A stretch of 64,000 nucleotides of DNA from a phage. Below the pieces are notes generated by a model. It saw nothing but the letters and a program-made list of their open reading frames with translations. It was not told the origin of the DNA and ran no database searches. The position numbers and the translations under genes were made by a program. The stretch lies in assembly GCA_024673055.1 (NCBI GenBank), contig GCA_024673055.1_4537.1. One strand, 5' to 3'. How positions within the stretch are numbered: the stretch's first letter is position 1; every line of letters starts with the position of its first letter. Positions 1-64,000 of this stretch are shown here, piece by piece.

Positions 1-156
1 AAAAAAACTTTAAATACTGTGGGCGCGCAAAATTTTTAAAATTTTCCTTGACTTTTGAGTTTTGTTTTGTATCTAACATTTTAATATAATTTTTCCTAAA
101 CTTTAAATTTTGGTTTTCAACTTTCACTTTTGTAAATTCTTAAAAAGTTTAAATAA

Positions 157-201
157 TTTGAGGAATTTTTGAGATAACAGGTAGTGGTAATTTGAGATAA
201 C
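157..201. repeat. Three phased copies of TTTGAG (two as TTTGAGATAAC at 168-178 and 191-201) in AT-rich non-coding leader
   Basis: Direct reading; copies at 157, 168 and 191, spacing 11 and 23 bp. Confidence 0.4.
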
Positions 202-297
202 CTTTAATCTTATTGGTAAACCTTCAGGAACCCACCTAGATCGAATCCTAGTGATGCAAACTGAAAAAGACAAAGGTTTGTATAGGACAAAATAACA

Positions 298-322
298 GGC
301 TCTCTACGGTGCTGTAGGAGCC
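298..322 (-). terminator. Stem-loop GGCTC-CTAC...GTAG-GAGCC flanked by T-rich tracts on both strands; likely terminator of minus-strand early operon
   Basis: Inverted repeat 298-322; minus strand reads hairpin then TGTTATTTTGT. Confidence 0.4.
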
Positions 323-378
323 TTATTTCTGTGCTACAAAGTGACACCTTTGTTCTAAAAATGAAAAAAGTTAAAATA

Positions 379-921
379 TCACAAATATCGTCTTTGCGGT
401 ATTTTGTCTGGGAAAAGTATTTCGATCAGTTTATTATGATATTTGCCTAAAAGATTCTGCCCTTTCCAGGTGGCAGGGTTTAGCACCCCTGGTTCATACA
501 TCCCCATTCCAATTCCGTAAACCTTATCGTAGGGGCTTGCTTCAACAAACGTTTTGTATTGGTAAAGGTGTAAGTCTGCATACAAATCTGGATTCTGTAC
601 ATATTTCAAGCATAAACCTCGCATAACAATACGCTCACGGTTCTCTTCCCATACGTTGTTATCAAAATCCGACACTGCCCTACCCATACGTTTGTAATAA
701 GCTTGTTTCCTCTCGTTGTCACGTATAGTCGAGTGATCAAGGATAGCTGCTGCAATCGCATGATCCTTGAACAGCAAAGCCTTACGCCACATCATATATT
801 GCTCAACACAACAGAAAGTCTCATTGTAACCTGGTTCAGTTTCTGTAAAGGGTGCAATATACCAATTACTAAAAACATCTTTATGTGAAAAGAAGAATAC
901 ATAATCATCCGTTATTCGCAT
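379..921 (-). CDS. NADAR (YbiA-like, DUF1768) domain protein; putative ADP-ribose/N-glycoside hydrolase
   Basis: Motifs FSNWY, CVEQYMMWRKALLF, VWEENRERIVMRGLCLKYVQNPDL, VEASPYDKVYGIG match the NADAR family pattern. Confidence 0.7.
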   Translation of the reverse strand: MRITDDYVFFFSHKDVFSNWYIAPFTETEPGYNETFCCVEQYMMWRKALLFKDHAIAAAILDHSTIRDNERKQAYYKRMGRAVSDFDNNVWEENRERIVMRGLCLKYVQNPDLYADLHLYQYKTFVEASPYDKVYGIGMGMYEPGVLNPATWKGQNLLGKYHNKLIEILFPDKIPQRRYL

Positions 922-1132
922 TTTTCACACTCTCCAAAATTTCACGTTGCCCTTTCTGATAGGCTTTCATCAGGACCACTTTAAGGTTTGTCTCCAAAAG
1001 ATCTTCATTGTAGTTATACCGCTCCACAACATATGTCAATTCATCATAAAGATCAAGAACGGGGTAGAATACAGGGTTATCTGCTAAACGTGCCATAGTT
1101 TCTCCTTTGTTAATCCATCCACCAGTAGCCAT
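905..1132 (-). CDS. hypothetical protein (75 aa)
   Basis: ORF in co-directional tightly packed minus-strand array, overlapping neighbours by a few codons. Confidence 0.4.
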   Translation of the reverse strand: MATGGWINKGETMARLADNPVFYPVLDLYDELTYVVERYNYNEDLLETNLKVVLMKAYQKGQREILESVKNANNG

Positions 1133-1475
1133 AAACTGCGTCTGCGTCGATGAGTTTGTGTTTGTTGTTCCGCATGTAGTCTAAGATAAGTAGACGTTTA
1201 TTGTATCTGGAGAGATTATGACCCTCTTTTCCGCCATAGTCAAAATATTTTGCAAGATCTTTACACTCAAACAAAATCAGTTCGGGAGTTTCTTCACACT
1301 GGTCTGTCTGGTACACTTGACGAATGATCATGTATACATCGTCGTCTTCCGCTAAATGCTCTACTGGTCCACATCCAGCAGGAACAAATTCATAGTCCCA
1401 TCGGATCAGATGTTTCTCTACTGCTTCAAAGAAATCCATCCTTTCGTTGCGCATAATTTGAACGTCAACTAACAT
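1110..1475 (-). CDS. hypothetical protein (121 aa)
   Basis: ORF in minus-strand operon; start overlaps upstream gene end. Confidence 0.45.
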   Translation of the reverse strand: MLVDVQIMRNERMDFFEAVEKHLIRWDYEFVPAGCGPVEHLAEDDDVYMIIRQVYQTDQCEETPELILFECKDLAKYFDYGGKEGHNLSRYNKRLLILDYMRNNKHKLIDADAVYGYWWMD

Positions 1476-2695
1476 GTTTCCTCCTGTAATGTTCCACCAT
1501 AAAGTTTATAAATGTTTTGTATTGAGGCCATGCAAGATAACTCTACTGTTTCTGTGTAGCCATCTGGCATAGAATATTTGCTCACTGCTTCCGTGTGAAG
1601 GACACGCTTACAACGCTTCTCTGCATCTTTGCACTGCTTCGCAGTAGGGAAGTGCCACACTTGGACCTGTTTCATAGTAAACACATTACGACTATTTTGT
1701 TCTTTGATACGGCGATCACTATTATTGGCAATTCCAAATTTCAAAGCACAGAGAATACCTTGTTCATCATGAATGTGGTTAATGTAACATTGTTGTTGTG
1801 TCTGGTTAGCACATTGCGGACAACCAGTGCCATGATTTAACAAACTACTGGCACGTCCTATTTGTACCCCATGTTTCTTACATCCATATTTAAACTTACC
1901 TAATCTTACAGACGGTTTGCCTACCCATTCGATAAAAATCAAATCTTTTTTCTGCAACTCCTTTCTCATGCGGTATGTTAACTGCTGATCGCTAAACACA
2001 TAACGTGTAGAACAACGACAAGCGAGACTCCCGTTTTTAAGACTGCCCCTTGTAGAATAAAACTTACCATCACATACTCCAGCTTGTACATATTCGTCGT
2101 ATGAGCAAATAGGACATTTTATATACCAAATACTGTCGCTCTTTCCAGTACGTTCCCCTGTATTGATGAAGATGGTTCCTGGTTGGAAAGCGCCAGTATT
2201 CATGAAATCTTGTATGTGCTGATCGTCTGGGATAACCGCACACTTGCCTAATTCTCCTATTTTCTCAGCTTTGCATTTTGGGCATCCCGAACCTCTCTTG
2301 AAATTGGCAATACTGCAAGTATTCCATTCATGATAACAAACTTTACAACGGTTAATCATTTTAGTCCGTACACCTTTAAAAGGTTTCACAACCCCAATAA
2401 TCTCAATATCTCTTTCCTGTGCTAAAGGTTGACACTCTATAAGACAGGTTTCTAAGTTTTTCTTTTTAGCTTTACCTCTACTTTCCATTTCTTTTGCACA
2501 AACAGGACAACCACTACCCCTTTTAAAATGGTTAAAAGTCGTGGTATTCCATTCATGATTGCAATCTCTTCCCCGTAGGATCATTTTAGTCTTACTTCCC
2601 TTATCCTCTCCATACGTGCCGAGGATGATGATCCCCCTCTCAGTCGCTATCGGTGCGCACTCTTCCATATATTCTTCTATTGATTTACGTCTCAC
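1469..2695 (-). CDS. Cys-rich protein with three repeated zinc-ribbon modules
   Basis: Three copies of CxxxHEWNT...F(K/N)RGSGCP(V/K/Q)C plus additional CxxC pairs. Confidence 0.6.
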   Translation of the reverse strand: MRRKSIEEYMEECAPIATERGIIILGTYGEDKGSKTKMILRGRDCNHEWNTTTFNHFKRGSGCPVCAKEMESRGKAKKKNLETCLIECQPLAQERDIEIIGVVKPFKGVRTKMINRCKVCYHEWNTCSIANFKRGSGCPKCKAEKIGELGKCAVIPDDQHIQDFMNTGAFQPGTIFINTGERTGKSDSIWYIKCPICSYDEYVQAGVCDGKFYSTRGSLKNGSLACRCSTRYVFSDQQLTYRMRKELQKKDLIFIEWVGKPSVRLGKFKYGCKKHGVQIGRASSLLNHGTGCPQCANQTQQQCYINHIHDEQGILCALKFGIANNSDRRIKEQNSRNVFTMKQVQVWHFPTAKQCKDAEKRCKRVLHTEAVSKYSMPDGYTETVELSCMASIQNIYKLYGGTLQEETC

Positions 2696-2724
2696 CTAAC
2701 GATCCTCTCTATTAAACTAAAACC

Positions 2725-2753
2725 AATATAACAAAACCCGCCGAAGCGGGTTT
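2725..2753 (-). terminator. Rho-independent terminator (AAACCCGC-CGAA-GCGGGTTT) downstream of ATPase gene
   Basis: Perfect 8-bp stem at 2734-2753; T-run follows on minus strand. Confidence 0.5.
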
Positions 2754-2769
2754 AATAAATCTCAACTTA

Positions 2770-3909
2770 TTAGAACACGCTACCCAGTGTGGTGGAACGT
2801 TGTGTTACAGGCTCCAGCACCACTCGCAGAGTGTTTCCTGGTGTAGTGCTCATAACCAGAATCTTACCACCTTCAATCAGATCACAAGTTAGACCATCAG
2901 CCGTTGCACATAGATCAATATGTGGATCACCATCTTCATCCAGGATAACATAACTGTTGGTTTCCATTGCTTCCACTTCATCATCTTTCAAACTTTGTAG
3001 ATAGATGTTCAGGGAACAAGCACCCGACAAAAACTTAGTAGGGGTGAAGTCGTGCCAGTTATTGATCCAATTCACCTTCAGGGTTTTGCCATTAGCTACG
3101 ATAGAAGCCACAGTCCATTTAGCATCGTTGCCTAAAGAAATACCCATCATTTCAAGACATTCTTTAAAAGTCATTTTTGGATAGAAATTCAATTCTTCTA
3201 CAATACCTTGAATAACATCGAAAGACAACTCTGTGCTAACATCCCATAAACGTTGGAAGTTATCTACGTGCTTTTTATTTACCAAGTTCTTATCCAAGTA
3301 ATCTAACATAGTTTCACTAGACAGTTTATCGTAATTGAAACTGTAATAGATACGACTAGGACGGTTTACAAAATATTCCGAGATATAACCACTATTTTTA
3401 GTGAGGATGTAAAGTTTATTCCCACTTCCTGTTCCATCCAACAAGGTCAACAGTGCTTCCTGATCTTCTTTCTTAGCATACACTTTATCAAATTCGTCAA
3501 ATAAAACAACAGCACGATCTGTAATTTTACTCATAAATTCTAAGAATCCAGCATCTGTGTAAGGCTGTGTAACCAAAATGGTTGGAATACCTAAACCTTC
3601 TGTGGACATTAGGGACATGCTAATTAGTTTAGCTAACATCGTCTTACCACTGCCTTTTGTGCCTGTCAGTAACACCCCAGTATTTTTACCTTCTTTACTA
3701 CGACGAGCAAATGTTTTAATAACATGTGCGGCGCGATCTTTAGTTTCCCCATAAAGAGTGTTCGGAAGAGAGAAACTTTCGCCACGCACTAAAGAGTAGT
3801 TACCGTGCGGATCGCAGTTGACAACCCAAACTCCAGCAGGAAGTTTATTAGCTTCAACGCCATATTCCTTATTTACAACAGCTACATCTCCAAAAATAGT
3901 GTATTTCAT
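2770..3909 (-). CDS. P-loop NTPase (AAA-type ATPase)
   Basis: Walker A GTKGSGKT, Walker B VVLFDEFD. Confidence 0.65.
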   Translation of the reverse strand: MKYTIFGDVAVVNKEYGVEANKLPAGVWVVNCDPHGNYSLVRGESFSLPNTLYGETKDRAAHVIKTFARRSKEGKNTGVLLTGTKGSGKTMLAKLISMSLMSTEGLGIPTILVTQPYTDAGFLEFMSKITDRAVVLFDEFDKVYAKKEDQEALLTLLDGTGSGNKLYILTKNSGYISEYFVNRPSRIYYSFNYDKLSSETMLDYLDKNLVNKKHVDNFQRLWDVSTELSFDVIQGIVEELNFYPKMTFKECLEMMGISLGNDAKWTVASIVANGKTLKVNWINNWHDFTPTKFLSGACSLNIYLQSLKDDEVEAMETNSYVILDEDGDPHIDLCATADGLTCDLIEGGKILVMSTTPGNTLRVVLEPVTQRSTTLGSVF

Positions 3910-4265
3910 TAGAACGTTTCTCCTTTTAAAATAATTACTGTAAACTTTGCAGTTTTTTCACTCTTAATATTCTTGACTAATAAGTACTCTCCTCCAGGGG
4001 CATCTTTGTATTGTTTAATAGCTACTATTTCATTTTTGCAAGTAGCTATAATCGAATAAAAAGGACGTTTCGTGTTATCTTCTTTTCCTGTATATGCCTC
4101 AACATTTTGGCACTCTTCCAGAACACCATTTCCAGGTGTATAGTAAAATTTGTTGCCTGTGATCACAACATCTTTACCAATATCCGTTTTAACTGCTACA
4201 AATTTTTGAGCGTAAGTGGTGAAGCTTACGGTAGCCAGCAATGTGACTAAGATTAATTTTTTCAT
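3909..4265 (-). CDS. secreted/periplasmic protein with N-terminal signal peptide
   Basis: MKKLILVTLLATVSFTTYAQ signal-like N-terminus; start moved to the internal Met of the track ORF. Confidence 0.5.
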   Translation of the reverse strand: MKKLILVTLLATVSFTTYAQKFVAVKTDIGKDVVITGNKFYYTPGNGVLEECQNVEAYTGKEDNTKRPFYSIIATCKNEIVAIKQYKDAPGGEYLLVKNIKSEKTAKFTVIILKGETF

Positions 4266-4276
4266 AAACTTCCCTC

Positions 4277-4441
4277 CTATTCCCACAACATACAAATCGC
4301 AGCGACAAACATATTAGCAATAGCCGCACCAAGAACTATAAACATCGCCAGTTCTGAACAATATTCACCAACCAGAGGGGATACTATTGCACAAAGTAGT
4401 CCCAATGTTAAACACAAATTGATGATGAAGTTTAAAATCAT
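4277..4441 (-). CDS. small hydrophobic membrane protein (54 aa), not in ORF track
   Basis: ORF MILNFIINLCLTLGLLCAIVSPL... preceded by AAGGAGAG RBS; fills otherwise empty gap. Confidence 0.4.
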   Translation of the reverse strand: MILNFIINLCLTLGLLCAIVSPLVGEYCSELAMFIVLGAAIANMFVAAICMLWE

Positions 4442-4450
4442 ATTCTCTCC

Positions 4451-4642
4451 TTACAACCAACCCTTTGCCTGGTAGCCTTTAGAAAATCCATCTTCCCATT
4501 CTTCGAATTCCTTTTTGTGTGTCATTGGACAGTATGGATTTACTTTATTAAACATACCAAACTTGAACCCTGCGGTATACCCTTTCTTAAAAGCTATTGA
4601 TTCTAAAGAGATCATATTCTTTCTCCTCTTAGAACTCGACAA
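4451..4642 (-). CDS. hypothetical protein (63 aa)
   Basis: ORF in minus-strand operon. Confidence 0.35.
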   Translation of the reverse strand: MSSSKRRKNMISLESIAFKKGYTAGFKFGMFNKVNPYCPMTHKKEFEEWEDGFSKGYQAKGWL

Positions 4643-4880
4643 TGATTTTGTCTAAGTGTTCTGCTTCAATTTGGGATAATGTTAACACCTGCACCAAACC
4701 TCTGTCAATGCCTAATTTGATCACTTGCAAATAATCACCGAAAAGATCAGAGATTTCAATCTGGTGTTCAGTAACCACCACGACCTCGTTACCCTTGGTA
4801 TACTCTCTCCAGATTCGTCCACACTTGTAAATGAAATCTTTCTGGTCTTCACTGATCATCTTAGGCTTAACGCTTAACAT
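4629..4880 (-). CDS. hypothetical protein (83 aa)
   Basis: ORF in minus-strand operon. Confidence 0.4.
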   Translation of the reverse strand: MLSVKPKMISEDQKDFIYKCGRIWREYTKGNEVVVVTEHQIEISDLFGDYLQVIKLGIDRGLVQVLTLSQIEAEHLDKIIVEF

Positions 4881-5236
4881 TACATACTCCCGTATTCTGG
4901 TTCAATATTATGTTTACGACAAATGGTATCCCAACGTTCATTACCAAAACTTCTTCCATGTAGAGCGTTAAATGCGAAATGCTCTGCCAACCACAATACT
5001 ACATCATCAGGATCTGTGTCAAGAGGAATTCTAAACTCTCGATCATAACGCATACGCAGAATAAAATCCTTATCATCTTCAAGGAGATACATGTGACTTT
5101 TAGCCCGTGATGCCAAATCAAAGAAAGGAGGCTCATCTTTCCAAACGTGACGCTCAACTTCAACACCATGATCAACTACCAGAGTAGCGATCACCTCTCT
5201 CATTTCTTTACTAAACATATTACCTCCATTAACCAA
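4880..5236 (-). CDS. hypothetical protein (118 aa)
   Basis: ORF, start overlaps previous stop (ATGA-type coupling). Confidence 0.45.
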   Translation of the reverse strand: MVNGGNMFSKEMREVIATLVVDHGVEVERHVWKDEPPFFDLASRAKSHMYLLEDDKDFILRMRYDREFRIPLDTDPDDVVLWLAEHFAFNALHGRSFGNERWDTICRKHNIEPEYGSM

Positions 5237-5417
5237 TTAGTTCAACCGATTTGCAAATGTAAATCCAAACTGGAGTGAGCATAAGAGCTATACCGAATAC
5301 ACAATTCCACTTAATTCCCATTTCCTCTATTAGAGACATGATTAAGCCAACAGCACTAATAATCAGATAGATCCCTAAGAAAGCCATTGTGAAGAATTCA
5401 GACATATTTAGCTCCAA
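5229..5417 (-). CDS. small membrane protein (62 aa)
   Basis: Two hydrophobic segments. Confidence 0.4.
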   Translation of the reverse strand: MELNMSEFFTMAFLGIYLIISAVGLIMSLIEEMGIKWNCVFGIALMLTPVWIYICKSVELIG

Positions 5418-5764
5418 AGATTATCAAAATAACTAGCGAATAAAAGACGGCCCTCTAATCGTGCCTTCCTTTGATCTTCAGCATACACGATTTCTGGATT
5501 ACCACTATCAATAAAAGCATTCTCCATCTTTTCTAAAATATTTAACCACTCTCTTCTACCTGTCTCCTCTTCTTCATCTGTATACGGCGCACTTCTATTT
5601 GGATACAAAACACGCATCAGTTTAGTGGGGATCATGACAAACGTGCTATTGTTTGCCTTCTCACGGAAGGCTTTAATTCCTGCATAGATTACCTTCCCCA
5701 AAGCTGCATCCAAATCCATCAGGTCACTTTCTTCTATTTGAATTTCATCGTGTACAATTTTCAT
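5408..5764 (-). CDS. hypothetical protein (118 aa)
   Basis: ORF in operon. Confidence 0.45.
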   Translation of the reverse strand: MKIVHDEIQIEESDLMDLDAALGKVIYAGIKAFREKANNSTFVMIPTKLMRVLYPNRSAPYTDEEEETGRREWLNILEKMENAFIDSGNPEIVYAEDQRKARLEGRLLFASYFDNLWS

Positions 5765-6048
5765 CGTGCCTTCTCCCGATCTGCATCTAATTTCAACAAG
5801 AAAGCTGTATACTCTTCCGAACCTTGGTGTAAAAACATGTGATAAGAGCTTACCAGTTTCTTCGTTGTCGTATAACGTTCCATTTCCCCAACAACACCTC
5901 CACCTAGTGTGTAGAGCACAATACCTTCAACTCCAACATGGGTTACTACTTCAACCAAGTCTGTGTTATCCCAATAGTAGTTAGGTGACACAATAAGATC
6001 GCCAACTGCCAGTTTAATGTTTGCTACTTCGTCTTGTGAATAATACAT
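5761..6048 (-). CDS. hypothetical protein (95 aa)
   Basis: ORF in operon. Confidence 0.45.
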   Translation of the reverse strand: MYYSQDEVANIKLAVGDLIVSPNYYWDNTDLVEVVTHVGVEGIVLYTLGGGVVGEMERYTTTKKLVSSYHMFLHQGSEEYTAFLLKLDADREKAR

Positions 6049-6060
6049 TTGGTTCTCCTT

Positions 6061-6354
6061 TCACATTAAGACACGTTTTGTGTCGATGGGCGCATTATCA
6101 AACATGTTAAGAACATTGTCAAGCAGTTTTACTAATTCATTTGTAATTTGTTCTTTTGAACGGGAGGAAGTGAGCACTTTGCTTTCACCAACGATATGCA
6201 TAACTTTTATAGGGGCATCTAAAATAATGTTGTGTTGACGATCCTCTTCAAAAGAAGCCAACCATTTCTCATTGTTACCGTGCAAGGCTACAATCACACC
6301 AAAACCGTTAATTGTTTCAGAAATATTCTTAGTTGCTAAAGTAATGTTCATCAT
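6061..6354 (-). CDS. hypothetical protein (97 aa), first gene of minus-strand block
   Basis: ORF adjacent to divergent promoter region. Confidence 0.45.
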   Translation of the reverse strand: MMNITLATKNISETINGFGVIVALHGNNEKWLASFEEDRQHNIILDAPIKVMHIVGESKVLTSSRSKEQITNELVKLLDNVLNMFDNAPIDTKRVLM

Positions 6355-6379
6355 CTACCTCTCTTGTTAATGTTCATAC

Positions 6380-6407
6380 ATGATACCTGAAAATAATTTC
6401 AGATCAA
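6380..6407 (-). promoter_or_regulatory. sigma70-like promoter for the minus-strand block (TTGATC-16-TATCAT on minus strand)
   Basis: Reverse complement of 6380-6407. Confidence 0.35.
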
Positions 6408-6410
6408 GTA

Positions 6411-6438
6411 TTGACATACTTTTTAATCTTGTTAAGAT
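6411..6438 (+). promoter_or_regulatory. sigma70-like promoter TTGACA-16-TAAGAT for the plus-strand block
   Basis: TTGACA 6411-6416, TAAGAT 6433-6438, 30 bp upstream of the 6469 ATG. Confidence 0.45.
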
Positions 6439-6468
6439 CAACTCCTACCAAACAAAAGGAGAAAACAA

Positions 6469-6912
6469 ATGCAAAACATCCAAAACATCAAACTGACTTG
6501 GCCCGAAGCTAAAGAAGCGATGAAGGAAGGTAGACGTGTTGAGCACCGCTATTTTTGTGGTGGCGAATGGTTTGAGATGCGAGATGGTGTTATTCTCGAT
6601 GAACAAGGTTATAACATGGAAACTTGGTTCAGAGGGGAAGCTTGGCAGGAAGAGGGTTGGTCTGTAATTGAAAAAGAAGACAGTAAGGAAGAAGGCGTGT
6701 TGTCTAATGTAGAACGCAAGATGAGGGAAACAAAGATACCTGCTTTGGATTTTGTATACCTGGAAGAACTTGTGGCAGCATCTTTTGTAGCAGGAAATCT
6801 TTGGAATACACCTGTTAGCCGACTGGAGAACCAAAATAACCCATCTGCTCGTAATCACAAGCTTTATAAGGGTAAAGGTCACAACAAATTAAAGAAAGGA
6901 AAGAAGAAATGA
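6469..6912 (+). CDS. hypothetical protein (147 aa), Lys-rich C-terminus
   Basis: ORF with AAAGGAG RBS. Confidence 0.5.
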   Translation: MQNIQNIKLTWPEAKEAMKEGRRVEHRYFCGGEWFEMRDGVILDEQGYNMETWFRGEAWQEEGWSVIEKEDSKEEGVLSNVERKMRETKIPALDFVYLEELVAASFVAGNLWNTPVSRLENQNNPSARNHKLYKGKGHNKLKKGKKK

Positions 6913-7058
6913 TCTACAAAAACAAGTTCACTGGTTGTCTCCGTAAATTTATCAATAAGAAAGGGTATGTTTCTCTTGACAAGGGTGTTACGTGGGTGCA
7001 AAATGGCACTTCAGAACAACTGATCAAGGCTTTACCTTACTATGAGGAGGTTTTATGA
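6909..7058 (+). CDS. hypothetical small protein (49 aa), not in ORF track
   Basis: ATG overlaps upstream stop (ATGA) and its stop overlaps the next ATG. Confidence 0.3.
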   Translation: MIYKNKFTGCLRKFINKKGYVSLDKGVTWVQNGTSEQLIKALPYYEEVL

Positions 7059-7315
7059 CACTTTATCACGTAACTACAGAAGGCGACTGTGAAGGCCGCA
7101 CTACAAAAGATTTGGGGTATGTTGAAGCAGATTCACCTGAACATGCTATCAAATACCTGCATTCCATCGGGAAGTATGCGGGTTATGAGTATACTATCTA
7201 CGAGGTTGAAATTATTAACCTTATACAAGTGGCAACTCCTATGGCAGAGTTGAAACATCTTAAGGCAAAAGTAAGACCTGGTATAGTGTCCGATTACAAA
7301 GGGGAAGTAAAGTGA
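7055..7315 (+). CDS. hypothetical protein (86 aa)
   Basis: ORF, GAGGAGG RBS. Confidence 0.5.
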   Translation: MTLYHVTTEGDCEGRTTKDLGYVEADSPEHAIKYLHSIGKYAGYEYTIYEVEIINLIQVATPMAELKHLKAKVRPGIVSDYKGEVK

Positions 7316-7524
7316 GTGGATGGATTAAAGTATCTGGTACCGAGGATGTTCCTATCGGAGAGTGGCTTGTAATCATGGCAAACGGCAAGAAGGGATTCTG
7401 TGAAGTTAACAAAACACGCAATGGCACGATAGCTGTTATCAATGGTCATTTTTATTTTGACTTGGCACCTGTGATCGCATACCATGCACTACCAACGTAT
7501 GAAGAGGAGATTAACAATGGCTAA
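7312..7524 (+). CDS. hypothetical protein (70 aa)
   Basis: ORF with start overlapping previous stop. Confidence 0.45.
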   Translation: MSGWIKVSGTEDVPIGEWLVIMANGKKGFCEVNKTRNGTIAVINGHFYFDLAPVIAYHALPTYEEEINNG

Positions 7525-7834
7525 CAAAGAACCACATGTATATACTGCACTGGTAAAGCACTTGAACAAAGAACGTAACAAGATCATTGCAGATTATCGT
7601 AAATTTAAACGTAGTAGTCTAAATCGTAAATACATGCCACATGCAGCTTTTGACGCTACACGTGCAGTATTTCGTGCAAAGATTGCGGAAATGGATAATC
7701 TGCTTAAGCTTGCACGATTATCTATTCATGCATCCAAAGTAACAGGAGTCACTCACTTCTTTGACTTCGATACTAAAGCACTATATGCACCAGAAGCAGG
7801 TGAACAATTGATTTATCTACTTAACAAAAAATAA
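7517..7834 (+). CDS. hypothetical protein (105 aa)
   Basis: ATG at 7517 after GAGGAG RBS (track ORF starts upstream at 7484). Confidence 0.5.
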   Translation: MANKEPHVYTALVKHLNKERNKIIADYRKFKRSSLNRKYMPHAAFDATRAVFRAKIAEMDNLLKLARLSIHASKVTGVTHFFDFDTKALYAPEAGEQLIYLLNKK

Positions 7835-7882
7835 GTGTTGACTTTTTTCAAAAAATATGCTACCCTAACCCCGAAGGGTCGA

Positions 7883-7977
7883 GCGATAGCGAGTATAGAT
7901 TATGTAATAGATTAATCTCTATCGTTAGATGTTCGAAGAACAGAGATTTAAGTACTTGTTCTTATCGGTAGATGATC
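7883..7977 (+). promoter_or_regulatory. Structured intergenic element: inverted repeat CGATAG/CTATCG, tandem ATAGATTA, hairpin AAGAACA-N14-TGTTCTT, flanking 16-nt direct repeats
   Basis: Direct reading of 7883-7977; preceded by a weak TTGACT promoter-like site at 7837. Confidence 0.35.
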
Positions 7978-8010
7978 GTAAGATCAAGAACAATAATAGG
8001 AGAGTGTGTT

Positions 8011-8208
8011 ATGTTAGTCAGTGAAATACTACCTGACTCTAATGGTAATCAGATCACTATTGATTGGTTTCCTGGTACTGGTACACTAGATCTAACTGCT
8101 GAATGGTCTGGTGATATTTATGGAGAAGGTGTATTATCATTGTCTACAGAACAAATGATCATCCTTCGTGACTTCTTAATTAGTTTAGATCTAGGAGAAA
8201 ACAAATGA
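8011..8208 (+). CDS. hypothetical protein (65 aa)
   Basis: ATG at 8011 after TAGGAGAG RBS. Confidence 0.4.
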   Translation: MLVSEILPDSNGNQITIDWFPGTGTLDLTAEWSGDIYGEGVLSLSTEQMIILRDFLISLDLGENK

Positions 8209-8474
8209 GTAAAACTTCTGTTGAGTTTATCGAGAAATCCCCTGTTCCAAAATTATATCGTTTAGATGAAATTGAACCTATGTCTGTTTTCTACTACTAC
8301 GATTCAGAAGTAAGTGAACAAGAACGGGACTACTACCTAGCTACAGATACAGGTGCAGTGTGCTTAACAGGTTCTCGTGCAGGAGAATACATTGTGACTA
8401 GTCGTTTTAATGAAGCAGATTACTGTTGGGCTAAGGTTGAAACTAAGATTGTCATCAACATCATTAATCATTAA
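8205..8474 (+). CDS. hypothetical protein (89 aa)
   Basis: ORF, start overlaps previous stop. Confidence 0.5.
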   Translation: MSKTSVEFIEKSPVPKLYRLDEIEPMSVFYYYDSEVSEQERDYYLATDTGAVCLTGSRAGEYIVTSRFNEADYCWAKVETKIVINIINH

Positions 8475-8484
8475 GACTAATCTG

Positions 8485-8526
8485 ACAAAGAGTTACTTGA
8501 CATGTGCAAAGCTCTTTGTGTAGAAT
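8485..8526 (+). promoter_or_regulatory. sigma70-like promoter TTGACA-18-TAGAAT bracketed by inverted repeat ACAAAGAG/CTCTTTGT (operator-like)
   Basis: TTGACA 8497-8502, TAGAAT 8521-8526; repeat arms at 8485-8492 and 8512-8519. Confidence 0.4.
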
Positions 8527-8556
8527 AAAGATTCACTTACTAAGGAGATTTTATAA

Positions 8557-8754
8557 ATGGCCACAAAGAAACAGAAAATGAAATGTCTTACTCTCACTGA
8601 ACTGGGTCAAGCTTCCAACTGCGTTACTGTTGGTAAGATTTATTCTACAGTTCTTGATAAAGACAACAACAGTTTTACTTTCAAAGATGATAACGGAAAC
8701 CCTCAAGTTGGAATCTACCCTTCCTGTGCTTTTGGTACTTGGGAAAAAGTGTAA
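8557..8754 (+). CDS. hypothetical protein (65 aa)
   Basis: ORF with AAGGAG RBS. Confidence 0.45.
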   Translation: MATKKQKMKCLTLTELGQASNCVTVGKIYSTVLDKDNNSFTFKDDNGNPQVGIYPSCAFGTWEKV

Positions 8755-8797
8755 CTAATTAGAGGGTATACTTGTAAACAAGATTAAGGAGGCATTT

Positions 8798-8971
8798 ATG
8801 GGAGATAAACAAAGTAACATCCGTTACGCGCTTTATGGAAGAATGGGTGCAGATTGTGAATGGATGCTTCTGTCGCAACGTATACCCTCTTACAAAGAGG
8901 CTCTTGAAAAAAGAGACTATTATAAACAAACATGGCGTTTTGTCATTTGTAAACACTATTTGGAGGCGTGA
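8798..8971 (+). CDS. hypothetical small protein (57 aa), not in ORF track
   Basis: ATG at 8798 after AAGGAGG RBS; stop overlaps next start. Confidence 0.4.
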   Translation: MGDKQSNIRYALYGRMGADCEWMLLSQRIPSYKEALEKRDYYKQTWRFVICKHYLEA

Positions 8972-9279
8972 TGAGTACATTATCATTAGCAGTTACGGTG
9001 CACCAGTATTACGAAGAAGCTGTAAAAGATTCAGAAAACCCATCTACATTGGTGTTTGAAGATCGGACTGGTCTTAAATGGGTAGAATCTGGGGATGAAC
9101 TCTACTTTTGGTATCCACAAGGTTGCACAAGTAATTCTAATTTGTATAGTTATGAACTGGAGTATCGTGCGCCTGTAGACGAAGATGACAATTACATCAT
9201 GTATTATGTTAATAATGGTTGCGGTGAAACGTTTAATGTAGTATTCTCTAAAGCCTTGAAGTCCGACGAGGAGATGTAA
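8971..9279 (+). CDS. hypothetical protein, tandem paralog 1
   Basis: Shares TLSLAV...H..Y...VKD...P..L.F......W...G.E.Y...ELE(Y/H)RAP...DD..IM..VN.G.GE...VVF with the next gene. Confidence 0.5.
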   Translation: MSTLSLAVTVHQYYEEAVKDSENPSTLVFEDRTGLKWVESGDELYFWYPQGCTSNSNLYSYELEYRAPVDEDDNYIMYYVNNGCGETFNVVFSKALKSDEEM

Positions 9280-9584
9280 TGCGGCACAATACGACTTTAA
9301 GTTTGGCAGTTGCAGCCCACATGCTGTACAATGATTCTGTGAAGGATGAGTTGTCGCCTGTGAGTTTAGCTTTCTATCTGATAGACAGGGATTGGATGTT
9401 CTCTGGTGAGGATGAAATCTACTACGTAAATTCACGCGGTTTTATTGAAAGTTTTGAACTTGAACATCGCGCACCAACAGCAGAAGATGATCGTTTTATT
9501 ATGTTCTGTGTAAATGATGGTTACGGAGAGGTGTATGACGTAGTATTCTTCAAAAACCGACAGAAGACTGAAGAGGAATTCTAA
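9279..9584 (+). CDS. hypothetical protein, tandem paralog 2
   Basis: Paralog of 8971-9279. Confidence 0.5.
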   Translation: MRHNTTLSLAVAAHMLYNDSVKDELSPVSLAFYLIDRDWMFSGEDEIYYVNSRGFIESFELEHRAPTAEDDRFIMFCVNDGYGEVYDVVFFKNRQKTEEEF

Positions 9585-9947
9585 ATGAAAAGGCTACTTT
9601 GTATCCTGATGTTGATGATTGCCACCAATGCTACAGCCGCCCGTGATGGTTTCAAGATTGGGGTGGAAGGTAGCCAATTCTTCACTTGGTATGGTGGTGA
9701 AGCTGTCTACCAGGTGGATGATAAAAAGTATAACTGCAAGTTTGATCGTATAGATCGTGGAGTGGATAATTGGGGTGACGCTTACAAAGCCACAGGTTTC
9801 TATTGCACAAAAGATTTATATATTACAGTCAAAGAACCACAAGACAATAGAAAGGTGTTGTTCATTGTGGTAAACCCTGCTAAATTTGAAGAACGTAAAG
9901 CTTACTATGCAGATATGTTCATTGAATACAAAAAGGAGGAAAAATGA
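9585..9947 (+). CDS. secreted protein with signal peptide
   Basis: MKRLLCILMLMIATNATAA signal-like N-terminus. Confidence 0.5.
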   Translation: MKRLLCILMLMIATNATAARDGFKIGVEGSQFFTWYGGEAVYQVDDKKYNCKFDRIDRGVDNWGDAYKATGFYCTKDLYITVKEPQDNRKVLFIVVNPAKFEERKAYYADMFIEYKKEEK

Positions 9948-10306
9948 GAGAAACAATCGTAGATGTTGTTATTAATGGTCAACGTTATGTGCCTGTTGTA
10001 GAGAAAGCTGAACCAGATGCTTTAGATGTTGTTTTTGAAGACGATGATCTTGGCACTGTTACTGTGCGTGAATATTTCAGACGACTGCTCTCTACACTTT
10101 GGGAAGAAGAAGATAGTTTCAGTGGAAAACGCCCTTTCGGTAACTCTTGCTGGCAGTTCGATTTGATTATTGGTTTGATCGATGCTGGGTACCTGGAAGG
10201 TAAAGTTTATCGTGACGAAGATGGTGGTATAGAAGATACCGACTATGATCGGGAAGAAGCAGATAAACTCATCCAGGGTCTGATCGCACGTATGTGTTTA
10301 GGTTAA
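9944..10306 (+). CDS. hypothetical acidic protein (120 aa)
   Basis: ORF in operon. Confidence 0.5.
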   Translation: MRETIVDVVINGQRYVPVVEKAEPDALDVVFEDDDLGTVTVREYFRRLLSTLWEEEDSFSGKRPFGNSCWQFDLIIGLIDAGYLEGKVYRDEDGGIEDTDYDREEADKLIQGLIARMCLG

Positions 10307-10310
10307 TATT

Positions 10311-10853
10311 GTGGACATAAAAGAACAACTGTTTTATGCTTACTACGCAGGTTGCATAGATTGTGATGGGTCTATTATAAGCAGAAACAGGGAGACTTCA
10401 GACTCCTACACAGTAAACCTTACACAACACGAGAGATCGGCAGAAGAAATGACCGATTTGGCTAAAGAGTTGGAAAGTTATGGATATACTGTCTCTTTCA
10501 CATCGCGCGTAGCTTGGGCTGAAAAATATGATAATTTGATGTATAATATCAATGTTAGCAGCAGAGAAAGTGTGATAAGATTGCTTGAGAATTTAATCCC
10601 TTATCTCCGTTTCAAAAAAGAGAAAGCGGAAGAGGCTGTCAGATTGCTAAAAGTGATGGATGTAAAGCAACCTATCATGTATGGTGTGGATGATAGACAA
10701 GCTAAACGCCGCTACTGGACAGAGGAAGAAGACCAGATTCTTGAAAAGTTAAATAGTGAAGGGTATAGTCATGCAGGGATTGGTAAGGTTCTAAACAGAT
10801 CTCGCAACTCTGTATCCCACAGGTTAATGCGAAATAAGGTCAACACAAAATAA
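10311..10853 (+). CDS. LAGLIDADG-type homing-endonuclease-like protein with C-terminal helix-turn-helix
   Basis: YAGCIDCDGSI resembles LAGLIDADG; LENLIPYLRFKKEKAEEAVRLL typical downstream block; GTG start. Confidence 0.55.
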   Translation: MDIKEQLFYAYYAGCIDCDGSIISRNRETSDSYTVNLTQHERSAEEMTDLAKELESYGYTVSFTSRVAWAEKYDNLMYNINVSSRESVIRLLENLIPYLRFKKEKAEEAVRLLKVMDVKQPIMYGVDDRQAKRRYWTEEEDQILEKLNSEGYSHAGIGKVLNRSRNSVSHRLMRNKVNTK

Positions 10854-10865
10854 GAGGAGAATTTT

Positions 10866-11219
10866 TTGAAAAATATTATTGATGTAGATGTGTTTGGTAT
10901 CACAACACTACAAGACAAACAAGCAACATTGTATTATCATAAAAAAGAGGACCAAGCTTACATCTACATCGGGGCAGAAAAGTTTGGTGTCGGAGATATG
11001 GTTTTAAATGTTGAAGGAGATCTTCCTTTAGAACAAAAGTTGAAAGTTTTTCGTTTCACAAGAGATGTTAAACTAGACGGCGTTATCGCAATCCTACAAG
11101 AAGACCATTATTATATGGTAACTTTCGTTACTCCTGCTTTCTCTGGTCTTAATGGAGAAGAAGCTCTTAACGATGTTATTATCTTAAAGATTGGTAATGC
11201 TTTAAACGATGTAAACTAA
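10866..11219 (+). CDS. hypothetical protein (117 aa)
   Basis: ORF in operon. Confidence 0.45.
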   Translation: MKNIIDVDVFGITTLQDKQATLYYHKKEDQAYIYIGAEKFGVGDMVLNVEGDLPLEQKLKVFRFTRDVKLDGVIAILQEDHYYMVTFVTPAFSGLNGEEALNDVIILKIGNALNDVN

Positions 11220-11233
11220 AGGAGGGAGTGTGT

Positions 11234-11743
11234 ATGTTCTTTGATGCAAATTCTCTTTTTGTATCTACAGCAGGGCAGTCTGCTGTTAATGCAGAATTTG
11301 AGGAAAGAGAAGAATGGATTGATAATCACAACTATGATCCAAGTAATCTAAACTGGTGCAGTTTGGCTGTTGGTAATCTTAGTAGAGATAATGCACTTAG
11401 AGCATACTACTCTGTATATACTGTTGACAATCTTTATCAATACTACGTGTTTCGTAGTTTTATTGTTAATCTTAATTTAGCTGGACGTTTAAAGAACAAT
11501 AAAGCATTCACATTGGGACATTATATTCCCTTCCGTAAAGGTGGTGTGCATTTTCCATGTAATTGGATCATTCAAACACGAAAAGAAAACAGTTTAGCAG
11601 GAGACACCATGCCAAGATTTAAAGATAAGTGGACATGGGAAAAACAAATGGGGTACATTAATGCACATTTGCCACCTAATCTAAAAGAACCTTATGCCAG
11701 CAGAGCTAAGGAAATGATGAGGATTGTCAAGAGTTTTTATTAA
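11234..11743 (+). CDS. hypothetical protein
   Basis: ATG at 11234 after GGAGGG RBS. Confidence 0.5.
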   Translation: MFFDANSLFVSTAGQSAVNAEFEEREEWIDNHNYDPSNLNWCSLAVGNLSRDNALRAYYSVYTVDNLYQYYVFRSFIVNLNLAGRLKNNKAFTLGHYIPFRKGGVHFPCNWIIQTRKENSLAGDTMPRFKDKWTWEKQMGYINAHLPPNLKEPYASRAKEMMRIVKSFY

Positions 11744-11757
11744 GAGAGGAGAAATAC

Positions 11758-13350
11758 GTGTCTACACAATTGAGTTTTACACCTACCGAGGAACAATACG
11801 CTATTGAAAGCGGGTATAAAGAAAATCGTTTCGTTACAATTCAAGCTAAATCTGGATCAGGTAAAACGTCAACACTGTATATGTTGGCTAATGGCACAAA
11901 TGATAGTATTCTATATTTGGCGTTTAACAAAAGTATGGCAGAGGAAGCTCGACGTAAAATGCCGCCTAACGTTATGTGCCGAACGCTACATTCAATCTGT
12001 TACCAGCGTCTTCCACAAAACCTTCGACACAAATTGTCTCGTCCAGAAGGTCAATATGTTAACGTAGCTGGAACTGGTAGTGAGATTGCCAAAAAATTCA
12101 AGATTCAGAATTTGATTGATAAGAATGGTAAAGTGCTACTGACTCGTGCAATGATCGGGTTAATGGTAAAACAAACTTTAGCTAAATATGAGTTTTCTGA
12201 CGATGAACATATTGGACATAAACATTTTCCTAAAGTGCATATGTCAGATCTTAAACGTAAGAACATCAACGAACAAAAACTTATTAACGAAGTTGTTAAA
12301 TATGCGAAGCAACTTTGGCGTGAGCGTATTGATCCTAAATCAGAAACCATTATGACTCATGACACCTATGTGAAACTCTTTGAATTGAGCAAAGAAGATC
12401 TAGGATACGATATTATTTTTGGAGATGAATTCCAGGATGTTAACCCTGCATTCCTGTCTATCCTTCGCAATGCTAAATCGGCTAAACGTATTGTTGTTGT
12501 GGGTGATGAATTTCAGAGTATTTATCAGTTCCGTGGAAGCCAGAACATGATGAAGCAAACGGCTACATATGGGGTTGAGTTGCCTCTGACAGCTTGTTTT
12601 CGCTTTGGTCCTAAAGTTGCGGACATTGCTAATGCGATCCTTTCTGATCGTTCACCTTTGAAGCATCCGCTGGTAGGCAAAGGTTATGATACTGTCACTG
12701 GAAGTTTTCATTCTGATGTGGTAGATTATAGTAAACCTTACACCATTATTTTCCGTAAGAATTTGACTCTGTTGCTCGAAGCTATGGACCGAATCGCTAA
12801 CGGAGAAGAGATTATTATTAACGTAGATACCAAAGATTTCATTTCTATGGTTGATAGTGTTAATGCTTTACGTAGAGGTGATTTGGACAAAGTTAAGCAT
12901 GAGACAGTTCTCCCTTACACTTCTTGGGAAGAATTTGTAGAGTGTGCAGAATCAGATCCTGATGCAAAACGGCTTTTAAACATTGTTGTTTCTGGTAAAG
13001 CTAATAATATTGCATACACTTTACGTATGCACCGTAACTCTCCAACGGCTAAAGTTACTTTAACTACAGCCCACAAATCAAAAGGTTTGGAATGGGATCA
13101 GGTTATTGTTGCAAATGACTTCCCTTCTAATTATGATAAGAAGGGTGAATGGGTAGGTCTTGAAGAATCAGAACGAAATCTTCTGTATGTTGCACATACA
13201 CGTTGTATTAAATGTCTACAATGGAACCGGACTGTTCAAGAGATTCTAGACATGCATCGTTTAGGTAAGAGCACGGCTCCTGTATCCGAAGAAGATAAGC
13301 TTATAGCTGCCCTTGCTCGTAAGATTAATCAAATCAGAGAGGATCGTTAA
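11758..13350 (+). CDS. UvrD/Rep-like superfamily 1 DNA helicase
   Basis: Walker A AKSGSGKTST, Walker B/motif II GDEFQDVN, motif III VVVGDEFQSIYQFRGS. Confidence 0.75.
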   Translation: MSTQLSFTPTEEQYAIESGYKENRFVTIQAKSGSGKTSTLYMLANGTNDSILYLAFNKSMAEEARRKMPPNVMCRTLHSICYQRLPQNLRHKLSRPEGQYVNVAGTGSEIAKKFKIQNLIDKNGKVLLTRAMIGLMVKQTLAKYEFSDDEHIGHKHFPKVHMSDLKRKNINEQKLINEVVKYAKQLWRERIDPKSETIMTHDTYVKLFELSKEDLGYDIIFGDEFQDVNPAFLSILRNAKSAKRIVVVGDEFQSIYQFRGSQNMMKQTATYGVELPLTACFRFGPKVADIANAILSDRSPLKHPLVGKGYDTVTGSFHSDVVDYSKPYTIIFRKNLTLLLEAMDRIANGEEIIINVDTKDFISMVDSVNALRRGDLDKVKHETVLPYTSWEEFVECAESDPDAKRLLNIVVSGKANNIAYTLRMHRNSPTAKVTLTTAHKSKGLEWDQVIVANDFPSNYDKKGEWVGLEESERNLLYVAHTRCIKCLQWNRTVQEILDMHRLGKSTAPVSEEDKLIAALARKINQIREDR

Positions 13351-13602
13351 ATGGCGGGGTATCACATAACAGACATTAAGAAACAACCTTATGGCAGCAT
13401 AGAAAAGATTAAAGAGGAAGTAGAAGAACTTTTTGATGCTGTTGAACAGGATTGCAAAATAATGCAACTTGTGGAATTATCAGATATTATAGGTGCTGTC
13501 GAGGGAGTTTTAGAACAACAGTTCCCAGATATGACTTTACAAGACTTAATCATTATGTCCAACATTACTAAACGCGCTTTCCGCACAGGAGGAAGATCAT
13601 GA
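13351..13602 (+). CDS. small all-alpha protein, possibly MazG-like NTP pyrophosphohydrolase
   Basis: Acidic pattern KIKEEVEELFDAVE...ELSDIIGAVEGVLEQ; weak. Confidence 0.4.
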   Translation: MAGYHITDIKKQPYGSIEKIKEEVEELFDAVEQDCKIMQLVELSDIIGAVEGVLEQQFPDMTLQDLIIMSNITKRAFRTGGRS

Positions 13603-14153
13603 ACGTAGCTGTTATTGCTCAAGCTATTGATTACTACGGGCGATTTGCGGAGATGTTGGAAGTCCCTTATCTTGTAGATGCGGATATCCTTGCATATACA
13701 TTACCAGAAGGTAAAGAGGATCGCCCCTTGGGGCATCCTAATGGTAAGTTCTACGTAGCCAGTGCAGAGCAGTCTTTCCTCCAGATGGAGAAAGATGGGT
13801 TTGAATTTTCAACAGATCATCCTTATATGGCTCTAACACCTTGCTACCGAACAGAAGAAGAGTTGGATGATGTTCATTTTAACATTTTCTTAAAGTTGGA
13901 AATTATTGAGTTTTATCCAGGAGCGTCCGTCAAAGAATATGCCGAAACTATGCGCTATTTCTTTTGGACGTATTACAAAGTTCAAACTCAAATCATAGAG
14001 ACAGATATTGGTCTTGACGTGGAAGATATGTATGGGTTAGAATTAGGTTCGTTTGGGATGAGAACTTCTCCACAAGGTCATCCATATTTATACGCCACTG
14101 GTATCGCAGAGCCTAGGGCATCTATTGCAATAAAACGAGGAGGGTTATTATGA
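13599..14153 (+). CDS. hypothetical protein (184 aa)
   Basis: ORF in operon. Confidence 0.5.
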   Translation: MNVAVIAQAIDYYGRFAEMLEVPYLVDADILAYTLPEGKEDRPLGHPNGKFYVASAEQSFLQMEKDGFEFSTDHPYMALTPCYRTEEELDDVHFNIFLKLEIIEFYPGASVKEYAETMRYFFWTYYKVQTQIIETDIGLDVEDMYGLELGSFGMRTSPQGHPYLYATGIAEPRASIAIKRGGLL

Positions 14154-15496
14154 ATGTATATGCACATAAGCAAGATTTGGTAACAGCGGCAAACAATCGG
14201 GGCTTGTTCGATAGGCTTTGCAAAGCTATTGAGATTGCATATGGTTGGACTAAAGAGACAGATCCTAAACTTACAGGACAATATGCTCTTTTACACGGTT
14301 GCACAAATTTTCCATACATCTGTCACACAGTCGGGACCGATGAATTTTCTGGAGAGCCGACAGTAGGAGATAATGAACTACGTTTTACAGGAGATGCAAT
14401 GCTAGATTTAATTTTTAAGAAAACTAAAATGCTAAAAATTGAAGATGTTTACACAGACACTAGTAACCTTTCTGAAGAAGAAATTGGAGAAATGATTACT
14501 ACTTTCAATAATACAACAGGGAAGAGTTTTTGGACTAAAAGCGATGCTTCCCGTCTTAAACGAGTAGACCCTGCTATTCCAGAAGACGGTAAGAAGTATC
14601 GAAAAGTTATCTTTTACGATAAAATGGCAGGTCTGGATGCTCTACATCTTGAGTGTGGAAGCCTTGTGCCTCCGGCTGTTAGAGAACATGAATTTGCAGT
14701 TGAGGTTGAAGCACAGGAGTTTAAAGATATGTTTTATACTAAGCATGTAAGAAAAGTGGAAGATGTGGAACAACAAAAAGAGACTTTTGAACCAGAAGAC
14801 ACAGAGCCTACCTATATTCCTAATACAGGTATTCAACCTTGTGAGGACTTTGTTCAAGTCCGTTACAAAAATGGTGTTTTAGAAGTATGTAAAGCCAACC
14901 ACTTCGAATGGGAGAAATACGACAGTGAATGGCAGATTGAAGAATATTTTGTTCTCCCAAGAACAGCAAAATACCAAGCCCACATCGGAGGTAGACGCCC
15001 TTGTGATGGTCCTGTTAATGTTCTTTTTCGAAATGGGGACCAAGGAAAAGGTTTGGCAGAGACGTTTTATTGGAGCCACTCTGGAGATGGATCAGATATT
15101 GTAGGTTATATTAAACTTAACCCGTCTCCCCGTTACCGCAAGCGTCGTCAGAAGCCTCCAGTAGGTAAGAAGAGTGTCGTTCGTGTCCTTTACACTACAC
15201 AGCAGACATACACATTTAAAAATGTGGTAGACGTGCAAGTGACCGAGGAGCGAGTTTATATCCAATATGATCGTGAAGTTACAGAGGGTATTAAAGAATC
15301 GGTTACTACCGAAATTGAAAATAAGCTTGTTATGGCAATCATTGTTGAAGAAAGTAAAGTAGAGAACGGTAAAGCCTACACTGTTCGTGATAGCTTCTTG
15401 CGCAACATTGATGGAACTTGGGATTATAATGGACACGATGGGACCGCTGTAAAGAACGGTAAGATCATGGGAAGACAATTCCTCTCCAAACGATAA
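14150..15496 (+). CDS. hypothetical protein (448 aa); weak RNase III-like signature ELRFTGDAML
   Basis: Long ORF followed by a strong terminator; motif resemblance only. Confidence 0.5.
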   Translation: MNVYAHKQDLVTAANNRGLFDRLCKAIEIAYGWTKETDPKLTGQYALLHGCTNFPYICHTVGTDEFSGEPTVGDNELRFTGDAMLDLIFKKTKMLKIEDVYTDTSNLSEEEIGEMITTFNNTTGKSFWTKSDASRLKRVDPAIPEDGKKYRKVIFYDKMAGLDALHLECGSLVPPAVREHEFAVEVEAQEFKDMFYTKHVRKVEDVEQQKETFEPEDTEPTYIPNTGIQPCEDFVQVRYKNGVLEVCKANHFEWEKYDSEWQIEEYFVLPRTAKYQAHIGGRRPCDGPVNVLFRNGDQGKGLAETFYWSHSGDGSDIVGYIKLNPSPRYRKRRQKPPVGKKSVVRVLYTTQQTYTFKNVVDVQVTEERVYIQYDREVTEGIKESVTTEIENKLVMAIIVEESKVENGKAYTVRDSFLRNIDGTWDYNGHDGTAVKNGKIMGRQFLSKR

Positions 15497-15504
15497 AACT
15501 TAAA

Positions 15505-15526
15505 GGCGCACTTTGCGCCTTTTTTG
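15505..15526 (+). terminator. Rho-independent terminator GGCGCA-CTT-TGCGCC + TTTTTTG
   Basis: Hairpin 15505-15519 followed by T-run. Confidence 0.6.
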
Positions 15527-15596
15527 ATTTTCCTCAAAGCTTTTTTCGGTTGGAAGAGGTAGAATAATAGTTCTACTCACAAAATAAGGATTAATA

Positions 15597-17411
15597 ATGA
15601 AAGATTTGTACCAAGATGTTTTTTCTTTTTTAGATCGCACTTCAGAAACATACACTAGAGAGAATGCAAACAAACCTTCCCACCTCGTTAACACGCACAG
15701 GGATCTCTTGGCGGGGATTTTAAGCAAACATATGGCAATGACACAGATACTGCCAAAAAACTTGTCAGAATGGCATACAGAAGGTTTTGGACATATTCAC
15801 GACTTGGATTATCTACTCTCTCCTCTTACAAACTGTTGTCTTGTTAATTATCAAGATATGTTAGAAAATGGTTTTAAGATCGGTGCTGCACAGATAGAAA
15901 AACCAAAATCTATTGGAGTAGCTACCACAGTGCTAACTCAAATTATCCAAGCTGTTGCCTCCAGTCAGTATGGAGGTCAGACGTGTGCGCACATTGATAA
16001 AGGTCTTAGTCCTTATGTTGAAGCTAGTTTCCTTAAAAACATGGAGATAACCAAACGTCGCTACGGTTGTTATGCAAGGAAAGAAGCCCTGGAAATGACC
16101 GAACAAGATGTATATGATGCTATGCAAACTCTCTTGTATCAGGTTAATACTTTAATGAGTGTTAATGGACAATCTCCTTTTATTACAATCAGTATGGGTC
16201 TGGATACCTCTGTTTTTGGCAGAATGATCACAGCTAATTATCTTAAAGTGCATAGTAATGGTCTAGGCAAAGATCATGTAACGCCTGTATTCCCTAAAGT
16301 TATTTTCTTTTTACAAGAAGGTGTTAACATGAAACCTAGTGATCCTAACTATGACCTTAAGCAACAAGCTTTGGCATGTTGTGCTGATCGTATTTATCCA
16401 GATTTTATTTCTGTTCCTTTGAACAAAGAAGTTACGGGATCAGCAGATGGCACTGTTACGAGTATGGGTTGTCGTTCCTTTTTGTCGTACTATGCCACCG
16501 AACAAGGAGAAAAATACGATGGACGATTCAACCTTGGAGTAGTTTCTATCAACTTACCTCTGATCGCTGCGGAAGCGAGAAGTAAAGGAGAATCTTTCAC
16601 CGATCTTCTTAATAAACATATGGAGATAGCCTACGATGCTCACATGCTACGTGTAAACCGTATCAGACATACCAAAGCATCTGAAAACCCTATTCTTTTC
16701 ATGGAAGGGGCTTTAGCGCGTTTAAATGCCAATGATGAAATTGGTGTTTTGTTTGAAGGTGGTTATGCTTCTATTAGTATTGGTTATGTAGGTCTTGCCG
16801 AAGCTTTGGAAATCCTTTATCCAGAAGAAAAAGATAAAAAGGAACTTGGTAAAAGCATTCTGCAACATATGAAAGATGTGTGTGCTGTGTTTAAAGAACG
16901 ATCTAAGCTGGCGTTTAGTCTCTATGGAACTCCAGCAGAATCCTTGTGCTATAAGTTTGCAACAGCTTTAAATGAAAAATACCCAGGTTTGGTAGAAAGA
17001 GACTATCTTACTAACTCTTTTCATCAACCTGTATGGTTGGTAACAAATCCTTTTGAAAAATGGGATTATGAAGCAGGTTTTGCACAGATTAGTAATGGTG
17101 GTAACATAAGTTATGTCGAAACACCAAACTTAAAGAATAACTTAGAAGCTTTGGAGACTTTAGTAGACTACGCTTATGAACATATTCACTATTTTGGTAT
17201 TAATCAGCCCGTGGATCAATGCTTTAAGTGTGGTTTTCATGGAGAATTTAAGGCAACGGCTAAAGGGTTTGAGTGTCCTGATTGTGGCAACCATGAAGAA
17301 GAAACTATTTCTGTAGTTAGACGTGTATCAGGGTATCTTTCTGCCCCTAATTCACGGCCTTACAACAAAGGTAAAATGCAGGAAGTTTTGCAAAGGGAGA
17401 AACATCTTTGA
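15597..17411 (+). CDS. nrdD: anaerobic ribonucleoside-triphosphate reductase (class III RNR)
   Basis: C-terminal zinc ribbon CFKCGFHG...CPDCGN and glycyl-radical motif RRVSGYL. Confidence 0.9.
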   Translation: MKDLYQDVFSFLDRTSETYTRENANKPSHLVNTHRDLLAGILSKHMAMTQILPKNLSEWHTEGFGHIHDLDYLLSPLTNCCLVNYQDMLENGFKIGAAQIEKPKSIGVATTVLTQIIQAVASSQYGGQTCAHIDKGLSPYVEASFLKNMEITKRRYGCYARKEALEMTEQDVYDAMQTLLYQVNTLMSVNGQSPFITISMGLDTSVFGRMITANYLKVHSNGLGKDHVTPVFPKVIFFLQEGVNMKPSDPNYDLKQQALACCADRIYPDFISVPLNKEVTGSADGTVTSMGCRSFLSYYATEQGEKYDGRFNLGVVSINLPLIAAEARSKGESFTDLLNKHMEIAYDAHMLRVNRIRHTKASENPILFMEGALARLNANDEIGVLFEGGYASISIGYVGLAEALEILYPEEKDKKELGKSILQHMKDVCAVFKERSKLAFSLYGTPAESLCYKFATALNEKYPGLVERDYLTNSFHQPVWLVTNPFEKWDYEAGFAQISNGGNISYVETPNLKNNLEALETLVDYAYEHIHYFGINQPVDQCFKCGFHGEFKATAKGFECPDCGNHEEETISVVRRVSGYLSAPNSRPYNKGKMQEVLQREKHL

Positions 17412-17878
17412 ATTTTGCAGGATATGAACCTGTAGATCTTATTAATGGTGAGGGAGTTAGGTGCTCCCTCTGGGTTAGTGGTTGTAGCCACGGTTGTCGT
17501 GGCTGTTTTAACCAAAAAGCCTGGTCTTATTCTTATGGGAAACCATTTACTCACGAAAATGTAGAGCAAGTTTTAAAAGATTTGTCAAGACCGTTTGTAA
17601 AAGGTTTAACAATTTTAGGAGGAGAGCCATTAGATCCGCAGAATATTTACAATGTTAAAAACCTTATAGAAAAGGTTAGAGACGTTTATGGGTCAAGCAA
17701 AGATATAATGGTGTATACAGGATATACTTTTGAGGAAGTGCCTTTGTATATTAAAAATCTTGTTGACATTATTGTAGACGGAAAGTATGAAATAAACAAT
17801 CCAACTACAAAACCTTTCAGAGGGTCAGATAATCAAAGATTATGGACCAAAACGGCAAGTGGTTGGCAATCAGATTAA
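17408..17878 (+). CDS. nrdG: anaerobic RNR activating protein (radical SAM)
   Basis: CSHGCRGCFN cysteine cluster; start overlaps nrdD stop. Confidence 0.85.
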   Translation: MNFAGYEPVDLINGEGVRCSLWVSGCSHGCRGCFNQKAWSYSYGKPFTHENVEQVLKDLSRPFVKGLTILGGEPLDPQNIYNVKNLIEKVRDVYGSSKDIMVYTGYTFEEVPLYIKNLVDIIVDGKYEINNPTTKPFRGSDNQRLWTKTASGWQSD

Positions 17879-17891
17879 CTTAGGAGGTTTC

Positions 17892-18083
17892 ATGGTTACA
17901 TATTTTGCTGTAGGAGATAGAGTAGGGACGGCAGGAGAACTTTTGAAGAACAGTGATCGGGACGTTAAGGACATTCTTGCAACCCTTGTGGATATTTTAC
18001 AAAGAAAAGAGTTGCTTTCTGATCGAGATGTTGCTAAATTACTTGATATCGGAGGAGATGAACTTCAAAGACTTCCATTTTAA
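17892..18083 (+). CDS. hypothetical small protein (63 aa)
   Basis: ATG at 17892 after TAGGAGG RBS. Confidence 0.35.
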   Translation: MVTYFAVGDRVGTAGELLKNSDRDVKDILATLVDILQRKELLSDRDVAKLLDIGGDELQRLPF

Positions 18084-18098
18084 GTGAGGAGATAAGTG

Positions 18099-18704
18099 AT
18101 GCAACATAGTGTAGTAGTTAACATGCCAAATAGCGGGGATAAATCTTTTGGTGTCCCTGCTAAAAAAGTGTGGAAAGCCCATTTTCATCTTACTTTATCT
18201 AACGTTAGTTCTGAAGAGTTGATGAAAGCAGCTAAGATTATTGGTGCCAAATGCACAACAATTGATTTACATCGGGATACAAAATCTCAACGTGATCGTA
18301 TGTTAACAAAATATCAAAGCGATCTCGACACTACTTTAATGTTGCAGTGTGTAGAAAAACTTGAGAATGCAGGTTTCAATGTTGTTCGTTACAAACTGGA
18401 ACGAATGTTTAAACATGTCGCCTGTGTTCTTTTCATGGATCTAAGTAAAGAAAATTATGGAGAAGTTCACATTAAGACTTCAGCAAGTGATCCCGAAGTA
18501 GAAACAAACTTCTTCCGTATTTCTTCTAATGCTGAAGAAATTGATTACCGATTTTATAATGCTCGCTTATATTCCGCAGAAGATAAGTTGCGTTTCAATG
18601 AAGCGTATGAGATGCTCTTGAACAGTGGGACACAGATAAAAGGCTACCACATAGAACAAGTGGTAGTGGACAGTAATCTTAATTTAGACGCATGGTGGGC
18701 TTAA
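18099..18704 (+). CDS. hypothetical protein; possible 2H-phosphoesterase-like fold
   Basis: HFHLTLS (HxTx) near N-terminus, second His-containing block GEVHIKTS; uncertain. Confidence 0.45.
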   Translation: MQHSVVVNMPNSGDKSFGVPAKKVWKAHFHLTLSNVSSEELMKAAKIIGAKCTTIDLHRDTKSQRDRMLTKYQSDLDTTLMLQCVEKLENAGFNVVRYKLERMFKHVACVLFMDLSKENYGEVHIKTSASDPEVETNFFRISSNAEEIDYRFYNARLYSAEDKLRFNEAYEMLLNSGTQIKGYHIEQVVVDSNLNLDAWWA

Positions 18705-18705
18705 T

Positions 18706-19362
18706 ATGACTATTAAACATATCTCTTTTGATGTATGGAACACACTGATCACAGCAAACTCCAATTACGCAGATATGCGAGCCTGGACTATCGCAAAATA
18801 TGGAGATATTACGGAAGTGGAAGCAAGAGCAGCTTATAAGAAGATCAAAAAGGAACTGGATAATGCAGCACTTCAAGGCAAAGCTGAGTGTGCAGCATAC
18901 GCCTGGGAAAGACTTGGTTCTGAACTTGGGATAACCCCTTGGAAGTCTGCAAAGCTTCGTTTCGAGTGTGAACAGTGGTTCCTTAAGTTTCCACCACACG
19001 TAGCCGTGGATCTGCCGATGTACTTGCTGTATCTTTCGGGACGTTATGATTTGAGTATTAAGAGCAATACCAACTTCATATCAGGAGATATCCTGCGTCG
19101 TGCTTGTAAGTTTGATAGTTGGAATTGTTTTGAGTTCACCCATTTCTCGGATGAAGCTTTACTTTGTAAACCAGATCCGCGATTCTTTGCTCGCACGCTC
19201 ACGTATTCTCCGATCCCTCTATTAGGGCACGAAGTATTGCACGTAGGCGATAGTGAAGAATACGATGGAAAATGTGTTGACTTAGGATTTAACTTCTGTC
19301 ATATTAGGAACCCTAACGACTTACTAGAGAAACTTAAAAGAGGAGAAATTGTAAATGCGTAA
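18706..19362 (+). CDS. HAD-superfamily hydrolase/phosphatase-like protein
   Basis: Motif I-like ISFDVWNTLI, motif III K-PDPRFF, motif IV HVGDSEEYD. Confidence 0.6.
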   Translation: MTIKHISFDVWNTLITANSNYADMRAWTIAKYGDITEVEARAAYKKIKKELDNAALQGKAECAAYAWERLGSELGITPWKSAKLRFECEQWFLKFPPHVAVDLPMYLLYLSGRYDLSIKSNTNFISGDILRRACKFDSWNCFEFTHFSDEALLCKPDPRFFARTLTYSPIPLLGHEVLHVGDSEEYDGKCVDLGFNFCHIRNPNDLLEKLKRGEIVNA

Positions 19363-20182
19363 TCAAACTCAAATTTTTGCAAATAAATTTGATGACCTGG
19401 AAACTGCTACTTTTGATATTAAAGATTATTCAAAATTGAAATTTGGTAGTAACCAGGCTGCGCGTCGTATGGGTAAAGAATTGGCACTTCAGTTTTTTGC
19501 TCAAGTGGCAATGAAACATATTGGGGAACAATTTGTTATAATCCCTTCTCCTTACAACCATGTGCATAATGCTGCAACAATGATGACAGATCATTTTATT
19601 AATTACTTTAATATGTTGCAATCACAATATGATCAAGGTCGTTCAGCAGAACTGGATATTATTCATCGTAAAGTTAGCTATATCAACGATTATGGTTTCT
19701 TGGATAAAGCTAGTCGTAAGAAACTTATTGATGGGGATACATTCTACTGCAACAAAGAATTCTGGGGTGATAAGAAGCTTGTGTTTATTGATGATGTAAA
19801 TATCACTGGAACTCATGAAGACAAACTGATTGAGATCCTTGATGAAAATCAAGTTAAAAATGATGTTTACTTCTTGTATTTTGCAAAATATGAAGGTAAT
19901 CAAGCAGATACCGAAGCTAAACTGAATTTTAATTATATTAATACACCAGAAGCGTTTATTAAAATGATTAATGAAGAACGTGATGCACAGTGCCTTGTTC
20001 GTCCTATTAAGTATCTTATGGGCCAAAATCACGAAGACTTCAAAATCATTCTTAGCCAATTGCCACACTACTATGTAGAGCAACTTTTCTTCGGATGTTT
20101 GGGAGAAGGTTACAACCGAATTTCAAAGTATGCTGAAAACTTTGAATTCTTGGATCGTTACACAAAACAACACATTCTGTAA
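19355..20182 (+). CDS. type I phosphoribosyltransferase-like protein
   Basis: PRPP-binding-like motif KKLVFIDDVNITGTHEDK. Confidence 0.55.
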   Translation: MRNQTQIFANKFDDLETATFDIKDYSKLKFGSNQAARRMGKELALQFFAQVAMKHIGEQFVIIPSPYNHVHNAATMMTDHFINYFNMLQSQYDQGRSAELDIIHRKVSYINDYGFLDKASRKKLIDGDTFYCNKEFWGDKKLVFIDDVNITGTHEDKLIEILDENQVKNDVYFLYFAKYEGNQADTEAKLNFNYINTPEAFIKMINEERDAQCLVRPIKYLMGQNHEDFKIILSQLPHYYVEQLFFGCLGEGYNRISKYAENFEFLDRYTKQHIL

Positions 20183-20195
20183 TAAGGAGCTAAAA

Positions 20196-20681
20196 ATGCT
20201 TAAAATGAAAACAGGTAATCTTATTGATGCCGCTAAAGCAGGTGAAGTAACTGTTATTGCTCATTGTTGCAACTGTATGTGTAATATGGGGGCAGGTATT
20301 GCCCCACAAATAAAATATGCGTTTCCATATGCATACGAAGCAGATTTAGCTACAGGAGCAGGAAACCAGAAAAAGCTTGGTTCTTTTAGTTTAGGAGAAC
20401 CAGAAGATTATCCTAATCCTATGGTATACAACCTTTATGGACAGTATCGTTATGGATACAATAGTAAAGGTCGTCAACTAGATTATGATGCACTGTATGA
20501 TGCTCTTGCAGCTATGGCAATGGACTTACACAATTACGATAAAGGAGATCAACCAGCACATAAGATTGGTCTACCTATGATTGGCGCTGGATATGCTGGA
20601 GGTAATTGGGCTATCATCCAAGTGATGATTGAAGAAACTTTAGTAAAAACAGGTCACGATGTGACTATTTATAAACTTTAA
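20196..20681 (+). CDS. macro-domain protein (ADP-ribose binding/processing)
   Basis: VIAHCCNCMCNMGAGIA and IGLPMIGAGYAGGNW resemble macro-domain Gly-rich motifs; ATG at 20196 after AAGGAG RBS. Confidence 0.6.
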   Translation: MLKMKTGNLIDAAKAGEVTVIAHCCNCMCNMGAGIAPQIKYAFPYAYEADLATGAGNQKKLGSFSLGEPEDYPNPMVYNLYGQYRYGYNSKGRQLDYDALYDALAAMAMDLHNYDKGDQPAHKIGLPMIGAGYAGGNWAIIQVMIEETLVKTGHDVTIYKL

Positions 20682-20693
20682 GAGGAGATTAGT

Positions 20694-20915
20694 ATGGGTG
20701 TTTTTGCAGGTATTGTTGCAGTGGTAAGCTTTTTTGTTATTGCTTTTATGCTTAGTTTGATTCCAGCTTGGTTACTGTTGCTGGCTTACAACTATGTTGC
20801 TGAAGTTATGGGTCATGCAGATATCACTGTCCCAGTAACCTTCTGGACCGTGGTTTGTGTTTCGTTTATTCTGGCTGTATTACGAGGAATCTTTTCCTCT
20901 CATTCAACAAAATAA
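20694..20915 (+). CDS. small membrane protein (2 predicted TM helices)
   Basis: Hydrophobic segments GIVAVVSFFVIAFMLSLIPAWLLLLAY and VTFWTVVCVSFILAVL. Confidence 0.45.
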   Translation: MGVFAGIVAVVSFFVIAFMLSLIPAWLLLLAYNYVAEVMGHADITVPVTFWTVVCVSFILAVLRGIFSSHSTK

Positions 20916-20918
20916 GTG

Positions 20919-20946
20919 TTGACATAGTTCTTAAAAAGAGTAAGAT
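20919..20946 (+). promoter_or_regulatory. sigma70-like promoter TTGACA-16-TAAGAT upstream of terC; 5'UTR hairpin GCGGGGA-ATAGT-TCCCCGC at 20959-20977
   Basis: Direct reading. Confidence 0.45.
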
Positions 20947-20994
20947 ATATCACATGAAGCGGGGAATAGTTCCCCGCAAAGAGAGGAGAAAAGA

Positions 20995-21969
20995 ATGCAA
21001 CTTGGTTTCCCAATTATTGATGTAGTTGTTTTAGTTGGTATTTTGGCATTGTCTATTGGTATCGATTTCTTTGGTCATAAAGAGAATAAAGAAATTGGAA
21101 TTAAATCTGCTTTGCTTTGGTCTGTTTTTTGGATTGCTTTAGCTTTAGGATATTACGCATTCATTTGGGTAGAACATGGTAAAGAGTTTGCCGCGCTTTT
21201 CCTAAGTGGCTATGTGTTGGAAAAGAGTCTTTCTGTAGATAACCTGATGGTGTTCATGGCAATTTTTGCAAGCTTTGGAATTAAGAGCACACATCTCCAA
21301 CATAAGATTTTACTTTGGGGGATTGCAGGAGCCATTGTCTTCCGAGGTATTTTTGTTGCAGCAGGGACCGCTTTGTTTAACCTTCATTGGTCGGTCCAAG
21401 TGTTGTTCGGTTTGATTGTAGCTTGGTCTGCCGTGGCTATCATCAAAGGTGGTGACGAAGAAGAGGATATTGATTACTCTAAGCATTGGGCTGTTCGTTT
21501 AGTAGGTAAAGTTCTGCCTGTGCACAATGCACTGGATGGTGAAAAGTTCATCACCATTAAGAATGGTATTAAATATGCAACTCCTGCTCTTCTTTGTGTG
21601 TTTGTTATTGAGCTTACAGATATTGTCTTCTCTTTTGATTCAGTTCCGGCTGTGATCGGTGTGACACAAGAACCTCTGCTAGTTTATTCTGCAATGCTGA
21701 TGGCTGTTCTTGGTTTACGTGCACTTTTCTTTGTGTTAAGTGTGGCTGTGAAATATCTGGTTCACTTAGAGAAAGCTGTTGCTGTGGTTCTGGTGTTTGT
21801 CGGTGCTAAACTTATGTATCACCCGTTCGGTGAAACACTTCATGCCAAATGGTCATTCCTCCCGCATGATATTTCCCCTAACGTAAGTCTGATGATTGTT
21901 CTAGGCACATTAGCTCTTGGTGTTATTGCAAGTTTTATCTTCCCTGAAAAAGAAGAAGCTGCTGTTTAA
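20995..21969 (+). CDS. terC: TerC-family integral membrane protein
   Basis: Multiple TM segments; EKSLSVDNLMVF and ELTDIVFSFDSVPAVIGVT match TerC signature blocks. Confidence 0.75.
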   Translation: MQLGFPIIDVVVLVGILALSIGIDFFGHKENKEIGIKSALLWSVFWIALALGYYAFIWVEHGKEFAALFLSGYVLEKSLSVDNLMVFMAIFASFGIKSTHLQHKILLWGIAGAIVFRGIFVAAGTALFNLHWSVQVLFGLIVAWSAVAIIKGGDEEEDIDYSKHWAVRLVGKVLPVHNALDGEKFITIKNGIKYATPALLCVFVIELTDIVFSFDSVPAVIGVTQEPLLVYSAMLMAVLGLRALFFVLSVAVKYLVHLEKAVAVVLVFVGAKLMYHPFGETLHAKWSFLPHDISPNVSLMIVLGTLALGVIASFIFPEKEEAAV

Positions 21970-21975
21970 TAGATG

Positions 21976-22000
21976 AGCCTCCTTCGGGAGGCTATTTTAT
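21976..22000 (+). terminator. Rho-independent terminator AGCCTCC-TTCG-GGAGGCT + ATTTTAT
   Basis: Hairpin directly after terC stop. Confidence 0.55.
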
Positions 22001-22011
22001 AGGAGAGACTT

Positions 22012-22362
22012 ATGAATAATTTTGATGAAATTCAAGAACTTATTTGGGATTTATCTGGTGATGTGGATTACGTTTTAGATTATCTTTCAAAAGTTTACCC
22101 TGGGGTAAGCGTTATGATTGTGACCAAAGATCCAATTAATTTGCCTCCTAATGTTGTAGCTTGTTGTGGAAGTGGTTCAGGAGAAGTAGAGCCTGTATCT
22201 CGTTGGGAATTAACTAAAGCTGTTTCAAAACGAAACGGTGAAGTTTTGAATATTGATATCGAACAAATATGGACTTCTCCAGCAGCCAAATGGAACGATC
22301 CAAATGGTTGGGATTTGTTCTTCTGGGATAATGAAACTGATGATGAGGTATTTTTAAAATGA
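22012..22362 (+). CDS. hypothetical protein (116 aa)
   Basis: ORF with RBS. Confidence 0.5.
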   Translation: MNNFDEIQELIWDLSGDVDYVLDYLSKVYPGVSVMIVTKDPINLPPNVVACCGSGSGEVEPVSRWELTKAVSKRNGEVLNIDIEQIWTSPAAKWNDPNGWDLFFWDNETDDEVFLK

Positions 22363-22530
22363 AATACTTGTTGGTTGTGTTTGAAAATATCTGTTTTGCA
22401 ATAGGGTTGTTTGTTGTAATTTTTGTATTGACAAGCGTAATCAACGGCAGTAAAGTGAGTTTATACCGAGATGGAGAGCAACTTTATTGCTTCTCTGGAG
22501 ATTTCAAACATAGATGTATTAATAGTCAAA

Positions 22531-22983
22531 ATGAGGAAAGCAAATATGAAAAAACTAGCCCTGATTTTAATTGGTTGTATCTTTTTAACAGCTTGCGAGG
22601 ATGAAACAAATCCTGCACAATACCAACAACCTCCTCAACAATACGCTCAACAAGGATCTGACGGAGATACAACTATTATCAACAATGGTGGCGGTTCTAG
22701 TAGTAGCGGTGTTGGTGAGTTTGCTACAGGTATGTTGTTAGGGCATATGATGAGTGGTGGTAGTAATCGTAACAGTGGAGATTATAACGATAACAGAACG
22801 ATTATTAATAAGCATTATAATACACCTAAACCGAAAACTAATTTTTATGGTAAGCCTAAACAAGAGATAAAAACTTATGAAAAGCCGAGACAAACTTTTA
22901 AAACAAATAGTAGCTATACAACTCGTAAATCTTACAATAGCCCTTTAAGTAAAAAGAGTTCATCTCGTAGCAAGCGACGTTAA
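22531..22983 (+). CDS. putative lipoprotein (Gly/Ser/Asn-rich, basic C-terminus)
   Basis: Signal peptide with lipobox LTAC; start may be 22531 or 22546. Confidence 0.5.
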   Translation: MRKANMKKLALILIGCIFLTACEDETNPAQYQQPPQQYAQQGSDGDTTIINNGGGSSSSGVGEFATGMLLGHMMSGGSNRNSGDYNDNRTIINKHYNTPKPKTNFYGKPKQEIKTYEKPRQTFKTNSSYTTRKSYNSPLSKKSSSRSKRR

Positions 22984-22997
22984 TAAGGAGAAAAACA

Positions 22998-23591
22998 ATG
23001 ACAATTTCTATTCGTACTTCCATTACAGGTGTTAAAAGTTTGCCTAATGCTTTGCAAATCACACGTGCTTTGAGGGATACGTTCTCTGCTGTGGATGAGC
23101 ATAAGATGCTCGATAATCTCTCAAATTGGCCCTATTTTCATTATTTTAAAAACGAAGACGACGAGTTTATAGACGCTGTTTCTTACGGTTATGATTTCGG
23201 TAAGGAAGTTTCCCCTGAAGAATTTGTAGCTACTGTGTTCCCAAACGGTTTGCCTACTCGCAGTAAACGTAAAAAAGGACCAAAAAACAAGAAACGTGCT
23301 ACTAATAAAGCTACCATTTTCTTTACTGATGGCACACAATATACGATTAAAGATTTTGAAGAGGTATCTTATACAGCAGGTGGGAGTCTTTCTTTCTACA
23401 CCATCAAAAAACAAAACTATACGTTCAGCCATGTTTCTAACATGATTGAAATGTTAGTAGAAGATATTGAAAGCGTGGCTGTGTTAGGTATGCATAAAAG
23501 CTTTTTAATTACAAATATTTCAGATTTCAGTGCAAGTTTATCTGGCCCTGATTTTGAAGCCACGACCACGTATTTCGCTTTTAAGGTGTAA
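22998..23591 (+). CDS. hypothetical protein (197 aa)
   Basis: ORF with AAGGAG RBS. Confidence 0.5.
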   Translation: MTISIRTSITGVKSLPNALQITRALRDTFSAVDEHKMLDNLSNWPYFHYFKNEDDEFIDAVSYGYDFGKEVSPEEFVATVFPNGLPTRSKRKKGPKNKKRATNKATIFFTDGTQYTIKDFEEVSYTAGGSLSFYTIKKQNYTFSHVSNMIEMLVEDIESVAVLGMHKSFLITNISDFSASLSGPDFEATTTYFAFKV

Positions 23592-23594
23592 GTT

Positions 23595-24185
23595 ATGCAT
23601 ACCGAGAGAGACTTGCAACTCTTGTGGTGGGAAGTGATGCAGGAAATAAAAGAAGATTTTCCTGTTTACTACAACATGTTACGTGAAGCAGGATATAAAG
23701 CTTGTGTTAGAAACAAAGTGAATAACTCTTTCGGTTGGTGCAACTACCGAGATAAAATTGTTGTTGTAAATTGGCACTTGCATAAGAACTCCACAAGAGA
23801 TATGATCGTGGATACAATGAAGCACGAAATTGCTCATGCTATTGATGGTTGTATGGGTAAGTTTAGTAGGCACGGTGCTCATTGGCAAAAACTGGCAGCA
23901 GAATTAGGGGCTAATCCTAAAGCCACTTCCAAAGAGCCGTTGAACCACGAATATAAATATGTTCTTGTTCTGGTAGATAGGTTTGCGACAAGATGTGTTA
24001 GAGGTTATAATCGTAAACCTAATCGCATGTACCCAGGTAAGCAACCTAATATGTGGTTGAAATCAGATAAAGAAGGGACCGAAGGAAAATTATGGTTGTA
24101 TAAATGGGACGATTGGGTTAAAGTAGCTAAAGAGTACGGTGTTTCACCATATATAAGAGATGCAGAAGAGGAGAATGAAGAATGA
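23595..24185 (+). CDS. SprT-like zinc metallopeptidase
   Basis: HEIAHAIDG (HExxH) followed by HGAHWQKLAAELG, as in SprT-like proteins. Confidence 0.55.
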   Translation: MHTERDLQLLWWEVMQEIKEDFPVYYNMLREAGYKACVRNKVNNSFGWCNYRDKIVVVNWHLHKNSTRDMIVDTMKHEIAHAIDGCMGKFSRHGAHWQKLAAELGANPKATSKEPLNHEYKYVLVLVDRFATRCVRGYNRKPNRMYPGKQPNMWLKSDKEGTEGKLWLYKWDDWVKVAKEYGVSPYIRDAEEENEE

Positions 24186-25294
24186 CAAGTCCATTTTTAA
24201 AAGCAGCTACTGGTGGTCAGAAGAAGCCTGAAATGAGCGTATTTGCTGCAACAACAGATGCAAGTAAATCTGTATTCGCTCCAAGCGTGTTAGATGCCAG
24301 TCCTGTTTATGCACCAGCGGCACCGCAAGAAGTTCCAGTTTTGCCTTCTATGACCCGACAAGAGATTGAAGAGATTGGGGCAGAGGCAGGAACAACCTTG
24401 CGTTCCTTGAATGCCGAGGTGTTAAAACATCAACGTAGTAATCAAGGCGATCAGATGAGTGAACGACTCACAGCTTTGATTAAACAGGCAAAACAACTTG
24501 ATCCAAACTCTATTAAACAAAGCAAGGGTATTACTAAACTCATTAAAAAAGTTATGGGTATGAAAGAAGACCTGTTCGGGGAGTTTGATAATGTTAATAA
24601 CCGTATTGAAGAGTTGGTAAAGAACCTTCAAATGGATATTCGCAAAGAAGAAGATTCCTTAGTATATCTTGAAAAGCTACATCAAGCTATTGGACAATAT
24701 GCTGCAAGTTTGAACCGAGATATGCAGCTTCTAACAGCAACCTATGAAAAAGAAGAACAAGCTTTGGCTGCTCTTCCAGAAGATGCAGTAGAACAGCGAC
24801 AAGTGATCCGAGATACTTTGGATCTTCTGGAGATTCGTATTGCAGATTTAAAAGCATTGCGCCTACTGTGTGTCCAAATGGGACCGCGTGTACAAGGTAT
24901 GCAAAAAGTTTCTGCAAGCTTAATGCGATCTGCGCGTAACATAGTAAATAATGTTATTCCTGCTTACTCTGCTAACTTCTCAATGTATATCGAGAGCTTA
25001 CGTCAAATGAAAGCAGCAGAGACGCAGAATAACGTTCTTGATGAATTTAACCTGGCAATTAAACTGGGTAGCGATCTTGCCACACAGAATCAGATCGAAG
25101 CAGCAGCACTGGCTAACCGTCAAGTGTTGGATATTGAAACTCTGCGTCACGATCAGGAAAACTTGGTTAAGATGTTGGAAGAAACTAACCGCATCAATAC
25201 GGAAGCCCGTGCTGCTCGTGTTGATTATATTAATGAAGTTCAGTCTCTGGAAGACGGGATGGTAGCTGCTGTGAAACGAGGGCTTGGTAAATGA
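24182..25294 (+). CDS. coiled-coil protein, possibly TelA-like toxic-anion-resistance family
   Basis: 370-aa helical protein inside a Ter-like gene neighbourhood; family assignment by size and context only. Confidence 0.4.
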   Translation: MTSPFLKAATGGQKKPEMSVFAATTDASKSVFAPSVLDASPVYAPAAPQEVPVLPSMTRQEIEEIGAEAGTTLRSLNAEVLKHQRSNQGDQMSERLTALIKQAKQLDPNSIKQSKGITKLIKKVMGMKEDLFGEFDNVNNRIEELVKNLQMDIRKEEDSLVYLEKLHQAIGQYAASLNRDMQLLTATYEKEEQALAALPEDAVEQRQVIRDTLDLLEIRIADLKALRLLCVQMGPRVQGMQKVSASLMRSARNIVNNVIPAYSANFSMYIESLRQMKAAETQNNVLDEFNLAIKLGSDLATQNQIEAAALANRQVLDIETLRHDQENLVKMLEETNRINTEARAARVDYINEVQSLEDGMVAAVKRGLGK

Positions 25295-25488
25295 GAATCC
25301 GTATCTATATAATTGATGAGGACATTGGTGTCCGTTATGATGACGAAAAACGATTCGCACCGATGGGAGGCATATATCCCCCAAGTGTTCTAGCAGTTTG
25401 TCGTGATTGTTATATTTATGAAGGTTGTCGTAACTTCCGTAAATTCGAACTCCTTGCAGATATTGACTTCAATGAGGAGGAGGAGTAA
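25291..25488 (+). CDS. small Cys-containing protein (65 aa)
   Basis: ORF, CRDCYIYEGC. Confidence 0.4.
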   Translation: MRIRIYIIDEDIGVRYDDEKRFAPMGGIYPPSVLAVCRDCYIYEGCRNFRKFELLADIDFNEEEE

Positions 25489-25661
25489 TGAAAATATTAC
25501 GAGTGAATATTGAAACTGCTTGGTGTGGATGCAATGAGGTTGTGGATATCGAAATTGAAGATGATATGTCTCAAGAGGATATAGAAGATCTTGCACACGA
25601 AACCTTTCAGGATTATTGTAATTACGGGTTCCATATTTTAGAGGAGGAAGAAGATGTATAA
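25488..25661 (+). CDS. hypothetical small acidic protein (57 aa), not in ORF track
   Basis: ATG overlapping previous stop (TAATG); GGAGGAGG RBS. Confidence 0.3.
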   Translation: MKILRVNIETAWCGCNEVVDIEIEDDMSQEDIEDLAHETFQDYCNYGFHILEEEEDV

Positions 25662-26052
25662 TCCAACAGGTATTCTTTTAAAACTTACAGTAACAGACCC
25701 TACTCTTTTCACTAAGTTAGCAAGTGGTGAAGTTTATGAAGTAATGAAAGATGATGACGGTTGGTGTTATCTTTGTGGCTACTTCCTCTGTGATGCAGAA
25801 GAGTTAGAATCCATTGTAACTAAAGGTTTTTATGAAGAACCAGGGTTCCGTGTGGAAACTACGCAGAAACCTGATACCATTACGTTGACTCGACAGGAAC
25901 TGATCACAATCATTGAAGATGCTTTTATTGATGGCTGGAATACACAAGATAATGACTGGGGTGGACCCGAAGCTTTTCTGGAACATCATAAAGCTTATGG
26001 AGAATTTTGTGAAACCACTGTAGCTCTTGATAATCTGAAGGAGGGTTTGTAA
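25654..26052 (+). CDS. hypothetical protein (132 aa)
   Basis: ORF with RBS. Confidence 0.45.
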   Translation: MYNPTGILLKLTVTDPTLFTKLASGEVYEVMKDDDGWCYLCGYFLCDAEELESIVTKGFYEEPGFRVETTQKPDTITLTRQELITIIEDAFIDGWNTQDNDWGGPEAFLEHHKAYGEFCETTVALDNLKEGL

Positions 26053-26615
26053 TGGGTTGTTTTAGCTTTTTGTGCAAAGAATCGGGCAAAGCTGCCCTTT
26101 CTACTTCTTTCGACGGATCACCTTGCTACCTCTTTCTTTTGAAGGACGGTGTTGTTATTGAAGAGATGTATGGCAACTATGATAGTTATGGTTGTGTTTT
26201 CTCTGGAAAGGAGGATGAAAATGGTGTTCGTGAACGATTTGAATGGGCTATGGATTGGAGTAAGGTTTGTGATTTGATGCATTCCTCAAATCCAAGGGAC
26301 GGTATCGCTATGGTGCTGGAAGAGTACTTTACAGGTGAAATCCCTACAGAACAATCTGACGGAGATCCTAACCAAGGTTGGGGTGATGGTGAAGAAGATC
26401 CAGATTGTTTTTTCAGCACAGAAAAGAATAAGTTTAAACGTGTTGACAACCCTTATCACAAAGTGCATAATACTCTCATTGAAACAGAAGATGACAAGAT
26501 GGAAATTGAAGAAGATGATCCTCTTGTAACACTTCCTATAAGTGAGTTACAAAAGATCACTAAGGAAGCTTACGATTTGGGCTTCAAAATTGGTAGAGGA
26601 GGTATGCGTGTTTAG
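26052..26615 (+). CDS. hypothetical acidic protein (187 aa)
   Basis: ORF with RBS. Confidence 0.45.
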   Translation: MGCFSFLCKESGKAALSTSFDGSPCYLFLLKDGVVIEEMYGNYDSYGCVFSGKEDENGVRERFEWAMDWSKVCDLMHSSNPRDGIAMVLEEYFTGEIPTEQSDGDPNQGWGDGEEDPDCFFSTEKNKFKRVDNPYHKVHNTLIETEDDKMEIEEDDPLVTLPISELQKITKEAYDLGFKIGRGGMRV

Positions 26616-26886
26616 ATTCAATATTCAAGAAGAAAAAAGTCAAGATTTACCTATTGCTTTCGAAGATCTTGACGTAGGGGCAACATTCATGTATTATGAT
26701 GCCTATGAAGACGCAGGGTTGGATACCTACCGTAACTTGGTGTTCATTAAAAATTCCACAAACAGTGCGATTTGTATTAATGGATCACTAGCACAACGAG
26801 GCTATACTCATTGCATCCCACCAGATACAAATATGGTGGAAGTAGATTTAGAAGTTACCAATATTACACTTAAGAAGGAGAAATAA
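26608..26886 (+). CDS. small protein, paralog A of 27908-28177
   Basis: GTG start after AGGAGG; shares (I/F)xDLDVG(A/D)TF(M/V)Y...GLD...EV(D/E)L(E/T)VT(N/G)ITLK with 27908-28177. Confidence 0.45.
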   Translation: MFRFNIQEEKSQDLPIAFEDLDVGATFMYYDAYEDAGLDTYRNLVFIKNSTNSAICINGSLAQRGYTHCIPPDTNMVEVDLEVTNITLKKEK

Positions 26887-26887
26887 T

Positions 26888-27682
26888 ATGTCCGAGAAAA
26901 TCAGCCTGAAAAAACGTCAAGAAAACCTTGCTTTCTCTCTGAAAAAGAATAAGAACCTGAATGAAGGTAAGATTGTTCTTCGTGTAGCATGTGCTCTAGA
27001 TATTTCTGGTAGTATGCATGGTCTATATTCTAGTGGGGTAGTGAGTGATTTTGTAGGTAAACTGCTTCCTTTTGGTATGCTGTTCGACGATAATCAACAA
27101 ATTGATATGTGGGCCTTCAATACGAGTTCCCAAGAGCTTACTCCAGCAACAGCAGACGTTTACGATGACTATGTTGGTAAATGTATGCGTAATGTTCGTA
27201 TCGGAGGTGGAACAAATTACGCCCCTGTAATGGCAGATATCTACGATGAGTATTTTGGCACTGTTACCAAATATATTACCACTAAACAAGTGGTACAAGA
27301 GGAGGCTCCAAAGAAAGGCTTCTTTAATCGTCTGCTTGGTAAAACTGAAACAGTGTCTGTAGAGCGTGAAAAAGTTGTAGCTGTATCTGAACCAGGTGCT
27401 GACGTTACCCCTGGTGTTGTATTCTTCCAGACGGATGGTGAGAATGGTGATCCTAGTGCTGTTCGTCGTCTTATTGAAGAGAATAAGAATAAACCTATTT
27501 ATTGGTTCATGGTTGGCGTTGGTAATGAGAAGTTTGGCTTCCTGAAAGAACTGGCAAATGCTTATGATAATGTTGGTTTTATTGGCATTAAAGATTTAGA
27601 CTTGACAGATTCAGAGCTTTATGACAAACTCTTATCTGAAGAGTTCGGAGAGTGGGTTGTTAAAGTAGGTGCTAAAAAATGA
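26888..27682 (+). CDS. von Willebrand factor A (vWA) domain protein, TerY-like, with TerD-like N-terminal leader
   Basis: MIDAS motifs DISGSM, GGTN, QTDGE; N-terminus KISLKK...SLKK resembles TerD N-terminus. Confidence 0.7.
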   Translation: MSEKISLKKRQENLAFSLKKNKNLNEGKIVLRVACALDISGSMHGLYSSGVVSDFVGKLLPFGMLFDDNQQIDMWAFNTSSQELTPATADVYDDYVGKCMRNVRIGGGTNYAPVMADIYDEYFGTVTKYITTKQVVQEEAPKKGFFNRLLGKTETVSVEREKVVAVSEPGADVTPGVVFFQTDGENGDPSAVRRLIEENKNKPIYWFMVGVGNEKFGFLKELANAYDNVGFIGIKDLDLTDSELYDKLLSEEFGEWVVKVGAKK

Positions 27683-27927
27683 TCGACGAGCTTGCCTCTC
27701 AAGTCATAGAAAATTATTGGCGCGAGAGAGAAGCTTTCATTATGCGCAGTCTCAAAGAGTATTTCATTGGGACTGTGCGAATGGAAGATATTGTAAGTAG
27801 AGTAGAGATTCATGTATGGCCCGATTATGAAGAATGGGTTGACAAAGAAAATGAAAATGCTATAATTCTTCGTATATACAAACCGGAGATAACATTAGGA
27901 GGAAGAAGTGTTAAACTTCGAAATTGA
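27679..27927 (+). CDS. hypothetical protein (82 aa)
   Basis: ORF, start overlaps previous stop. Confidence 0.4.
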   Translation: MIDELASQVIENYWREREAFIMRSLKEYFIGTVRMEDIVSRVEIHVWPDYEEWVDKENENAIILRIYKPEITLGGRSVKLRN

Positions 27928-28177
27928 TGAGCAAAAAGTAAATAAACGATGTCTTACCATTAAAGATTTGGATGTAGGAGATACTTTCGTCTATGAAAAT
28001 GCATTTGACGAAAATGGTTTAGACCTTAGTGAAATCATTGTTTATTTAAAAGTAGATGATGGGGAAAATGATTGTTCTGCTGTAGAACTAAACCATCATG
28101 CACAATTAGTATCAATCCAAAACACATCCAAGCTTTTGGAAGTAGAATTGACTGTAACTGGTATTACACTTAAATAA
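27908..28177 (+). CDS. small protein, paralog B of 26608-26886
   Basis: See 26608-26886. Confidence 0.45.
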   Translation: MLNFEIDEQKVNKRCLTIKDLDVGDTFVYENAFDENGLDLSEIIVYLKVDDGENDCSAVELNHHAQLVSIQNTSKLLEVELTVTGITLK

Positions 28178-28192
28178 TAGAGGAGACAAAAG

Positions 28193-28795
28193 ATGACTGA
28201 TAAAATTTCCCTGAAAAAAGGCTCTAGCGAAAAAATTTCCCTGAAGAAAGTTGCTCCGGCTCTGAAAGAACTGCGCCTGGAATTCTCTTGGAAATCTGAT
28301 TCTAAACTGGATCTGGATGTAAGTGCACTGGTTTGTCGTCACAATGCCACTGGCAATCCTGAAATGCTGTCTGCACGTCACCTGGTTTGCTATGCTAACA
28401 AGTTTGATCCTGAACGTTCTACCTTCGCTGGTGACGATGTTCGTGATGGAACTGGCAGCATGGAGCAGATTGATATTACTCTGGCTAAAATCTCTCCTGA
28501 TGCACAAGAGATTGCCTTTGTTCTGACCATTGATGATGATACAGGTCTGAAACGTTTTGGTCATGCTTCTGAAGGTATGCTTAAAATCTTTGACTCCGAG
28601 CGCAATGTTGAAATTCTGGATTTTGACTTCCTGGCTCCTGAAGTAGCTGGCAACACAATCTGCCACGTGGCTTCCTTGGTTCGTGAAGATGGGGAATGGA
28701 AGCTGAAAGCATATGGTGTAGGTAAAGCTGGTCTGGATATTTGTGATGTGGTGATGGCCTTCGGTGGTAAAAAAGAATGGTATGAATGTCCATAA
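28193..28795 (+). CDS. terD: TerD-family protein
   Basis: Duplicated KISLKK leader, DLDVSAL, AGDDVRDGTGS, AFVLTIDDD, DGEWKLKAYGVG align to TerD-family blocks; CTG/CGT/GGT-dominated codon usage. Confidence 0.8.
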   Translation: MTDKISLKKGSSEKISLKKVAPALKELRLEFSWKSDSKLDLDVSALVCRHNATGNPEMLSARHLVCYANKFDPERSTFAGDDVRDGTGSMEQIDITLAKISPDAQEIAFVLTIDDDTGLKRFGHASEGMLKIFDSERNVEILDFDFLAPEVAGNTICHVASLVREDGEWKLKAYGVGKAGLDICDVVMAFGGKKEWYECP

Positions 28796-28813
28796 TAATT
28801 AACAAATGATTTT

Positions 28814-28836
28814 GAGGGGGAGAAATCCCCCTCTTG
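28814..28836 (+). terminator. Rho-independent terminator GAGGGGG-AGAAAT-CCCCCTC
   Basis: Hairpin after terD stop; T-run weak. Confidence 0.5.
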
Positions 28837-28862
28837 CAATAAAGCCTCTATCGTGTTATACT
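28834..28862 (+). promoter_or_regulatory. sigma70-like promoter TTGCAA-17-TATACT
   Basis: Direct reading upstream of the 28895 gene. Confidence 0.45.
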
Positions 28863-28894
28863 AGAAATTCGTTAACTTAAAAAGGAGGCAAAAT

Positions 28895-29416
28895 TTGCTG
28901 ATAAAAAACTTTGTAACAGTTGCGTTACTATCCTTAACTGCTTTTACATTTACACCTGTTGTGGCGAAAGCCGAAGCTGCAAACGTAAAAACCGCTAAAG
29001 TAGTTCACAAATGTACAAAGCAATATAATGATAAAATTCTATTAGCTTGTGCAATTTACGCAGAAGGTCGCGGTCTGGGTAAAAAAGGAATGAATGCCGT
29101 TGGGAATGTGGTAATCAACAGAAGAAATGATACCTACTTCCCTAACACAGTCAGAGGAGTCTTGTTCCAGAAAGGACAATTCTCATATGCGAAAACTTTT
29201 AACGTAACAGAGAAAGATAAGTGGCAGGAAGCAAAAGCAATAGCGGAGCGTTTACTTTATCTAGAGAAACATTTTCCTGAATTGCGGTCTGTTTTAGATG
29301 TTACTAAAGGTGCTCTATACTTCAAGAAACGGAATATAAAGACACACTGGGAACGTGATATGCGTCTTGTTTATCGAGATAAAGTGCATGGTTTCTATCT
29401 ACCAAAGGGGAGTTAA
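28895..29416 (+). CDS. SleB-like cell-wall hydrolase with signal peptide (candidate endolysin)
   Basis: AIYAEGRG...MNAVGNVVINR...FPNTVRGVLFQKGQFSY matches the SleB/Hydrolase_2 pattern; TTG start. Confidence 0.65.
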   Translation: MLIKNFVTVALLSLTAFTFTPVVAKAEAANVKTAKVVHKCTKQYNDKILLACAIYAEGRGLGKKGMNAVGNVVINRRNDTYFPNTVRGVLFQKGQFSYAKTFNVTEKDKWQEAKAIAERLLYLEKHFPELRSVLDVTKGALYFKKRNIKTHWERDMRLVYRDKVHGFYLPKGS

Positions 29417-29417
29417 A

Positions 29418-29702
29418 ATGCAAGAAGATAATACTGTTGTTGTAGCAAGTTACCTGGTTGTCGGTCTTACCGAAGAGGATGTATACTACACCCGTAAGCA
29501 TTTAGAAGCATACGCTACTTTGTTTATGGAAGATGAAAAGGATGTAGATAAATATAGCATTGATATGATCAACGACAGTATTTATCCTTGTATGGTTCTT
29601 AAAGTAGATGCTGTGTTGTGGGAGCGTTTTGCAAGGACTCATGATGCTGTAGAATGCTCCGCAGTAATGTCTCAAAACAACATTTTAGGGGAGATTCATT
29701 GA
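29418..29702 (+). CDS. hypothetical protein (94 aa)
   Basis: ATG at 29418 (track ORF starts upstream at 29355). Confidence 0.4.
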   Translation: MQEDNTVVVASYLVVGLTEEDVYYTRKHLEAYATLFMEDEKDVDKYSIDMINDSIYPCMVLKVDAVLWERFARTHDAVECSAVMSQNNILGEIH

Positions 29703-29932
29703 TGGGAGAAGTCATTGAAGTCAATTTTCGCACTAAACAGAAAGTGCAAAAATATGTCGTTATTAAAAACATTTGCGTTGTCTGCTTCAATACAGTAATA
29801 TACGACTCACGACGCGGAGAAAACGAAAATGAACCTTACATTGAAATTTCTAAGAACAAAGGTCAATGTATTTGTAAGAACTGTGCAGTAGCTATTAAGG
29901 AGGTTGTAAATGAAAACGCTTGGGACCAATGA
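29702..29932 (+). CDS. small Cys-containing protein (76 aa)
   Basis: ATG overlapping previous stop (TGATG); CVVCF...CICKNC. Confidence 0.4.
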   Translation: MGEVIEVNFRTKQKVQKYVVIKNICVVCFNTVIYDSRRGENENEPYIEISKNKGQCICKNCAVAIKEVVNENAWDQ

Positions 29933-30101
29933 AACTGGCGAAATCTCTCTTCAAGAAGTGACAAACGACAAACTGATTAAGCTACGAGACGTAGCTCGTG
30001 ACCATCTTCAAGAATCTTTTAAAGAATACATGGAAGCACGAGATCGTGTCATCCAAATCCAACAGGAAATGATTAAACGCGGGATTGTAGCCGACAGTTA
30101 A
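29910..30101 (+). CDS. hypothetical protein (63 aa)
   Basis: ORF. Confidence 0.35.
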   Translation: MKTLGTNETGEISLQEVTNDKLIKLRDVARDHLQESFKEYMEARDRVIQIQQEMIKRGIVADS

Positions 30102-30117
30102 TATAACGGAGGGGAGA

Positions 30118-30681
30118 ATGATTTATTATATTACTCCCTATCTGACAGGAAATATCGGCAAGGCTATCAATGAAGCCATTGCCGTTCTTCCAGATGATAG
30201 TTGGGTGTGTTTAAGAGATACCGATACAATGTTCCTCCTACCTGATCAACCATCTATGCTTGAAGAGCTTGTTATGTCAAACCCGCCTTTTGATGTAATA
30301 GGTGCAACTTGTAACAGGTTAGGCAGTGGTTATCAGCTTTTCTCTAACCAAATTAACGATGATCCAGATATTCTAAACCATATAGAATATGCTAAGATTG
30401 CAAAAGAATATCATAAAGTGAGTGTTGAAGAAGTTCCTTTCGGAACACCTCTGGCAGGTTTCTTTTTGCTTTTTAGAAAATCATTGTGGAATGAAATTCC
30501 TTTCGAAGAAAAATCTATCCAATTCGACTTAATTTTCTCTCGCACTTTACATGAAAAAGGAAAGAGGTTAGGATTGATGCGGGGAATGTATCTGTTTCAC
30601 ATTTACAGATTAGGTCAAACAAATCCTCAACGGTCTATACATCATTTATTACACTGTCACGATCACAGTAAAACTATTTAG
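30118..30681 (+). CDS. hypothetical protein, possibly glycosyltransferase-like
   Basis: LRDTDTMF (DxD-like); weak. Confidence 0.4.
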   Translation: MIYYITPYLTGNIGKAINEAIAVLPDDSWVCLRDTDTMFLLPDQPSMLEELVMSNPPFDVIGATCNRLGSGYQLFSNQINDDPDILNHIEYAKIAKEYHKVSVEEVPFGTPLAGFFLLFRKSLWNEIPFEEKSIQFDLIFSRTLHEKGKRLGLMRGMYLFHIYRLGQTNPQRSIHHLLHCHDHSKTI

Positions 30682-30689
30682 GAGAGAAA

Positions 30690-31373
30690 ATGGAAAATAT
30701 TAAAATCGGAGTGGGTGTTATCACTGTAGGTGTCCGTCCACTTAAAGACTACCTTGTAACAGATCCACGTGCAGATTTTCGAGTATTCAACGATCCAGAC
30801 CGTAAAGGTGTAGCTTATGCCAGGAATGAACTTATGCACCAGTTTTATGAAGAAGGTTATGATTATTGGTTTATTTTTGACGACGATTGCTACCCAGTCA
30901 TGGAAGGATGGGAAACATACTTTGTAGATCAAGCTGTTTCTGGAGGATGGGATTTCTTTGGTATGCCGGAGTACTTCAAAGATAAAGTTGTTGGAAGCAA
31001 AGGAGAAGTTATTCTCTGGGAACTTGCAATGTGTCAATTTGCAATGTATTCTCGTGCCGTTGTTGAGAAGATGGGTTATTTCCGCCCTTACACTCACGGT
31101 TATGGTTTTGAAGATGCCGAATGGGGACACCGTTTGAAAGCTGCTGGTTTGAATCATGGTATTCAGGCAACACCTTGTCCACTTCGTATCATGGCTTATA
31201 TCCACCCAGACGATGTTTTTGGAAACAATCCTATGCCTTTTGCTAATCTGACAAAAGAAGAGAAAGAAGCTGCTATCGGGATTAACTGGGAAGAATATAA
31301 AGCATCTTTAGAGGATATTAAAAATGGGAAAATCCGAATTTCCTATGAGGAGGCACTGGCACATGTCAAATAA
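30690..31373 (+). CDS. GT-A fold glycosyltransferase-like protein
   Basis: FIFDDDCYP (DxD), YGFEDAEWGHRL. Confidence 0.55.
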   Translation: MENIKIGVGVITVGVRPLKDYLVTDPRADFRVFNDPDRKGVAYARNELMHQFYEEGYDYWFIFDDDCYPVMEGWETYFVDQAVSGGWDFFGMPEYFKDKVVGSKGEVILWELAMCQFAMYSRAVVEKMGYFRPYTHGYGFEDAEWGHRLKAAGLNHGIQATPCPLRIMAYIHPDDVFGNNPMPFANLTKEEKEAAIGINWEEYKASLEDIKNGKIRISYEEALAHVK

Positions 31374-32310
31374 AAAATGGTCTAAACTAAAAATTGATGC
31401 GAAACCTCACAGCGGTTGTGACTATCATCGTATTGTTATGCCACTTAACAACCATAATCTTCAACCTAAGAAAGATGTTGTTGTGTTTAACCGTATCCAC
31501 TCTAAAGGTGCAGAATACGTTTTATCTTTGAAACGTCAAGGTGTTAAGATTGTTGTAGATTTAGATGATTTCTACCAACTTAATCCAGAACATTATTTAG
31601 CAAGTCTATACGAGTCAAACACTCATACTATTGTAGCTATGGTTAAGCTTGCTGATGTGGTTATTGTGACTACAGAATATTTGGCATATAAGATCCGTCA
31701 CTTAAATAGGAATGTTGTTGTGATCCGAAATGCACTTCCTTTTGATAGTGGACAATTCACTTTGTCAAATGATCGTTCATCCGGTACCCCTGTTGTATGG
31801 GCTGGAGGTGCTAGTCACGAACCAGATTTACGACTAGTCTCTAATACTTTCGATGATGAGCTTCTTACTATTGCGGGATATGAAGCATCGCAGAGCATCA
31901 CGGGACAAGAGTGGATTAAGATTCGCAGAAATTTACCAAATGCTAAATATAAAGCTGCTGTAAAAGATTTAGATAATTACATGAGTGTTTACGAAAGTCA
32001 TGCTATTGCTATAGCTCCTTTGGTAGATAATGATTTTAATAATTGTAAAAGTAATCTCAAAATCCTAGAAGCTGGAGCAAAGGGTATTCCGATTGTTTGT
32101 TCTAAGGTATTACCTTATTTTAACCCTGTAGATGCTCGTGCTGTTGCTTACGCAGAGAACAAAGCAGAATGGCATTACGAAATTGTTAAGCTTCTTCGCA
32201 ATCCAAACTATCGGGAAGATCGTGGCTTGTTCTTGGCTGAACATGTTCGAACACATTATAATCTGGCAGATGCAAATGAGTTGCGACGCCAGGTTATTGA
32301 AAGTTTGTAG
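31363..32310 (+). CDS. GT-B fold glycosyltransferase-like protein, paralog 1
   Basis: SNLKILEAGAKGIPIVCS resembles GT4-type E-A-x-A-x-G-x-P motif; ATG at 31363 after GAGGAGG. Confidence 0.55.
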   Translation: MSNKKWSKLKIDAKPHSGCDYHRIVMPLNNHNLQPKKDVVVFNRIHSKGAEYVLSLKRQGVKIVVDLDDFYQLNPEHYLASLYESNTHTIVAMVKLADVVIVTTEYLAYKIRHLNRNVVVIRNALPFDSGQFTLSNDRSSGTPVVWAGGASHEPDLRLVSNTFDDELLTIAGYEASQSITGQEWIKIRRNLPNAKYKAAVKDLDNYMSVYESHAIAIAPLVDNDFNNCKSNLKILEAGAKGIPIVCSKVLPYFNPVDARAVAYAENKAEWHYEIVKLLRNPNYREDRGLFLAEHVRTHYNLADANELRRQVIESL

Positions 32311-32317
32311 GTGAAGT

Positions 32318-33262
32318 ATGGGACAAATAATTCTTGACAATCGTAACGGAATCAATTATAGTGTCTGCGATTTCCATAGGGTAGTGCTGCCTTACTCAAG
32401 GCAGTTCTCTTCACAACCTAAATACAACGTTTTCGTTTTTAACGGAGTGCCAACAAAAGGTAAAGAGGGCTTTTTAGCCCTTAAAAACCTAGGCTTTAAA
32501 ATGGTTATGGATTTGGATGACTCTTTAGTTATTCCAAAAGGACACATGTTAGAAGGTATTTTTGAATCAGGTATTCGTGAACATTTAAAATGGTTTTTAG
32601 AGCACAGCGATCTTGTTACAACTACGACACCTGCTTTGCAAGTTGAACTTTCACAATACAATGATAATGTGCACATAATCCCTAATGGACTTCCTTACGA
32701 TGAAGGTCAATTTGTGTTGACCCGTGATCGCTACTCCAAAACTCCATTAGTCTGGGCTGGAAGTGAAACACATAAACAAGATTTGGCTATCTTACCTGAT
32801 TTTGGTAAAGATCTTACAATATGTGGTTTTCGTAGGGATTCTGAAGTTTTAAGTAGTCGTGAATGGTCTGTAATCAGAGAAAATGTAGCACCAACTTGTG
32901 TTTATGAAGGTGTAAGACCATATGCCAACTACATGGAATCTTACGATGGTCATCAAATCAGTCTTGCGCCATTGATTGATAACGTGTTTAATAATGCAAA
33001 AAGCAATCTTAAAATTCTTGAGGCAGGTGCTAAGGGTTTACCTTTGATCTGTTCTCCTCGTGAGAATTATCATACGCAAGAGTTTAAAGATTTGTTATTC
33101 TTTGCTGAAACACCTTCCGAGTGGAAAGATATTACGGAATACTTATTAAGTGCTCCCGATGTTTGCATGGAGAAAGGATTAGCATTAGCTAAGTATGTCA
33201 GGACTCATTATCACATTGATGTGTTGAATGAGCGTCGTAGACTTTTATTTGAGGAGCTATAA
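32318..33262 (+). CDS. GT-B fold glycosyltransferase-like protein, paralog 2
   Basis: Collinear similarity to 31363-32310 (VVFN..., DLDD, SNLKILEAGAKGLPLICS, YVRTHY). Confidence 0.55.
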   Translation: MGQIILDNRNGINYSVCDFHRVVLPYSRQFSSQPKYNVFVFNGVPTKGKEGFLALKNLGFKMVMDLDDSLVIPKGHMLEGIFESGIREHLKWFLEHSDLVTTTTPALQVELSQYNDNVHIIPNGLPYDEGQFVLTRDRYSKTPLVWAGSETHKQDLAILPDFGKDLTICGFRRDSEVLSSREWSVIRENVAPTCVYEGVRPYANYMESYDGHQISLAPLIDNVFNNAKSNLKILEAGAKGLPLICSPRENYHTQEFKDLLFFAETPSEWKDITEYLLSAPDVCMEKGLALAKYVRTHYHIDVLNERRRLLFEEL

Positions 33263-33540
33263 TGATTAACACTTTTGATTTTGAATACACCACTCGTAAC
33301 GGGAAAGCTTTAGTCGTGGAGGTGGATTACTATTATGAAGAGCCTAACCCGCTTTCTCGTGAAAGTGATTGGGATTACCACGGAGGGCTTTTAATTGACG
33401 GTATTCGTTTTTACGAAGGCTCTACAGAAGTTTTTGAAAAAGATTTAAATGTAACTGTAGCAGAAATTGCTTTCCAATTTAGAAAGCACATGGAAGAACT
33501 AGAAGCAGAATATATGATGGAGACTAACGAACCATTTTAA
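33262..33540 (+). CDS. hypothetical protein (92 aa)
   Basis: ORF, start overlaps previous stop. Confidence 0.45.
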   Translation: MINTFDFEYTTRNGKALVVEVDYYYEEPNPLSRESDWDYHGGLLIDGIRFYEGSTEVFEKDLNVTVAEIAFQFRKHMEELEAEYMMETNEPF

Positions 33541-33552
33541 CAGGAGAACAAA

Positions 33553-35331
33553 GTGTCGCACATTATAACTAAATATGGATTTGATGTTGATCTTAGCAAG
33601 GAAGGGCATACAGGTTGTCCGCGCTGCATGAAAAATGGCAAGGATCGCTCTCGTAATAACCTGATGGTTTATGGATTAGATTCTAATGGAGAGCATAAAG
33701 GTGCTAAGTGCTTTGCGTGTGAATACACTATTCCTAGCGTAGAATGGTTACGAGAAAATGGTGAAGTTTTAGAAGAAGAGGAGGAGATTGTGGGTTCGGA
33801 ATTTAATAAACAGATTCATCGTAAAATTGTTCAAGAAACATCAACCAACCCACGTGGTTATCGAGGCATTAAAGAAAAAGTTTCATCTTTCTATGGTGTT
33901 CGTTATGAATACCGTCAGGAAGGGGATCAGATGGTAGTAGAAAGTTGTTTATATCCAACTACTATCGGTAAAGAATTGGTTGGTTTTAAGCGTCGTATTC
34001 ATCCTAAAGATTTCAGTAAACCTATTGGTCAAGTAGGTAAAGATGTAGATCTTTTTGGACAAATTCGTTTTGCAGACCGTTCTCATACTGTGGTAATTAC
34101 AGGTGGTGAACACGATGCTCTGGCAGCTTATCAAATGCTGTCTGAAAACTTGGACAACAAATATGAACTTCCAGCAGTAGTTAGTGGCACAACTGGTGAA
34201 ACCAGTATGTATAAACAAGTTCAGGCACAATATCCTTTTTTTGAAAAATTTAAGAAGATTATTGTTTGCATGGATAATGACAAAGCAGGTAATGAGGCAT
34301 TTGAAAATATTGTTAAGGTGCTGCCTCGTAACAAAGTCTACCGTATGCAGATGGATCTTAAGGATGCCAATCAGTATCTGGAAGAAGGTCGTGCAAAGGA
34401 TTTCGTAAAAGCTTTTTGGAGTGCTCGTCTATACACCCCAGCAGGTGTTTATGCTTCTAATGTCTTGTATGAAGCTGCATTAGAATGCTTGGAATCCAAG
34501 ATGATTACCTTGCCTCCTTTTATGCGTGTTGCTGCAAATATGCTGGGTGGTGGTTTAGTAGAGGAAGAGATTACAGTCATCCTGGCAAAGACCAGTATCG
34601 GTAAAACTTTGATGGTGAACGAGATCACCAAACATATTATTGTTGCGCACCCAGAACATACCCTAGGTATTCTGTCCTTGGAAGCAACTTATAAGAAATA
34701 TTCTCGTAACCTGTTGTCCTCGTTCCTGCATATTCCTCTACACAGGAAAACACCGGAAGAGAAATTTCAAATCTTGGAAGAGAATAAAGAAAAAATCCTA
34801 GATTTTTACGAAAGAGAAGATGGATCACCACGTTTTTATGTATGTGATGATCGTGGAGCAGATGTGGAGTCTATCAAAGAAAAAGTTTTGGAGATGATCA
34901 TCTATTTTGGAGTAACAATTCTTGTTATCGACCCTTATTCTGATTTGCTTTCTGGTATGGATGTTCAAGCCCAGGAAGAGTTAGCAACATGGTTGAAGCG
35001 CATCATGAAAGAGTATGCTATAACTATTATCGTCATCTCACACGTTAAGAAATCGGCTAATGGTGGCAATGAACACTTAACAGAGGACGATGCAATGGGT
35101 AGTAGTTTCTTGGCTAAAGGTGCTGGTATTACCTTGGCTTTGGAACGAGATAAAGCCGCTGAAGACCCTGTAGAACGCAATACGACTCATTGCTTTATCC
35201 TAAAAAACCGTGAGTTTTCGGAAACTGGTCCGGCAGGGCAGTTTTACTATGACATTAGAACTGCAACTCTGCATGACAAAGAGCAGTATTTCAACAATCC
35301 TGCTAATTTGCCTACGGATAGCAACTATTAA
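33553..35331 (+). CDS. bifunctional DNA primase-helicase (T7 gp4-like)
   Basis: N-terminal zinc ribbon CPRC...CFAC, TOPRIM-like VVITGGEHD/CMDNDKAG, Walker A AKTSIGKT, Walker B LVIDPYSD; GTG start. Confidence 0.85.
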   Translation: MSHIITKYGFDVDLSKEGHTGCPRCMKNGKDRSRNNLMVYGLDSNGEHKGAKCFACEYTIPSVEWLRENGEVLEEEEEIVGSEFNKQIHRKIVQETSTNPRGYRGIKEKVSSFYGVRYEYRQEGDQMVVESCLYPTTIGKELVGFKRRIHPKDFSKPIGQVGKDVDLFGQIRFADRSHTVVITGGEHDALAAYQMLSENLDNKYELPAVVSGTTGETSMYKQVQAQYPFFEKFKKIIVCMDNDKAGNEAFENIVKVLPRNKVYRMQMDLKDANQYLEEGRAKDFVKAFWSARLYTPAGVYASNVLYEAALECLESKMITLPPFMRVAANMLGGGLVEEEITVILAKTSIGKTLMVNEITKHIIVAHPEHTLGILSLEATYKKYSRNLLSSFLHIPLHRKTPEEKFQILEENKEKILDFYEREDGSPRFYVCDDRGADVESIKEKVLEMIIYFGVTILVIDPYSDLLSGMDVQAQEELATWLKRIMKEYAITIIVISHVKKSANGGNEHLTEDDAMGSSFLAKGAGITLALERDKAAEDPVERNTTHCFILKNREFSETGPAGQFYYDIRTATLHDKEQYFNNPANLPTDSNY

Positions 35332-35350
35332 GGGCTTCGGCCCTTTTATT
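35331..35350 (+). terminator. Rho-independent terminator GGGC-TTCG-GCCC + TTTTATT
   Basis: Hairpin immediately after primase-helicase stop. Confidence 0.5.
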
Positions 35351-35361
35351 AAAAATACCTG

Positions 35362-35390
35362 TTGACAACTTTACGGAAGGGACTTATACT
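35362..35390 (+). promoter_or_regulatory. strong sigma70-like promoter TTGACA-17-TATACT
   Basis: Near-consensus hexamers. Confidence 0.5.
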
Positions 35391-35422
35391 TGTCTCATCA
35401 ACCAAACAAGAGGAGAAGTAAA

Positions 35423-35854
35423 ATGCGTATGACAATCGATCTGAATGCAAAAGTTAAAGCTGCTGGTGCTCTGGGTGCTGGTGTTATTAAACACAAACAA
35501 GCGTTGGCATTTGCCATCCCACATATGATTGTTGAGGATCATCCTGAAGAGTTTGCTGTAAAAGTTGTTGAGAATAATGTCTCTGTTATTGAACATCTTC
35601 CAACTGGACGTTCTTACCGTGTTGTTTCTTCTAAAGGTTTCCGTTTCGATGTAAGCCCTTCTTTCACAAAAGGTGCTGGTCGTAGTAAAGTGGGTATTCT
35701 TTCTTACAAATATTATATCGATAAAGTTGCAGATGGTGTTGCCTTCTGTCGTGTAAGTGAAGGTAAAGTAGATATCATCTTTAAAAATACCAAAAACATG
35801 GTTATTTCTGACGATGGTAAAGTTGACCTCACTATTGAGTTCGCTAACAACTAA
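35423..35854 (+). CDS. hypothetical protein, likely highly expressed (143 aa)
   Basis: ATG at 35423 after AGGAGAAG; CTG/CGT/GGT-rich codon usage. Confidence 0.55.
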   Translation: MRMTIDLNAKVKAAGALGAGVIKHKQALAFAIPHMIVEDHPEEFAVKVVENNVSVIEHLPTGRSYRVVSSKGFRFDVSPSFTKGAGRSKVGILSYKYYIDKVADGVAFCRVSEGKVDIIFKNTKNMVISDDGKVDLTIEFANN

Positions 35855-35863
35855 GGAGGACTA

Positions 35864-36658
35864 TTGAGCAAGTTGAACACACTTGATCAATATTACACTA
35901 ACCCCGCTTATGCGGGGTTCTTATGTGATAAGATCAAAGAAATTTTTGGAGAGGAAGCTAACTACGTAGAACCATCTGCGGGAGAAGGAGCTTTCTCTTC
36001 TTGTTTTAAAAACATAACTTCTTTTGATATTGACCCTAAGTTTGAAGATTGTATTGAGGCAGATTTTTTAGCTCAATCTGTTGAGTCTGTTGGTAGTGTA
36101 ACTGCTTTTGTCGGTAATCCCCCGTTTGGAAAAAATGCTAGTCTTGCCATTAAGTTCTTTAACCATTGTGCTGAAATGTTGGATAACGAAGGTGGTATTT
36201 GTTTTATCTTGCCTCGCACATTTCAAAAAATCTTTTTTGCACACAAACTAAATCCCCACATGCATCTTCTTTACGAAGAAGAATGTCCAAAAGGATCTTT
36301 TATTCTTCATGGAGAACCTTGGGATGTTCCTTGCGTATTCCAGATATGGATTAAACGCAATGAGAAGCGTTCTCCCGTTGTTTTAGGAGAGAATCGACTG
36401 TTCGTATTAGGTAACAGTAAAGACTACGATATAGCCGTTAGGAGAGCGGGAGCAAGTGCAGGTAAAGTGTTATCAGAAGAAGATTCTTTATCTGAAGCAT
36501 CCACCTATTTTTTAAAAGCCTTGACTTCTGATCTTAAAACGCGTATCATTGAGGCTTACCCGTTACTTAAAGCTGAAGCTAGTAAAACTGCGGGAGTAAG
36601 AAGTTTAAGTTTAAAAGAACTTCAGTGGGTTCTGGAGAACATTAGAAAGGAGGAATAG
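35864..36658 (+). CDS. SAM-dependent N6-adenine/N4-cytosine-type methyltransferase (orphan)
   Basis: Motif I EPSAGEGAF, motif IV NPPF; TTG start after GGAGGA. Confidence 0.55.
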   Translation: MSKLNTLDQYYTNPAYAGFLCDKIKEIFGEEANYVEPSAGEGAFSSCFKNITSFDIDPKFEDCIEADFLAQSVESVGSVTAFVGNPPFGKNASLAIKFFNHCAEMLDNEGGICFILPRTFQKIFFAHKLNPHMHLLYEEECPKGSFILHGEPWDVPCVFQIWIKRNEKRSPVVLGENRLFVLGNSKDYDIAVRRAGASAGKVLSEEDSLSEASTYFLKALTSDLKTRIIEAYPLLKAEASKTAGVRSLSLKELQWVLENIRKEE

Positions 36659-39600
36659 TGAGTAAGTTTACATGGGATATTGAAGCAAACGGATTGTTGA
36701 ATAATGACACTATTGATTATTTAGCTAGTCCTTATCGTCTCAAAGACACATTTCAAATGCACTGTATTGTCTTAGAGAACCATGAAACAGGAGAAATAGT
36801 AGCTTTCCACGATGGCCCTAAATACATCTTTGATGGGCGTCCTTATGAAGAGTCAGATGGTAAATACACATATGTTCTTAAAGAGTATGTGGCGCAAGAT
36901 TACACACATTTTCAACTAAAAGATTTCCCAGACTTTATTAATCATGAAGGTTATTTTAAAGATAAGCCTGAATATCTGGTTGAAATGGCTGTGGCTCACA
37001 ACGGTATCAACTACGACTGGTTGGCTACAAAACTGTTTTATGGCTTAGATTACAGTGTTAAATATAACACGTGGGGCAAAAATAAGGTAAAACTTATTGA
37101 CTCCTTGATTTTGAGTAAAGTGTTAAACCCAGATCGAAAGATTGAGGGCAAATCAGGACATAGTTTGGCAGCACTTTCTCGAAAGGCAGGTGGTGATGTA
37201 AAAATAGATTTCCGTAAAGAGATTCCAGAAGAAGATCGATTTAAGACTTTTGCTGCGGATATGCTTTATTACTGTATTTATGACAACAAAGCCAATACGA
37301 GCGTATATAATTACCTTATGGAAGAATGGGGCGATTATGATAAATGGGAAGGTCCATTTGAACTTGAACAACGTGTAGCAGACATTATTACACGCCAGGA
37401 ACACCGTGGGTTTGCTTTTAACATGAAGCAAGCAGAAGAGAACCTTGCTTTTTTGGATGCAGAAATGGAGCGTCTTCGTTTACTCGTTGAGCCTATTTTG
37501 CCACCTAAACCAGCAACAAAAGGTTATCTTAAGGCTTTTATTCCACCTAAGTTGCAAATTAAAAAGAACTTAGAGCCAACTAACCATATGATCAATTTTG
37601 CTAAGAAACATGATGGTCATTTGGAAGAGAGGGATGGCGATTGGTGGTTAGTTATGTTGGGGAAAGAGTGGAAACTGCCAGTTGCAGCAGATGAGCCTCT
37701 ATGTGATCCTAACATTCCTGCAACATTGAACGATACAACCCATATTAAAAACTGGCTCGTAGGATTAGGTTGGGTACCGTCTGAATATAAAGATAAAGAC
37801 TTGACGCTTAAATCTGGCACCAAAATTAAAAAGAGCGAGGAAGAACTTCAGAAAGGTATTAGAGCTTACGTTGAGCAAACTCTATCTTCTAATTTTTGTC
37901 AGGATCGTTGTGATCATCTGGAGTGCACACCGGAAACTTTGGAAAGGAAGATTCAAGAGCGTATAGCAAAAGGTAAAGGTCGCGGTCTTAAAGTATTGAC
38001 TAACCCATGTTTTACCAAAGGTCAGGAAAAAGAAATTTGTCCTAACCTGCAAGCTTTGGGTGAGAAATTTCCTTATGCTACACAGATTGTAGAATACTTA
38101 ACGTATAAGCATCGTAGGAACTCTATTTTAGGTGGCGGTGCTGATTGGGAAGAAGATGAAGAAGATCAAGAATACGATAAAGGTTTCTTAGCCGCAGTAA
38201 GGGCGGATGGGCGTATTCCTACACCAGCCGCTACATGTGATGCTGCAACCTCTCGTATGAAACATAGATCTGTAGCTAATATTCCTCGTGTCACATCTTT
38301 GTTTGGATGGGAGATGCGTAACTTGTTTGGTGTAGAGGTTCCTAAATACTTCCAGATTGGCTACGACTTCGACTCTTTGGAAGCAAAAATTGAATCGCAT
38401 TACTGTGTGCCGATGGATGCTCAAGCTTTGACTCGTAAAGGTTGGGTAGGATATCACGACCTGAAGGAAGGGGATGAGATTTTAGGGTACAATGCTGAAA
38501 CAGGTCTGAAAGAATGGACTAAAGTAAAAGGTAAGGTCTTCTATAAAAATAGTAAGACGTTTGAGATTAAAGGGAAATCACACACTTACCGTGCAACAGC
38601 AGATCACCGTTGGTATGTTAATACCCGTAGTAAAGGGAATACTTATGTGCCTAAAGTCAGAACAACTGCCGAGCTTTGCACAGGAGATAACATTATTTGT
38701 AATGCTCCATTTAACATGGAACAAGATCAGGTAAATAGTTTAACTTCTGTTCAACAGGGTAAATGGGATGTTCCGTGGGTAGAACGTGTAGTTAATATGT
38801 CTCATGCCGAGCGTGTAGCTTTCTTGGAAGGTTTCTTGATTGCAGATGGTTACTGGCACGAACATAAACAAAAACCTGTTTGGCGTTGGGCGCAGAACCC
38901 AGGTGAACTTTTTGAAGCAGCTTTAACTGCCTCGTACCTGGTGCATGGAGGCAATATCTCTGTAGCTTTCAATACAAAAGAGCAGAAAGTAAAAGTGGCA
39001 ACATTGACTAACCGCTCTCACATTCCTGTTCAAAGTTTGACTATTGAAGAGTGGGGTGTAGAAGATGTTTGGTGTCCACAAACAGAACTTGGTACGTGGG
39101 TCATGCGTCAGAAAGACTGCATTACCATCACAGGAAACTGTTGGCGGTACGAGCCGGAGCCACACGAATATTGTAACGCTCTGTTGTTAGAGAAACCTAA
39201 TGATGTTCACACAATGATGGCAAAACGTATCACTGAAACTATTGGACGTAAATTTGAACGTAGTCCTGCTAAATCTGTTAAGTATGGTATTACCTATGGT
39301 GCACAAGCCGACAAGGTTGCTAAAACAATTGGTAGCGACAAGTTTACAGGTCAATTGGTGTTCGATGCTTTCTGGGAAGCTGCATTCCCATTGGCGCGTC
39401 TTAAAGAACGTTTAAACGATTTCTGGGTTAAGACTGGTAAACAATATGTTTTGGGTATTGACGGTCGTAAGGTTCCTACTCGTTCTGCTCACGCGATTCT
39501 TAACTCTCTGTTCCAAAGCGGTGGGGTTATCTGTGCTAAACGTGCAATGGTTATTTATGATGACATGATCGAAGAAGAAGGGCTAAGTGTTGACTTCTTT

Positions 39601-39990
39601 AAAGATGACTGGAAGAATAAAGACTTCGTGCAACAAATGATTGCATATCACGATGAAGCCCAGCTTGAAGTTTCTCGTAACCTTGTAGAATTCAAATGGT
39701 TTTCACCGGAATCATTAGGTTGGAAGAAAGTAGACGATCCTGAAGAACAAAAGAAAATTGATAAAGAATGCCTTGCTAAAGTTGAAGAATGGAAGCATAA
39801 TAAGGAAAAAGAGACAGGGCAAATTTGGGCTAACATTCATGAATCTCCCAAAGGTGGATGGTTTACAGCTTATAGTCGGGCAGGTGAACTTGCTGCTTTA
39901 GCTGTTACTAAGGCTGGAGAATTTTACAATCTTAATGTTCAGCTTACTGCTGGATATGACGTGGGGAATTCCTGGGCCAGTTGTCACTGA
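36658..39990 (+). CDS. family A DNA polymerase with 3'-5' exonuclease domain, interrupted by an intein
   Basis: Exo I WDIEANGL; motif A DFDSLEAKIESHY; motif B RSPAKSVKYGITYG; motif C YHDEAQLEV; about 245-aa insert between motifs A and B. Confidence 0.9.
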   Translation: MSKFTWDIEANGLLNNDTIDYLASPYRLKDTFQMHCIVLENHETGEIVAFHDGPKYIFDGRPYEESDGKYTYVLKEYVAQDYTHFQLKDFPDFINHEGYFKDKPEYLVEMAVAHNGINYDWLATKLFYGLDYSVKYNTWGKNKVKLIDSLILSKVLNPDRKIEGKSGHSLAALSRKAGGDVKIDFRKEIPEEDRFKTFAADMLYYCIYDNKANTSVYNYLMEEWGDYDKWEGPFELEQRVADIITRQEHRGFAFNMKQAEENLAFLDAEMERLRLLVEPILPPKPATKGYLKAFIPPKLQIKKNLEPTNHMINFAKKHDGHLEERDGDWWLVMLGKEWKLPVAADEPLCDPNIPATLNDTTHIKNWLVGLGWVPSEYKDKDLTLKSGTKIKKSEEELQKGIRAYVEQTLSSNFCQDRCDHLECTPETLERKIQERIAKGKGRGLKVLTNPCFTKGQEKEICPNLQALGEKFPYATQIVEYLTYKHRRNSILGGGADWEEDEEDQEYDKGFLAAVRADGRIPTPAATCDAATSRMKHRSVANIPRVTSLFGWEMRNLFGVEVPKYFQIGYDFDSLEAKIESHYCVPMDAQALTRKGWVGYHDLKEGDEILGYNAETGLKEWTKVKGKVFYKNSKTFEIKGKSHTYRATADHRWYVNTRSKGNTYVPKVRTTAELCTGDNIICNAPFNMEQDQVNSLTSVQQGKWDVPWVERVVNMSHAERVAFLEGFLIADGYWHEHKQKPVWRWAQNPGELFEAALTASYLVHGGNISVAFNTKEQKVKVATLTNRSHIPVQSLTIEEWGVEDVWCPQTELGTWVMRQKDCITITGNCWRYEPEPHEYCNALLLEKPNDVHTMMAKRITETIGRKFERSPAKSVKYGITYGAQADKVAKTIGSDKFTGQLVFDAFWEAAFPLARLKERLNDFWVKTGKQYVLGIDGRKVPTRSAHAILNSLFQSGGVICAKRAMVIYDDMIEEEGLSVDFFKDDWKNKDFVQQMIAYHDEAQLEVSRNLVEFKWFSPESLGWKKVDDPEEQKKIDKECLAKVEEWKHNKEKETGQIWANIHESPKGGWFTAYSRAGELAALAVTKAGEFYNLNVQLTAGYDVGNSWASCH
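38404..39138 (+). mobile_element. intein (about 245 aa) within the DNA polymerase, with degenerate LAGLIDADG-like block
   Basis: Starts with Cys right after motif A; block B-like RATADHRWYV; LEGFLIADGYW; ends ...ITGN followed by Cys; flanks resemble uninterrupted T7-type pol sequence. Confidence 0.65.
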
Positions 39991-40008
39991 TCTAACGTAT
40001 TGTTTTAT

Positions 40009-40030
40009 AAGGGGCTTCTGCCCCTTTATA
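40009..40030 (+). terminator. Rho-independent terminator GGGGC-TTCT-GCCCC + TTTATA
   Basis: Hairpin after polymerase stop. Confidence 0.55.
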
Positions 40031-40039
40031 GGAGAAGAT

Positions 40040-40231
40040 ATGAGTTACGATTTAGATTGTTTTGGTATGCCTTATCTACCAGATGAATTTGAAGGTGAAG
40101 AAGAACGTGAATGGGACGATGGGGATATCCGTTGTTGGTCTTGTGGCAAAGATATGTCTTATGAACAACATATGCACAATGATGGTTTCTGCATACATTG
40201 TTATAATGAAATTGATCTGGAGGAAGATTAA
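40040..40231 (+). CDS. small zinc-ribbon protein (63 aa)
   Basis: CWSCG...CIHCY; ATG at 40040 after GGAGAAG. Confidence 0.4.
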   Translation: MSYDLDCFGMPYLPDEFEGEEEREWDDGDIRCWSCGKDMSYEQHMHNDGFCIHCYNEIDLEED

Positions 40232-40398
40232 TGGGAAATGGTATCATGATTTGCTATAAAATTGTGCGTATTGTCGGAGACGAAATTACCACTCGGTATT
40301 TTATGATAGAGTCTCAAGCCGATGAGGTTTACAATGACTGGCTTGAAAAAGGTGGGTACGATTTTGTATCTAAAGAAACTTTCCGTTTAGAAGTATAA
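40231..40398 (+). CDS. hypothetical small protein (55 aa), not in ORF track
   Basis: ATG overlapping previous stop (TAATG). Confidence 0.3.
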   Translation: MGNGIMICYKIVRIVGDEITTRYFMIESQADEVYNDWLEKGGYDFVSKETFRLEV

Positions 40399-40408
40399 GG
40401 AGAAAACA

Positions 40409-40627
40409 ATGCGTAAATTAGTGAGCTTTAATGTTTCAATTTTTGTTGATGAACAAAATGAAGATGTTATTAAGGGTCTTGCAAATAAGATTGCAGGTGG
40501 AATGACGGAAGCTGAAGTGTGGGAAGAATGTGCTCGACTTTATGAGGAAGGTGTTATTGAGGTCTTGGGGGATGAGATTAATATGGACGATGTTGTAAAA
40601 GTAACTGTGGAGCGTATCAATGACTAA
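40409..40627 (+). CDS. hypothetical acidic protein (72 aa)
   Basis: ORF with AAGGAG RBS. Confidence 0.4.
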   Translation: MRKLVSFNVSIFVDEQNEDVIKGLANKIAGGMTEAEVWEECARLYEEGVIEVLGDEINMDDVVKVTVERIND

Positions 40628-41213
40628 ATCAAAACAAATCAATATTGCCAAAGAAATTCTTACCGTATTAAAGATCGCTGATCCTAATTCTGTCTTGGCT
40701 GGCGGTGCTGTTCGTGATTGGCGTATTCTTGATATTGCTGGACGTGATCTGGATTTCTATACATCCCTTCCTGCACATCGGACTGAAGAACAAATACAAG
40801 GATTAATTGCATCTGCTTTAATGGGAACCAATATTCGTAAACTAGGAAACAAAGAGGCTTCTGACAATTATGAAGGTGTTACTGGTCTTAAACACGTTTT
40901 TGAGTTTGAACGTGATGGTCAGCTTTGCAACCTTATGATTATGGAACCAAGCGTAATGACAACCTTTCTAAATGAGTTCGATCTGTCCATCTGCCAAGCT
41001 GCATTTGATGGGAAGGATTGTTATTATTCTAAAGATTTTGAAACAACCTTGGAAACAGGGATCTGCTTCTTGCACAAAGACGTTAGAGAAGATGCCAAAC
41101 ACGTTATTAAAATTGCTACACGTTTCCCATATCTTCGTTTTGTGAAAGAGGTTAAGGTTCCACGTCCACCTCAAGTAGATACCAGATTGGAAGAAGATGA
41201 TATTCCTTGGTAA
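40620..41213 (+). CDS. nucleotidyltransferase-fold protein (Pol-beta superfamily) with SSB-tail-like C-terminus
   Basis: LAGGAVRDWRILDIAGRDLDFY resembles the GGxVRD...DxD head motif of CCA-adding/polyA polymerases; C-terminus ...LEEDDIPW. Confidence 0.45.
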   Translation: MTKSKQINIAKEILTVLKIADPNSVLAGGAVRDWRILDIAGRDLDFYTSLPAHRTEEQIQGLIASALMGTNIRKLGNKEASDNYEGVTGLKHVFEFERDGQLCNLMIMEPSVMTTFLNEFDLSICQAAFDGKDCYYSKDFETTLETGICFLHKDVREDAKHVIKIATRFPYLRFVKEVKVPRPPQVDTRLEEDDIPW

Positions 41214-41220
41214 TTAAAGC

Positions 41221-41250
41221 TTGACAATATTAAACATTTTATGATAGGAT
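41221..41250 (+). promoter_or_regulatory. sigma70-like promoter TTGACA-18-TAGGAT
   Basis: Direct reading. Confidence 0.35.
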
Positions 41251-41258
41251 AGCATTCA

Positions 41259-41651
41259 ATGACTGAACGTTCTAAGATAGCTGTTGAAACTGTTTATGGA
41301 AACTATACCAGTTTGACACTAGTTGAGAAAAATGTTGTAGGTCTTGACAACTCTTTTTATTTTCAAATTTTGGTTATTCAAGGTGGAAACAAGAAGCTAA
41401 CTGCTCGTGTTGAAACATCTGAAATAATTGAAACCACTGTTACAAACAAAGAATTCATTTCACTGCAAGATACAATCCGAAACGTTATAGACGAAGAAGG
41501 CAAAGCTGCCACAATTAAACTCGGAGGTTTTCCAGTGCAAATAGTTCATTTCCCTAATGGTGAAATTGGAGTTGGAATAGGTAAAGGTAAATACCTGTTA
41601 GAGCAAGATGATATGGAAAGACTCCGCTCTTTCTGTGCAAAATTAATGTAA
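41259..41651 (+). CDS. hypothetical protein (130 aa)
   Basis: ORF. Confidence 0.45.
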   Translation: MTERSKIAVETVYGNYTSLTLVEKNVVGLDNSFYFQILVIQGGNKKLTARVETSEIIETTVTNKEFISLQDTIRNVIDEEGKAATIKLGGFPVQIVHFPNGEIGVGIGKGKYLLEQDDMERLRSFCAKLM

Positions 41652-41667
41652 TGTAGAGGAGATAATA

Positions 41668-42600
41668 ATGTCCGTAATTAATACTGAAACTGATCGTAAA
41701 GGCAAAACCGTAACTTATGCAACTGGTATCGTAGACTACGTTAAACTGGATAAATTCGCTGAACCTAAAACTTTTCATTGGGAAGGAAAAACGATTGTTT
41801 CAACTCACCGAGCTTCTCTTGTTCTGAAAGAGAAAGGTGCTAAACCAGATGAGAAAGGTGTTTGGATTTCTCTTGGTGACATTGAACTGAAAGAAGGTTA
41901 TGAAAACCTGCAAGTCAAAGAAGGTGATAATTGGATCACTATTGAAAAAGGTGTAGAAGTAAGTATTGATATTGATCGCGTTGATAATAAAGGCGGTAAA
42001 ACTTACTACAATACTAAAAAATCTCGTATTACAGTATTGTCTACCGATGGTGTTCAGAAGTCTAACAAATCTTCTGGCAATAAAGGTTCCAACGATGCTG
42101 CTCCTAAGCAATCCTATAAAAAACGTGATACTGTAGGTCTGGAAACTGGTCACGCAGTAAATGGTGCACTGGAACTGATTCGTAATGGTGTTAAAGGCGA
42201 TGCTTTCGATATCGCTGGGGTTGTTCAATCTGCAACTGTCACGCTGAAATCGGAAATTGCTGAATCTCGTGGCGTTGATATTAATGATTATGATCTTGGG
42301 GCATCTGTTGGTCACGCTATTCTTAATGCTTGTAAAGACCATACCATTAAGACTGTATCTGTAGAAGATCTGATTGACTCTGCTCGTAAAGTTCTAGCTC
42401 TGTCTGATAAAGTTGCTGCTGCCATTCGTGGTTCCGCAGAACAACCTAAGAAAGAAGAGAAGAAAGAAGTTAAAAAGCCTGAACCACAACCAGAACCAAC
42501 TCCAAGTAATCAAGAAGAACCTCCAATGGACTTCGACGATGATATTCCATTTGCTCCTATTGGACTGCAATATGGTCGAAACTTCCTGCATTGCTTCTAA
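41668..42600 (+). CDS. single-stranded-DNA-binding-protein-like (SSB-like)
   Basis: Contains ...EEPPMDFDDDIPF, matching the E. coli SSB C-terminal tip, followed by 15 extra residues; CTG/CGT/GGT-rich codon usage. Confidence 0.55.
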   Translation: MSVINTETDRKGKTVTYATGIVDYVKLDKFAEPKTFHWEGKTIVSTHRASLVLKEKGAKPDEKGVWISLGDIELKEGYENLQVKEGDNWITIEKGVEVSIDIDRVDNKGGKTYYNTKKSRITVLSTDGVQKSNKSSGNKGSNDAAPKQSYKKRDTVGLETGHAVNGALELIRNGVKGDAFDIAGVVQSATVTLKSEIAESRGVDINDYDLGASVGHAILNACKDHTIKTVSVEDLIDSARKVLALSDKVAAAIRGSAEQPKKEEKKEVKKPEPQPEPTPSNQEEPPMDFDDDIPFAPIGLQYGRNFLHCF

Positions 42601-42635
42601 GGTTTGTTTCAAGTGTGTGAGGTTGAACGCTGAAT

Positions 42636-42670
42636 AAAAGAAAGGAGCCATTTGGCTCCTTTTCTTATTT
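42636..42670. terminator. bidirectional terminator between convergent gene blocks (A-run, GGAGCC-ATTT-GGCTCC, T-run)
   Basis: Hairpin 42644-42659 flanked by A-rich and T-rich tracts. Confidence 0.6.
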
Positions 42671-45337
42671 ATAATTGGAAGGAATGTTGTTATAATCAGA
42701 AAGTTTTGTGCAATACCTGAATAGGTAACTATTAGCTACTCCGCCTAATGTATTTGTTAATGTTGTTCCTGTTCCTGTAAGATTTGTGCATCCACTAAAG
42801 AAAGAAGATAATGCTCCACGTTTACCACAAACAGTTAACCCTGGGTTGTCATTAAAGATTTTATTAAAATCTGTAAGTGCTAAACAACCTTGGAATGTGG
42901 CTGTTAAAGAGGTCACTTTCGTTGGAATATTATCAAACATTCCTGCTGGAACTTCTGCAAGAGAGGTGCAATCTTTAAAGGTGTAAGAATATCTTGTAAC
43001 TTTTGATAGATTCTTAAATAAATCTGAAGGAATAGATGTTAAAGATGTACAACCTTCAAACGTGCTTGACATTGTTGTCATTGAAGGAAATAAAGCATCA
43101 CTGAATAATCCTTCAGGGATAGCTGTCAAACTTGTGCAGCCAGAGAAGATACCGCTTATAGATGTTCCGGTGTAAGATGTGTTACTAAAACAATCAGAAG
43201 TTATTCGTCTTAAGTTAGCACAACCTTTTAAGAATTGTGAGGCTGGGCTTGTAGAATAACCAATTCTGTTGCCGCCCCATAATTCTAAAAGATCTGGATT
43301 TGCTTCCATAGACACATCAACACTATTCACTACTGAAGCACTTGCAAATTCAATAGCCAGTCTATATTCTCCTGCTGGATAACTATCCACTGTAGAGAAA
43401 GCTTTATTTCTAAATATTACTTTATTTGAAGGTATTACAACGTCATCCACCTTAACTACAAAGTTAGCTGGTGTGACAGTACCCGATAAAATTGGGAACG
43501 TAATTGCCCCATCTGCCGAGTGGTTGAAATATCCGTTTAGAACCGTTAAACTACTACTCGGAGATGGAGCTAACTCCTTTCCCGCAACAGCGTTCACCGT
43601 TAAATAAGAACTATCAGAAGCGGTAACAACACCTTGATATGTAGCTGTGCAACCAATCCTACAACCACCATCACCAACACCAGTTATTACACCAGTTGTA
43701 GGATCTACTGTAGCAACACTAGGATCTGTAGTTGTATACTCAACAACCATACCAGGTAAGCTTGCTGCTCCTGTTGGTGTTATTTCTGCTACCATTGTTT
43801 GTGTTGTTCCTACATCCATCGCAGATAAGCTAGGGGTGTAAACACTCAATGTTGAAGCATACCCTCCAGAGGTATCTGATAAAGTTGTTCCTTCAGCGTT
43901 TAAGGCTGTCATACCTGCATCAAAACCACCTTCTGCATGGAAAGTCATTAAACCAGTAGATGATATTGTCATGTTTGCAGGGGCAGAAGAAGTGTATTTA
44001 ATATTGAAAAGTTTACCTCCTTCTGGGCTAACAGAATGTGTCAACTGTTTAGTTCCACCTACAATACAAATTCCTAAAGAATCTGTAGTTAAGCTAGTTG
44101 CCAGCACATCTCCCGTAATCACAGAGCTTGCTATCGGTGTGAATTTATTATAATTTAGACCACTGTTGAACAGATACGAGGCTTTCCCATCTTTCCAAAT
44201 ACCGGAATAATACATATCCCCGTTATAAACGAAAAAGGTTCCTTGATAACCTAATTGGTTAGTAATATCCATATTCAGCGTATGAACGCTTGTGAGCTTG
44301 TTTATATCCCAGGAACCCACTCCTTCAGGTTTAACTGGTTTTCCCACTTGGAGTGGATCTCCGCTCGCAGAATCATACCCCAAACCTAAGTTTGCAGTGT
44401 AGTTCTTACCAATAGCCCACAAGGAATTATTGATCCCAACGAAAAAAGAGTGGCGGCTTGGTGGAAATTTCCATGTTGAGAAACCTGCTGCAAAGGTGTC
44501 CAGTTTAGTGTAGGTTGTTTCTGTATTAGACCTAACATATAAGTAGTTTACTGTACCCGTGCCGCCGGAGGTATCTCCTACAACTATTGTCTGGGAAACT
44601 GTATTGATGTAATCTTTGACATACACTGTTTCAGTAGTGGATATCGTGGCATTGACAAAAGCGGTTGTTGTGTTATTATTACCTGCTAAACCTTTACTAG
44701 CTCCACAAACACGCAAGGTTCCCACATTGTTGACATAAGAGCATTGGTTGTAACCTGCATCAAAAGCAACTGCTGAACTTGTTATCTGACGAGGAGTAGA
44801 AACTTCGTTAGTAGTGCTTGCACCTAAACTACCTACTGTGTTTTGACCCGATCCATAAAGAACACCACTATTCATTAACCAGAGAGTATTGTTATACCCT
44901 CCTTTAACCTCTTTAAGATTGGCTAAAGAAATAGTCCCTGTTATTACAGATGGAAAGCTGGTCCAAGTAGTTACACATGCATCCGTACCACCTGCTGCTA
45001 TAGATCCTACCAACCCTGCTGTCAATCCTGAATATTGCCATCCCCCACTATTAGTTTTAATAACAAAACAACGATCTGCGGTAAACACATCCGCTACTAC
45101 AGTAGAAGCTAAGTGGAAATTATTGAATCGTGCACTACGAGTTCCATCTGCAATCTCACCAAAGAGGTTTGCGCCTTGAGTAAACAATCTACCATCATTA
45201 AGCAAAATTGCTAAACTACTGTTAGAATTACCAGCGTTATCTGGGTAATCTAAAGTAATTACTTTTTTAACAATACCTGCTGGCAGAGGAACGACACCAG
45301 TACTGGTCATAATAGTAAATATTGGAATTGGAAACAT
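42665..45337 (-). CDS. multidomain tail fibre-like protein: RCC1-like repeats, Ig-like segment, C-terminal BspA-type leucine-rich repeats
   Basis: Repeats FxGCTSLTxIPxxLF, FKDCTSLAEVPAGMF, FQGCLALT, FSGCTNLTG; Gly-rich propeller-like repeats near N-terminus. Confidence 0.6.
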   Translation of the reverse strand: MFPIPIFTIMTSTGVVPLPAGIVKKVITLDYPDNAGNSNSSLAILLNDGRLFTQGANLFGEIADGTRSARFNNFHLASTVVADVFTADRCFVIKTNSGGWQYSGLTAGLVGSIAAGGTDACVTTWTSFPSVITGTISLANLKEVKGGYNNTLWLMNSGVLYGSGQNTVGSLGASTTNEVSTPRQITSSAVAFDAGYNQCSYVNNVGTLRVCGASKGLAGNNNTTTAFVNATISTTETVYVKDYINTVSQTIVVGDTSGGTGTVNYLYVRSNTETTYTKLDTFAAGFSTWKFPPSRHSFFVGINNSLWAIGKNYTANLGLGYDSASGDPLQVGKPVKPEGVGSWDINKLTSVHTLNMDITNQLGYQGTFFVYNGDMYYSGIWKDGKASYLFNSGLNYNKFTPIASSVITGDVLATSLTTDSLGICIVGGTKQLTHSVSPEGGKLFNIKYTSSAPANMTISSTGLMTFHAEGGFDAGMTALNAEGTTLSDTSGGYASTLSVYTPSLSAMDVGTTQTMVAEITPTGAASLPGMVVEYTTTDPSVATVDPTTGVITGVGDGGCRIGCTATYQGVVTASDSSYLTVNAVAGKELAPSPSSSLTVLNGYFNHSADGAITFPILSGTVTPANFVVKVDDVVIPSNKVIFRNKAFSTVDSYPAGEYRLAIEFASASVVNSVDVSMEANPDLLELWGGNRIGYSTSPASQFLKGCANLRRITSDCFSNTSYTGTSISGIFSGCTSLTAIPEGLFSDALFPSMTTMSSTFEGCTSLTSIPSDLFKNLSKVTRYSYTFKDCTSLAEVPAGMFDNIPTKVTSLTATFQGCLALTDFNKIFNDNPGLTVCGKRGALSSFFSGCTNLTGTGTTLTNTLGGVANSYLFRYCTKLSDYNNIPSNYK

Positions 45338-45349
45338 TTAAACCCTCCA

Positions 45350-45375
45350 TAAAAAGAAAGCCCCTTTCGGGGCTT
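45350..45375 (-). terminator. Rho-independent terminator (GCCCC-TTTC-GGGGC) for the collagen-like fibre gene
   Basis: Hairpin followed by T-run on minus strand. Confidence 0.55.
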
Positions 45376-45378
45376 CTG

Positions 45379-47403
45379 TTATCGTGTTACAACAACCATG
45401 TCCACGACATTACCCACACCAGGATACGTTAATTGCAAAATTGTTACTGCGTTAGCAGTAGTTGCTATTTCTGTATCATTCAGTGCTCCATAAGACGCAT
45501 CTAGTGTAACCGTGTGTCCCGTTGTATCTTGAATCAAATAAATCATTGCTGAAAACGCTTTAGGCTTTGTAGAGCCAGTGACACCAGGCCATGCTCCAAC
45601 TGTTAAAGCATCGGTTACTGTAACAACATACATATTGGAAGTTCCAGAAGGAGTCCAAGATGCTCCAGAGTTGGCAGTAGTTGTTTCAAGTTCCATGAAA
45701 CCTGCTGTAACTCTAGTTGGTGTTATAGCTTCCGTAGGATCTGATCCTGATATTTCAATCCAGTTCCCATCAGAACGACCATACGTCAAGCCGTCTTGAG
45801 GTGCTTCTGGTATACTAGGAAGAGTTCCTATAAGTGTCCAAGTAGAAGAATCTGTTTTCTTGAACACTGCTCCAGTGGTAGTATTGAAGGCGTAATCATT
45901 GATAACACCGTCTCCTGCGACTGGATTAGTTGTTGCTACAAACCACTGTGCGCCGTCCTTACCGTTGGTCCCATCAGTACCGTTGGTTCCGTTTGTTCCA
46001 GGATCACCCTTATCTCCTTTATCCCCTTTTTCACCTTTGTCGCCTTTAATACTTCCCATGTCAATAAAAGATGCGGAATTGGTGTCTTGATCGTAGGTAT
46101 AGATGTAAAGATTACTAGTGTCTTCAGTTAAATAGGCATCGCCATAGTTATTATAAACAGGGAGAGCTTCACTGTTCGGAACATGACCTTTAGCTGTAAT
46201 TGATGTTCCTCCAAGACTGCCAACATTCATCCATTCCGTAGCATCTTGAACCCAAACATATAAATCATTATTAATTTTATATGCATCACCCACTTCTCCG
46301 GTAGGAGGAAGTTCAGCTTCACTGTTCAGAACCCCGATAATATCTAAGCCTGATCCTGTTGCACCCACTGGTCCTTGTGGACCTAGTTCACCTTGTGGAC
46401 CTCGCTCTCCTTGATCACCCTTGTCTCCTTTTGGACCTTTAAGTGAGGCAATAAAATCTACTTCTGTCCCTTCATTACCAGCATCCAGCCAACTTTGATA
46501 TGCAGATTTCCCTTCATCTCCATCTGTTCCATCAAGACCGTCTTTACCTGCCTCACCTTGTGGACCTTGAGGACCAACAATATTACCCATGTTGACCCAA
46601 GCTGTCCCATTAGAAACATAAAGATTACCATTGATAGAATAAGCTTGACTTACGTTTTCAGAGTTTGGTTGTGGTAAGTTACTTGTAGAAGGCAAATCCC
46701 CACGATAATCAAAACCGTTGGCGTTAACACCAGGTGCTCCCTGTGGCCCTGTAGGACCAACATCACCTTTATCACCTTTTATAGAGGTAAGAAAATCATA
46801 AACAGATCCTGTATTACCATCTGCCAACCATACCTCGTAAGCTGATTTACCTTCTGGCCCAAGAGAAGAAATAAGTTTCCAAACAGAACCATCCCAAGCG
46901 TAGATTACATCACCTACGATATAACCATCCCCTGCAACGTTACCTGTGGATGGTAGTTCACTAGTGCTTGCTAATGATCCTTTAATATTAAGTTGAGCAC
47001 CAGTATCCCCTTTCAAAGAAGCAAGCCATTGTGCTTCTGTTCCAACAAAACCATTATCAAGCGCGATCTGATAAGCCGATTTACCAGCTTCAGGTATTGT
47101 TTCCGACAGATCATCAATCTGTTGCTGCATTGCCGTAAACTTGGCATTGATAATTGCTATATCATCAGCGGTCCCAACACTTTGCCATGCAAGGGAAGAA
47201 ATACCACCTGTGGTGGCTGGCGTAGAGTTTGCTGGAACAACTTTAGGAAAAGTTCCTTTCCATTGGTAATAATTCCCTTCTGCTGCTAACAGCAAAACTT
47301 CACGGGAATTACGTAATGTAAAACCTGCCTCAAAGCTGCGACGTTTTCGATAAGTAGCTTCTACCAGATCGGCTATCGCACTATTAGGTCTTGTTAAATT
47401 CAT
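45379..47403 (-). CDS. collagen-like tail fibre protein
   Basis: Gly-X-Y runs (GPQGPQGEAGKDGLDGTDG; GDKGEKGDKGDKGDPGTNGTNG); three repeats of GKSAY(Q/E).W...G..G.....(F/W)L.S(L/I)KG; N-terminal W.G.FPK.VPA.STP module. Confidence 0.8.
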   Translation of the reverse strand: MNLTRPNSAIADLVEATYRKRRSFEAGFTLRNSREVLLLAAEGNYYQWKGTFPKVVPANSTPATTGGISSLAWQSVGTADDIAIINAKFTAMQQQIDDLSETIPEAGKSAYQIALDNGFVGTEAQWLASLKGDTGAQLNIKGSLASTSELPSTGNVAGDGYIVGDVIYAWDGSVWKLISSLGPEGKSAYEVWLADGNTGSVYDFLTSIKGDKGDVGPTGPQGAPGVNANGFDYRGDLPSTSNLPQPNSENVSQAYSINGNLYVSNGTAWVNMGNIVGPQGPQGEAGKDGLDGTDGDEGKSAYQSWLDAGNEGTEVDFIASLKGPKGDKGDQGERGPQGELGPQGPVGATGSGLDIIGVLNSEAELPPTGEVGDAYKINNDLYVWVQDATEWMNVGSLGGTSITAKGHVPNSEALPVYNNYGDAYLTEDTSNLYIYTYDQDTNSASFIDMGSIKGDKGEKGDKGDKGDPGTNGTNGTDGTNGKDGAQWFVATTNPVAGDGVINDYAFNTTTGAVFKKTDSSTWTLIGTLPSIPEAPQDGLTYGRSDGNWIEISGSDPTEAITPTRVTAGFMELETTTANSGASWTPSGTSNMYVVTVTDALTVGAWPGVTGSTKPKAFSAMIYLIQDTTGHTVTLDASYGALNDTEIATTANAVTILQLTYPGVGNVVDMVVVTR

Positions 47404-47430
47404 TTATCTCTCCTATCATTAGACCATTCT

Positions 47431-47459
47431 ATTGGAAGAAGAGGGGGAATCCCCCCTCT
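47431..47459 (-). terminator. Rho-independent terminator (GAGGGGG-AATC-CCCCCTC)
   Basis: Hairpin downstream of 47466 gene on minus strand. Confidence 0.5.
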
Positions 47460-47465
47460 ATTCCA

Positions 47466-50400
47466 TTAGGTTGTTGGCACATCTACTACTGGCGTTGGGC
47501 GAATAACCGCAGTATTACCTACAGAAACATTACTGGAATCATTAGGTATGGTTTTAATTCTAACTCCAGCACTTGTAGGCGTTACAATTGGATCTGCAAT
47601 GTCTATTTTAACTGGGTTAGTCCACGTATCATTATCTTGATAAGGTGCACGAGTAATAACTGTGTCCAAATCTGCTCCACCTACACCAGCGCCAGGAATA
47701 CGGATACGTGTCCCTGCTGACAGAGGGTAATGATACAACCAAGAAGCATTTGTTGCTGTCCCGTTAGGAGTCAAGTTCTGTGTCAGGAAGGTATCTCCTG
47801 CCTGTGTAGCTCGAATACCGAAAGCTGGAATATCTGGAATATATGCCCCACTTGTTGTTACAAGGAAGAACGTATTATCCGCCTTGACTATCATATCACC
47901 TTTGTCAAACTCTTTCCCTGTTGGGAAATGCATTCCATCAATGTTTCGACTAGGATTAGGCTCTAAGTAATAAACTTTGCCCGTTGTCCCTACAATAGCT
48001 CCAATACCACCTGCGATATTGGTATACATATTAGCTTCAACATTACAGTTGACACGATGAATATCCGAGTAACGGCAACGGCTCCACTGTGGACGACCAG
48101 TAACCATCGTCTTGCCATCTGGGTAACAGTTTACGTTAACCATTTCAAGAACAGATTTTTCTCTACGGAAGAATCCATCATAAAATGTCCCTGGACCAGA
48201 TTCAGGTTGACCAACACAATCGAAGATATTACAGGTGATATTAGACATTGAAAGCCAAGAAGCTATACCGAACAACTGCAATGCAGCGCAACGAATATTT
48301 TCAAAGCTAACTCTGTTTTCATAACCTGGCCCAGCGGAAACTCCCGCAAAAACACGCCCAGTTTTGGTGTGAATGTTACGAACAGAATAGTTAAAACATG
48401 GATTTGAAGGTCTGCCCTGTGCCGGAACTACCGGATTACCCTCTTCGTCCAGAACTGCGTTAGTTCCCCACTCCAAATAAATCATACGGATATTACTTGC
48501 AAGTGTGCTACCGTCTGTTTTAGGCTCTCCATAAACACCGTCAATCGTAAAATCTTTACTTCCGTACATTACAACTGCGCCAGTTGCCAAACCTGTCCCA
48601 ACAGATACAGTCTGATCTGGATCGCCATGAATGTTTTCGATAGAGATATTACGACCAACTTCTACGTGGACAATCTGACGACAACGTTTTGCAAAAACGT
48701 TACGAATTGTAATATTCTTGCAATATTGATCATCAGGGATTCCGTAACCATATGGTCCTTTACCAGCTACACCGATACCGATACCCCAGTTGGACAGAGG
48801 AATAGGAGCGTTAGTCCCATCGATATTAGACAGGTAAATATTCTCAATCACACAACCATCGTCATAATGTTTATTGATGACGTTCAGTTCTATTGCATCA
48901 CCTTGCATGTCCATGAAGGTAAGGTTACGGAAGACACCACGTGTTACTGGTTCCCCTGTTCCTTGTTGAAGGATGCCATACAACCCGTTTTTAAAAGTAC
49001 AGTTATCAATTTCAAAAGTACCTGATATTGGGTTGCCTTGGAATACCAAGCTACCAACTTGACCTGCGCGAGGAGCACCGTCCCACAAACAATCGAACAT
49101 GCGCACAGCACCACCCCAATACATAACACGAGAGTTACGGAAAGTTGTGCCTTCTACTGTAGCATTTTGCACACGATAGTCGCGTTGACCACGGAACACA
49201 CCCCCACGCAAAGTGATACCTTGAATATCAAAAGAGCTTGTCGTGAAAGTCATATCGCAACCGTAAGCATCGAGAATCTTGCTTTTCGAAGCTTTTGCTG
49301 CTAACAGTGCCGCTTGGAAAGCTGCTTCTGGTGTGGTATAGGTAGTTGTATTGTTAGCAAATTCGGACAAGTAGACAACATCGAATAAATCGTTGTATGT
49401 TCCACCACGAGGGGTTAACAGTCCTTCTGTATTAGTCAGAACCCATGCATTTGGACCTAATCCTCCGCTCGTCTCCAAGGTATCGGAAGCCAAAATACTT
49501 TTTGGTAAACTTCCAGCCCAACGATAACGACCAGCGCCACGTCCAATCGTCTGATTTTTAGCTGTCAGAGTTACATTATTACCAAAGCTTGTAGGCAAAT
49601 GAACAAACTGTCCACGCTCAACAGCCAGTGCAGAAAGGTCTACAGATCCTCCAGAATAAGTCATTACTCCAGAAATAGACAAGGATGTTAAAGTGCCTGT
49701 AATGTTAGGAGGTAATGTGTAGGAAGACTGCGCTACCGGATCATACAGAGCTTTAATCCCTGTTAACGATTGACCTGCTGTTGCGTAAGCCACCTCATCA
49801 TCTAACAAACCATACTTACGAGCAATAGTTTGCAGAGGGACTTTATCCATGCTTTCTGTTAGTTCTTCCGTTTTTGTTTCTAAACTAACAAGACGGTTCT
49901 CTAGATTAGGATCTGTATCTGCTGAAGCTACGATTTTGCCAATATAAGCAAAAAGTTTGTTTGGCAGTCCTGTTGCAGGATCGTGTCCCAAAGGTTCAGA
50001 TAAGATGATCTTACTATCTTCTATACGGAAAGCTTCCCCCAGAACCTGAATAACACCATTGATCGTAACAATAGCACTATCAAAGATGTAAGGAGGACTA
50101 ATTACTGTTTCATAACCAGTTGCACCAGAATATACCCAAGGGGTGACTTCTGTTGCCAATTGTTCTGTCTTCAGTCCCCACAATACCCAGTTGTTATCTC
50201 CTACTGGAGTCCCTTGCATAGGGATTGGGTTAACCAATGTAGCGTTAGGGGCATAGTAATAACCGCTCAATACTCCATTCTGGAAATAACGAAGTTGGTT
50301 AAAAACTGTTTCGTTTGTGCCTTGCGCCCAATCCAATGGGCTTTTAAAGAAAAAGTTGTCAACAAGGGCTTTTCTCAGGGTTGGTATCAACCCTGATTCT

Positions 50401-50519
50401 GTTTCAATACTCTCTGTAGCACTTCCATTAATAACATCATGGAGTTGGTTAGATGAGAAAATAACCAGGTCTACGCCCTGTTCGAGAGACGTTGCTGGAT
50501 ATGTTGGGAATGTTGCCAT
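47466..50519 (-). CDS. tailspike/tail fibre protein with right-handed beta-helix (pectin-lyase-like) domain
   Basis: Periodic N/G/I/V-rich repeats typical of parallel beta-helix (e.g. NITIRNVFAKRCRQIVHVEVGRNISIENIHG). Confidence 0.7.
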   Translation of the reverse strand: MATFPTYPATSLEQGVDLVIFSSNQLHDVINGSATESIETESGLIPTLRKALVDNFFFKSPLDWAQGTNETVFNQLRYFQNGVLSGYYYAPNATLVNPIPMQGTPVGDNNWVLWGLKTEQLATEVTPWVYSGATGYETVISPPYIFDSAIVTINGVIQVLGEAFRIEDSKIILSEPLGHDPATGLPNKLFAYIGKIVASADTDPNLENRLVSLETKTEELTESMDKVPLQTIARKYGLLDDEVAYATAGQSLTGIKALYDPVAQSSYTLPPNITGTLTSLSISGVMTYSGGSVDLSALAVERGQFVHLPTSFGNNVTLTAKNQTIGRGAGRYRWAGSLPKSILASDTLETSGGLGPNAWVLTNTEGLLTPRGGTYNDLFDVVYLSEFANNTTTYTTPEAAFQAALLAAKASKSKILDAYGCDMTFTTSSFDIQGITLRGGVFRGQRDYRVQNATVEGTTFRNSRVMYWGGAVRMFDCLWDGAPRAGQVGSLVFQGNPISGTFEIDNCTFKNGLYGILQQGTGEPVTRGVFRNLTFMDMQGDAIELNVINKHYDDGCVIENIYLSNIDGTNAPIPLSNWGIGIGVAGKGPYGYGIPDDQYCKNITIRNVFAKRCRQIVHVEVGRNISIENIHGDPDQTVSVGTGLATGAVVMYGSKDFTIDGVYGEPKTDGSTLASNIRMIYLEWGTNAVLDEEGNPVVPAQGRPSNPCFNYSVRNIHTKTGRVFAGVSAGPGYENRVSFENIRCAALQLFGIASWLSMSNITCNIFDCVGQPESGPGTFYDGFFRREKSVLEMVNVNCYPDGKTMVTGRPQWSRCRYSDIHRVNCNVEANMYTNIAGGIGAIVGTTGKVYYLEPNPSRNIDGMHFPTGKEFDKGDMIVKADNTFFLVTTSGAYIPDIPAFGIRATQAGDTFLTQNLTPNGTATNASWLYHYPLSAGTRIRIPGAGVGGADLDTVITRAPYQDNDTWTNPVKIDIADPIVTPTSAGVRIKTIPNDSSNVSVGNTAVIRPTPVVDVPTT

Positions 50520-50522
50520 TAA

Positions 50523-50858
50523 TTACCCCTTATTCTGTGTACGTTTAACTATGTCATCTAGCATCATTTGGATAGTCGCATTCTTGAGGTCCATAATCTT
50601 TTCAATTTTTTGCTCAAGGGTGTTATTATTTGCCATTAATGTAGAGTTAATTTGATTTAGCATCTGGGTAAGTTCGGCTTTAGTTGCATAAGTTGATTCA
50701 ACAAAGACCAACTTCTTCTCTAGCTCTCGACTTTTCTCCTCCATTTCCTCAAGATCAGAGCCGAATTTATCCATTTTTTGTTTGAAAAAGAACCAGATGA
50801 CTCCGATTAAAGGGATTATTGCATCCTTTGCAAGTCCCCATGCTTCTTGAAATTCCAT
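50523..50858 (-). CDS. membrane-anchored coiled-coil protein (111 aa)
   Basis: N-terminal hydrophobic helix IIPLIGVIWFFF then coiled-coil-like sequence. Confidence 0.45.
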   Translation of the reverse strand: MEFQEAWGLAKDAIIPLIGVIWFFFKQKMDKFGSDLEEMEEKSRELEKKLVFVESTYATKAELTQMLNQINSTLMANNNTLEQKIEKIMDLKNATIQMMLDDIVKRTQNKG

Positions 50859-50867
50859 AGTGATCCC

Positions 50868-51413
50868 TTATTTTGTCGGTAATGTAGGCCAATCTATAGC
50901 GTAAGGATAGTCTTTTTGAAGCGGAACACGATTTAGTTTAACTACATAAACTTGAAGATTTTTAAGATAAGCTAATTCGTCTTCAGTAGCCATTTCTAAA
51001 TCTTTAGCATACTGTAAAGGTGTTATAAGTGCTACCGCTGTTTCTTGTAAAGAGCGAATTTTTGCACTAGCTTGTGTCATCAACTCTTCACGGGAATACT
51101 CTTTATCCTTAAGAGTTAAGGTTTCTAAATCCAGAACCTTGTTCCTAATATCCTCAAAAGTATCTATATTAAAGTCTACTTGTGCTATAGAAAGATCTTC
51201 AGGGCAAAGTAGTGTAGGATCAGTATTCCAAAACACAATACGATTTTGATCATCAAAAACGACTTTCATTTTATCGTTATTGAATTCTGTGCTACGTAAA
51301 TCATACCAATCGTAACCTTGATCGCAACGAAGAAAAAGAATGTTCTCTGCTTCTACCAATTCTTTTAGTTCAGGGTCTTCAGGAATATATTTTTTAAAGT
51401 TTGTAAATATCAT
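50868..51413 (-). CDS. tail fibre assembly chaperone (Tfa-like)
   Basis: C-terminal ...LAYLKNLQVYVVKLNRV...YAIDWPTLP resembles Tfa C-terminal motif. Confidence 0.5.
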   Translation of the reverse strand: MIFTNFKKYIPEDPELKELVEAENILFLRCDQGYDWYDLRSTEFNNDKMKVVFDDQNRIVFWNTDPTLLCPEDLSIAQVDFNIDTFEDIRNKVLDLETLTLKDKEYSREELMTQASAKIRSLQETAVALITPLQYAKDLEMATEDELAYLKNLQVYVVKLNRVPLQKDYPYAIDWPTLPTK

Positions 51414-52475
51414 TTAGCCTCCAATATCGTACCAGTTTCCGTTAACGTTGCGCTGGAGGCGTTTGAAGTAAACCCCACCGATGTTATCCGCAGAGCTACG
51501 TCCTGTTTCCTGTACGATAATACCAGAAAGAACATAACCAGAAGAACAGATATAAGTCCAAGAAACTTCGTTCCCTGGTGGATAATACACACCTTGGCTA
51601 GTATAACGAATATCTCTTACAAAGGTTCCGTTAGCATAATTGTAGTTATTTGTAATCTGATTTTGATGATTACTTTCTACATTGTTTATACGGGAAGAGA
51701 GGTTGCTGTTAACACTATTCAGGTTGTTTTGAACAGTGTTAATATTCGTCTGCAATGTGTTCTGAAGAGAAGTCAAACGAGAATTCAGATAATCTAAGCG
51801 AACTAAAGCGTTTCCGTTAGAAGTATCTTGTCCACTGTTTGATCTTGGACTGTCTATTAGAACATAACCTGCATCATATAAACGAACACCTGCCGATACA
51901 TTACCTGTGCTAGGATTTCTACGATAGATGTAAAGCTGACCTCCGCTTTGATACTCGGCAGAAATCTCACCATTTGTTTGTCCTGCGAAGTTTTTGAAGA
52001 ACAGTGTTGCAGGATCTGTTGTGGAAGTACCGTTAACATAAACATCGCCACCATAAATAGCACCACCCGCATCACGTTTTACCAGCACGTTTGGTGTTAC
52101 TGTTGAACTAGTGGCATCTGTAATGTTTGCCGACAAGTGATTATGACTGTTATCTTGAACCTGGATAGATAAAGTAACTTCTTTGTTACCGTTCCAAGTA
52201 GCCTCACCAGTAGCATCACCTGCCATTGTAATCTTAGTTCCCACTAAAGGCAAGTAAGTATCAGGTAAAGTTGGAAGAAAGTCATCCACCAAATAGCGAA
52301 TCCATAAACCGATATTATTAAGAATCCAGTTCATTTCTTCGCAAGTCATGATTTGACCATAATCCATACCAACTGTGCGGATGGTTTCTTTAGGTCTAAT
52401 TTTGTTTGTGTTTAAAGTTCCTGGGAGCGTTACAGTTTGTGTAGCCCAGTCAGGATAATATATTGGCTTCGCCAT
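51414..52475 (-). CDS. tail fibre protein
   Basis: Asn/Ser/Thr-rich repeats (NTLQTNINTVQNNLNSVNSNLSSRINNVESN) and C-terminal globular tip. Confidence 0.6.
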   Translation of the reverse strand: MAKPIYYPDWATQTVTLPGTLNTNKIRPKETIRTVGMDYGQIMTCEEMNWILNNIGLWIRYLVDDFLPTLPDTYLPLVGTKITMAGDATGEATWNGNKEVTLSIQVQDNSHNHLSANITDATSSTVTPNVLVKRDAGGAIYGGDVYVNGTSTTDPATLFFKNFAGQTNGEISAEYQSGGQLYIYRRNPSTGNVSAGVRLYDAGYVLIDSPRSNSGQDTSNGNALVRLDYLNSRLTSLQNTLQTNINTVQNNLNSVNSNLSSRINNVESNHQNQITNNYNYANGTFVRDIRYTSQGVYYPPGNEVSWTYICSSGYVLSGIIVQETGRSSADNIGGVYFKRLQRNVNGNWYDIGG

Positions 52476-52484
52476 TTAAACTCC

Positions 52485-53114
52485 TTAATCTATTTGCTTG
52501 AGAAGCGTACACATGCGTCCTGTTTCATCCCCAGTAGATTCCATGTACAGGGAACCTAAACCACCAATACCATGAGGCGGTTTGGTAGCATAATAAGAAC
52601 TAAAACCAAAAGCTGATCCTGCTTTTGCTCCAAGACGGTAGCTACTAATAATAGGGAAAACACTTAGCAACTGCTCTAAAGCTTGATCAGATTGAAGACA
52701 CAGGTTGTAGAAAAACACATCAAAGGTTTTATTCAAACCTACGTAAGTATTAAGCGTTTCACGTTCTGTTCCTGTGAAACGGGCGAAGATATCAATTATG
52801 TCACCACGAGTCCCCGATGAGGCTACGCGGTAAGCCCTGATTTTTAATATTGTTCTATACTCTTCATCATCAGAGCCATTACGTTCGATCCCCATTTCTT
52901 CCCCTAGAATATCTAGGTATTTGCCTGTGGCTGTAGAGATCAAGCGGTGTTTAGCAAGATAGATCATTGCCTGATCTATCTTTTGCTTTTCACTGGATAC
53001 GATGTAGAGGAGCTTGACAATGTTAGGAGAAGATTTAAAATCTTCAATCAGAAGGTTTTTAACGTCTTCATTGATACTGGCCCAAGTTGTTACATGGTCA
53101 ACACTCACTGCCAT
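52485..53114 (-). CDS. baseplate-associated protein (209 aa)
   Basis: Position between J-like and tail fibre genes. Confidence 0.45.
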   Translation of the reverse strand: MAVSVDHVTTWASINEDVKNLLIEDFKSSPNIVKLLYIVSSEKQKIDQAMIYLAKHRLISTATGKYLDILGEEMGIERNGSDDEEYRTILKIRAYRVASSGTRGDIIDIFARFTGTERETLNTYVGLNKTFDVFFYNLCLQSDQALEQLLSVFPIISSYRLGAKAGSAFGFSSYYATKPPHGIGGLGSLYMESTGDETGRMCTLLKQID

Positions 53115-53116
53115 TT

Positions 53117-54604
53117 TTACACTCCATACTCGTAAGAAATGTTATCAAGGTCAAAAGAAGGGACAACATTATAAGCAGGAACTATATTATTCTCTGTATA
53201 TTTACTGTCATCCTCAGTATTAAGTTTAACATAAACACGAAGAGAAGTCAAGCGTCCAAAAGCAAGTGCTGCATAAATAACACCTTTGATTTGATCGTTC
53301 GTTACTGAAGAACCTAATTCAAAGTAAGCTTGCAGGTTTTGTAAAGCTTCTACGATGTTTTGTTTTTCTGTTCCACTTAAAGTTGTTCCGTTGACAGTTT
53401 GATAAACAAGTTTTACAGAATACATAGCAGAAGCACCAGGAGAGAAGCGAATAATTTCTTGTCCTCCATCTTCTGTTGTAACTGTTATGTTAGTTGTTCC
53501 GTGTGTCAAAGTGTTGATTGGTTTGGTTTTATAGATAACATTTGCAATTTCTTCTGCACTGCCACCATAAACTATGGTCTGGAAAGTCATAGCTGGAGCA
53601 TGTTCTTGATCGTGTAATGTGGGGTTATCGTAGATTTTCACTTTGGTAACACCATCTGTAAGCAGTAGTGCTTTCACAATAGCTGCTCGTGTCCCCGCAT
53701 TAGCTTCATCAACGTTGTCATTGAAACGAGAGCGGAATTCTGCGTCTGTCTCAACATCCCGACCAGGAGAAAATGAATAAAAGTTACCACTGTCAAGATA
53801 ACCTGTAAAGGTAGAAGATATCCCTGTAATAGACTCCACACCAACAGGATTGTATCCTTTCTCTGCTGCAACTACTGGAATTTCACTCCATTTGGTTCCA
53901 ACTGGAACACTGGCATAAAATTTGATAGGAGTTACTAGTCCCACTGGAGTATCGCTGGTTAAAGAAGTAAAACCAATTGATAAGTTACCTGAATCAGAAA
54001 ATACAAGACTACGATCAGCTTCTGTTAAATTCGCCTTGATAAAAGTTTCAAGATCGGCTATAAATGTAGAAGAACCAGGTGCAAGTGTTTTACTGTTTAA
54101 TCCTCCGTCTACCGCACTTTGTGCATAAAAAGTAATATTTGGAACACCTGTAGCAGTTGCATTAGCACGAGAGATTTGATAAGCTGCAATCTTAGCATTC
54201 AACATAGTTGGTGTGCTAACATAGTAGTTCATATCACTGTCAGAGTTGAAGTAAATATCCGTGCCTAGTTCATAAGTCCAAGCTGCTTTGTTATTACTCT
54301 TAACATATGCATAACCTGTACTTGCTGCTGCACCTGCTCGATAGAAACCGCGTTTAGAAAAGATTTCATCAAGATAAATACCTTCTGCACCATCCAGTGT
54401 TTGAGTATTATAAACACCTTGCATACCTTCCCACAATGTGTAATCTGTGTATGCAATTATTCTAAACAGTTGTCCGATCACAGTATCTTCCGAAGTGGCT
54501 GCATCTGCACCAAATGTGTTTTTTACTGCTGTCATGTAGTTGTTTAAAACATCGTCAAAAGTCGGGATTACAAATCCCGCATCTGTCAAACCATATTCGT
54601 CCAT
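53117..54604 (-). CDS. baseplate wedge protein (J/gp6-like), tentative
   Basis: Size, position and general resemblance to baseplate J-like proteins. Confidence 0.45.
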   Translation of the reverse strand: MDEYGLTDAGFVIPTFDDVLNNYMTAVKNTFGADAATSEDTVIGQLFRIIAYTDYTLWEGMQGVYNTQTLDGAEGIYLDEIFSKRGFYRAGAAASTGYAYVKSNNKAAWTYELGTDIYFNSDSDMNYYVSTPTMLNAKIAAYQISRANATATGVPNITFYAQSAVDGGLNSKTLAPGSSTFIADLETFIKANLTEADRSLVFSDSGNLSIGFTSLTSDTPVGLVTPIKFYASVPVGTKWSEIPVVAAEKGYNPVGVESITGISSTFTGYLDSGNFYSFSPGRDVETDAEFRSRFNDNVDEANAGTRAAIVKALLLTDGVTKVKIYDNPTLHDQEHAPAMTFQTIVYGGSAEEIANVIYKTKPINTLTHGTTNITVTTEDGGQEIIRFSPGASAMYSVKLVYQTVNGTTLSGTEKQNIVEALQNLQAYFELGSSVTNDQIKGVIYAALAFGRLTSLRVYVKLNTEDDSKYTENNIVPAYNVVPSFDLDNISYEYGV

Positions 54605-54846
54605 TAGTCATCCTCTTTGGTAGATTGTGATCTGCCCCAGCGTAAATCAATAAGATTTTTCATGAGGCGAGAAGGAGTTATCATGAAAACAAAAGCCCAA
54701 CCCATCCATTCAGGAATTTCTTTTTCTATTCCTAAAAAGATAAACATGCCTGTCATAACCGACATGCCTACAGCGTTCCAGACTTTCGTAGAACTGACTT
54801 TATTATCAGGATATGTACAGAACATACCTATTAAAAATTTTCTCAT
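54604..54846 (-). CDS. small membrane protein (2 TM)
   Basis: Hydrophobic segments; start overlaps upstream stop. Confidence 0.45.
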   Translation of the reverse strand: MRKFLIGMFCTYPDNKVSSTKVWNAVGMSVMTGMFIFLGIEKEIPEWMGWAFVFMITPSRLMKNLIDLRWGRSQSTKEDD

Positions 54847-55151
54847 AGTGCGTTCCCATTACTTTTTAAATCACGAGATACAGCTAATTCCCCAAGGTCT
54901 ACAGAACCCGCTGAATGCACAAGTACAGCAGCACTAAGACTAATGGCAGTAATACCTGAGGCAATATCAGCAGGTAGGGAATACGCCCTTTGCGTCTCCT
55001 TATCATAGATAACCTTATACCCACCCAAATCCACACCAACTGAGAAGTAAACAACCTCAGATTGTTTGACTCCAAAGTAACGGGCTACTGCTTGTTTATT
55101 GGTTAAGATTCCGGTTGAACCTTTACCACCTTGGGAGAACATTTCGTTCAC
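54843..55151 (-). CDS. hypothetical protein (102 aa)
   Basis: ORF downstream of 240-bp non-coding gap. Confidence 0.45.
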   Translation of the reverse strand: MNEMFSQGGKGSTGILTNKQAVARYFGVKQSEVVYFSVGVDLGGYKVIYDKETQRAYSLPADIASGITAISLSAAVLVHSAGSVDLGELAVSRDLKSNGNAL

Positions 55152-55390
55152 AACAACCTCTTTGTTTTTCTAAGTAAGCCCCTCTTTGGAGGGGCTTGCA
55201 GTGGTAGTGACAACACTTTGAGTTAGTACGATAGTAACTAAAGACAAGATTAACCCTGCTACGATATGTTTTCATCATTTTATCACATGGCGATGAGATT
55301 CGCTTGCAGGACATAGTTTGTGTGAGTCGTAATGAAGTCCATGATGTCACATTTATAATTTCCCCGCCGAAGCGGGGTTATTGTTTGCTC

Positions 55391-57490
55391 TTACATACTG
55401 CTTATGAACTCAAGCTCGTAAAGCTGAACACGGTCTGTTGTGATATTTGCCTCAAAGTACGTTCCATCGTAGCTAGCAAGTTTCACATCATTTATATGCC
55501 CAGCATAGGCATCATCATACATAAAAATAACCTGACCTGTTCCTTTACCTACATACTTACACGTCCAGGTTCCTAGGGTTGTAGTGTTATTCGCCAGAGC
55601 GATTGTTGTCTCTACACCGCCTGTAGCGATAACTCCATATGCAGTGTTAGCTACATATTTAATACCAAAGTAGTTACCTGACGCGACAGAGCCACAAACC
55701 AGATAACCCGCTAAGGCTGTGACACCTGATGGTATGGCAAATGCCACTGCAAATCCAAGGTAGTTAGAGTTCTCAAACTGCCTTACCAAACGACGCTCTC
55801 GCTTATATCTCTGGATTGCAGTACCCCCAGCAGTACCAGCTCGAACAACTAAGCCACCTTCTACATAGTATTCGATACCAGATCCAGTACCGGTTACAGT
55901 ATTGGTGAACTTGTCATAATCCTGAAATTGCGTATGGTGGCGGGTGGTATCTAGTCTGAAAGAGGATGTCACACCGTTGATGGATTTGGTGGCTGTTTCT
56001 ATAATGACTCCAGCCTGTACACCATCAACCCGTGATTGTGCCACTTTACCTATTGCCATACCAAGGTCATTAGCGATTATTGTCCCGCCGATAGCCACTG
56101 CTACCCACGATTTGAGCACACCAGACATAGGAGCTAAAGCACTACCAATGCGAGTGGAGTTTGACATGATGGTCCCACCATGTTTAACCACCATACCCTT
56201 GTCATTTATATCTGTCCCAAAATCACAACCTTCAACACTGATAGTAGAGTTATATGCCTCTATACACTTGTCGACTCCAACACCATTGAAAGAGCATTTA
56301 TTAACGGCCCCGCTAGTGCAACCGTAAAATTCAACTGAACAATTCTCGTCGCTGTGGGTTCGATTGGTAAAGTTCAGGTTTTCTAAGTTAGGTGAGTAAG
56401 GCGTACCACCGCAAGAAAATACTTGTGCAGATCTGTAACTTACTTTTGTGCGGTCTTTGGATTTACTGGTAATAACCAAAATAGCCTGTTGACCGGACTC
56501 AGGCGGGAAGTTTGGAGTACACCCTCGTTTATTACGAATCACAAGGTCTTCATCGTAGGTTCCATCGGAAACCTGAATAGTAATAAATTGCCAGTAGTTG
56601 TCCGGCACCGCGTCAATGGCGGCCTGCATAGTAGGGTAGTCCTCTGGCACGTTTACCGTAACGTTGTAGGTGTAGACGCCAGGGACGGTAGAGGAATCAA
56701 CCCCGTATTGTTTGATATAGTTACGATACGGATCACCCCCGCCAATTGAGTTGATAAAACCCTCAATGCGAACTTTATTTGTTGTTGAGTATATATATCC
56801 GTTTTCACCTACATCTACGCGGAAAAGACGCGGGATTGTCAAATCCTCTTTAATCTCAACAGGGACATTAATGTAAACGCGACCACGACCACTTGCTATA
56901 GCTCGCTTTAATGCCTGAGTATAGTCTGGAGCGATGGGATCGCCGTCTCTAACGTAAGCACGAATGTCATCGTTAACTTCATCTCGCCCACCTATAAGGG
57001 TGAATCCTTTGCTGCTAGTTAATTCGTTTCGCAATGAAGCATTACCAACACTAACCCATGCACCTGTTCCAACACCACCTGTTGATGTAGGGGTTGAGTC
57101 AGCGGGAACAGCTTTAGGGAAAGCACCATCCCATGTATAGCACTGTCCACCAGCAATGTGCCAAACAGCATCGGTTGAACTATTGGCTGTCGCCCCTTCT
57201 TCAAAGCTACCATCAACAAGAGTTAACCCAGCCTCGGCAAGACTACGACACCACTGTTCACGATCATTAAGAAGATTGTTATTCAACTCTTCCTGAACAG
57301 TATTACCATTTGAGGATTGTATTAAATCTGCTCCATCTGTATCTTTCAACTGGGTGGCTAAAACCACCCCAGTGTCAGTAAGAAATTTGGAAACTGTGCT
57401 TTTAACAGTCTTATCAGGTTGGTCTAAAACCAGGTAATCAGAATCATTAACTTTTGATGTTTCGGGTAAATTAGTAATTGTAGTTGACAT
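55391..57490 (-). CDS. tailspike protein with beta-helix domain
   Basis: Shares the W.G.FPK.VPA.STP..TGG module with the collagen-like fibre; N/G-rich beta-helix-like repeats. Confidence 0.7.
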   Translation of the reverse strand: MSTTITNLPETSKVNDSDYLVLDQPDKTVKSTVSKFLTDTGVVLATQLKDTDGADLIQSSNGNTVQEELNNNLLNDREQWCRSLAEAGLTLVDGSFEEGATANSSTDAVWHIAGGQCYTWDGAFPKAVPADSTPTSTGGVGTGAWVSVGNASLRNELTSSKGFTLIGGRDEVNDDIRAYVRDGDPIAPDYTQALKRAIASGRGRVYINVPVEIKEDLTIPRLFRVDVGENGYIYSTTNKVRIEGFINSIGGGDPYRNYIKQYGVDSSTVPGVYTYNVTVNVPEDYPTMQAAIDAVPDNYWQFITIQVSDGTYDEDLVIRNKRGCTPNFPPESGQQAILVITSKSKDRTKVSYRSAQVFSCGGTPYSPNLENLNFTNRTHSDENCSVEFYGCTSGAVNKCSFNGVGVDKCIEAYNSTISVEGCDFGTDINDKGMVVKHGGTIMSNSTRIGSALAPMSGVLKSWVAVAIGGTIIANDLGMAIGKVAQSRVDGVQAGVIIETATKSINGVTSSFRLDTTRHHTQFQDYDKFTNTVTGTGSGIEYYVEGGLVVRAGTAGGTAIQRYKRERRLVRQFENSNYLGFAVAFAIPSGVTALAGYLVCGSVASGNYFGIKYVANTAYGVIATGGVETTIALANNTTTLGTWTCKYVGKGTGQVIFMYDDAYAGHINDVKLASYDGTYFEANITTDRVQLYELEFISSM

Positions 57491-57498
57491 TTTTACTC

Positions 57499-59652
57499 CT
57501 ATATATAAAATTTTTGTGTTGTTACTAAATCTTCTCCAGATTTAGTAGCTAATGTAATTCCACTTATGGTAGCAATCTCAACATTTGCTTGTTTAAGAGT
57601 GATATCTTGCAAATAACAATTCAAAGGCACATTACCCATATAGAAAACTTGGGATTGAGAATTAACTACCGTGATAGAATCGTGCATTATTTGAGGATAG
57701 GCCCATATATATTGTGTAAGTCCATTGAACTTATTGGCGTTCAACACTATGTTACCTATAATCATTTTCCAAAGATACGTGCGGTAGTTTGATTCAGGAT
57801 CAAAGCCATACAAAGGTGCAAGAGTAGCATCTGGAACAAAACCTGCAAGATAGTGAATATCAGAATATTCAAAACCTAATTTTTCATGTGGTATGGTAAT
57901 TGCATCAAATGCTTTCATCATTTTACCTTCCAGAAGCCAGTCGTAACACTCCGAACAGTAAAAATCAAAAGCTTCAGGAATGTAGTAATCAGACGGAAAG
58001 TTAACTTTCTCCATCAATCCGTTGCCAATAATTGATGGTAAGAATGGAAGCAATGTTACTTTAGCTCCTGGATAAGTTGCTCTGGTGTCTGTTGCAAACT
58101 TTGTAACTCTTAACCCTAGTTTACGAGACAAAAATGCATAGTATTCGTCAAATGGTGTTCCTGTTTTATAATTATCTATTGTTCCTGCATCTTGTGCAAA
58201 TAAGCCTGTTTCTGTATTGAATGCCAGTTTGGTAGTGTAATCATATATACAAGGCATTTTACTTGCTGTATTATACCACCACCAAGGTTCACCAATTTGA
58301 ATTACGACTGGAATATTGTTAGCTTGAGAAATAGATGCTATTTTGTTAATAACATTTTGCAAATATTCCATGCCTTCGTCAATAGTTGGAGACAACACGT
58401 AACTAGGAGGCTTATACCCTGTTGCTGCAAGAGCATCGTTCCAATCATGCTGGACCCATTCAACAGGACAAACTGTGCTCATCAACTCAAAACTTAAAGA
58501 GTTCATTATTGTGTAACCCTTCTCGTTCGCTATAGAATGGAAACTATTTAGCCAAGCTTCTGTAGCTGGATTCAGGAAGACAGATCTATTTAAAGCCCAA
58601 GATGTTCCGTTCCATGAGAACTCATAATAGTGAGACATTCCGTTGTAATGGTTAATCATTCCACGATAACCTAGTGCATATGTATTATAAATAACTCTCT
58701 CTGGAGTCAGGTTATACATATCATCATAAGATGTGCACATGCGAATATCATGTTCAGGCTGGACAAGGTTGCTGACTTTCATCATACTGTAACCAGAAGT
58801 AGGTTCAAGAAGAGTGAAAGTAAACCAAGCCTCTTGACTGGCAATAGGTACAATCTCTTCTATTTCTTCATACCTTGCTGTAATCAAAGAGAAGAAAATA
58901 TTATCTACAGCACTCATATCCAAAGGAATATCATTATTAGGGCCAGAAAAGATATTACCAAAATCTAACTTTATTGTGGCTGTTTTACCATCTTCTGAAA
59001 TATCTGAAGCGTAGAATCCTAAACTGACATAATGAACACTTTTATCCAGGAGAGTTACAGTCAAAGTCGGCACCAAAGGTTCTTCTTTAAAACCTGGCAT
59101 GTTTTGACTAATTTCCATTTTAAACCAAAGTTTCTCTGAACTTAAATCTGTGTGAGGCAAATACCCAACACCTTTATGGTCATATTTGTCAACTGTACTC
59201 CAGATAACCCCTGCCAAACCTGCTGTTGTTCTGTTTACAAATCTTGCAGTAAAAGAGTCTCCATGAGATACAATAGAACAACTTTCCGTTGCTTGAGAAT
59301 CTATTGTCCAATACATAGGAGAGAACATTTTAACGTCTTTTGTAGTCCAAGTTATTGGAGTAGTATTTTCTTGGATAGTAGTTATAATACAATTGATGGT
59401 TGTTTCAACCATCATGTTATTTTGACTAATCCCTGAAACTTGGAGGGAGAAGTTAAGATCTATTGAGTTCTTTGGTCGTTCAAATACTTCAACCACAATA
59501 GTAGCAGAATCAGCATCATCAGGGAACACAAGTGTTCCCGATTTTGCAATATAATCTCTACCAGCGACTGCTGTTCCGTCAACAGTCGTGTAGTTAAATG
59601 AACTCGCATTTACTCTCTTGTCTCGCGTGACAGTAAATATAGCTTGTTTCAT
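57499..59652 (-). CDS. virion-associated protein with N-terminal Calx-beta-like domain and large putative carbohydrate-active domain
   Basis: YTTVDGTAVAGRDYIAKSGTLVFPDDADSATIVVEVFERP matches Calx-beta pattern. Confidence 0.6.
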   Translation of the reverse strand: MKQAIFTVTRDKRVNASSFNYTTVDGTAVAGRDYIAKSGTLVFPDDADSATIVVEVFERPKNSIDLNFSLQVSGISQNNMMVETTINCIITTIQENTTPITWTTKDVKMFSPMYWTIDSQATESCSIVSHGDSFTARFVNRTTAGLAGVIWSTVDKYDHKGVGYLPHTDLSSEKLWFKMEISQNMPGFKEEPLVPTLTVTLLDKSVHYVSLGFYASDISEDGKTATIKLDFGNIFSGPNNDIPLDMSAVDNIFFSLITARYEEIEEIVPIASQEAWFTFTLLEPTSGYSMMKVSNLVQPEHDIRMCTSYDDMYNLTPERVIYNTYALGYRGMINHYNGMSHYYEFSWNGTSWALNRSVFLNPATEAWLNSFHSIANEKGYTIMNSLSFELMSTVCPVEWVQHDWNDALAATGYKPPSYVLSPTIDEGMEYLQNVINKIASISQANNIPVVIQIGEPWWWYNTASKMPCIYDYTTKLAFNTETGLFAQDAGTIDNYKTGTPFDEYYAFLSRKLGLRVTKFATDTRATYPGAKVTLLPFLPSIIGNGLMEKVNFPSDYYIPEAFDFYCSECYDWLLEGKMMKAFDAITIPHEKLGFEYSDIHYLAGFVPDATLAPLYGFDPESNYRTYLWKMIIGNIVLNANKFNGLTQYIWAYPQIMHDSITVVNSQSQVFYMGNVPLNCYLQDITLKQANVEIATISGITLATKSGEDLVTTQKFYI

Positions 59653-59660
59653 TTTACCCC

Positions 59661-62537
59661 TTACTCGGTAACGTCCACACTAATGTTTGCCATTGTCAAA
59701 ACAGTAAGTGCAGGAATATTGCTCGAATCCAAAACAGGTGATGCATTTTGGGGATTAAGTTTTTTGTATAAAGCATACAACCCAAAACCACGTAACAACT
59801 CTCCAGCGTGGAAGCCAAAGAAGACTCCGTTATCACTGTCTGGTCTAGGAGCAGCACTCCAACAACCATTCATAACGTGATTAGGACCAAGAACAATATA
59901 GTTTTCCTGAATAAGTTCAAAACAGCGGTCTGCTACTATTTTAATGTTAGGAATTTCTGAATCATATCCAGCCATCCCCATTATAGCACATCCCGCCATA
60001 AAGAGCGCAGACATGTGACTTGTAAAGTCATCTACAGGCGCAGCCACTTCTCCGTTGGGATAAAATATTGTTGGTGTTCTTCCTTCGTTGTTATCTTGGA
60101 ACCACTTCAGGTAGTTGATCCAGTTTTTACAAACTGTTAAAAGTTTTTCAGGAACTTCGGCTCCTCGTCGCTTTAGTTCGTATACCGTATGACACGCACA
60201 GAAGAATGCTCGTGCTTCATAACCATCCCAAGCTTTATCGTTCCAATGATACATTGTGAACTCATTTTTGTTTCCATATTTATGAGCATCCCAACGATCC
60301 CAAACATAAGCTTGTGCCATTGGCCCAGGCATTACAGGGGCAAACTTATTATAAAACCACATTTGTGAATCATATAAAAAGTCTATACTGTTGTTCATAC
60401 GAACCCAGTCAATATCTCTCCCTTTAAAACAATATAAGGATGGGTATTGATAACCTGGGTAAGGAATACCACGCCAACCGTCATATAATGCTGTGTTAGG
60501 ATCACTAATATTGGAAAATGGAATGATTCCTGGAGTATAATTCAAACTGTCAAGTTTGTAGTCCAGTATTGTACAATCTCCAAGTTTTGCTGTATAAGGA
60601 TTTTCAGATGAAACTGTAACCCTGAAATACATTGTGTAATCATCACCAGCGGCTGAAGAATACAAAGATGGGATATCGTTAACACAATAAAAATCGATTG
60701 CCCCTGTCAAGCCATTTGCAGGTTCAGAATCCAATGCAATGTTGATCTGATCAACAGCAGTCAGGTTTATTGACGAAGGTTTTGTCTCTGTGTCGTTATG
60801 ATCGGGTTGCCAAGTGCTTAATTTGAAATCAGCAGGACTTAAAGCTTTAGTAACCCATGTAGAATTTGTTTTTTCTAACATGGCCCACCATCTCCAACCT
60901 GCGGAATCCGTAATAGTGATGTTAAAATCATCTGCGTATGAACGATATGTAATAGATTTTAAATTGGCTGTTTTAGTTGGTGTTAACCAAAACCCAACAG
61001 TAAAACCACCATCTGAATCCATATTAGCAGAAACTATCTGATCACTATTTGTCCCAGCAATACCAGTTGCATATTTATATTGTATCACAGTATTGCTTCC
61101 CCAGTCAACAATAATTCTGGGTTCAGCAATAATATATACACCACCTCCAGGAGGTTCTGTGCGCATAAAACTAGATAAAGGTATATCCATCTTAGTCATA
61201 TTAGCTGCACCAAGAGGTAAGCCACAACGATATGTCACTGTGTCTGTTTCACTCTTAGTTTTGCTTAATTCTAGCTCTGGACGGAAAAGAACACCTTCCC
61301 CTGCATCATCTACACCTTGAAACTCAATACGCAGTTTTGAATTCTGATCTACTCTGAACCAAACTGCCTGTTGTTCTAGAGTTGTTTGTGCTGAAACATC
61401 TTGGCGAATTACTGTGTATCCTAATTCGTCACGAGAATATTTAGGTATTGCTGTAGATGGGTATGAGTAATCATACGAGATACCATCTGTAAAAGGAATT
61501 ATTGCTGTCGTAGATCTACGGAAGAATTTATCAAACATATCGATGTTTGAGTAGTCTTGACACAACAATAAAGAAGATTGCCAGCAAAGCCAGTATTTTC
61601 TCTCTCCTGTGATCTGATACATCAAGTAGTTTGCATCACACCACCACGTTTCAGCATCGGAAGCATTATCTTGATAACCTAACCCTACCGGAACGTTTAC
61701 AGGACGGTTATGCCACATCTCATTACGCTTAAGCAGATATCCACCGTGTTCTACAGGGTTGCATGTAGCGTAGTTGAATTTATAATCACCGTTCACAGAA
61801 GCATTTTTAAGTTGCACTGTTCCATATTCTGCGAAGCTGTGACCTGTAGATAAAATGTTACCATCCCAATCAACTTTACGTCCTAGACGATCTATAATCC
61901 ATTCAACGTCCCACTGATCTCCGTATTCTTTCCAGTTGGTTGAACCATCTGGATTAGTTGCATAAACTGTTGCGTTAACGGAGTTCCAACCAAGATTGCC
62001 ATTGAAAGCAAACCAAGCTTTATCTAAGTATTCCCCCCAATGCGGTGCACCTTTAGGAATAACAGTCCTTCCGTTAATCCAAGTCATCATGCTACCTTTG
62101 AACCCACCGTGCGTAGGATACCCATCATCTGTGAGAGGGTAATGTGCTAAACGTGGTTCTTTACCATTGATGATCCAGTTGGGACGATACTTAGCCGGAG
62201 GATCAGGAATAGGTTGGCCCCCGAAGAAGTGATCTATATAGGCTTGCCAATACTTCTCGGCAGATTCAAGATATTTTTTATCCCCTGTAGCCAAATATGC
62301 ATAAGCAAAACCAGTGATAAGCACAGATTGACCTTCGGTAGTAGCGTCACCGTTTGGTTGCCCTTCCTGCGCTGTCCAGTTAATAAAGTGTCTGTTGTTC
62401 GCCAATACGTTTTGTGGGTTGATAATGTAATGCTGAACCGTAGGATCTATGGTAAGCCCAGTATTTCTTTCCAAAAACTGAACCAACCCTTCAATCAACT
62501 GAAACGTGTTGTCAATATTGTGCTTAACTCTTGACAT
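59661..62537 (-). CDS. large structural protein (958 aa), possible polysaccharide-degrading domain
   Basis: Long ORF in structural operon; Trp/Tyr-rich segments; function not resolved. Confidence 0.55.
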   Translation of the reverse strand: MSRVKHNIDNTFQLIEGLVQFLERNTGLTIDPTVQHYIINPQNVLANNRHFINWTAQEGQPNGDATTEGQSVLITGFAYAYLATGDKKYLESAEKYWQAYIDHFFGGQPIPDPPAKYRPNWIINGKEPRLAHYPLTDDGYPTHGGFKGSMMTWINGRTVIPKGAPHWGEYLDKAWFAFNGNLGWNSVNATVYATNPDGSTNWKEYGDQWDVEWIIDRLGRKVDWDGNILSTGHSFAEYGTVQLKNASVNGDYKFNYATCNPVEHGGYLLKRNEMWHNRPVNVPVGLGYQDNASDAETWWCDANYLMYQITGERKYWLCWQSSLLLCQDYSNIDMFDKFFRRSTTAIIPFTDGISYDYSYPSTAIPKYSRDELGYTVIRQDVSAQTTLEQQAVWFRVDQNSKLRIEFQGVDDAGEGVLFRPELELSKTKSETDTVTYRCGLPLGAANMTKMDIPLSSFMRTEPPGGGVYIIAEPRIIVDWGSNTVIQYKYATGIAGTNSDQIVSANMDSDGGFTVGFWLTPTKTANLKSITYRSYADDFNITITDSAGWRWWAMLEKTNSTWVTKALSPADFKLSTWQPDHNDTETKPSSINLTAVDQINIALDSEPANGLTGAIDFYCVNDIPSLYSSAAGDDYTMYFRVTVSSENPYTAKLGDCTILDYKLDSLNYTPGIIPFSNISDPNTALYDGWRGIPYPGYQYPSLYCFKGRDIDWVRMNNSIDFLYDSQMWFYNKFAPVMPGPMAQAYVWDRWDAHKYGNKNEFTMYHWNDKAWDGYEARAFFCACHTVYELKRRGAEVPEKLLTVCKNWINYLKWFQDNNEGRTPTIFYPNGEVAAPVDDFTSHMSALFMAGCAIMGMAGYDSEIPNIKIVADRCFELIQENYIVLGPNHVMNGCWSAAPRPDSDNGVFFGFHAGELLRGFGLYALYKKLNPQNASPVLDSSNIPALTVLTMANISVDVTE

Positions 62538-63010
62538 TAAATAACTCCTGCTAAAACTAAGCTACCTGTCCAAGTTGCACCATTATCATAACTGATAAAC
62601 TCAAAAGTGTCTGTTGCACCTTGACGATAACTCAAAACTGGGGAACGACCAAAACTCCATTTTACAGAAGAAGGCCATACGACTTTATTTGCGCCACTTC
62701 CTTGACGCAAAGCTAAAGTAAAGTTTAAAACTGCATTCGTTGCTACTGGAATATTAGTAAAACTAATTGTGCATGTTGCAGAAGATAAAGTTGCCGAAAA
62801 ATATTCTGCTGAACTAATATCTAATGCCAAGGTGCTAGTTACTGTTCCACGTGCATTTAAACGGTTTCTAGTTACCCCTGCACCACTCAACAGCACTTTC
62901 AAAGAAGTCTTCTTTGTTATTCCAGCCTGATCTGTTACAAAGAAATCTGTATCAGATACAGAGGTTGTTTGTGTAAGATCAGAAACTTTGATCGTAGTTA
63001 AATCTGCCAT
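62537..63010 (-). CDS. baseplate/tail-fibre-adaptor-like protein (157 aa)
   Basis: N-terminus D.T....DTDFFVTDQ similar in pattern to the N-terminus of 55391-57490. Confidence 0.45.
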   Translation of the reverse strand: MADLTTIKVSDLTQTTSVSDTDFFVTDQAGITKKTSLKVLLSGAGVTRNRLNARGTVTSTLALDISSAEYFSATLSSATCTISFTNIPVATNAVLNFTLALRQGSGANKVVWPSSVKWSFGRSPVLSYRQGATDTFEFISYDNGATWTGSLVLAGVI

Positions 63011-63636
63011 TATTCTTCTACTCCTGTCATAGCTGTTATACCGAAATTATTGTTTGTAGCTAATGCATCACCTTTTTCGTTAACCATGATTCTTTCCCCT
63101 GCTGACTCTGTAGACCATTCATTCCACCAAGTAGAGTAGGTATCACGTGGCAAACCAACAAAGTTGATAAAGCGATAAAGTCTATTCGAATTCTCAACAA
63201 TACTGTAAGCTTCACAAATGATCGCTGCATTGTCTTCACCAGCTTCAGGGTAAATAAACTCTTCAGAAGGTTGAGTATTGAATATGGATGTTACTGTATC
63301 TGCTCCAACTGTCACCATAACTGTCATTGAGTAATAACGTTGGTCCATGTCATAAGCAGATTTATAACTGTTTATTGTATCTATGTAAACGTTTTTGGCA
63401 ATCTCCGCTAAAAATATTCTGTCTACAATATCTTTCTTTCTAGCAACACCAATAATCTCTTGTAAGTAAGGAACACCGAAGTTAGTATTTAAAAACCACT
63501 CTCCACGATACGTGTTCAGAGTTATCCCAAGAGTTTGTGCTGCAATTTCTGTTCTGGTTGTGGTGAGGACCAAATCCCCATCATCCATGATGAGGTCGTT
63601 GTTTGGTCCAAGTTTTAAGTCAAAAGGGATTCCCAT
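63010..63636 (-). CDS. baseplate wedge protein, gp25/GpW-like (tentative)
   Basis: YRGEWFLNTNFGVPYL resembles the GER...P.FG block of GpW/gp25-family proteins. Confidence 0.4.
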   Translation of the reverse strand: MGIPFDLKLGPNNDLIMDDGDLVLTTTRTEIAAQTLGITLNTYRGEWFLNTNFGVPYLQEIIGVARKKDIVDRIFLAEIAKNVYIDTINSYKSAYDMDQRYYSMTVMVTVGADTVTSIFNTQPSEEFIYPEAGEDNAAIICEAYSIVENSNRLYRFINFVGLPRDTYSTWWNEWSTESAGERIMVNEKGDALATNNNFGITAMTGVEE

Positions 63637-63637
63637 G

Positions 63638-63877
63638 TTAGGCTCCTGTTGGTTTTAAGGACTCGGCACTTGAGCTACCGCTCTGAATGTTACGAACCGT
63701 GTGCGTGTGAGTATGGAATCCGATGCCATTACCATCTGTCATCAAACCGTTCTGATCTATTTTAAGACCATTGATATCTGCTACGCCGCCTTTGAAAGTT
63801 AAATTACCACCTTTTAGATCCAAAGTCCCTGTGCCATCTGTAATAGTAATACCAGAGGTAGTAATATCTATTTTCAT
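63638..63877 (-). CDS. baseplate spike tip-like protein (tentative)
   Basis: Gly-rich beta-strand repeats ending in GFHTHTHTV histidine cluster. Confidence 0.35.
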   Translation of the reverse strand: MKIDITTSGITITDGTGTLDLKGGNLTFKGGVADINGLKIDQNGLMTDGNGIGFHTHTHTVRNIQSGSSSAESLKPTGA

Positions 63878-64000
63878 CCCTTGACTATTCCATATTGAAA
63901 TATTACCTGTAGGGTCGAAAGAAGCGTACGTGTTTTTGTTATTAGAAATAACTACCTTTTCAGAATCTACAGCTTCTGTTGAATCTGTTCCTGTAGCTAT

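Follow-up and report, generated by a model that had tools for sequence, protein, structure and literature searches.

The window analysed here, a 64,000-nucleotide stretch of phage DNA, very probably carries a known collinear multi-fibre locus, in which proximal anchors are specific to each slot, distal parts have been exchanged, and the small D2 domain acts as a junction between the two. The window belongs to a Phapecoctavirus (a phAPEC8/ESCO5-like E. coli myophage), with the block showing 96–98% DNA identity over 85–90% of its length to ESCO5, TSP7_1, tuntematon, and other Phapecoctavirus genomes. It is collinear gene for gene with the phi92 gp139–gp151 locus, with gene order and lengths in agreement and conserved parts showing 60–93% pairwise identity, and this homology identifies the block as the phage's locus for the baseplate periphery and receptor binding. 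Schwarzer et al. reportedly described a multivalent adsorption apparatus of several co-expressed fibres and depolymerases in phi92 in 2012. Phages of the phi92/phAPEC8 type, which fall in the Stephanstirmvirinae, phi92 itself being a Justusliebigvirus, have been published under the terms "multivalent adsorption apparatus" and "nanosized Swiss army knife" (PMC8594841, PMC13450770), with several distinct fibre sets shown together on the phi92 virion by cryo-EM (PMC13450770). The original prediction of a large arsenal of receptor-binding proteins matches this published apparatus and is borne out, with p890 and p717 as candidate members. The multi-fibre locus is an already well-known system, the only unusual item being the rare allele of the tailspike p699. 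The ORFs were confirmed at the following positions, all on the minus strand.

42665..45337, minus strand: p890, RCC1-like beta-propeller, Big_2, and C-terminal LRR-like repeats (Pfam RCC1/WD40_RLD and Big_2; phrog_11922, tail protein)
42665..43585, minus strand: variable C-terminal ~306 residues of p890 (LRR-like tip), a second allelic swap site (survey of phage records)
45379..47403, minus strand: p674, collagen-like fibre, orthologue of phi92 gp151 (full-length identity, Pfam Collagen)
47173..47370, minus strand: p674 residues 12–77, D2 / Tail_spike_N at the extreme N-terminus (PF18668)
47466..50519, minus strand: p1017, colanidase-type tailspike, counterpart of phi92 gp150 with an added D1–D2 head (PDB 6e0v)
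49437..49616, minus strand: p1017 residues 302–361, third D2 / Tail_spike_N copy (PF18668)
49617..49835, minus strand: p1017 residues 229–301, D1 head domain (CBA120/G7C heads)
49920..50156, minus strand: p1017 residues 122–200, small beta domain, XD (T4 gp10)-like, acidic with pI 4.55 (Foldseek)
50160..50519, minus strand: p1017 residues 1–120, putative baseplate anchor of the phiTE long-tail-fibre type (PDB profile, Foldseek)
50868..51413, minus strand: p181, tail fibre assembly chaperone, counterpart of phi92 gp148 (Caudo_TAP, synteny)
51414..52475, minus strand: p353, short Asn-rich fibre, orthologue of phi92 gp147 (identity to gp147)
52485..54604, minus strand: p209 and p495, baseplate wedge proteins, phi92 gp146 and gp145, the fibre-carrying platform (Pfam Baseplate_J, DUF2612, synteny)
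54843..55151, minus strand: p102, truncated 5' fragment (N-terminus and D1) of a Kuttervirus TSP1-type tailspike gene (DNA identity)
55391..57490, minus strand: p699, tailspike in the slot of phi92 endosialidase gp143 (synteny, slot survey)
55394..57040, minus strand: p699 residues 150–699, rare beta-helix body and lectin/CBM-like C-terminal domain (homologues, AF2 model, Foldseek)
57044..57214, minus strand: p699 residues 93–149, D2 / Tail_spike_N, acidic with pI 4.05 (PF18668)
57329..57490, minus strand: p699 residues 1–54, slot-specific conserved N-terminal peptide (identity to phi92 gp143)
57499..59652, minus strand: p717, Calx-beta, NCTSP_N, and TIM barrel, counterpart of phi92 gp142 (Pfam, PDB)
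59661..63010, minus strand: p958, counterpart of phi92 gp141, and p157, counterpart of phi92 gp140 (PHROG tail protein / tail fibre families, synteny)

The motif W.G.FPK.VPA.STP..TGG, originally noted as an N-terminal module shared by p674 and p699, corresponds to Pfam PF18668 (Tail_spike_N), the D2 "head" domain of the CBA120/G7C tailspike family. Against a curated gathering score of 25 bits, PF18668 reaches 70.5 bits (E 1.3e-19) at residues 12–77 of p674, 78.5 bits (E 4e-22) at residues 93–149 of p699, and 37.6 bits (E 2.3e-9) at residues 302–361 of p1017, and when all six frames of the window were scanned with the profile, exactly these three copies emerged. The sharing between p674 and p699 is real and far beyond chance (BLASTP 51% identity over 57 residues, E 1.5e-11), however the count of two carriers has to be raised by the copy in p1017, and only in p674 does the module lie at the true N-terminus, beginning at residue 93 in p699 and residue 302 in p1017. 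A shared fold is supported by homology of D2 to the solved structures 4oj5, 5w6f, 5w6h, 4qnl, and 8x8m, with residues 91–169 of p699 aligning to residues 99–174 of 4oj5 (E 7.5e-15) and also matching 5w6h, 5w6f, and 8x8m, and with the D2 region of the AF2 model of p699 having a pLDDT of about 73–86.

Whilst the fold is shared, it is highly improbable that the module is the common attachment domain originally proposed, by which all carriers would bind the same virion site with specificity swapped behind it. In CBA120, TSP1 and TSP3 do attach to XD domains through their D1–D2 heads (PMC8825819), the module is N-terminal in p674 and gp151 and conserved across genera, and the breakpoint of p699 relative to EF1-1 and SKA64 falls just after D2; against these observations stand phi92 gp150 and gp143, which occupy the same slots and share the N-termini of p1017 and p699 but lack PF18668, and D2 is for this reason not considered the anchor in either protein. 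The internal position of the module in p1017 and p699 argues in the same direction, as does CBA120 TSP4, in which the D1–D2 pair is likewise internal and is not the anchor (PMC8825819). Furthermore, the three copies differ strongly in charge, with pI values of 9.7 (p674), 4.05 (p699), and 10.3 (p1017), which argues against a single binding partner.

Under the favoured slot-specific arrangement, every fibre or spike gene would pair a conserved proximal segment, characteristic of the slot it occupies, with a distal segment for recognising or degrading a host glycan, the distal segments being exchanged through horizontal transfer. D2 would link the attachment region to the neck and beta-helix as a small trimeric module, acting mainly as a portable junction, with recombination at its edges joining new bodies to resident anchors. 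From the domain identities, homologies, synteny, and breakpoints observed, we infer which surface binds what, as well as every substrate named below. The conserved upstream segments are, by homology, the putative anchors: the attachment elements would be residues 1–54 of p699, residues 1–120 of p1017 followed by the XD-like domain, and, in p674, the D2 head itself, the sole place where D2 plausibly serves as a docking surface.

The slot occupied by p699 provides the clearest view of this exchange. Residues 1–54 of p699 are 93% identical to residues 1–54 of phi92 gp143, with no similarity beyond that point, and gp143 and the ESCO5 endosialidase share residues 1–54 or 1–50 of p699 but not PF18668; on this conservation the peptide is likely the true attachment element. 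DNA homology of p699 with ESCO5, phAPEC8, and Justusliebigvirus extends only to about residue 50, and homology with EF1-1 ends at the 3' edge of D2 (window position 57047, residue 148), placing the breakpoints of the slot at about residue 50 and about residues 148–153. In a survey of all phage records, alignment ends at p699 cluster at query positions 361 and 655–671. The slot in relatives holds an endosialidase or other spikes, with alleles of 452–921 residues, or is empty, as in ESCO13-type phages. The D2 domain of p699 may nevertheless help attachment, as it stays with the anchor in the comparison with EF1-1 and SKA64.

Beyond D2, the distal 550 residues of p699 have no megablast match among 50,697 phage records, which sets p699 apart from the remainder of the locus, with p674, p1017, p353, p717, and p958 the same in phAPEC8, ESCO5, EF1-1, dw-ec, and other Phapecoctavirus genomes, and p890 present in about half of the records. 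The best tblastn match to the body is a partial CBA6 record (54.6% identity), and residues ~170–699 are 54–73% identical to the beta-helix body and C-terminal domain of P22-like prophage tailspikes, which differ in carrying the podovirus adaptor Head_binding (PF09008) in another virion context. The body shared by the homologues begins at about residues 150–175, with PF18668 found in 10 and the P22 head-binding PF09008 in 6 of the 21 homologues. The occurrence of the same body on either head domain, together with the breakpoints of the slot, bears out the prediction of swapped distal specificity domains.

The AF2 model of p699 (pLDDT 72) is strand-rich over residues 200–490 and 515–699, with the top Foldseek matches being CBA120 TSP4, TSP2, TSP3, and TSP1, K2-2 TSP, and the P1 tailspike (E 5e-11 to 1e-6), Klebsiella and Acinetobacter tailspikes also among the top matches, and the C-terminal domain matching lectins and CBMs. 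The body is thus modelled as a right-handed beta-helix followed by a C-terminal beta-sandwich, in keeping with the earlier label of beta-helix tailspike. Similarity to Pectinesterase is sub-threshold (19 bits against a cutoff of 27), and whilst seen in 16 of the 21 homologues, may reflect just the beta-helix fold. As the body is also found on P22-like prophage tailspikes, the target of p699 is probably O-antigen or capsule.

Several further features of this slot were assessed. A common N-terminal peptide in p699 and p157, suggested by resemblance to the eye, was rejected, with BLASTP returning no alignment even at E 100. The pN/pS value for residues 1–148 of p699 was discarded, as several alleles are non-homologous after residue 50 and had been compared unaligned. 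Terminator and promoter counts in the gap between p699 and p102 are no higher than in shuffled sequence, and the coding strand shows no U-tract at the hairpin that follows the p699 stop.

p1017 (phrog_6117, 939 bits) agrees with the second beta-helix tailspike label, with residues 426–1000 homologous to the solved phi92 colanidase gp150 (PDB 6e0v, E 1.4e-79). On this homology p1017 is a colanic-acid depolymerase homologue, with colanic acid its presumed substrate. Residues 1–200 are 75% identical to gp150, compared with only 33% for the body, and gp150 has neither D1–D2 nor PF18668, such that p1017 differs from its phi92 counterpart by an inserted D1–D2 head. This head (residues 226–364) matches those of CBA120 TSP1, TSP3, and TSP4 and G7C gp63.1 with E values of 1e-26 to 1e-30, and its D1 domain is 43% identical to p102.

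The N-terminus of p1017 resembles the anchor of the long tail fibre (LTF) of phiTE (Vequintavirinae; PDB 9cuy and 9mjn) over about residues 13–121, with a profile search against the PDB matching residues 16–126 to 9cuy_g (E 4.4e-31) and the predicted model matching 9cuy_h and 9cuy_i by Foldseek (E 4e-9 and 1.6e-8, RMSD 2.0 Å). The N-terminus of the phiTE LTF is attached to wedge 2A and the sheath initiator (PMC11972413). For the small beta domain at residues 122–200, profile matches were obtained to the tandem N-terminal domains of the K1 depolymerase 9k4a. The N-terminal model has a pLDDT of 71 and was built from only 8 sequences, a large-database search with residues 1–228 having returned only 7 homologues, hence the thin alignment under it. 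This model also matches 7rej_A (CBA120 TSP4-N335) with E 4.7e-3, probability 1.00, RMSD 1.6 Å, and 29% identity over 72 columns, a single weak XD-like match that we infer to fall on residues 122–200, with T4 gp10 (5iv5) reaching just E 0.34. From the model, residues 122–200 are a candidate docking platform.

The adjacent gene product p674 is 60% identical to phi92 gp151 over its full length, with a Pfam Collagen match of 45.3 bits, and PF18668 is likewise present at residues 11–77 of gp151. Residues 1–80 of p674 are basic (pI 9.7), and the C-terminal residues 560–671 match the phiTE fibre chain 9cuy_g. By analogy with CBA120 TSP1 and TSP3 (PMC8825819), the D2 domain of p674 could act as a docking head.

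These features allow for p1017 to be a hub like CBA120 TSP4, comprising an anchor, an XD-like domain, D1, D2, and a beta-helix, with the basic D2 of p674 docked on the acidic XD-like domain to give one branched fibre, an arrangement we regard as unlikely. The phiTE-LTF-type N-terminus of p1017 would then attach it to the wedge and sheath initiator. In the branched complexes of CBA120 (Kuttervirus) and G7C (Gamaleyavirus), D1–D2 heads dock on T4 gp10-like XD domains of a partner (PMC8825819), and homologous D1 and D2 domains are present here, with the domain order of p1017 paralleling that of TSP4. The match to TSP4-N335 is consistent with this arrangement, however its E value is weak. The charges of the proposed partners are complementary (pI 9.7 and 4.55), as for the TSP1 head and TSP4 XD3 (PMC8825819), and their genes are adjacent; p674, however, has D2 but no D1, a difference from the CBA120/G7C heads that also applies to p699. 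The phiTE LTF joins a p1017-like N-terminus and a p674-like C-terminus in one chain, although this single 793-residue fibre has no depolymerase body, the two parts here being split over two proteins. Fibre II of phi92, which lacks an assigned gene, attaches at the base of another fibre (PMC13450770), but AlphaFold3 models of phi92 gp150 and gp151 failed to match the density of fibre II (PMC13450770). CBA120 and G7C also differ in phage family and baseplate. Only one XD-like domain is weakly detected here, and the complex is hypothetical in this phage. If true, the branched hub would assign genes to a phi92/phAPEC8-type fibre that two cryo-EM studies left without one.

No intact protein in the window is a tailspike starting with a D1–D2 head, with p674 starting with D2 alone, p699 having a 92-residue leader before D2, and the only ORF starting with D1 being the truncated p102. 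The DNA of p102 is 84–87% identical to CBA120 orf210 and relatives, and its product matches residues 1–95 of many tailspike PHROGs; this identity to the 5' end of TSP1-type genes shows direct genetic exchange with CBA120/G7C-type phages. p102 is probably a recombination relic. Its pN/pS of 0.72 compares with 0.07 and 0.14 in the flanking genes, with 14 polymorphic codons amino-acid-changing and 7 silent, and speaks against p102 functioning in the fibre complex as a small adaptor or cap protein, a role for which there is only a slim chance. Such a role would fit the retention of the full 309-nt length in at least eight genomes of two genera beside different spike alleles, however the very low pS (0.028) means that this intactness may simply reflect recent spread. 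The ORF is preceded by an RBS of its own and overlaps the next gene downstream by ATGA, and CBA120 TSP2 also bears a D1-only head (PMC8825819), but this window alone has a start codon changed to GTG, ECGD1, UAB_1, and alia retain an ORF of just 150 nt, and the ORF is absent from ESCO5, phi92, and ESCO13.

Most of the remaining domain labels of the original prediction hold in Pfam, including collagen in p674, Caudo_TAP in p181 beside the p353 fibre, and Calx-beta in p717. The exception is the BspA-LRR label of p890, which is weakly supported, the only matches being DUF285 with an E value of 0.018 (15.2 bits, cutoff 25) and the designed LRR protein 4psj (E 6e-6); C-terminal repeats are visible by eye in the sequence, and the firm domains are the RCC1-like propeller and Big_2. 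The full p890 gene is matched by 34 of 68 phage records, with the others stopping at query position 1814 (residue ~584). By synteny p890 has no phi92 counterpart, and by length only it corresponds to the "TfpM1" type (890/891 residues), which is absent from phi92-like phages (PMC12695924). Most of p717 consists of NCTSP_N and a TIM barrel related to gp64 and gp65 of coliphage N4 (E 2.8e-30 and 1.8e-12 against the PDB), which serve there as sheath subunits (PMC13434306).

p353 is 75% identical to phi92 gp147 over residues 1–271, with an unrelated tip, and gp147 forms fibre III of phi92, bound to the wedge protein gp145 (PMC13450770), which, like gp146, belongs to the phi92 wedge (PMC13450770). 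The p181 gene lies directly downstream of p353, and its product matches Caudo_TAP at 50.4 bits (E 3.2e-13) against a gathering score of 22.1; by homology, p353 and p181 are the short fibre III and its chaperone. Two further fibre-type genes of the same locus, p958 (59661-62537) and p157 (62537-63010), lie just outside the range originally described, and by length only match the published "TfpL" and "TfpS3" respectively (PMC12695924). Pfam searches with p958, p157, p102, and residues 1–230 of p1017 gave no useful domain, gp10/XD included, at E values up to 5.

The locus thus shares with phi92 its collinear order and the concept of several fibres and depolymerases, with the short fibre, the gp151-type fibre, the gp150 N-terminus, and the 54-residue peptide of the variable spike all conserved at the identities given above. 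It differs in that the variable slot holds a D2 and beta-helix spike here and an endosialidase in phi92, and in the addition of the 890-residue RCC1/Big_2/LRR-like protein and the D1 relic ORF.

For the host range of the phage, the suggestion that specificity is switchable within one genome is not borne out, with no long inverted repeats and no invertible segment present. An invertible segment, shufflon, or repeat cassette was sought and rejected, as no inverted repeat at a useful spacing exceeds 24 nt, and direct repeats are limited to echoes of the collagen repeats and of D1/D2. Switching occurs between genomes by recombination, not inside one genome. A broad host range may reasonably be expected by analogy with phi92, and work on the BASEL collection suggests that many of these fibres target conserved glycans (PMC8594841).

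For this phage group and its neighbours, the literature already describes an arsenal of multiple fibres, anchors that stay conserved within a genus, and distal domains that are swapped horizontally, and the scientific addition made here is small, comprising three modest points of practical value. The distal body of p699 is a rare specificity module in a therapeutic-type E. coli myophage, common to P22-like prophages, and is a natural candidate for serogroup assignment. Additionally, the nested breakpoints at about residues 50 and 150, together with the empty-slot variants, define grafting sites for tailspike bodies in phAPEC8-type phages. Finally, the gp150-type N-terminus corresponds to the fibre anchor of phiTE, for which a structure has been solved, and this offers a testable clue to the gene behind each fibre, a question that the literature explicitly describes as unsettled.

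The fibre and spike genes of the block (ORFs named here by their length in amino acids) form one series, all on the minus strand, whose order is collinear with gp139–gp151 of phage phi92. Their ORFs lie at the coordinates given in the original prediction, whose observation holds with corrections: it was right about an arsenal of receptor-binding proteins and about the swapping of distal domains, and wrong in taking the shared module for a common anchor.

Features of the block and their phi92 counterparts
p208: gp139, sheath initiator in phi92
p157: gp140, putative fibre protein in phi92
p958: gp141, no phi92 role given
p717, 57499-59652, minus strand: gp142, no phi92 role given
p699 slot, between p717 and p80: gp143, endosialidase in phi92
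p80: gp144, annotated membrane protein in phi92
p495 and p209: gp145 and gp146, wedge in phi92
p353: gp147, fibre III in phi92
p181: gp148, fibre assembly chaperone in phi92
p111: gp149, annotated lipoprotein in phi92
p1017: gp150, colanidase in phi92
p674: gp151, putative fibre protein in phi92
p102, 54843-55151, minus strand: truncated 5' end of a Kuttervirus TSP1-type tailspike gene

A counterpart of p890 is absent from phi92. By length, p958, p890, p674 (approximately), p353, and p157 match the 958, 890, 681, 353, and 157 aa types of the Stephanstirmvirinae fibre-gene catalogue (PMC12695924). The block DNA is 96–98% identical to that of many deposited Phapecoctavirus genomes, over 85–90% of its length only, among them EF1-1, dw-ec, ESCO5, TSP7_1, tuntematon, and phAPEC8. 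Counterparts of p717 in relatives are annotated 'non-contractile tail sheath', and p717 is homologous to both sheath subunits of coliphage N4, gp64 (E = 2.8e-30) and the receptor-binding gp65 (E = 1.8e-12). At window ~42600-42665 replication-type genes on the plus strand meet the convergently transcribed structural block on the minus strand, and the sign of the GC skew flips there too; the last plus-strand gene before it encodes a 310-aa protein, whose EF1-1 counterpart carries the annotation single-stranded DNA-binding protein.

The motif W.G.FPK.VPA.STP..TGG, read in the original prediction as the common attachment module of two fibre/spike proteins with swapped distal specificity, is the core of Pfam family PF18668 (Tail_spike_N). 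Both proteins, p674 (residues 12–77) and p699 (residues 93–149), match this family far over the curated threshold, as does p1017 (residues 302–361), a third carrier that had been missed; searching every reading frame of the window with a profile of all three gave no fourth copy. In alignments the module covers residues ~99–174 of CBA120 TSP1 and the equivalent stretches of TSP3, TSP4, and G7C gp63.1, which form D2 in the D1-D2 "head"; in p1017 a D1 domain (residues 229–301) lies ahead of D2. For the CBA120 complex, the TSP1 head on its own was found to bind TSP4 at domain XD3, and TSP3 needs its head to be incorporated; TSP4 too has the D1-D2 pair, but in an internal position, its anchor being a separate N-terminal domain (PMC8825819).

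Comparison with relatives argues against a common anchor in two of the three carriers, p1017 and p699. Residues 1–200 of p1017 are 75% identical to phi92 gp150, which has no PF18668 match and runs into its body without any D1-D2, while residues 1–54 of p699 are 93% identical to the phi92 endosialidase gp143, with no similarity beyond, and PF18668 is absent from both gp143 and the ESCO5 endosialidase. As these N-termini are shared with proteins lacking D2, the slot-conserved elements sit upstream of it. Only in p674/gp151 is D2 found at the extreme N-terminus, where it is conserved in both genera. The three D2 copies differ strongly in charge (pI 9.7, 4.05, and 10.3), and judged by the sequence comparisons D2 behaves as a junction, or head, module.

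The swapping of distal domains is real, and is mapped in the p699 slot, where alleles span 452–921 aa. Compared with EF1-1, DNA homology ends at window 57047 (p699 residue 148, the end of D2) and restarts at 55309, downstream of the p699 stop codon; compared with ESCO5, it ends at 57340 (residue 50) and restarts at 54841. Among all phage records, these ends cluster at residue ~50 (ESCO5, phAPEC8, nepoznato, Justusliebigvirus alia, and VEcB) and at residues ~148–153 (SKA64, KKP 3954, and JLBYU50). No tailspike gene separates the p717 and p80 homologues in ESCO13 (locus L013, 1500-1900), Schickermooser, BI-EHEC, and Mt1B1_P17, and the spike is therefore dispensable for the virion. In some slot alleles extra small ORFs separate the spike gene from the p102 homologue, as in vB_Ec-G1 (147 aa; L006, 2175-2618) and tuntematon (52 and 90 aa; L008, 1910-2342); these could be chaperones or further remnants.

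The body of p699 (residues 150–699) has no megablast-level match in any deposited phage, its best protein-level match being a partial CBA6 record (54.6% identity). Two contigs carry the identical 699-aa protein, one of 151 kb deposited as E. coli and one of 144 kb from Logan (run SRR13871286). Among 21 homologues in a large protein collection, a body of this type (54–94% identity) is joined to a PF18668 head in 10 and to the P22 head-binding domain PF09008 in six, with the common region beginning at residue ~150–175. The p699 model (pLDDT 72) matches beta-helix tailspikes of CBA120, Klebsiella, and Acinetobacter phages, with a C-terminal domain predicted to be lectin- or CBM-like. Between p699 and p102 lie 239 nt (55152-55390) with two GC-rich hairpins, one (CCCCGCTTCGGCGGGG) 14 nt past the p699 stop codon, within the swapped cassette 55310-55390, and the other (AAGCCCCTC...GAGGGGCTT) directly upstream of the p102 RBS.

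The p102 product equals the first ~94 residues of TSP1-type tailspikes, comprising the N-terminus and D1, and in DNA it shares 84–87% identity with the 5' ends of CBA120 orf210 and many Kuttervirus/Gamaleyavirus-type genes. The end of the ORF overlaps p80 in an ATGA, at the very point where ESCO5 homology restarts, and its 309-nt length is kept in eight genomes of both genera. Its evolution is close to neutral, with a pN/pS of 0.72 (14 amino-acid-changing and seven silent polymorphic codons), against 0.07 and 0.14 for the genes on either side. This value, a pS of 0.028 where those genes have ~0.17, a GTG start seen in the window only, and a length of just 150 nt in three genomes speak for a young relic of recombination whose constraint is relaxed. 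Such a relic would document gene flow between Ackermannviridae-type tailspikes and the p699 slot.

Judged by sequence, p890 is a second swap site. Its LRR-like C-terminal third (residues ~585–890; 42665-43585, minus strand) occurs in 34 of 68 phage records, with the remainder diverging sharply after residue 584, just beyond Big_2, such that residues 1–584 alone are common; this suggests that p890, too, binds receptors and that its tip can be exchanged. Similarly, the short fibre p353 shares 75% identity with phi92 gp147 over residues 1–271, with an unrelated C-terminal ~80 residues (~272–353; 51414-51662, minus strand) that look like another distal-tip replacement. A search of 42–64 kb for long inverted repeats and cassette repeats found none; variation therefore lies between genomes and not inside one, contrary to the proposed switchable host range.

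The N-terminus of p1017 offers a lead on fibre assignment. Residues 1–228 match a phiTE fibre chain, 9cuy_g (residues 16–126), by profile (E = 4.4e-31), and the AF2 model of this region (pLDDT 71), in which one helix precedes and another follows a globular domain and a small beta domain, superposes on phiTE baseplate chains at 2.0 Å. Judged from its modelled residues, 9cuy_g is taken as the long tail fibre of phiTE. It joins within a single chain an N-terminal anchor like that of p1017 and a C-terminal domain like that of p674, whereas in the phAPEC8-like window phage these parts lie on separate adjacent genes (50160-50519 and 45379-45730). PF26208 and PF27114 are listed for the gp150-type N-terminus in precomputed annotations of homologues of residues 1–228 (P0027-P0033), and a curated family for this anchor may already exist; the local Pfam copy gave no match in this region. 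A ~72-residue segment of p1017 also matches CBA120 TSP4-N335 (E = 4.7e-3, probability 1.00, RMSD 1.6 Å, 29% identity), and is assigned to the small beta domain (residues 125–194), the match output not giving the aligned residues. With this assignment, p1017 follows the order of TSP4, namely anchor, XD-like domain, D1, D2, neck, and beta-helix. This layout, together with the acidic XD-like domain of p1017 (pI 4.55) and the basic head of p674 (pI 9.7), hints that p674 may dock on p1017. A 2026 cryo-EM study of phi92 left fibre II without an assignment, and neither the gp150 nor the gp151 predicted model agreed with its density (PMC13450770).

The arsenal, its swapping, and tailspike modularity are already published, both for phi92/phAPEC8-type phages and generally. 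Three things are new here: one rare tailspike allele, p699; the mapping of a graft site; and a clue for assigning genes to fibres.

Follow-up and report, generated by a model that had tools for sequence, protein, structure and literature searches.

Two conserved proteins of a Phapecoctavirus baseplate locus: an N4 sheath-related candidate glycan-recognition module and its putative platform

Phage phi92 is a contractile myovirus (PMC13450770). A review that cites Schwarzer 2012 includes two of its proteins, gp141 and gp142, in a table as putative glycosidases (PMC5380687). Neither protein was located in the cryo-EM study of phi92. In phage rV5, the orthologue of gp141, i.e., gp42, was detected in virions (PMC3606486), and gp34, the orthologue of gp142, is not mentioned in the supplementary proteomics tables for this phage. 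The third system of relevance is phage N4, which depends on the NGR/NfrA system (PMC8669472) and whose gp64 and gp65 have been described solely as a sheath with a structural and receptor-binding role (PMC13434306). N4, the Vequintavirinae and the phi92-like phages all need wecB and nfrB, which amounts to a need for the NGR glycan, and share the NCTSP module (PMC8669472, PMC8594841, PMC12548472); a 2026 preprint is also cited for this requirement (bioRxiv 10.64898/2026.04.02.716166). The NGR predictions in that preprint are given just for Vequintavirus, Justusliebigvirus and Enquatrovirus, and not for any Phapecoctavirus, and our search of the literature found no test of the NGR dependence of a Phapecoctavirus. 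In some Stephanstirmvirinae, resistance mutations are in genes other than nfrB.

The window analyzed here, a stretch of 64,000 nucleotides of phage DNA, belongs to a Phapecoctavirus and shows ~99% nucleotide identity with phage Ro121c4YLVW and annotated Phapecoctavirus genomes. Two of its genes, both starting with ATG, code for proteins of 717 amino acids (positions 57499-59652) and 958 amino acids (positions 59661-62537). An earlier note made from the DNA sequence had given these coordinates exactly, leaving the strand, which is the minus strand, unstated. The two genes are separated by an 8-nt gap that holds a Shine-Dalgarno sequence. The start of the 958-aa gene overlaps by 1 nt with an upstream gene for a 157-aa protein (62537-63010, minus strand), and another 8-nt gap separates the 717-aa gene from a downstream gene for a 699-aa tailspike (55391-57490, minus strand). 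The genes are tightly packed in one operon; a scan for promoter-like and terminator-like sites revealed no enrichment. Short plus-strand ORFs over both genes (59152-59436 and 62214-62534) were taken as spurious.

The phi92 gene order gp139-140-141-142-143…150 is reproduced gene for gene in the window. The 157-aa protein is the orthologue of phi92 gp140, annotated as ‘tail fiber protein’ (phrog_9017, E 2e-68, and synteny), and is a possible partner of the 958-aa protein. The 699-aa tailspike (Tail_spike_N, E 4e-22; a weak Pectinesterase match; synteny) occupies the slot of the endosialidase gp143 in phi92 and is likely a variable depolymerase of the same branch. The neighboring tailspikes carry a TSP1/Gp66-type N-domain. 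The two genes discussed here lie between a homologue of the gp25-like sheath initiator (63010-63636) and a Baseplate_J wedge gene (53117-54604), and their assignment to the baseplate region in the earlier note thus stands. In the window, as in phi92, the 958-aa gene comes after the 157-aa gp140-like gene, which itself follows the sheath initiator, whereas in rV5 its orthologue is directly downstream of the sheath-initiator homologue. Moreover, the rV5 orthologues of the two genes are not adjacent, ORF34 being located elsewhere in the same baseplate/fiber locus.

The 717-aa protein (57499-59652, minus strand) is the orthologue of phi92 gp142, whose gene position it matches exactly, and of rV5 ORF34. 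It is 99.7% identical to the Ro121c4YLVW protein, 76.8% to phi92 gp142 and 43% to rV5 ORF34. Its AlphaFold2 model (pLDDT 90.1, pTM 0.84) is globular and multi-domain, and comprises an N-terminal Calx-beta domain, an NCTSP_N beta-sandwich and a (beta/alpha)8 barrel, an architecture shared with phi92 gp142, rV5 gp34 and the BASEL ‘lateral tail fiber with sugar deacetylase domain’. The beta-sandwich covers residues 107-292 (58777-59334, minus strand; PF23844, E 2e-16, 60.1 bits) and the barrel residues 299-658 (57679-58758, minus strand; TIM-barrel_NCTSP, PF23845, E 5.6e-79, 266.1 bits), the latter match spanning model positions 1-346 of 348. The description of the large domain as Trp-rich, made in the earlier note, is modestly true: tryptophan accounts for 2.2% of the residues in the whole protein and for 2.8% in the barrel, some of it in an invariant EPWWW motif. 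Less apt was the attribution to an uncertain family, as the protein belongs to the NCTSP family of N4 gp64/gp65, for which the literature provides a genetic link to the NGR glycan.

The NCTSP_N domain and barrel together are the single-chain equivalent of the N-terminal part of N4 gp65 plus gp64. In profile searches, the 717-aa protein matches gp64 with an E value of 1e-89 and gp65 with 2e-38, the NCTSP_N domain aligning to gp65 residues ~45-345. A Foldseek comparison with gp64 (9lc0_M) gave an E value of 1.7e-21, a TM score of 0.65 and an rmsd of 2.6 Å; the match to chain 9lc0_I had an E value of 1.2e-15. The gp65:gp64 heterodimer (PDB 9lc0, 9yf4) has the homologous NCTSP_N domain and barrel with the same invariant motifs. 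The differences lie in the context: the 717-aa protein is one chain with a Calx-beta N-domain and belongs to a contractile-tail baseplate, whilst N4 gp65 has ~960 further residues wrapping a non-contractile tail. For N4, the match to the barrel model is divided between two chains, with one piece in residues 374-416 of gp65 and the other in residues 109-407 of gp64.

In GenBank, relatives of the 717-aa protein are labeled ‘non-contractile tail sheath’, ‘lateral tail fiber protein’ or ‘Calx-beta domain protein’. The first of these names is a misnomer, because the module sits on a contractile-tail baseplate, and a role as non-contractile sheath was rejected for this phage, as a contractile sheath is encoded: the genes of the nearest genome include that for a true contractile tail sheath, as well as those for the tube, hub and wedge. 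Thus, NCTSP membership by sequence and HMM holds, but the functional name does not carry over. Searches for beta-helix tailspike hallmarks (Beta_helix, Pectate_lyase, Tail_spike_N) yielded no Pfam match in either the 717-aa or the 958-aa protein; matches of this type belong to the neighboring 699-aa and 1017-aa tailspikes, and the predicted folds of the two proteins consist of barrel and sandwich. An NCBIfam scan of six proteins gave no family name, the sole match being a far-sub-threshold Calx-beta in the 717-aa protein.

The family-invariant motifs of the barrel are YDD310-311, HYxGMS335-340, SFE389, QIGE455PWWW, SE568CYD, GFV and WAYPQ. They are unchanged in 32 relatives, down to 27% identity, and the pocket residues (YDD, E389, GE455PWWW and E568) are kept in E. 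coli phages, Acinetobacter chromosomal genes and GTA-type tail fusions. Even in very distant relatives, the barrel has kept its acidic and aromatic pocket invariant. The idea that ‘GMSHY’ is a convergent motif specific to NGR was rejected; the motif belongs to the barrel of the family as a whole and recurs in Acinetobacter and GTA-type relatives.

The 958-aa protein (59661-62537, minus strand) is the orthologue of phi92 gp141 and rV5 ORF42 and corresponds to the ‘tail protein’ of PHROG 2871 (phrog_2871, E 0), from which, as from phi92 gp141 and rV5 gp42, it shows no substantive difference. Identity amounts to ~83% with homologues of Justusliebigvirus (phi92-like) and to 35% with those of the rV5 type. 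The family was found in 534 phage records. Many of these phages lack an NCTSP module and, therefore, a fixed partnership with that module is not general. The protein contains 3.6% tryptophan, and its AlphaFold2 model (pLDDT 87, pTM 0.82) is globular and multi-domain. Tandem or internal repeats were found in neither gene, at the DNA or protein level, which, together with the confident globular models of both proteins, bears out the suggestion in the earlier note that the 958-aa protein is enzyme-like rather than a repetitive fiber.

As judged from the helix pattern in the model, the core of the 958-aa protein seems to be a helical module of six hairpins into which CBM-like sandwiches are inserted. 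The N-terminal helical part (residues 1-120; 62178-62537, minus strand) contains the conserved motifs NNRH and TTE68GQ70 and helices at 7-24, 67-84 and 87-104, and is proposed to form, in the predicted structure, the first hairpins of such a barrel. It is followed by a beta-rich insertion (residues 121-285; 61683-62177, minus strand), recognized by secondary structure and containing 6% tryptophan, and by a central helical hairpin (residues 286-336; 61530-61682, minus strand; helices 293-310 and 313-330) with a D294-A-E296 motif, of which D294 is kept in at least 90% of the sequences in a deep alignment. The second insertion is a CBM/ConA-like beta-sandwich (residues 337-665; 60543-61529, minus strand), all-beta in the model and with an invariant D544; it has local Foldseek matches to CBM11 (1v0a) and CBM22 (4xup) and a weak Laminin_G_3 match. 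The C-terminal part (residues 666-930; 59748-60542, minus strand) is mostly helical, with six helices between 711 and 927, conserved D723-S-Q725, W746 and R776, and local Foldseek matches to Cel48F and GH116. A disordered tail (residues 931-958; 59664-59747, minus strand) ends the protein. Conserved in the family are E68, D294, D723 and R776; in the predicted helical core, E68 and D294 are located at helix N-termini and D723 lies inside a helix.

Like the six-hairpin (alpha/alpha)6 glycosidases of families GH76, GH88, GH127, GH8 and GH48, the 958-aa protein has long helices, eleven in number, in hairpin pairs, and its hairpin sequence motifs align with those of GH76 in the same order: the N-terminal hairpin matches GH76 structure 4c1s, and the next GH76 hairpin matches residues 286-336. 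In contrast to these glycosidases, the helices are interrupted by the two large beta-domain insertions. The best HMM matches, to GH76 (E 1.3e-3; 18.8 vs. 25.9 bits), C5-epim_C, GH127 and GH88, are sub-threshold; residues 44-107 are the segment that gives such matches to GH76, the C5-epimerase C-terminal domain, GH127 and GH88. A profile of the family against the PDB reached GH76 with a non-significant E value of 0.058. Thus, no significant match to a glycoside-hydrolase family was obtained for this protein (best E values 1e-3 to 0.07, all below curated cut-offs), nor any significant match in Pfam at curated cut-offs or in PDB sequence and profile searches. Whole-chain searches of the model gave nothing meaningful in the PDB (TM ≤ 0.13) and, in BFVD, only uncharacterized phage tail proteins, and Pfam scans of the most distant representatives of the family revealed just accessory Ig-like and anchor domains and no catalytic family.

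How the two proteins may relate to each other is suggested by natural fusions. In two independent cases, P0100 and P0261, the 958 module is joined to the NCTSP_N domain and the barrel; the junction in P0100 corresponds to residue 108 of the 717-aa protein, so that only the Calx-beta domain is left out. In other fusions, the 958 module is combined with GH8 or an SGNH esterase, and in relative P0297 an SGNH esterase is inserted within the region of the second beta-sandwich insertion. The cargo domains of the relatives attach at the C-terminus, whilst at the N-terminus there are anchor domains of the P2 gpI or lambda gpM type. Throughout, the 958 module is intact, with anchors added N-terminally and glycan-active domains C-terminally. 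This pattern suggests a platform, the 958 module, with cargo. Branched tailspike adaptors (gp37 of K1E/K1-5, TSP2/TSP4 of CBA120 and gp66-gp63.1 of G7C) are comparable in being platforms that carry receptor-binding or depolymerase modules, but no sequence or fold relationship of these adaptors to the 958-aa protein was found.

Overall, both genes probably code for conserved proteins of the virion that belong to the multivalent adsorption apparatus of myoviruses of the phi92/rV5/phAPEC8 type, acting as a glycan-recognition module and its platform. The 958-aa protein would be a baseplate-anchored platform built around a glycosidase-like helical barrel of six hairpins with CBM-like sandwiches. 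Docked on or beside it via the Calx-beta domain, the 717-aa protein would recognize, and probably cleave, a polysaccharide of the host surface. Homology with phi92 and N4 points to the NfrB/NfrA-made NGR glycan as this polysaccharide, the use of which would let the phage cross the O-antigen layer to the LPS core, which would be bound by the short tail fiber.

The main alternative is that both proteins are non-catalytic, i.e., structural adaptors or lectin-like binders in which enzyme-like folds have been recruited as scaffolds; the 717-aa protein would then do no more than bind the glycan or NfrA, and the 958-aa protein would simply link tailspikes to the wedge. We consider this less probable, though a serious contender. 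It agrees with the description of N4 gp64/gp65 solely as a structural sheath and receptor-binding protein, with the adaptor-like behavior of the 958 module, which occurs joined to anchors of the baseplate or tail and bears other domains, with its lack of a significant glycoside-hydrolase match, and with the conservation of its family in phages of many hosts, which is unlike typical depolymerases. However, invariance of the barrel pocket across distant relatives is typical of active sites and not of sites that bind differing receptors, cells have a standalone homologue that is part of no virion, and the conserved acidic residues E68, D294 and D723 of the 958-aa protein sit on helices of the predicted core. 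The cellular homologue is encoded on the Acinetobacter chromosome, and its standalone occurrence argues for an autonomous activity. As for the earlier note, its proposal of virion-associated enzymes that degrade or adhere to glycans is supported in so far as both proteins have carbohydrate-enzyme-like folds and are encoded in a virion adsorption locus, and the predicted structures are not purely structural folds devoid of clefts, since the barrel keeps its invariant acidic/aromatic pocket. Catalysis, however, is putative for both proteins; no enzymatic activity has been reported in the literature for members of either the NCTSP or the 958 family.

If the barrel is an enzyme, the type of reaction has to be considered. 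The BASEL and NGR papers assign a ‘poly-GlcNAc deacetylase domain’ based on Phyre2 (PMC8594841, PMC8669472), which would make the 717-aa protein a deacetylase tail fiber that removes acetyl groups from NGR or ECA, much like the gp63.1 esterase of G7C in its action on O-antigen. The structural neighbor PgaB is indeed named a deacetylase, and full-length PgaB (4f9j, 4f9d) is among the Foldseek matches. Yet, the similarity falls on the isolated C-terminal domain (4p7l, 4p7n, 4p7q; TM 0.59-0.61, with 0.61 for 4p7l) and not on the CE4 part, and this domain is a GH153 glycoside hydrolase, distinct from the N-terminal CE4 deacetylase (PMC5933820). Moreover, no CE4 (Polysacc_deac_1) or SGNH match was found in Pfam at E ≤ 0.1, and the top 50 Foldseek matches include no described CE4/polysaccharide deacetylase except full-length PgaB. 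The CE4 assignment was rejected for want of a NodB HMM match and of CE4 structural neighbors beyond full-length PgaB, and the structural comparison lends no support to the BASEL label; we regard the deacetylase reading as highly improbable. The closest non-phage structural neighbor of the modeled barrel is the dPNAG hydrolase domain of PgaB, with which it shares the (beta/alpha)8 fold. In the model, conserved acidic residues are located at or just past the predicted strand ends, and in PgaB, D326/D328, D364, H473-D474 and E585 line the active-site groove and central pocket. Sequence similarity, however, is not detectable: Pfam matches at E ≤ 0.1 are to NCTSP and Calx-beta only, with none indicating GH153 membership, and PgaB is not among the PDB sequence/profile matches even at E ≤ 10. 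Also, the catalytic His-Asp of GH153 has no obvious counterpart, the 717-aa protein having the invariant Gly-Glu455 (QIGEPWWW) at the corresponding motif.

The earlier note also proposed a role of the Calx-beta domain in calcium binding and adhesion. The motif itself, at the start of the 717-aa protein, was correctly recognized: residues 4-82 (59407-59643, minus strand) match PF03160 with an E value of 9e-11 and 42.3 bits, i.e., above the cut-off of 27, the region is all-beta in the model, and the PDB sequence matches include Calx-beta domains of Na/Ca exchangers, which bind Ca2+. That these features make the protein a calcium-dependent adhesin is nevertheless very unlikely. The domain is missing from the Acinetobacter homologues, N4 gp64/gp65 and the tail-anchor fusions P0192 and P0189, and it is exactly the part omitted from P0100, where a covalent link takes its place; it is thus dispensable in natural fusions and cellular homologues. 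In addition, the acidic cluster at the end of canonical Ca2+-binding domains is, when compared by eye, largely missing (…VEVFERPKNSIDLNF…). In phage fibers, attachment to the virion is normally the task of the N-terminal domain, and the Calx-beta domain is proposed to be the N-terminal docking domain of the 717-aa protein.

A more far-reaching version of the platform-and-module reading, which we advance as a proposal and consider doubtful as a whole, combines three parts. A non-covalent complex of the 958-aa and 717-aa proteins would be the split equivalent of the fusions P0100 and P0261 and would constitute the fiber I ‘arm’ or fiber II of phi92-type baseplates. Both proteins would be active enzymes, the interrupted six-hairpin barrel and the NCTSP barrel representing two glycoside-hydrolase families absent from CAZy, and the NCTSP barrel would cleave the NGR poly-ManNAc-type glycan. 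As a corollary, the N4 barrel would be built in trans, gp65 contributing beta1-alpha1-beta2 and gp64 the rest.

The window itself is largely ordinary: both proteins are already catalogued as phi92 gp141 and gp142, and their genes here are near-identical copies that add nothing new by themselves. The interest lies in the families. Phages of this group are popular candidates for therapy, as O-antigen diversity does not keep them from infecting many strains of E. coli, and the gp142-type module is the best candidate for bypassing the O-antigen via the conserved NGR glycan. For host-range engineering, and for understanding resistance via nfrA, nfrB and wecB, it makes a difference whether this module acts by binding, hydrolysis or deacetylation. 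The 958 family is among the most widespread uncharacterized tail modules, repeatedly bearing glycan-active cargo, and a place and function for it would fill a gap left by the 2026 phi92 structure.

The two long open reading frames described in the earlier note, encoding proteins of 717 and 958 amino acids, were recovered at exactly 57499-59652 and 59661-62537, and both are located on the minus strand. Together with their neighbors, they form a head-to-tail array with hardly any spacing: the upstream 157-aa gene overlaps the 958-aa gene by 1 nt, an 8-nt gap with a Shine-Dalgarno sequence separates the 958-aa and 717-aa genes, and 8 nt separate the latter from a downstream tailspike gene. A scan for promoter-like and terminator-like sites revealed no enrichment. 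Over its full length, the DNA of the window shares 98-99% identity with ~60 deposited Escherichia coli Phapecoctavirus phages, the best genome match being vB_EcoM-Ro121c4YLVW, where the annotations are “non-contractile tail sheath” and “tail protein.” Gene order from gp139 to gp150 in phage phi92 matches the window gene for gene. For the 717-aa protein, identity amounts to 76.8% with phi92 gp142 and 43% with ORF34 of rV5. Both proteins are near-identical copies of catalogued genes. Neither contains tandem or internal repeats, in line with the earlier view that they are not repetitive fibers; their Trp contents are 2.2% (717-aa protein) and 3.6% (958-aa protein). Some 20 GenBank records of “Campylobacter phage” with C. 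jejuni as host (e.g., MG065645, MG065652, and MG065690) contain a homolog of one gene or of both, at the identity levels expected of E. coli phages of the rV5 or phi92 type, which suggests that these records are mislabelled or contaminated.

The position occupied in phi92 by the endosialidase gp143 is taken in the window by a different tailspike of 699 aa (55391-57490, minus strand) with a Tail_spike_N domain and a weak pectinesterase-like match. This looks like an allelic swap of a variable depolymerase between otherwise syntenic loci. A 1017-aa tailspike (47466-50519, minus strand), the counterpart of phi92 gp150, has the Tail_spike_N segment in common with the 699-aa spike; its PHROG match is to the family “colanic acid degradation” (E 3e-282). 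Just downstream of the stop codon of the 699-aa tailspike gene, a perfect GC-rich hairpin (CCCCGC-CGAA-GCGGGG; 55362-55377) is found within a 239-nt gap, the only sizeable intergenic gap of this gene block; it may be a terminator or an RNA-stabilizing element. Over the whole window (1-64000), the GC skew reverses at two points, close to 6 kb and 43 kb, in keeping with blocks of opposite transcription direction; from ~43 kb onward, every structural and adsorption gene is on the minus strand.

The interpretation of both proteins as putative glycosidases or glycan-targeting fibers is already in print. A review table citing Schwarzer 2012 lists phi92 gp141, the ortholog of the 958-aa protein, and gp142 as putative glycosidases among five fiber/spike proteins (PMC5380687; also PMC10269720), and N4 Gp64 was reported in the BASEL paper to be homologous to the conserved “lateral tail fiber” of Vequintavirinae and relatives (PMC8594841). 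Sellner et al. found that N4, Vequintavirinae, and phi92-like phages require wecB and nfrB, i.e., the NGR glycan and not ECA, and pointed to “homologous glycan deacetylase tailspikes” (PMC8669472). In the proposal of Junkermeier and Hengge, ManNAc is polymerized by NfrB and the polymer is exported by NfrA (PMC8669469). Independent genetics confirmed that Vequintavirus needs nfrB and nfrA and a Justusliebigvirus-like phage nfrB, while resistance mutations against other Stephanstirmvirinae fell in other genes (PMC12548472); no test of NGR dependence in any Phapecoctavirus was found in the literature. In a 2026 preprint, the gp142-type protein is named as the receptor-binding protein for NGR in Vequintavirus and Justusliebigvirus, based on a 59-76-aa match to N4 gp65 with the sequence GMSHY, which was read as convergent evolution (bioRxiv 10.64898/2026.04.02.716166). 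In the 2026 cryo-EM study of phi92, the wedge, hub, sheath initiator, and fiber III (gp147) were modelled, the fiber I arm and fiber II were left without protein assignment, and gp141 and gp142 were not mentioned (PMC13450770). Thus, the earlier reading was essentially right but not new, since family and likely role were already known.

The Calx-beta domain noticed at the N terminus of the 717-aa protein was confirmed by Pfam at residues 4-82 (above threshold, E 9e-11). It is followed by NCTSP_N at residues 107-292 (above threshold, E 2e-16) and TIM-barrel_NCTSP at residues 299-658 (E 5.6e-79, model positions 1-346 of 348), so that the label “uncertain family” no longer applies to this protein. 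A PDB sequence search matched it to N4 Gp64 and the N4 “non-contractile tail sheath” gp65 (9lc0 and 9yf4), and the family profile detected gp64 with E 1e-89 and gp65 with E 2e-38. The GenBank name “non-contractile tail sheath” is a misnomer transferred by homology, as the phage studied here is contractile-tailed. The AlphaFold2 model is confident (pLDDT 90.1, pTM 0.84), and its best Foldseek matches are N4 gp64 (E 1.7e-21, TM 0.65, rmsd 2.6 Å) and gp65, followed by multi-domain glycosidases combining a beta-sandwich with a TIM barrel (GH31, GH2, and others). [quoted passage not shown] Within the top 50 structural matches, the description “deacetylase” is borne only by full-length PgaB, which carries an N-terminal CE4 deacetylase and a C-terminal GH153 hydrolase domain (PMC5933820), and CE4 or SGNH signals were absent from the Pfam results at E <= 0.1. 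The label “deacetylase” is rejected here as probably an artifact of PgaB's name; the fold assignment, as corrected from the model, would be GH153-like.

Several barrel motifs are invariant family-wide, i.e., YDD(310-311), HYxGMS, SFE(389), QxGE(455)PWWW, xE(568)xYD, GFV, and WAxPQ, and they are positioned at the ends of predicted strands or immediately behind them. The motifs are kept in 32 relatives with identities down to 27%, including Acinetobacter chromosomal proteins and fusions to GTA-type distal-tail (DUF2460) or hub-attachment domains. Because these acidic and aromatic residues persist across such different hosts, the predicted pocket is more reminiscent of an active site than of a surface that binds one particular receptor. 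GMSHY itself corresponds to residues 338-342 (58627-58641). In an alignment of the barrel family, G-M-S is invariant, and the full motif is present in some Acinetobacter and DUF2460-fused relatives. Being conserved across the family, it is a core motif of a homologous barrel, and the reading as an NGR-specific convergence is rejected; what it marks is the fold of the barrel or its active site, not specificity for NGR. The Calx-beta domain is accessory: only rV5/phi92/phAPEC8-type proteins have it, and both the Acinetobacter forms and N4 gp64 and gp65 lack it.

In Acinetobacter baumannii, a 623-aa protein consisting of NCTSP_N and the barrel, with all barrel motifs intact, is encoded by a standalone chromosomal gene (L007:9001-10872 and L008:9001-10872). 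Its neighbors are a catalase, an alcohol dehydrogenase, a PLD-family gene, and a chaperone-usher pilus operon, and no phage genes are present within 9 kb. The context is identical in the two assemblies examined, and 17 further similar places were reported. The protein has no obvious signal peptide and is named “phage capsid protein” or “non-contractile tail sheath protein” by NCBI. Since this homolog is standalone, chromosomal, and without phage genes nearby, the NCTSP family also exists outside virions.

Whereas the window protein contains the whole barrel in one chain (57679-58758), the barrel model is split over two proteins in N4. In the N4-species phage OLB145 (L003:2484-7918), it was matched by two segments that complement each other without overlap: model positions 4-46 fall on gp65 residues 374-416, which include YDD…GMSHY, and positions 60-347 fall on gp64 residues 109-407. 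Profile alignment reproduced this split, and only ~311 of the 415 gp64 residues align to the 717-aa model in Foldseek. The first part of the NCTSP module heads the long gp65 chain. In the virion, gp64 and gp65 form a heterodimer (PMC13434306). The split suggests that this heterodimer may share one barrel completed in trans; alternatively, the two proteins could have two complete barrels with complementary divergence.

The 958-aa protein yielded no match in Pfam, NCBIfam, or PDB sequence searches and belongs to PHROG 2871 (“tail protein”). Its large family is conserved over the full length and comprises 534 phage records; at 50% identity, there are 182 representative clusters. Identities are 83% in Justusliebigvirus (phi92-like), 74% in SSE121, 54% and 42% in the jumbo phages phAPEC6 and SPN3US, 43% in podovirus 7-11, 35% in rV5-type phages, and 32% in Vibrio phages; members also occur in 53-kb Salmonella myoviruses, Erwinia phage phiEa21-4, and Aeromonas phages. 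The rV5 virion proteome contains the ortholog gp42 (PMC3606486). Chromosomal copies in Enterobacter and E. coli are located inside a siphovirus-type prophage structural module. In one such element (L010:10001-12823), the gene for a 940-aa relative, 53% identical, is flanked by the head genes on one side and by those for the tape measure and tail tip on the other; therefore, the module is not confined to myovirus baseplates.

The AlphaFold2 model of the 958-aa protein is also confident (pLDDT 87, pTM 0.82). Its series of 11 long helices (in 7-24, 67-104, 293-330, and 711-927) is broken by a beta-rich insertion at residues 121-285 and by an extensive beta-sandwich region at 337-665. Whole-chain Foldseek gave no global PDB match, and a BFVD search returned only uncharacterized phage tail proteins. 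Locally, Foldseek matched it to the sandwiches of CBM11 and CBM22 as well as to two (alpha/alpha)6 glycosidases, Cel48F and GH116, which, with the PgaB-like barrel of the 717-aa protein, bears out the enzyme-like, glycan-related character anticipated earlier. Residues 44-107 gave four convergent sub-threshold Pfam matches, i.e., GH76, the C-terminal domain of glucuronyl C5-epimerase, GH127, and GH88, all of which are members of Pfam's six-hairpin glycosidase clan. In addition, hairpins 80-107 and 307-333, which follow each other in the protein, align through the family profile with a pair of consecutive hairpins in a GH76 structure. Polar residues surviving in a deep alignment (down to 21% identity) are E68/Q70, D294, D723/Q725, R776, and D544, of which E68, D294, and R776 are at helix N termini in the model. 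From the helix pattern, these matches, the hairpin alignment, and the surviving polar residues, we infer that the protein may be an interrupted six-hairpin barrel with CBM-like insertions.

A link between the two proteins is provided by natural fusions of the 958-type module to the NCTSP module, which arose independently on two unrelated metagenomic phage contigs (L002:6691-11364 and L009:7001-12388), one SU10-like and the other rich in DUF7941 genes. In the SU10-like podovirus contig, the gene directly after the head-tail adaptor encodes a 1557-aa protein (P0100) with a full 958-type module, followed by a part that is 51% identical to residues 108-689 of the 717-aa protein; the junction at residue 108 means that only the Calx-beta domain is missing. 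The 1795-aa fusion of the other contig (P0261) has the same order. Other 958-family members carry a genuine C-terminal GH8 domain (P0277), a GDSL/SGNH esterase inserted into the sandwich region (P0297), or a glycine-rich domain (P0093), and N-terminal anchors are a P2 gpI wedge domain (P0086) and a lambda gpM-type domain (P0357). The module is collinear and complete in all fusions examined but P0297, where it is complete but split by the esterase. The NCTSP module is elsewhere joined to DUF2460 or hub-attachment domains. In the simplest model, the 958-aa protein would be a baseplate-anchored platform with its own glycosidase-like core and the 717-aa protein its cargo, with the Calx-beta domain replacing the covalent link. 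However, the two genes are not adjacent in rV5 and each family is widespread without the other, which argues against a fixed partnership.

Taken as a mechanism, both would be virion proteins at the baseplate periphery. The 717-aa protein would recognize, and probably cleave, a conserved surface polysaccharide, by homology NGR, allowing the phage to cross the O-antigen layer before the short fiber engages the LPS core. The 958-aa protein would hold it in place, perhaps along with other modules, and may have a glycan-binding or glycan-processing role of its own. The analysis establishes the homology, the domain architecture, the pattern of conservation, the fusions, and the synteny; catalysis, substrate, physical contact between the two proteins, and their place in the virion are deduced. 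We consider this mechanism reasonably probable. The main rival, in which both proteins are non-catalytic binders or adaptors, seems less likely; the invariant pocket of the barrel speaks for the catalytic reading. What the analysis adds to the biology of these families is the proposed correction of the fold from deacetylase to GH153-like, the platform-plus-cargo model suggested by the fusions, the possible split barrel of N4, and the standalone homolog in Acinetobacter.
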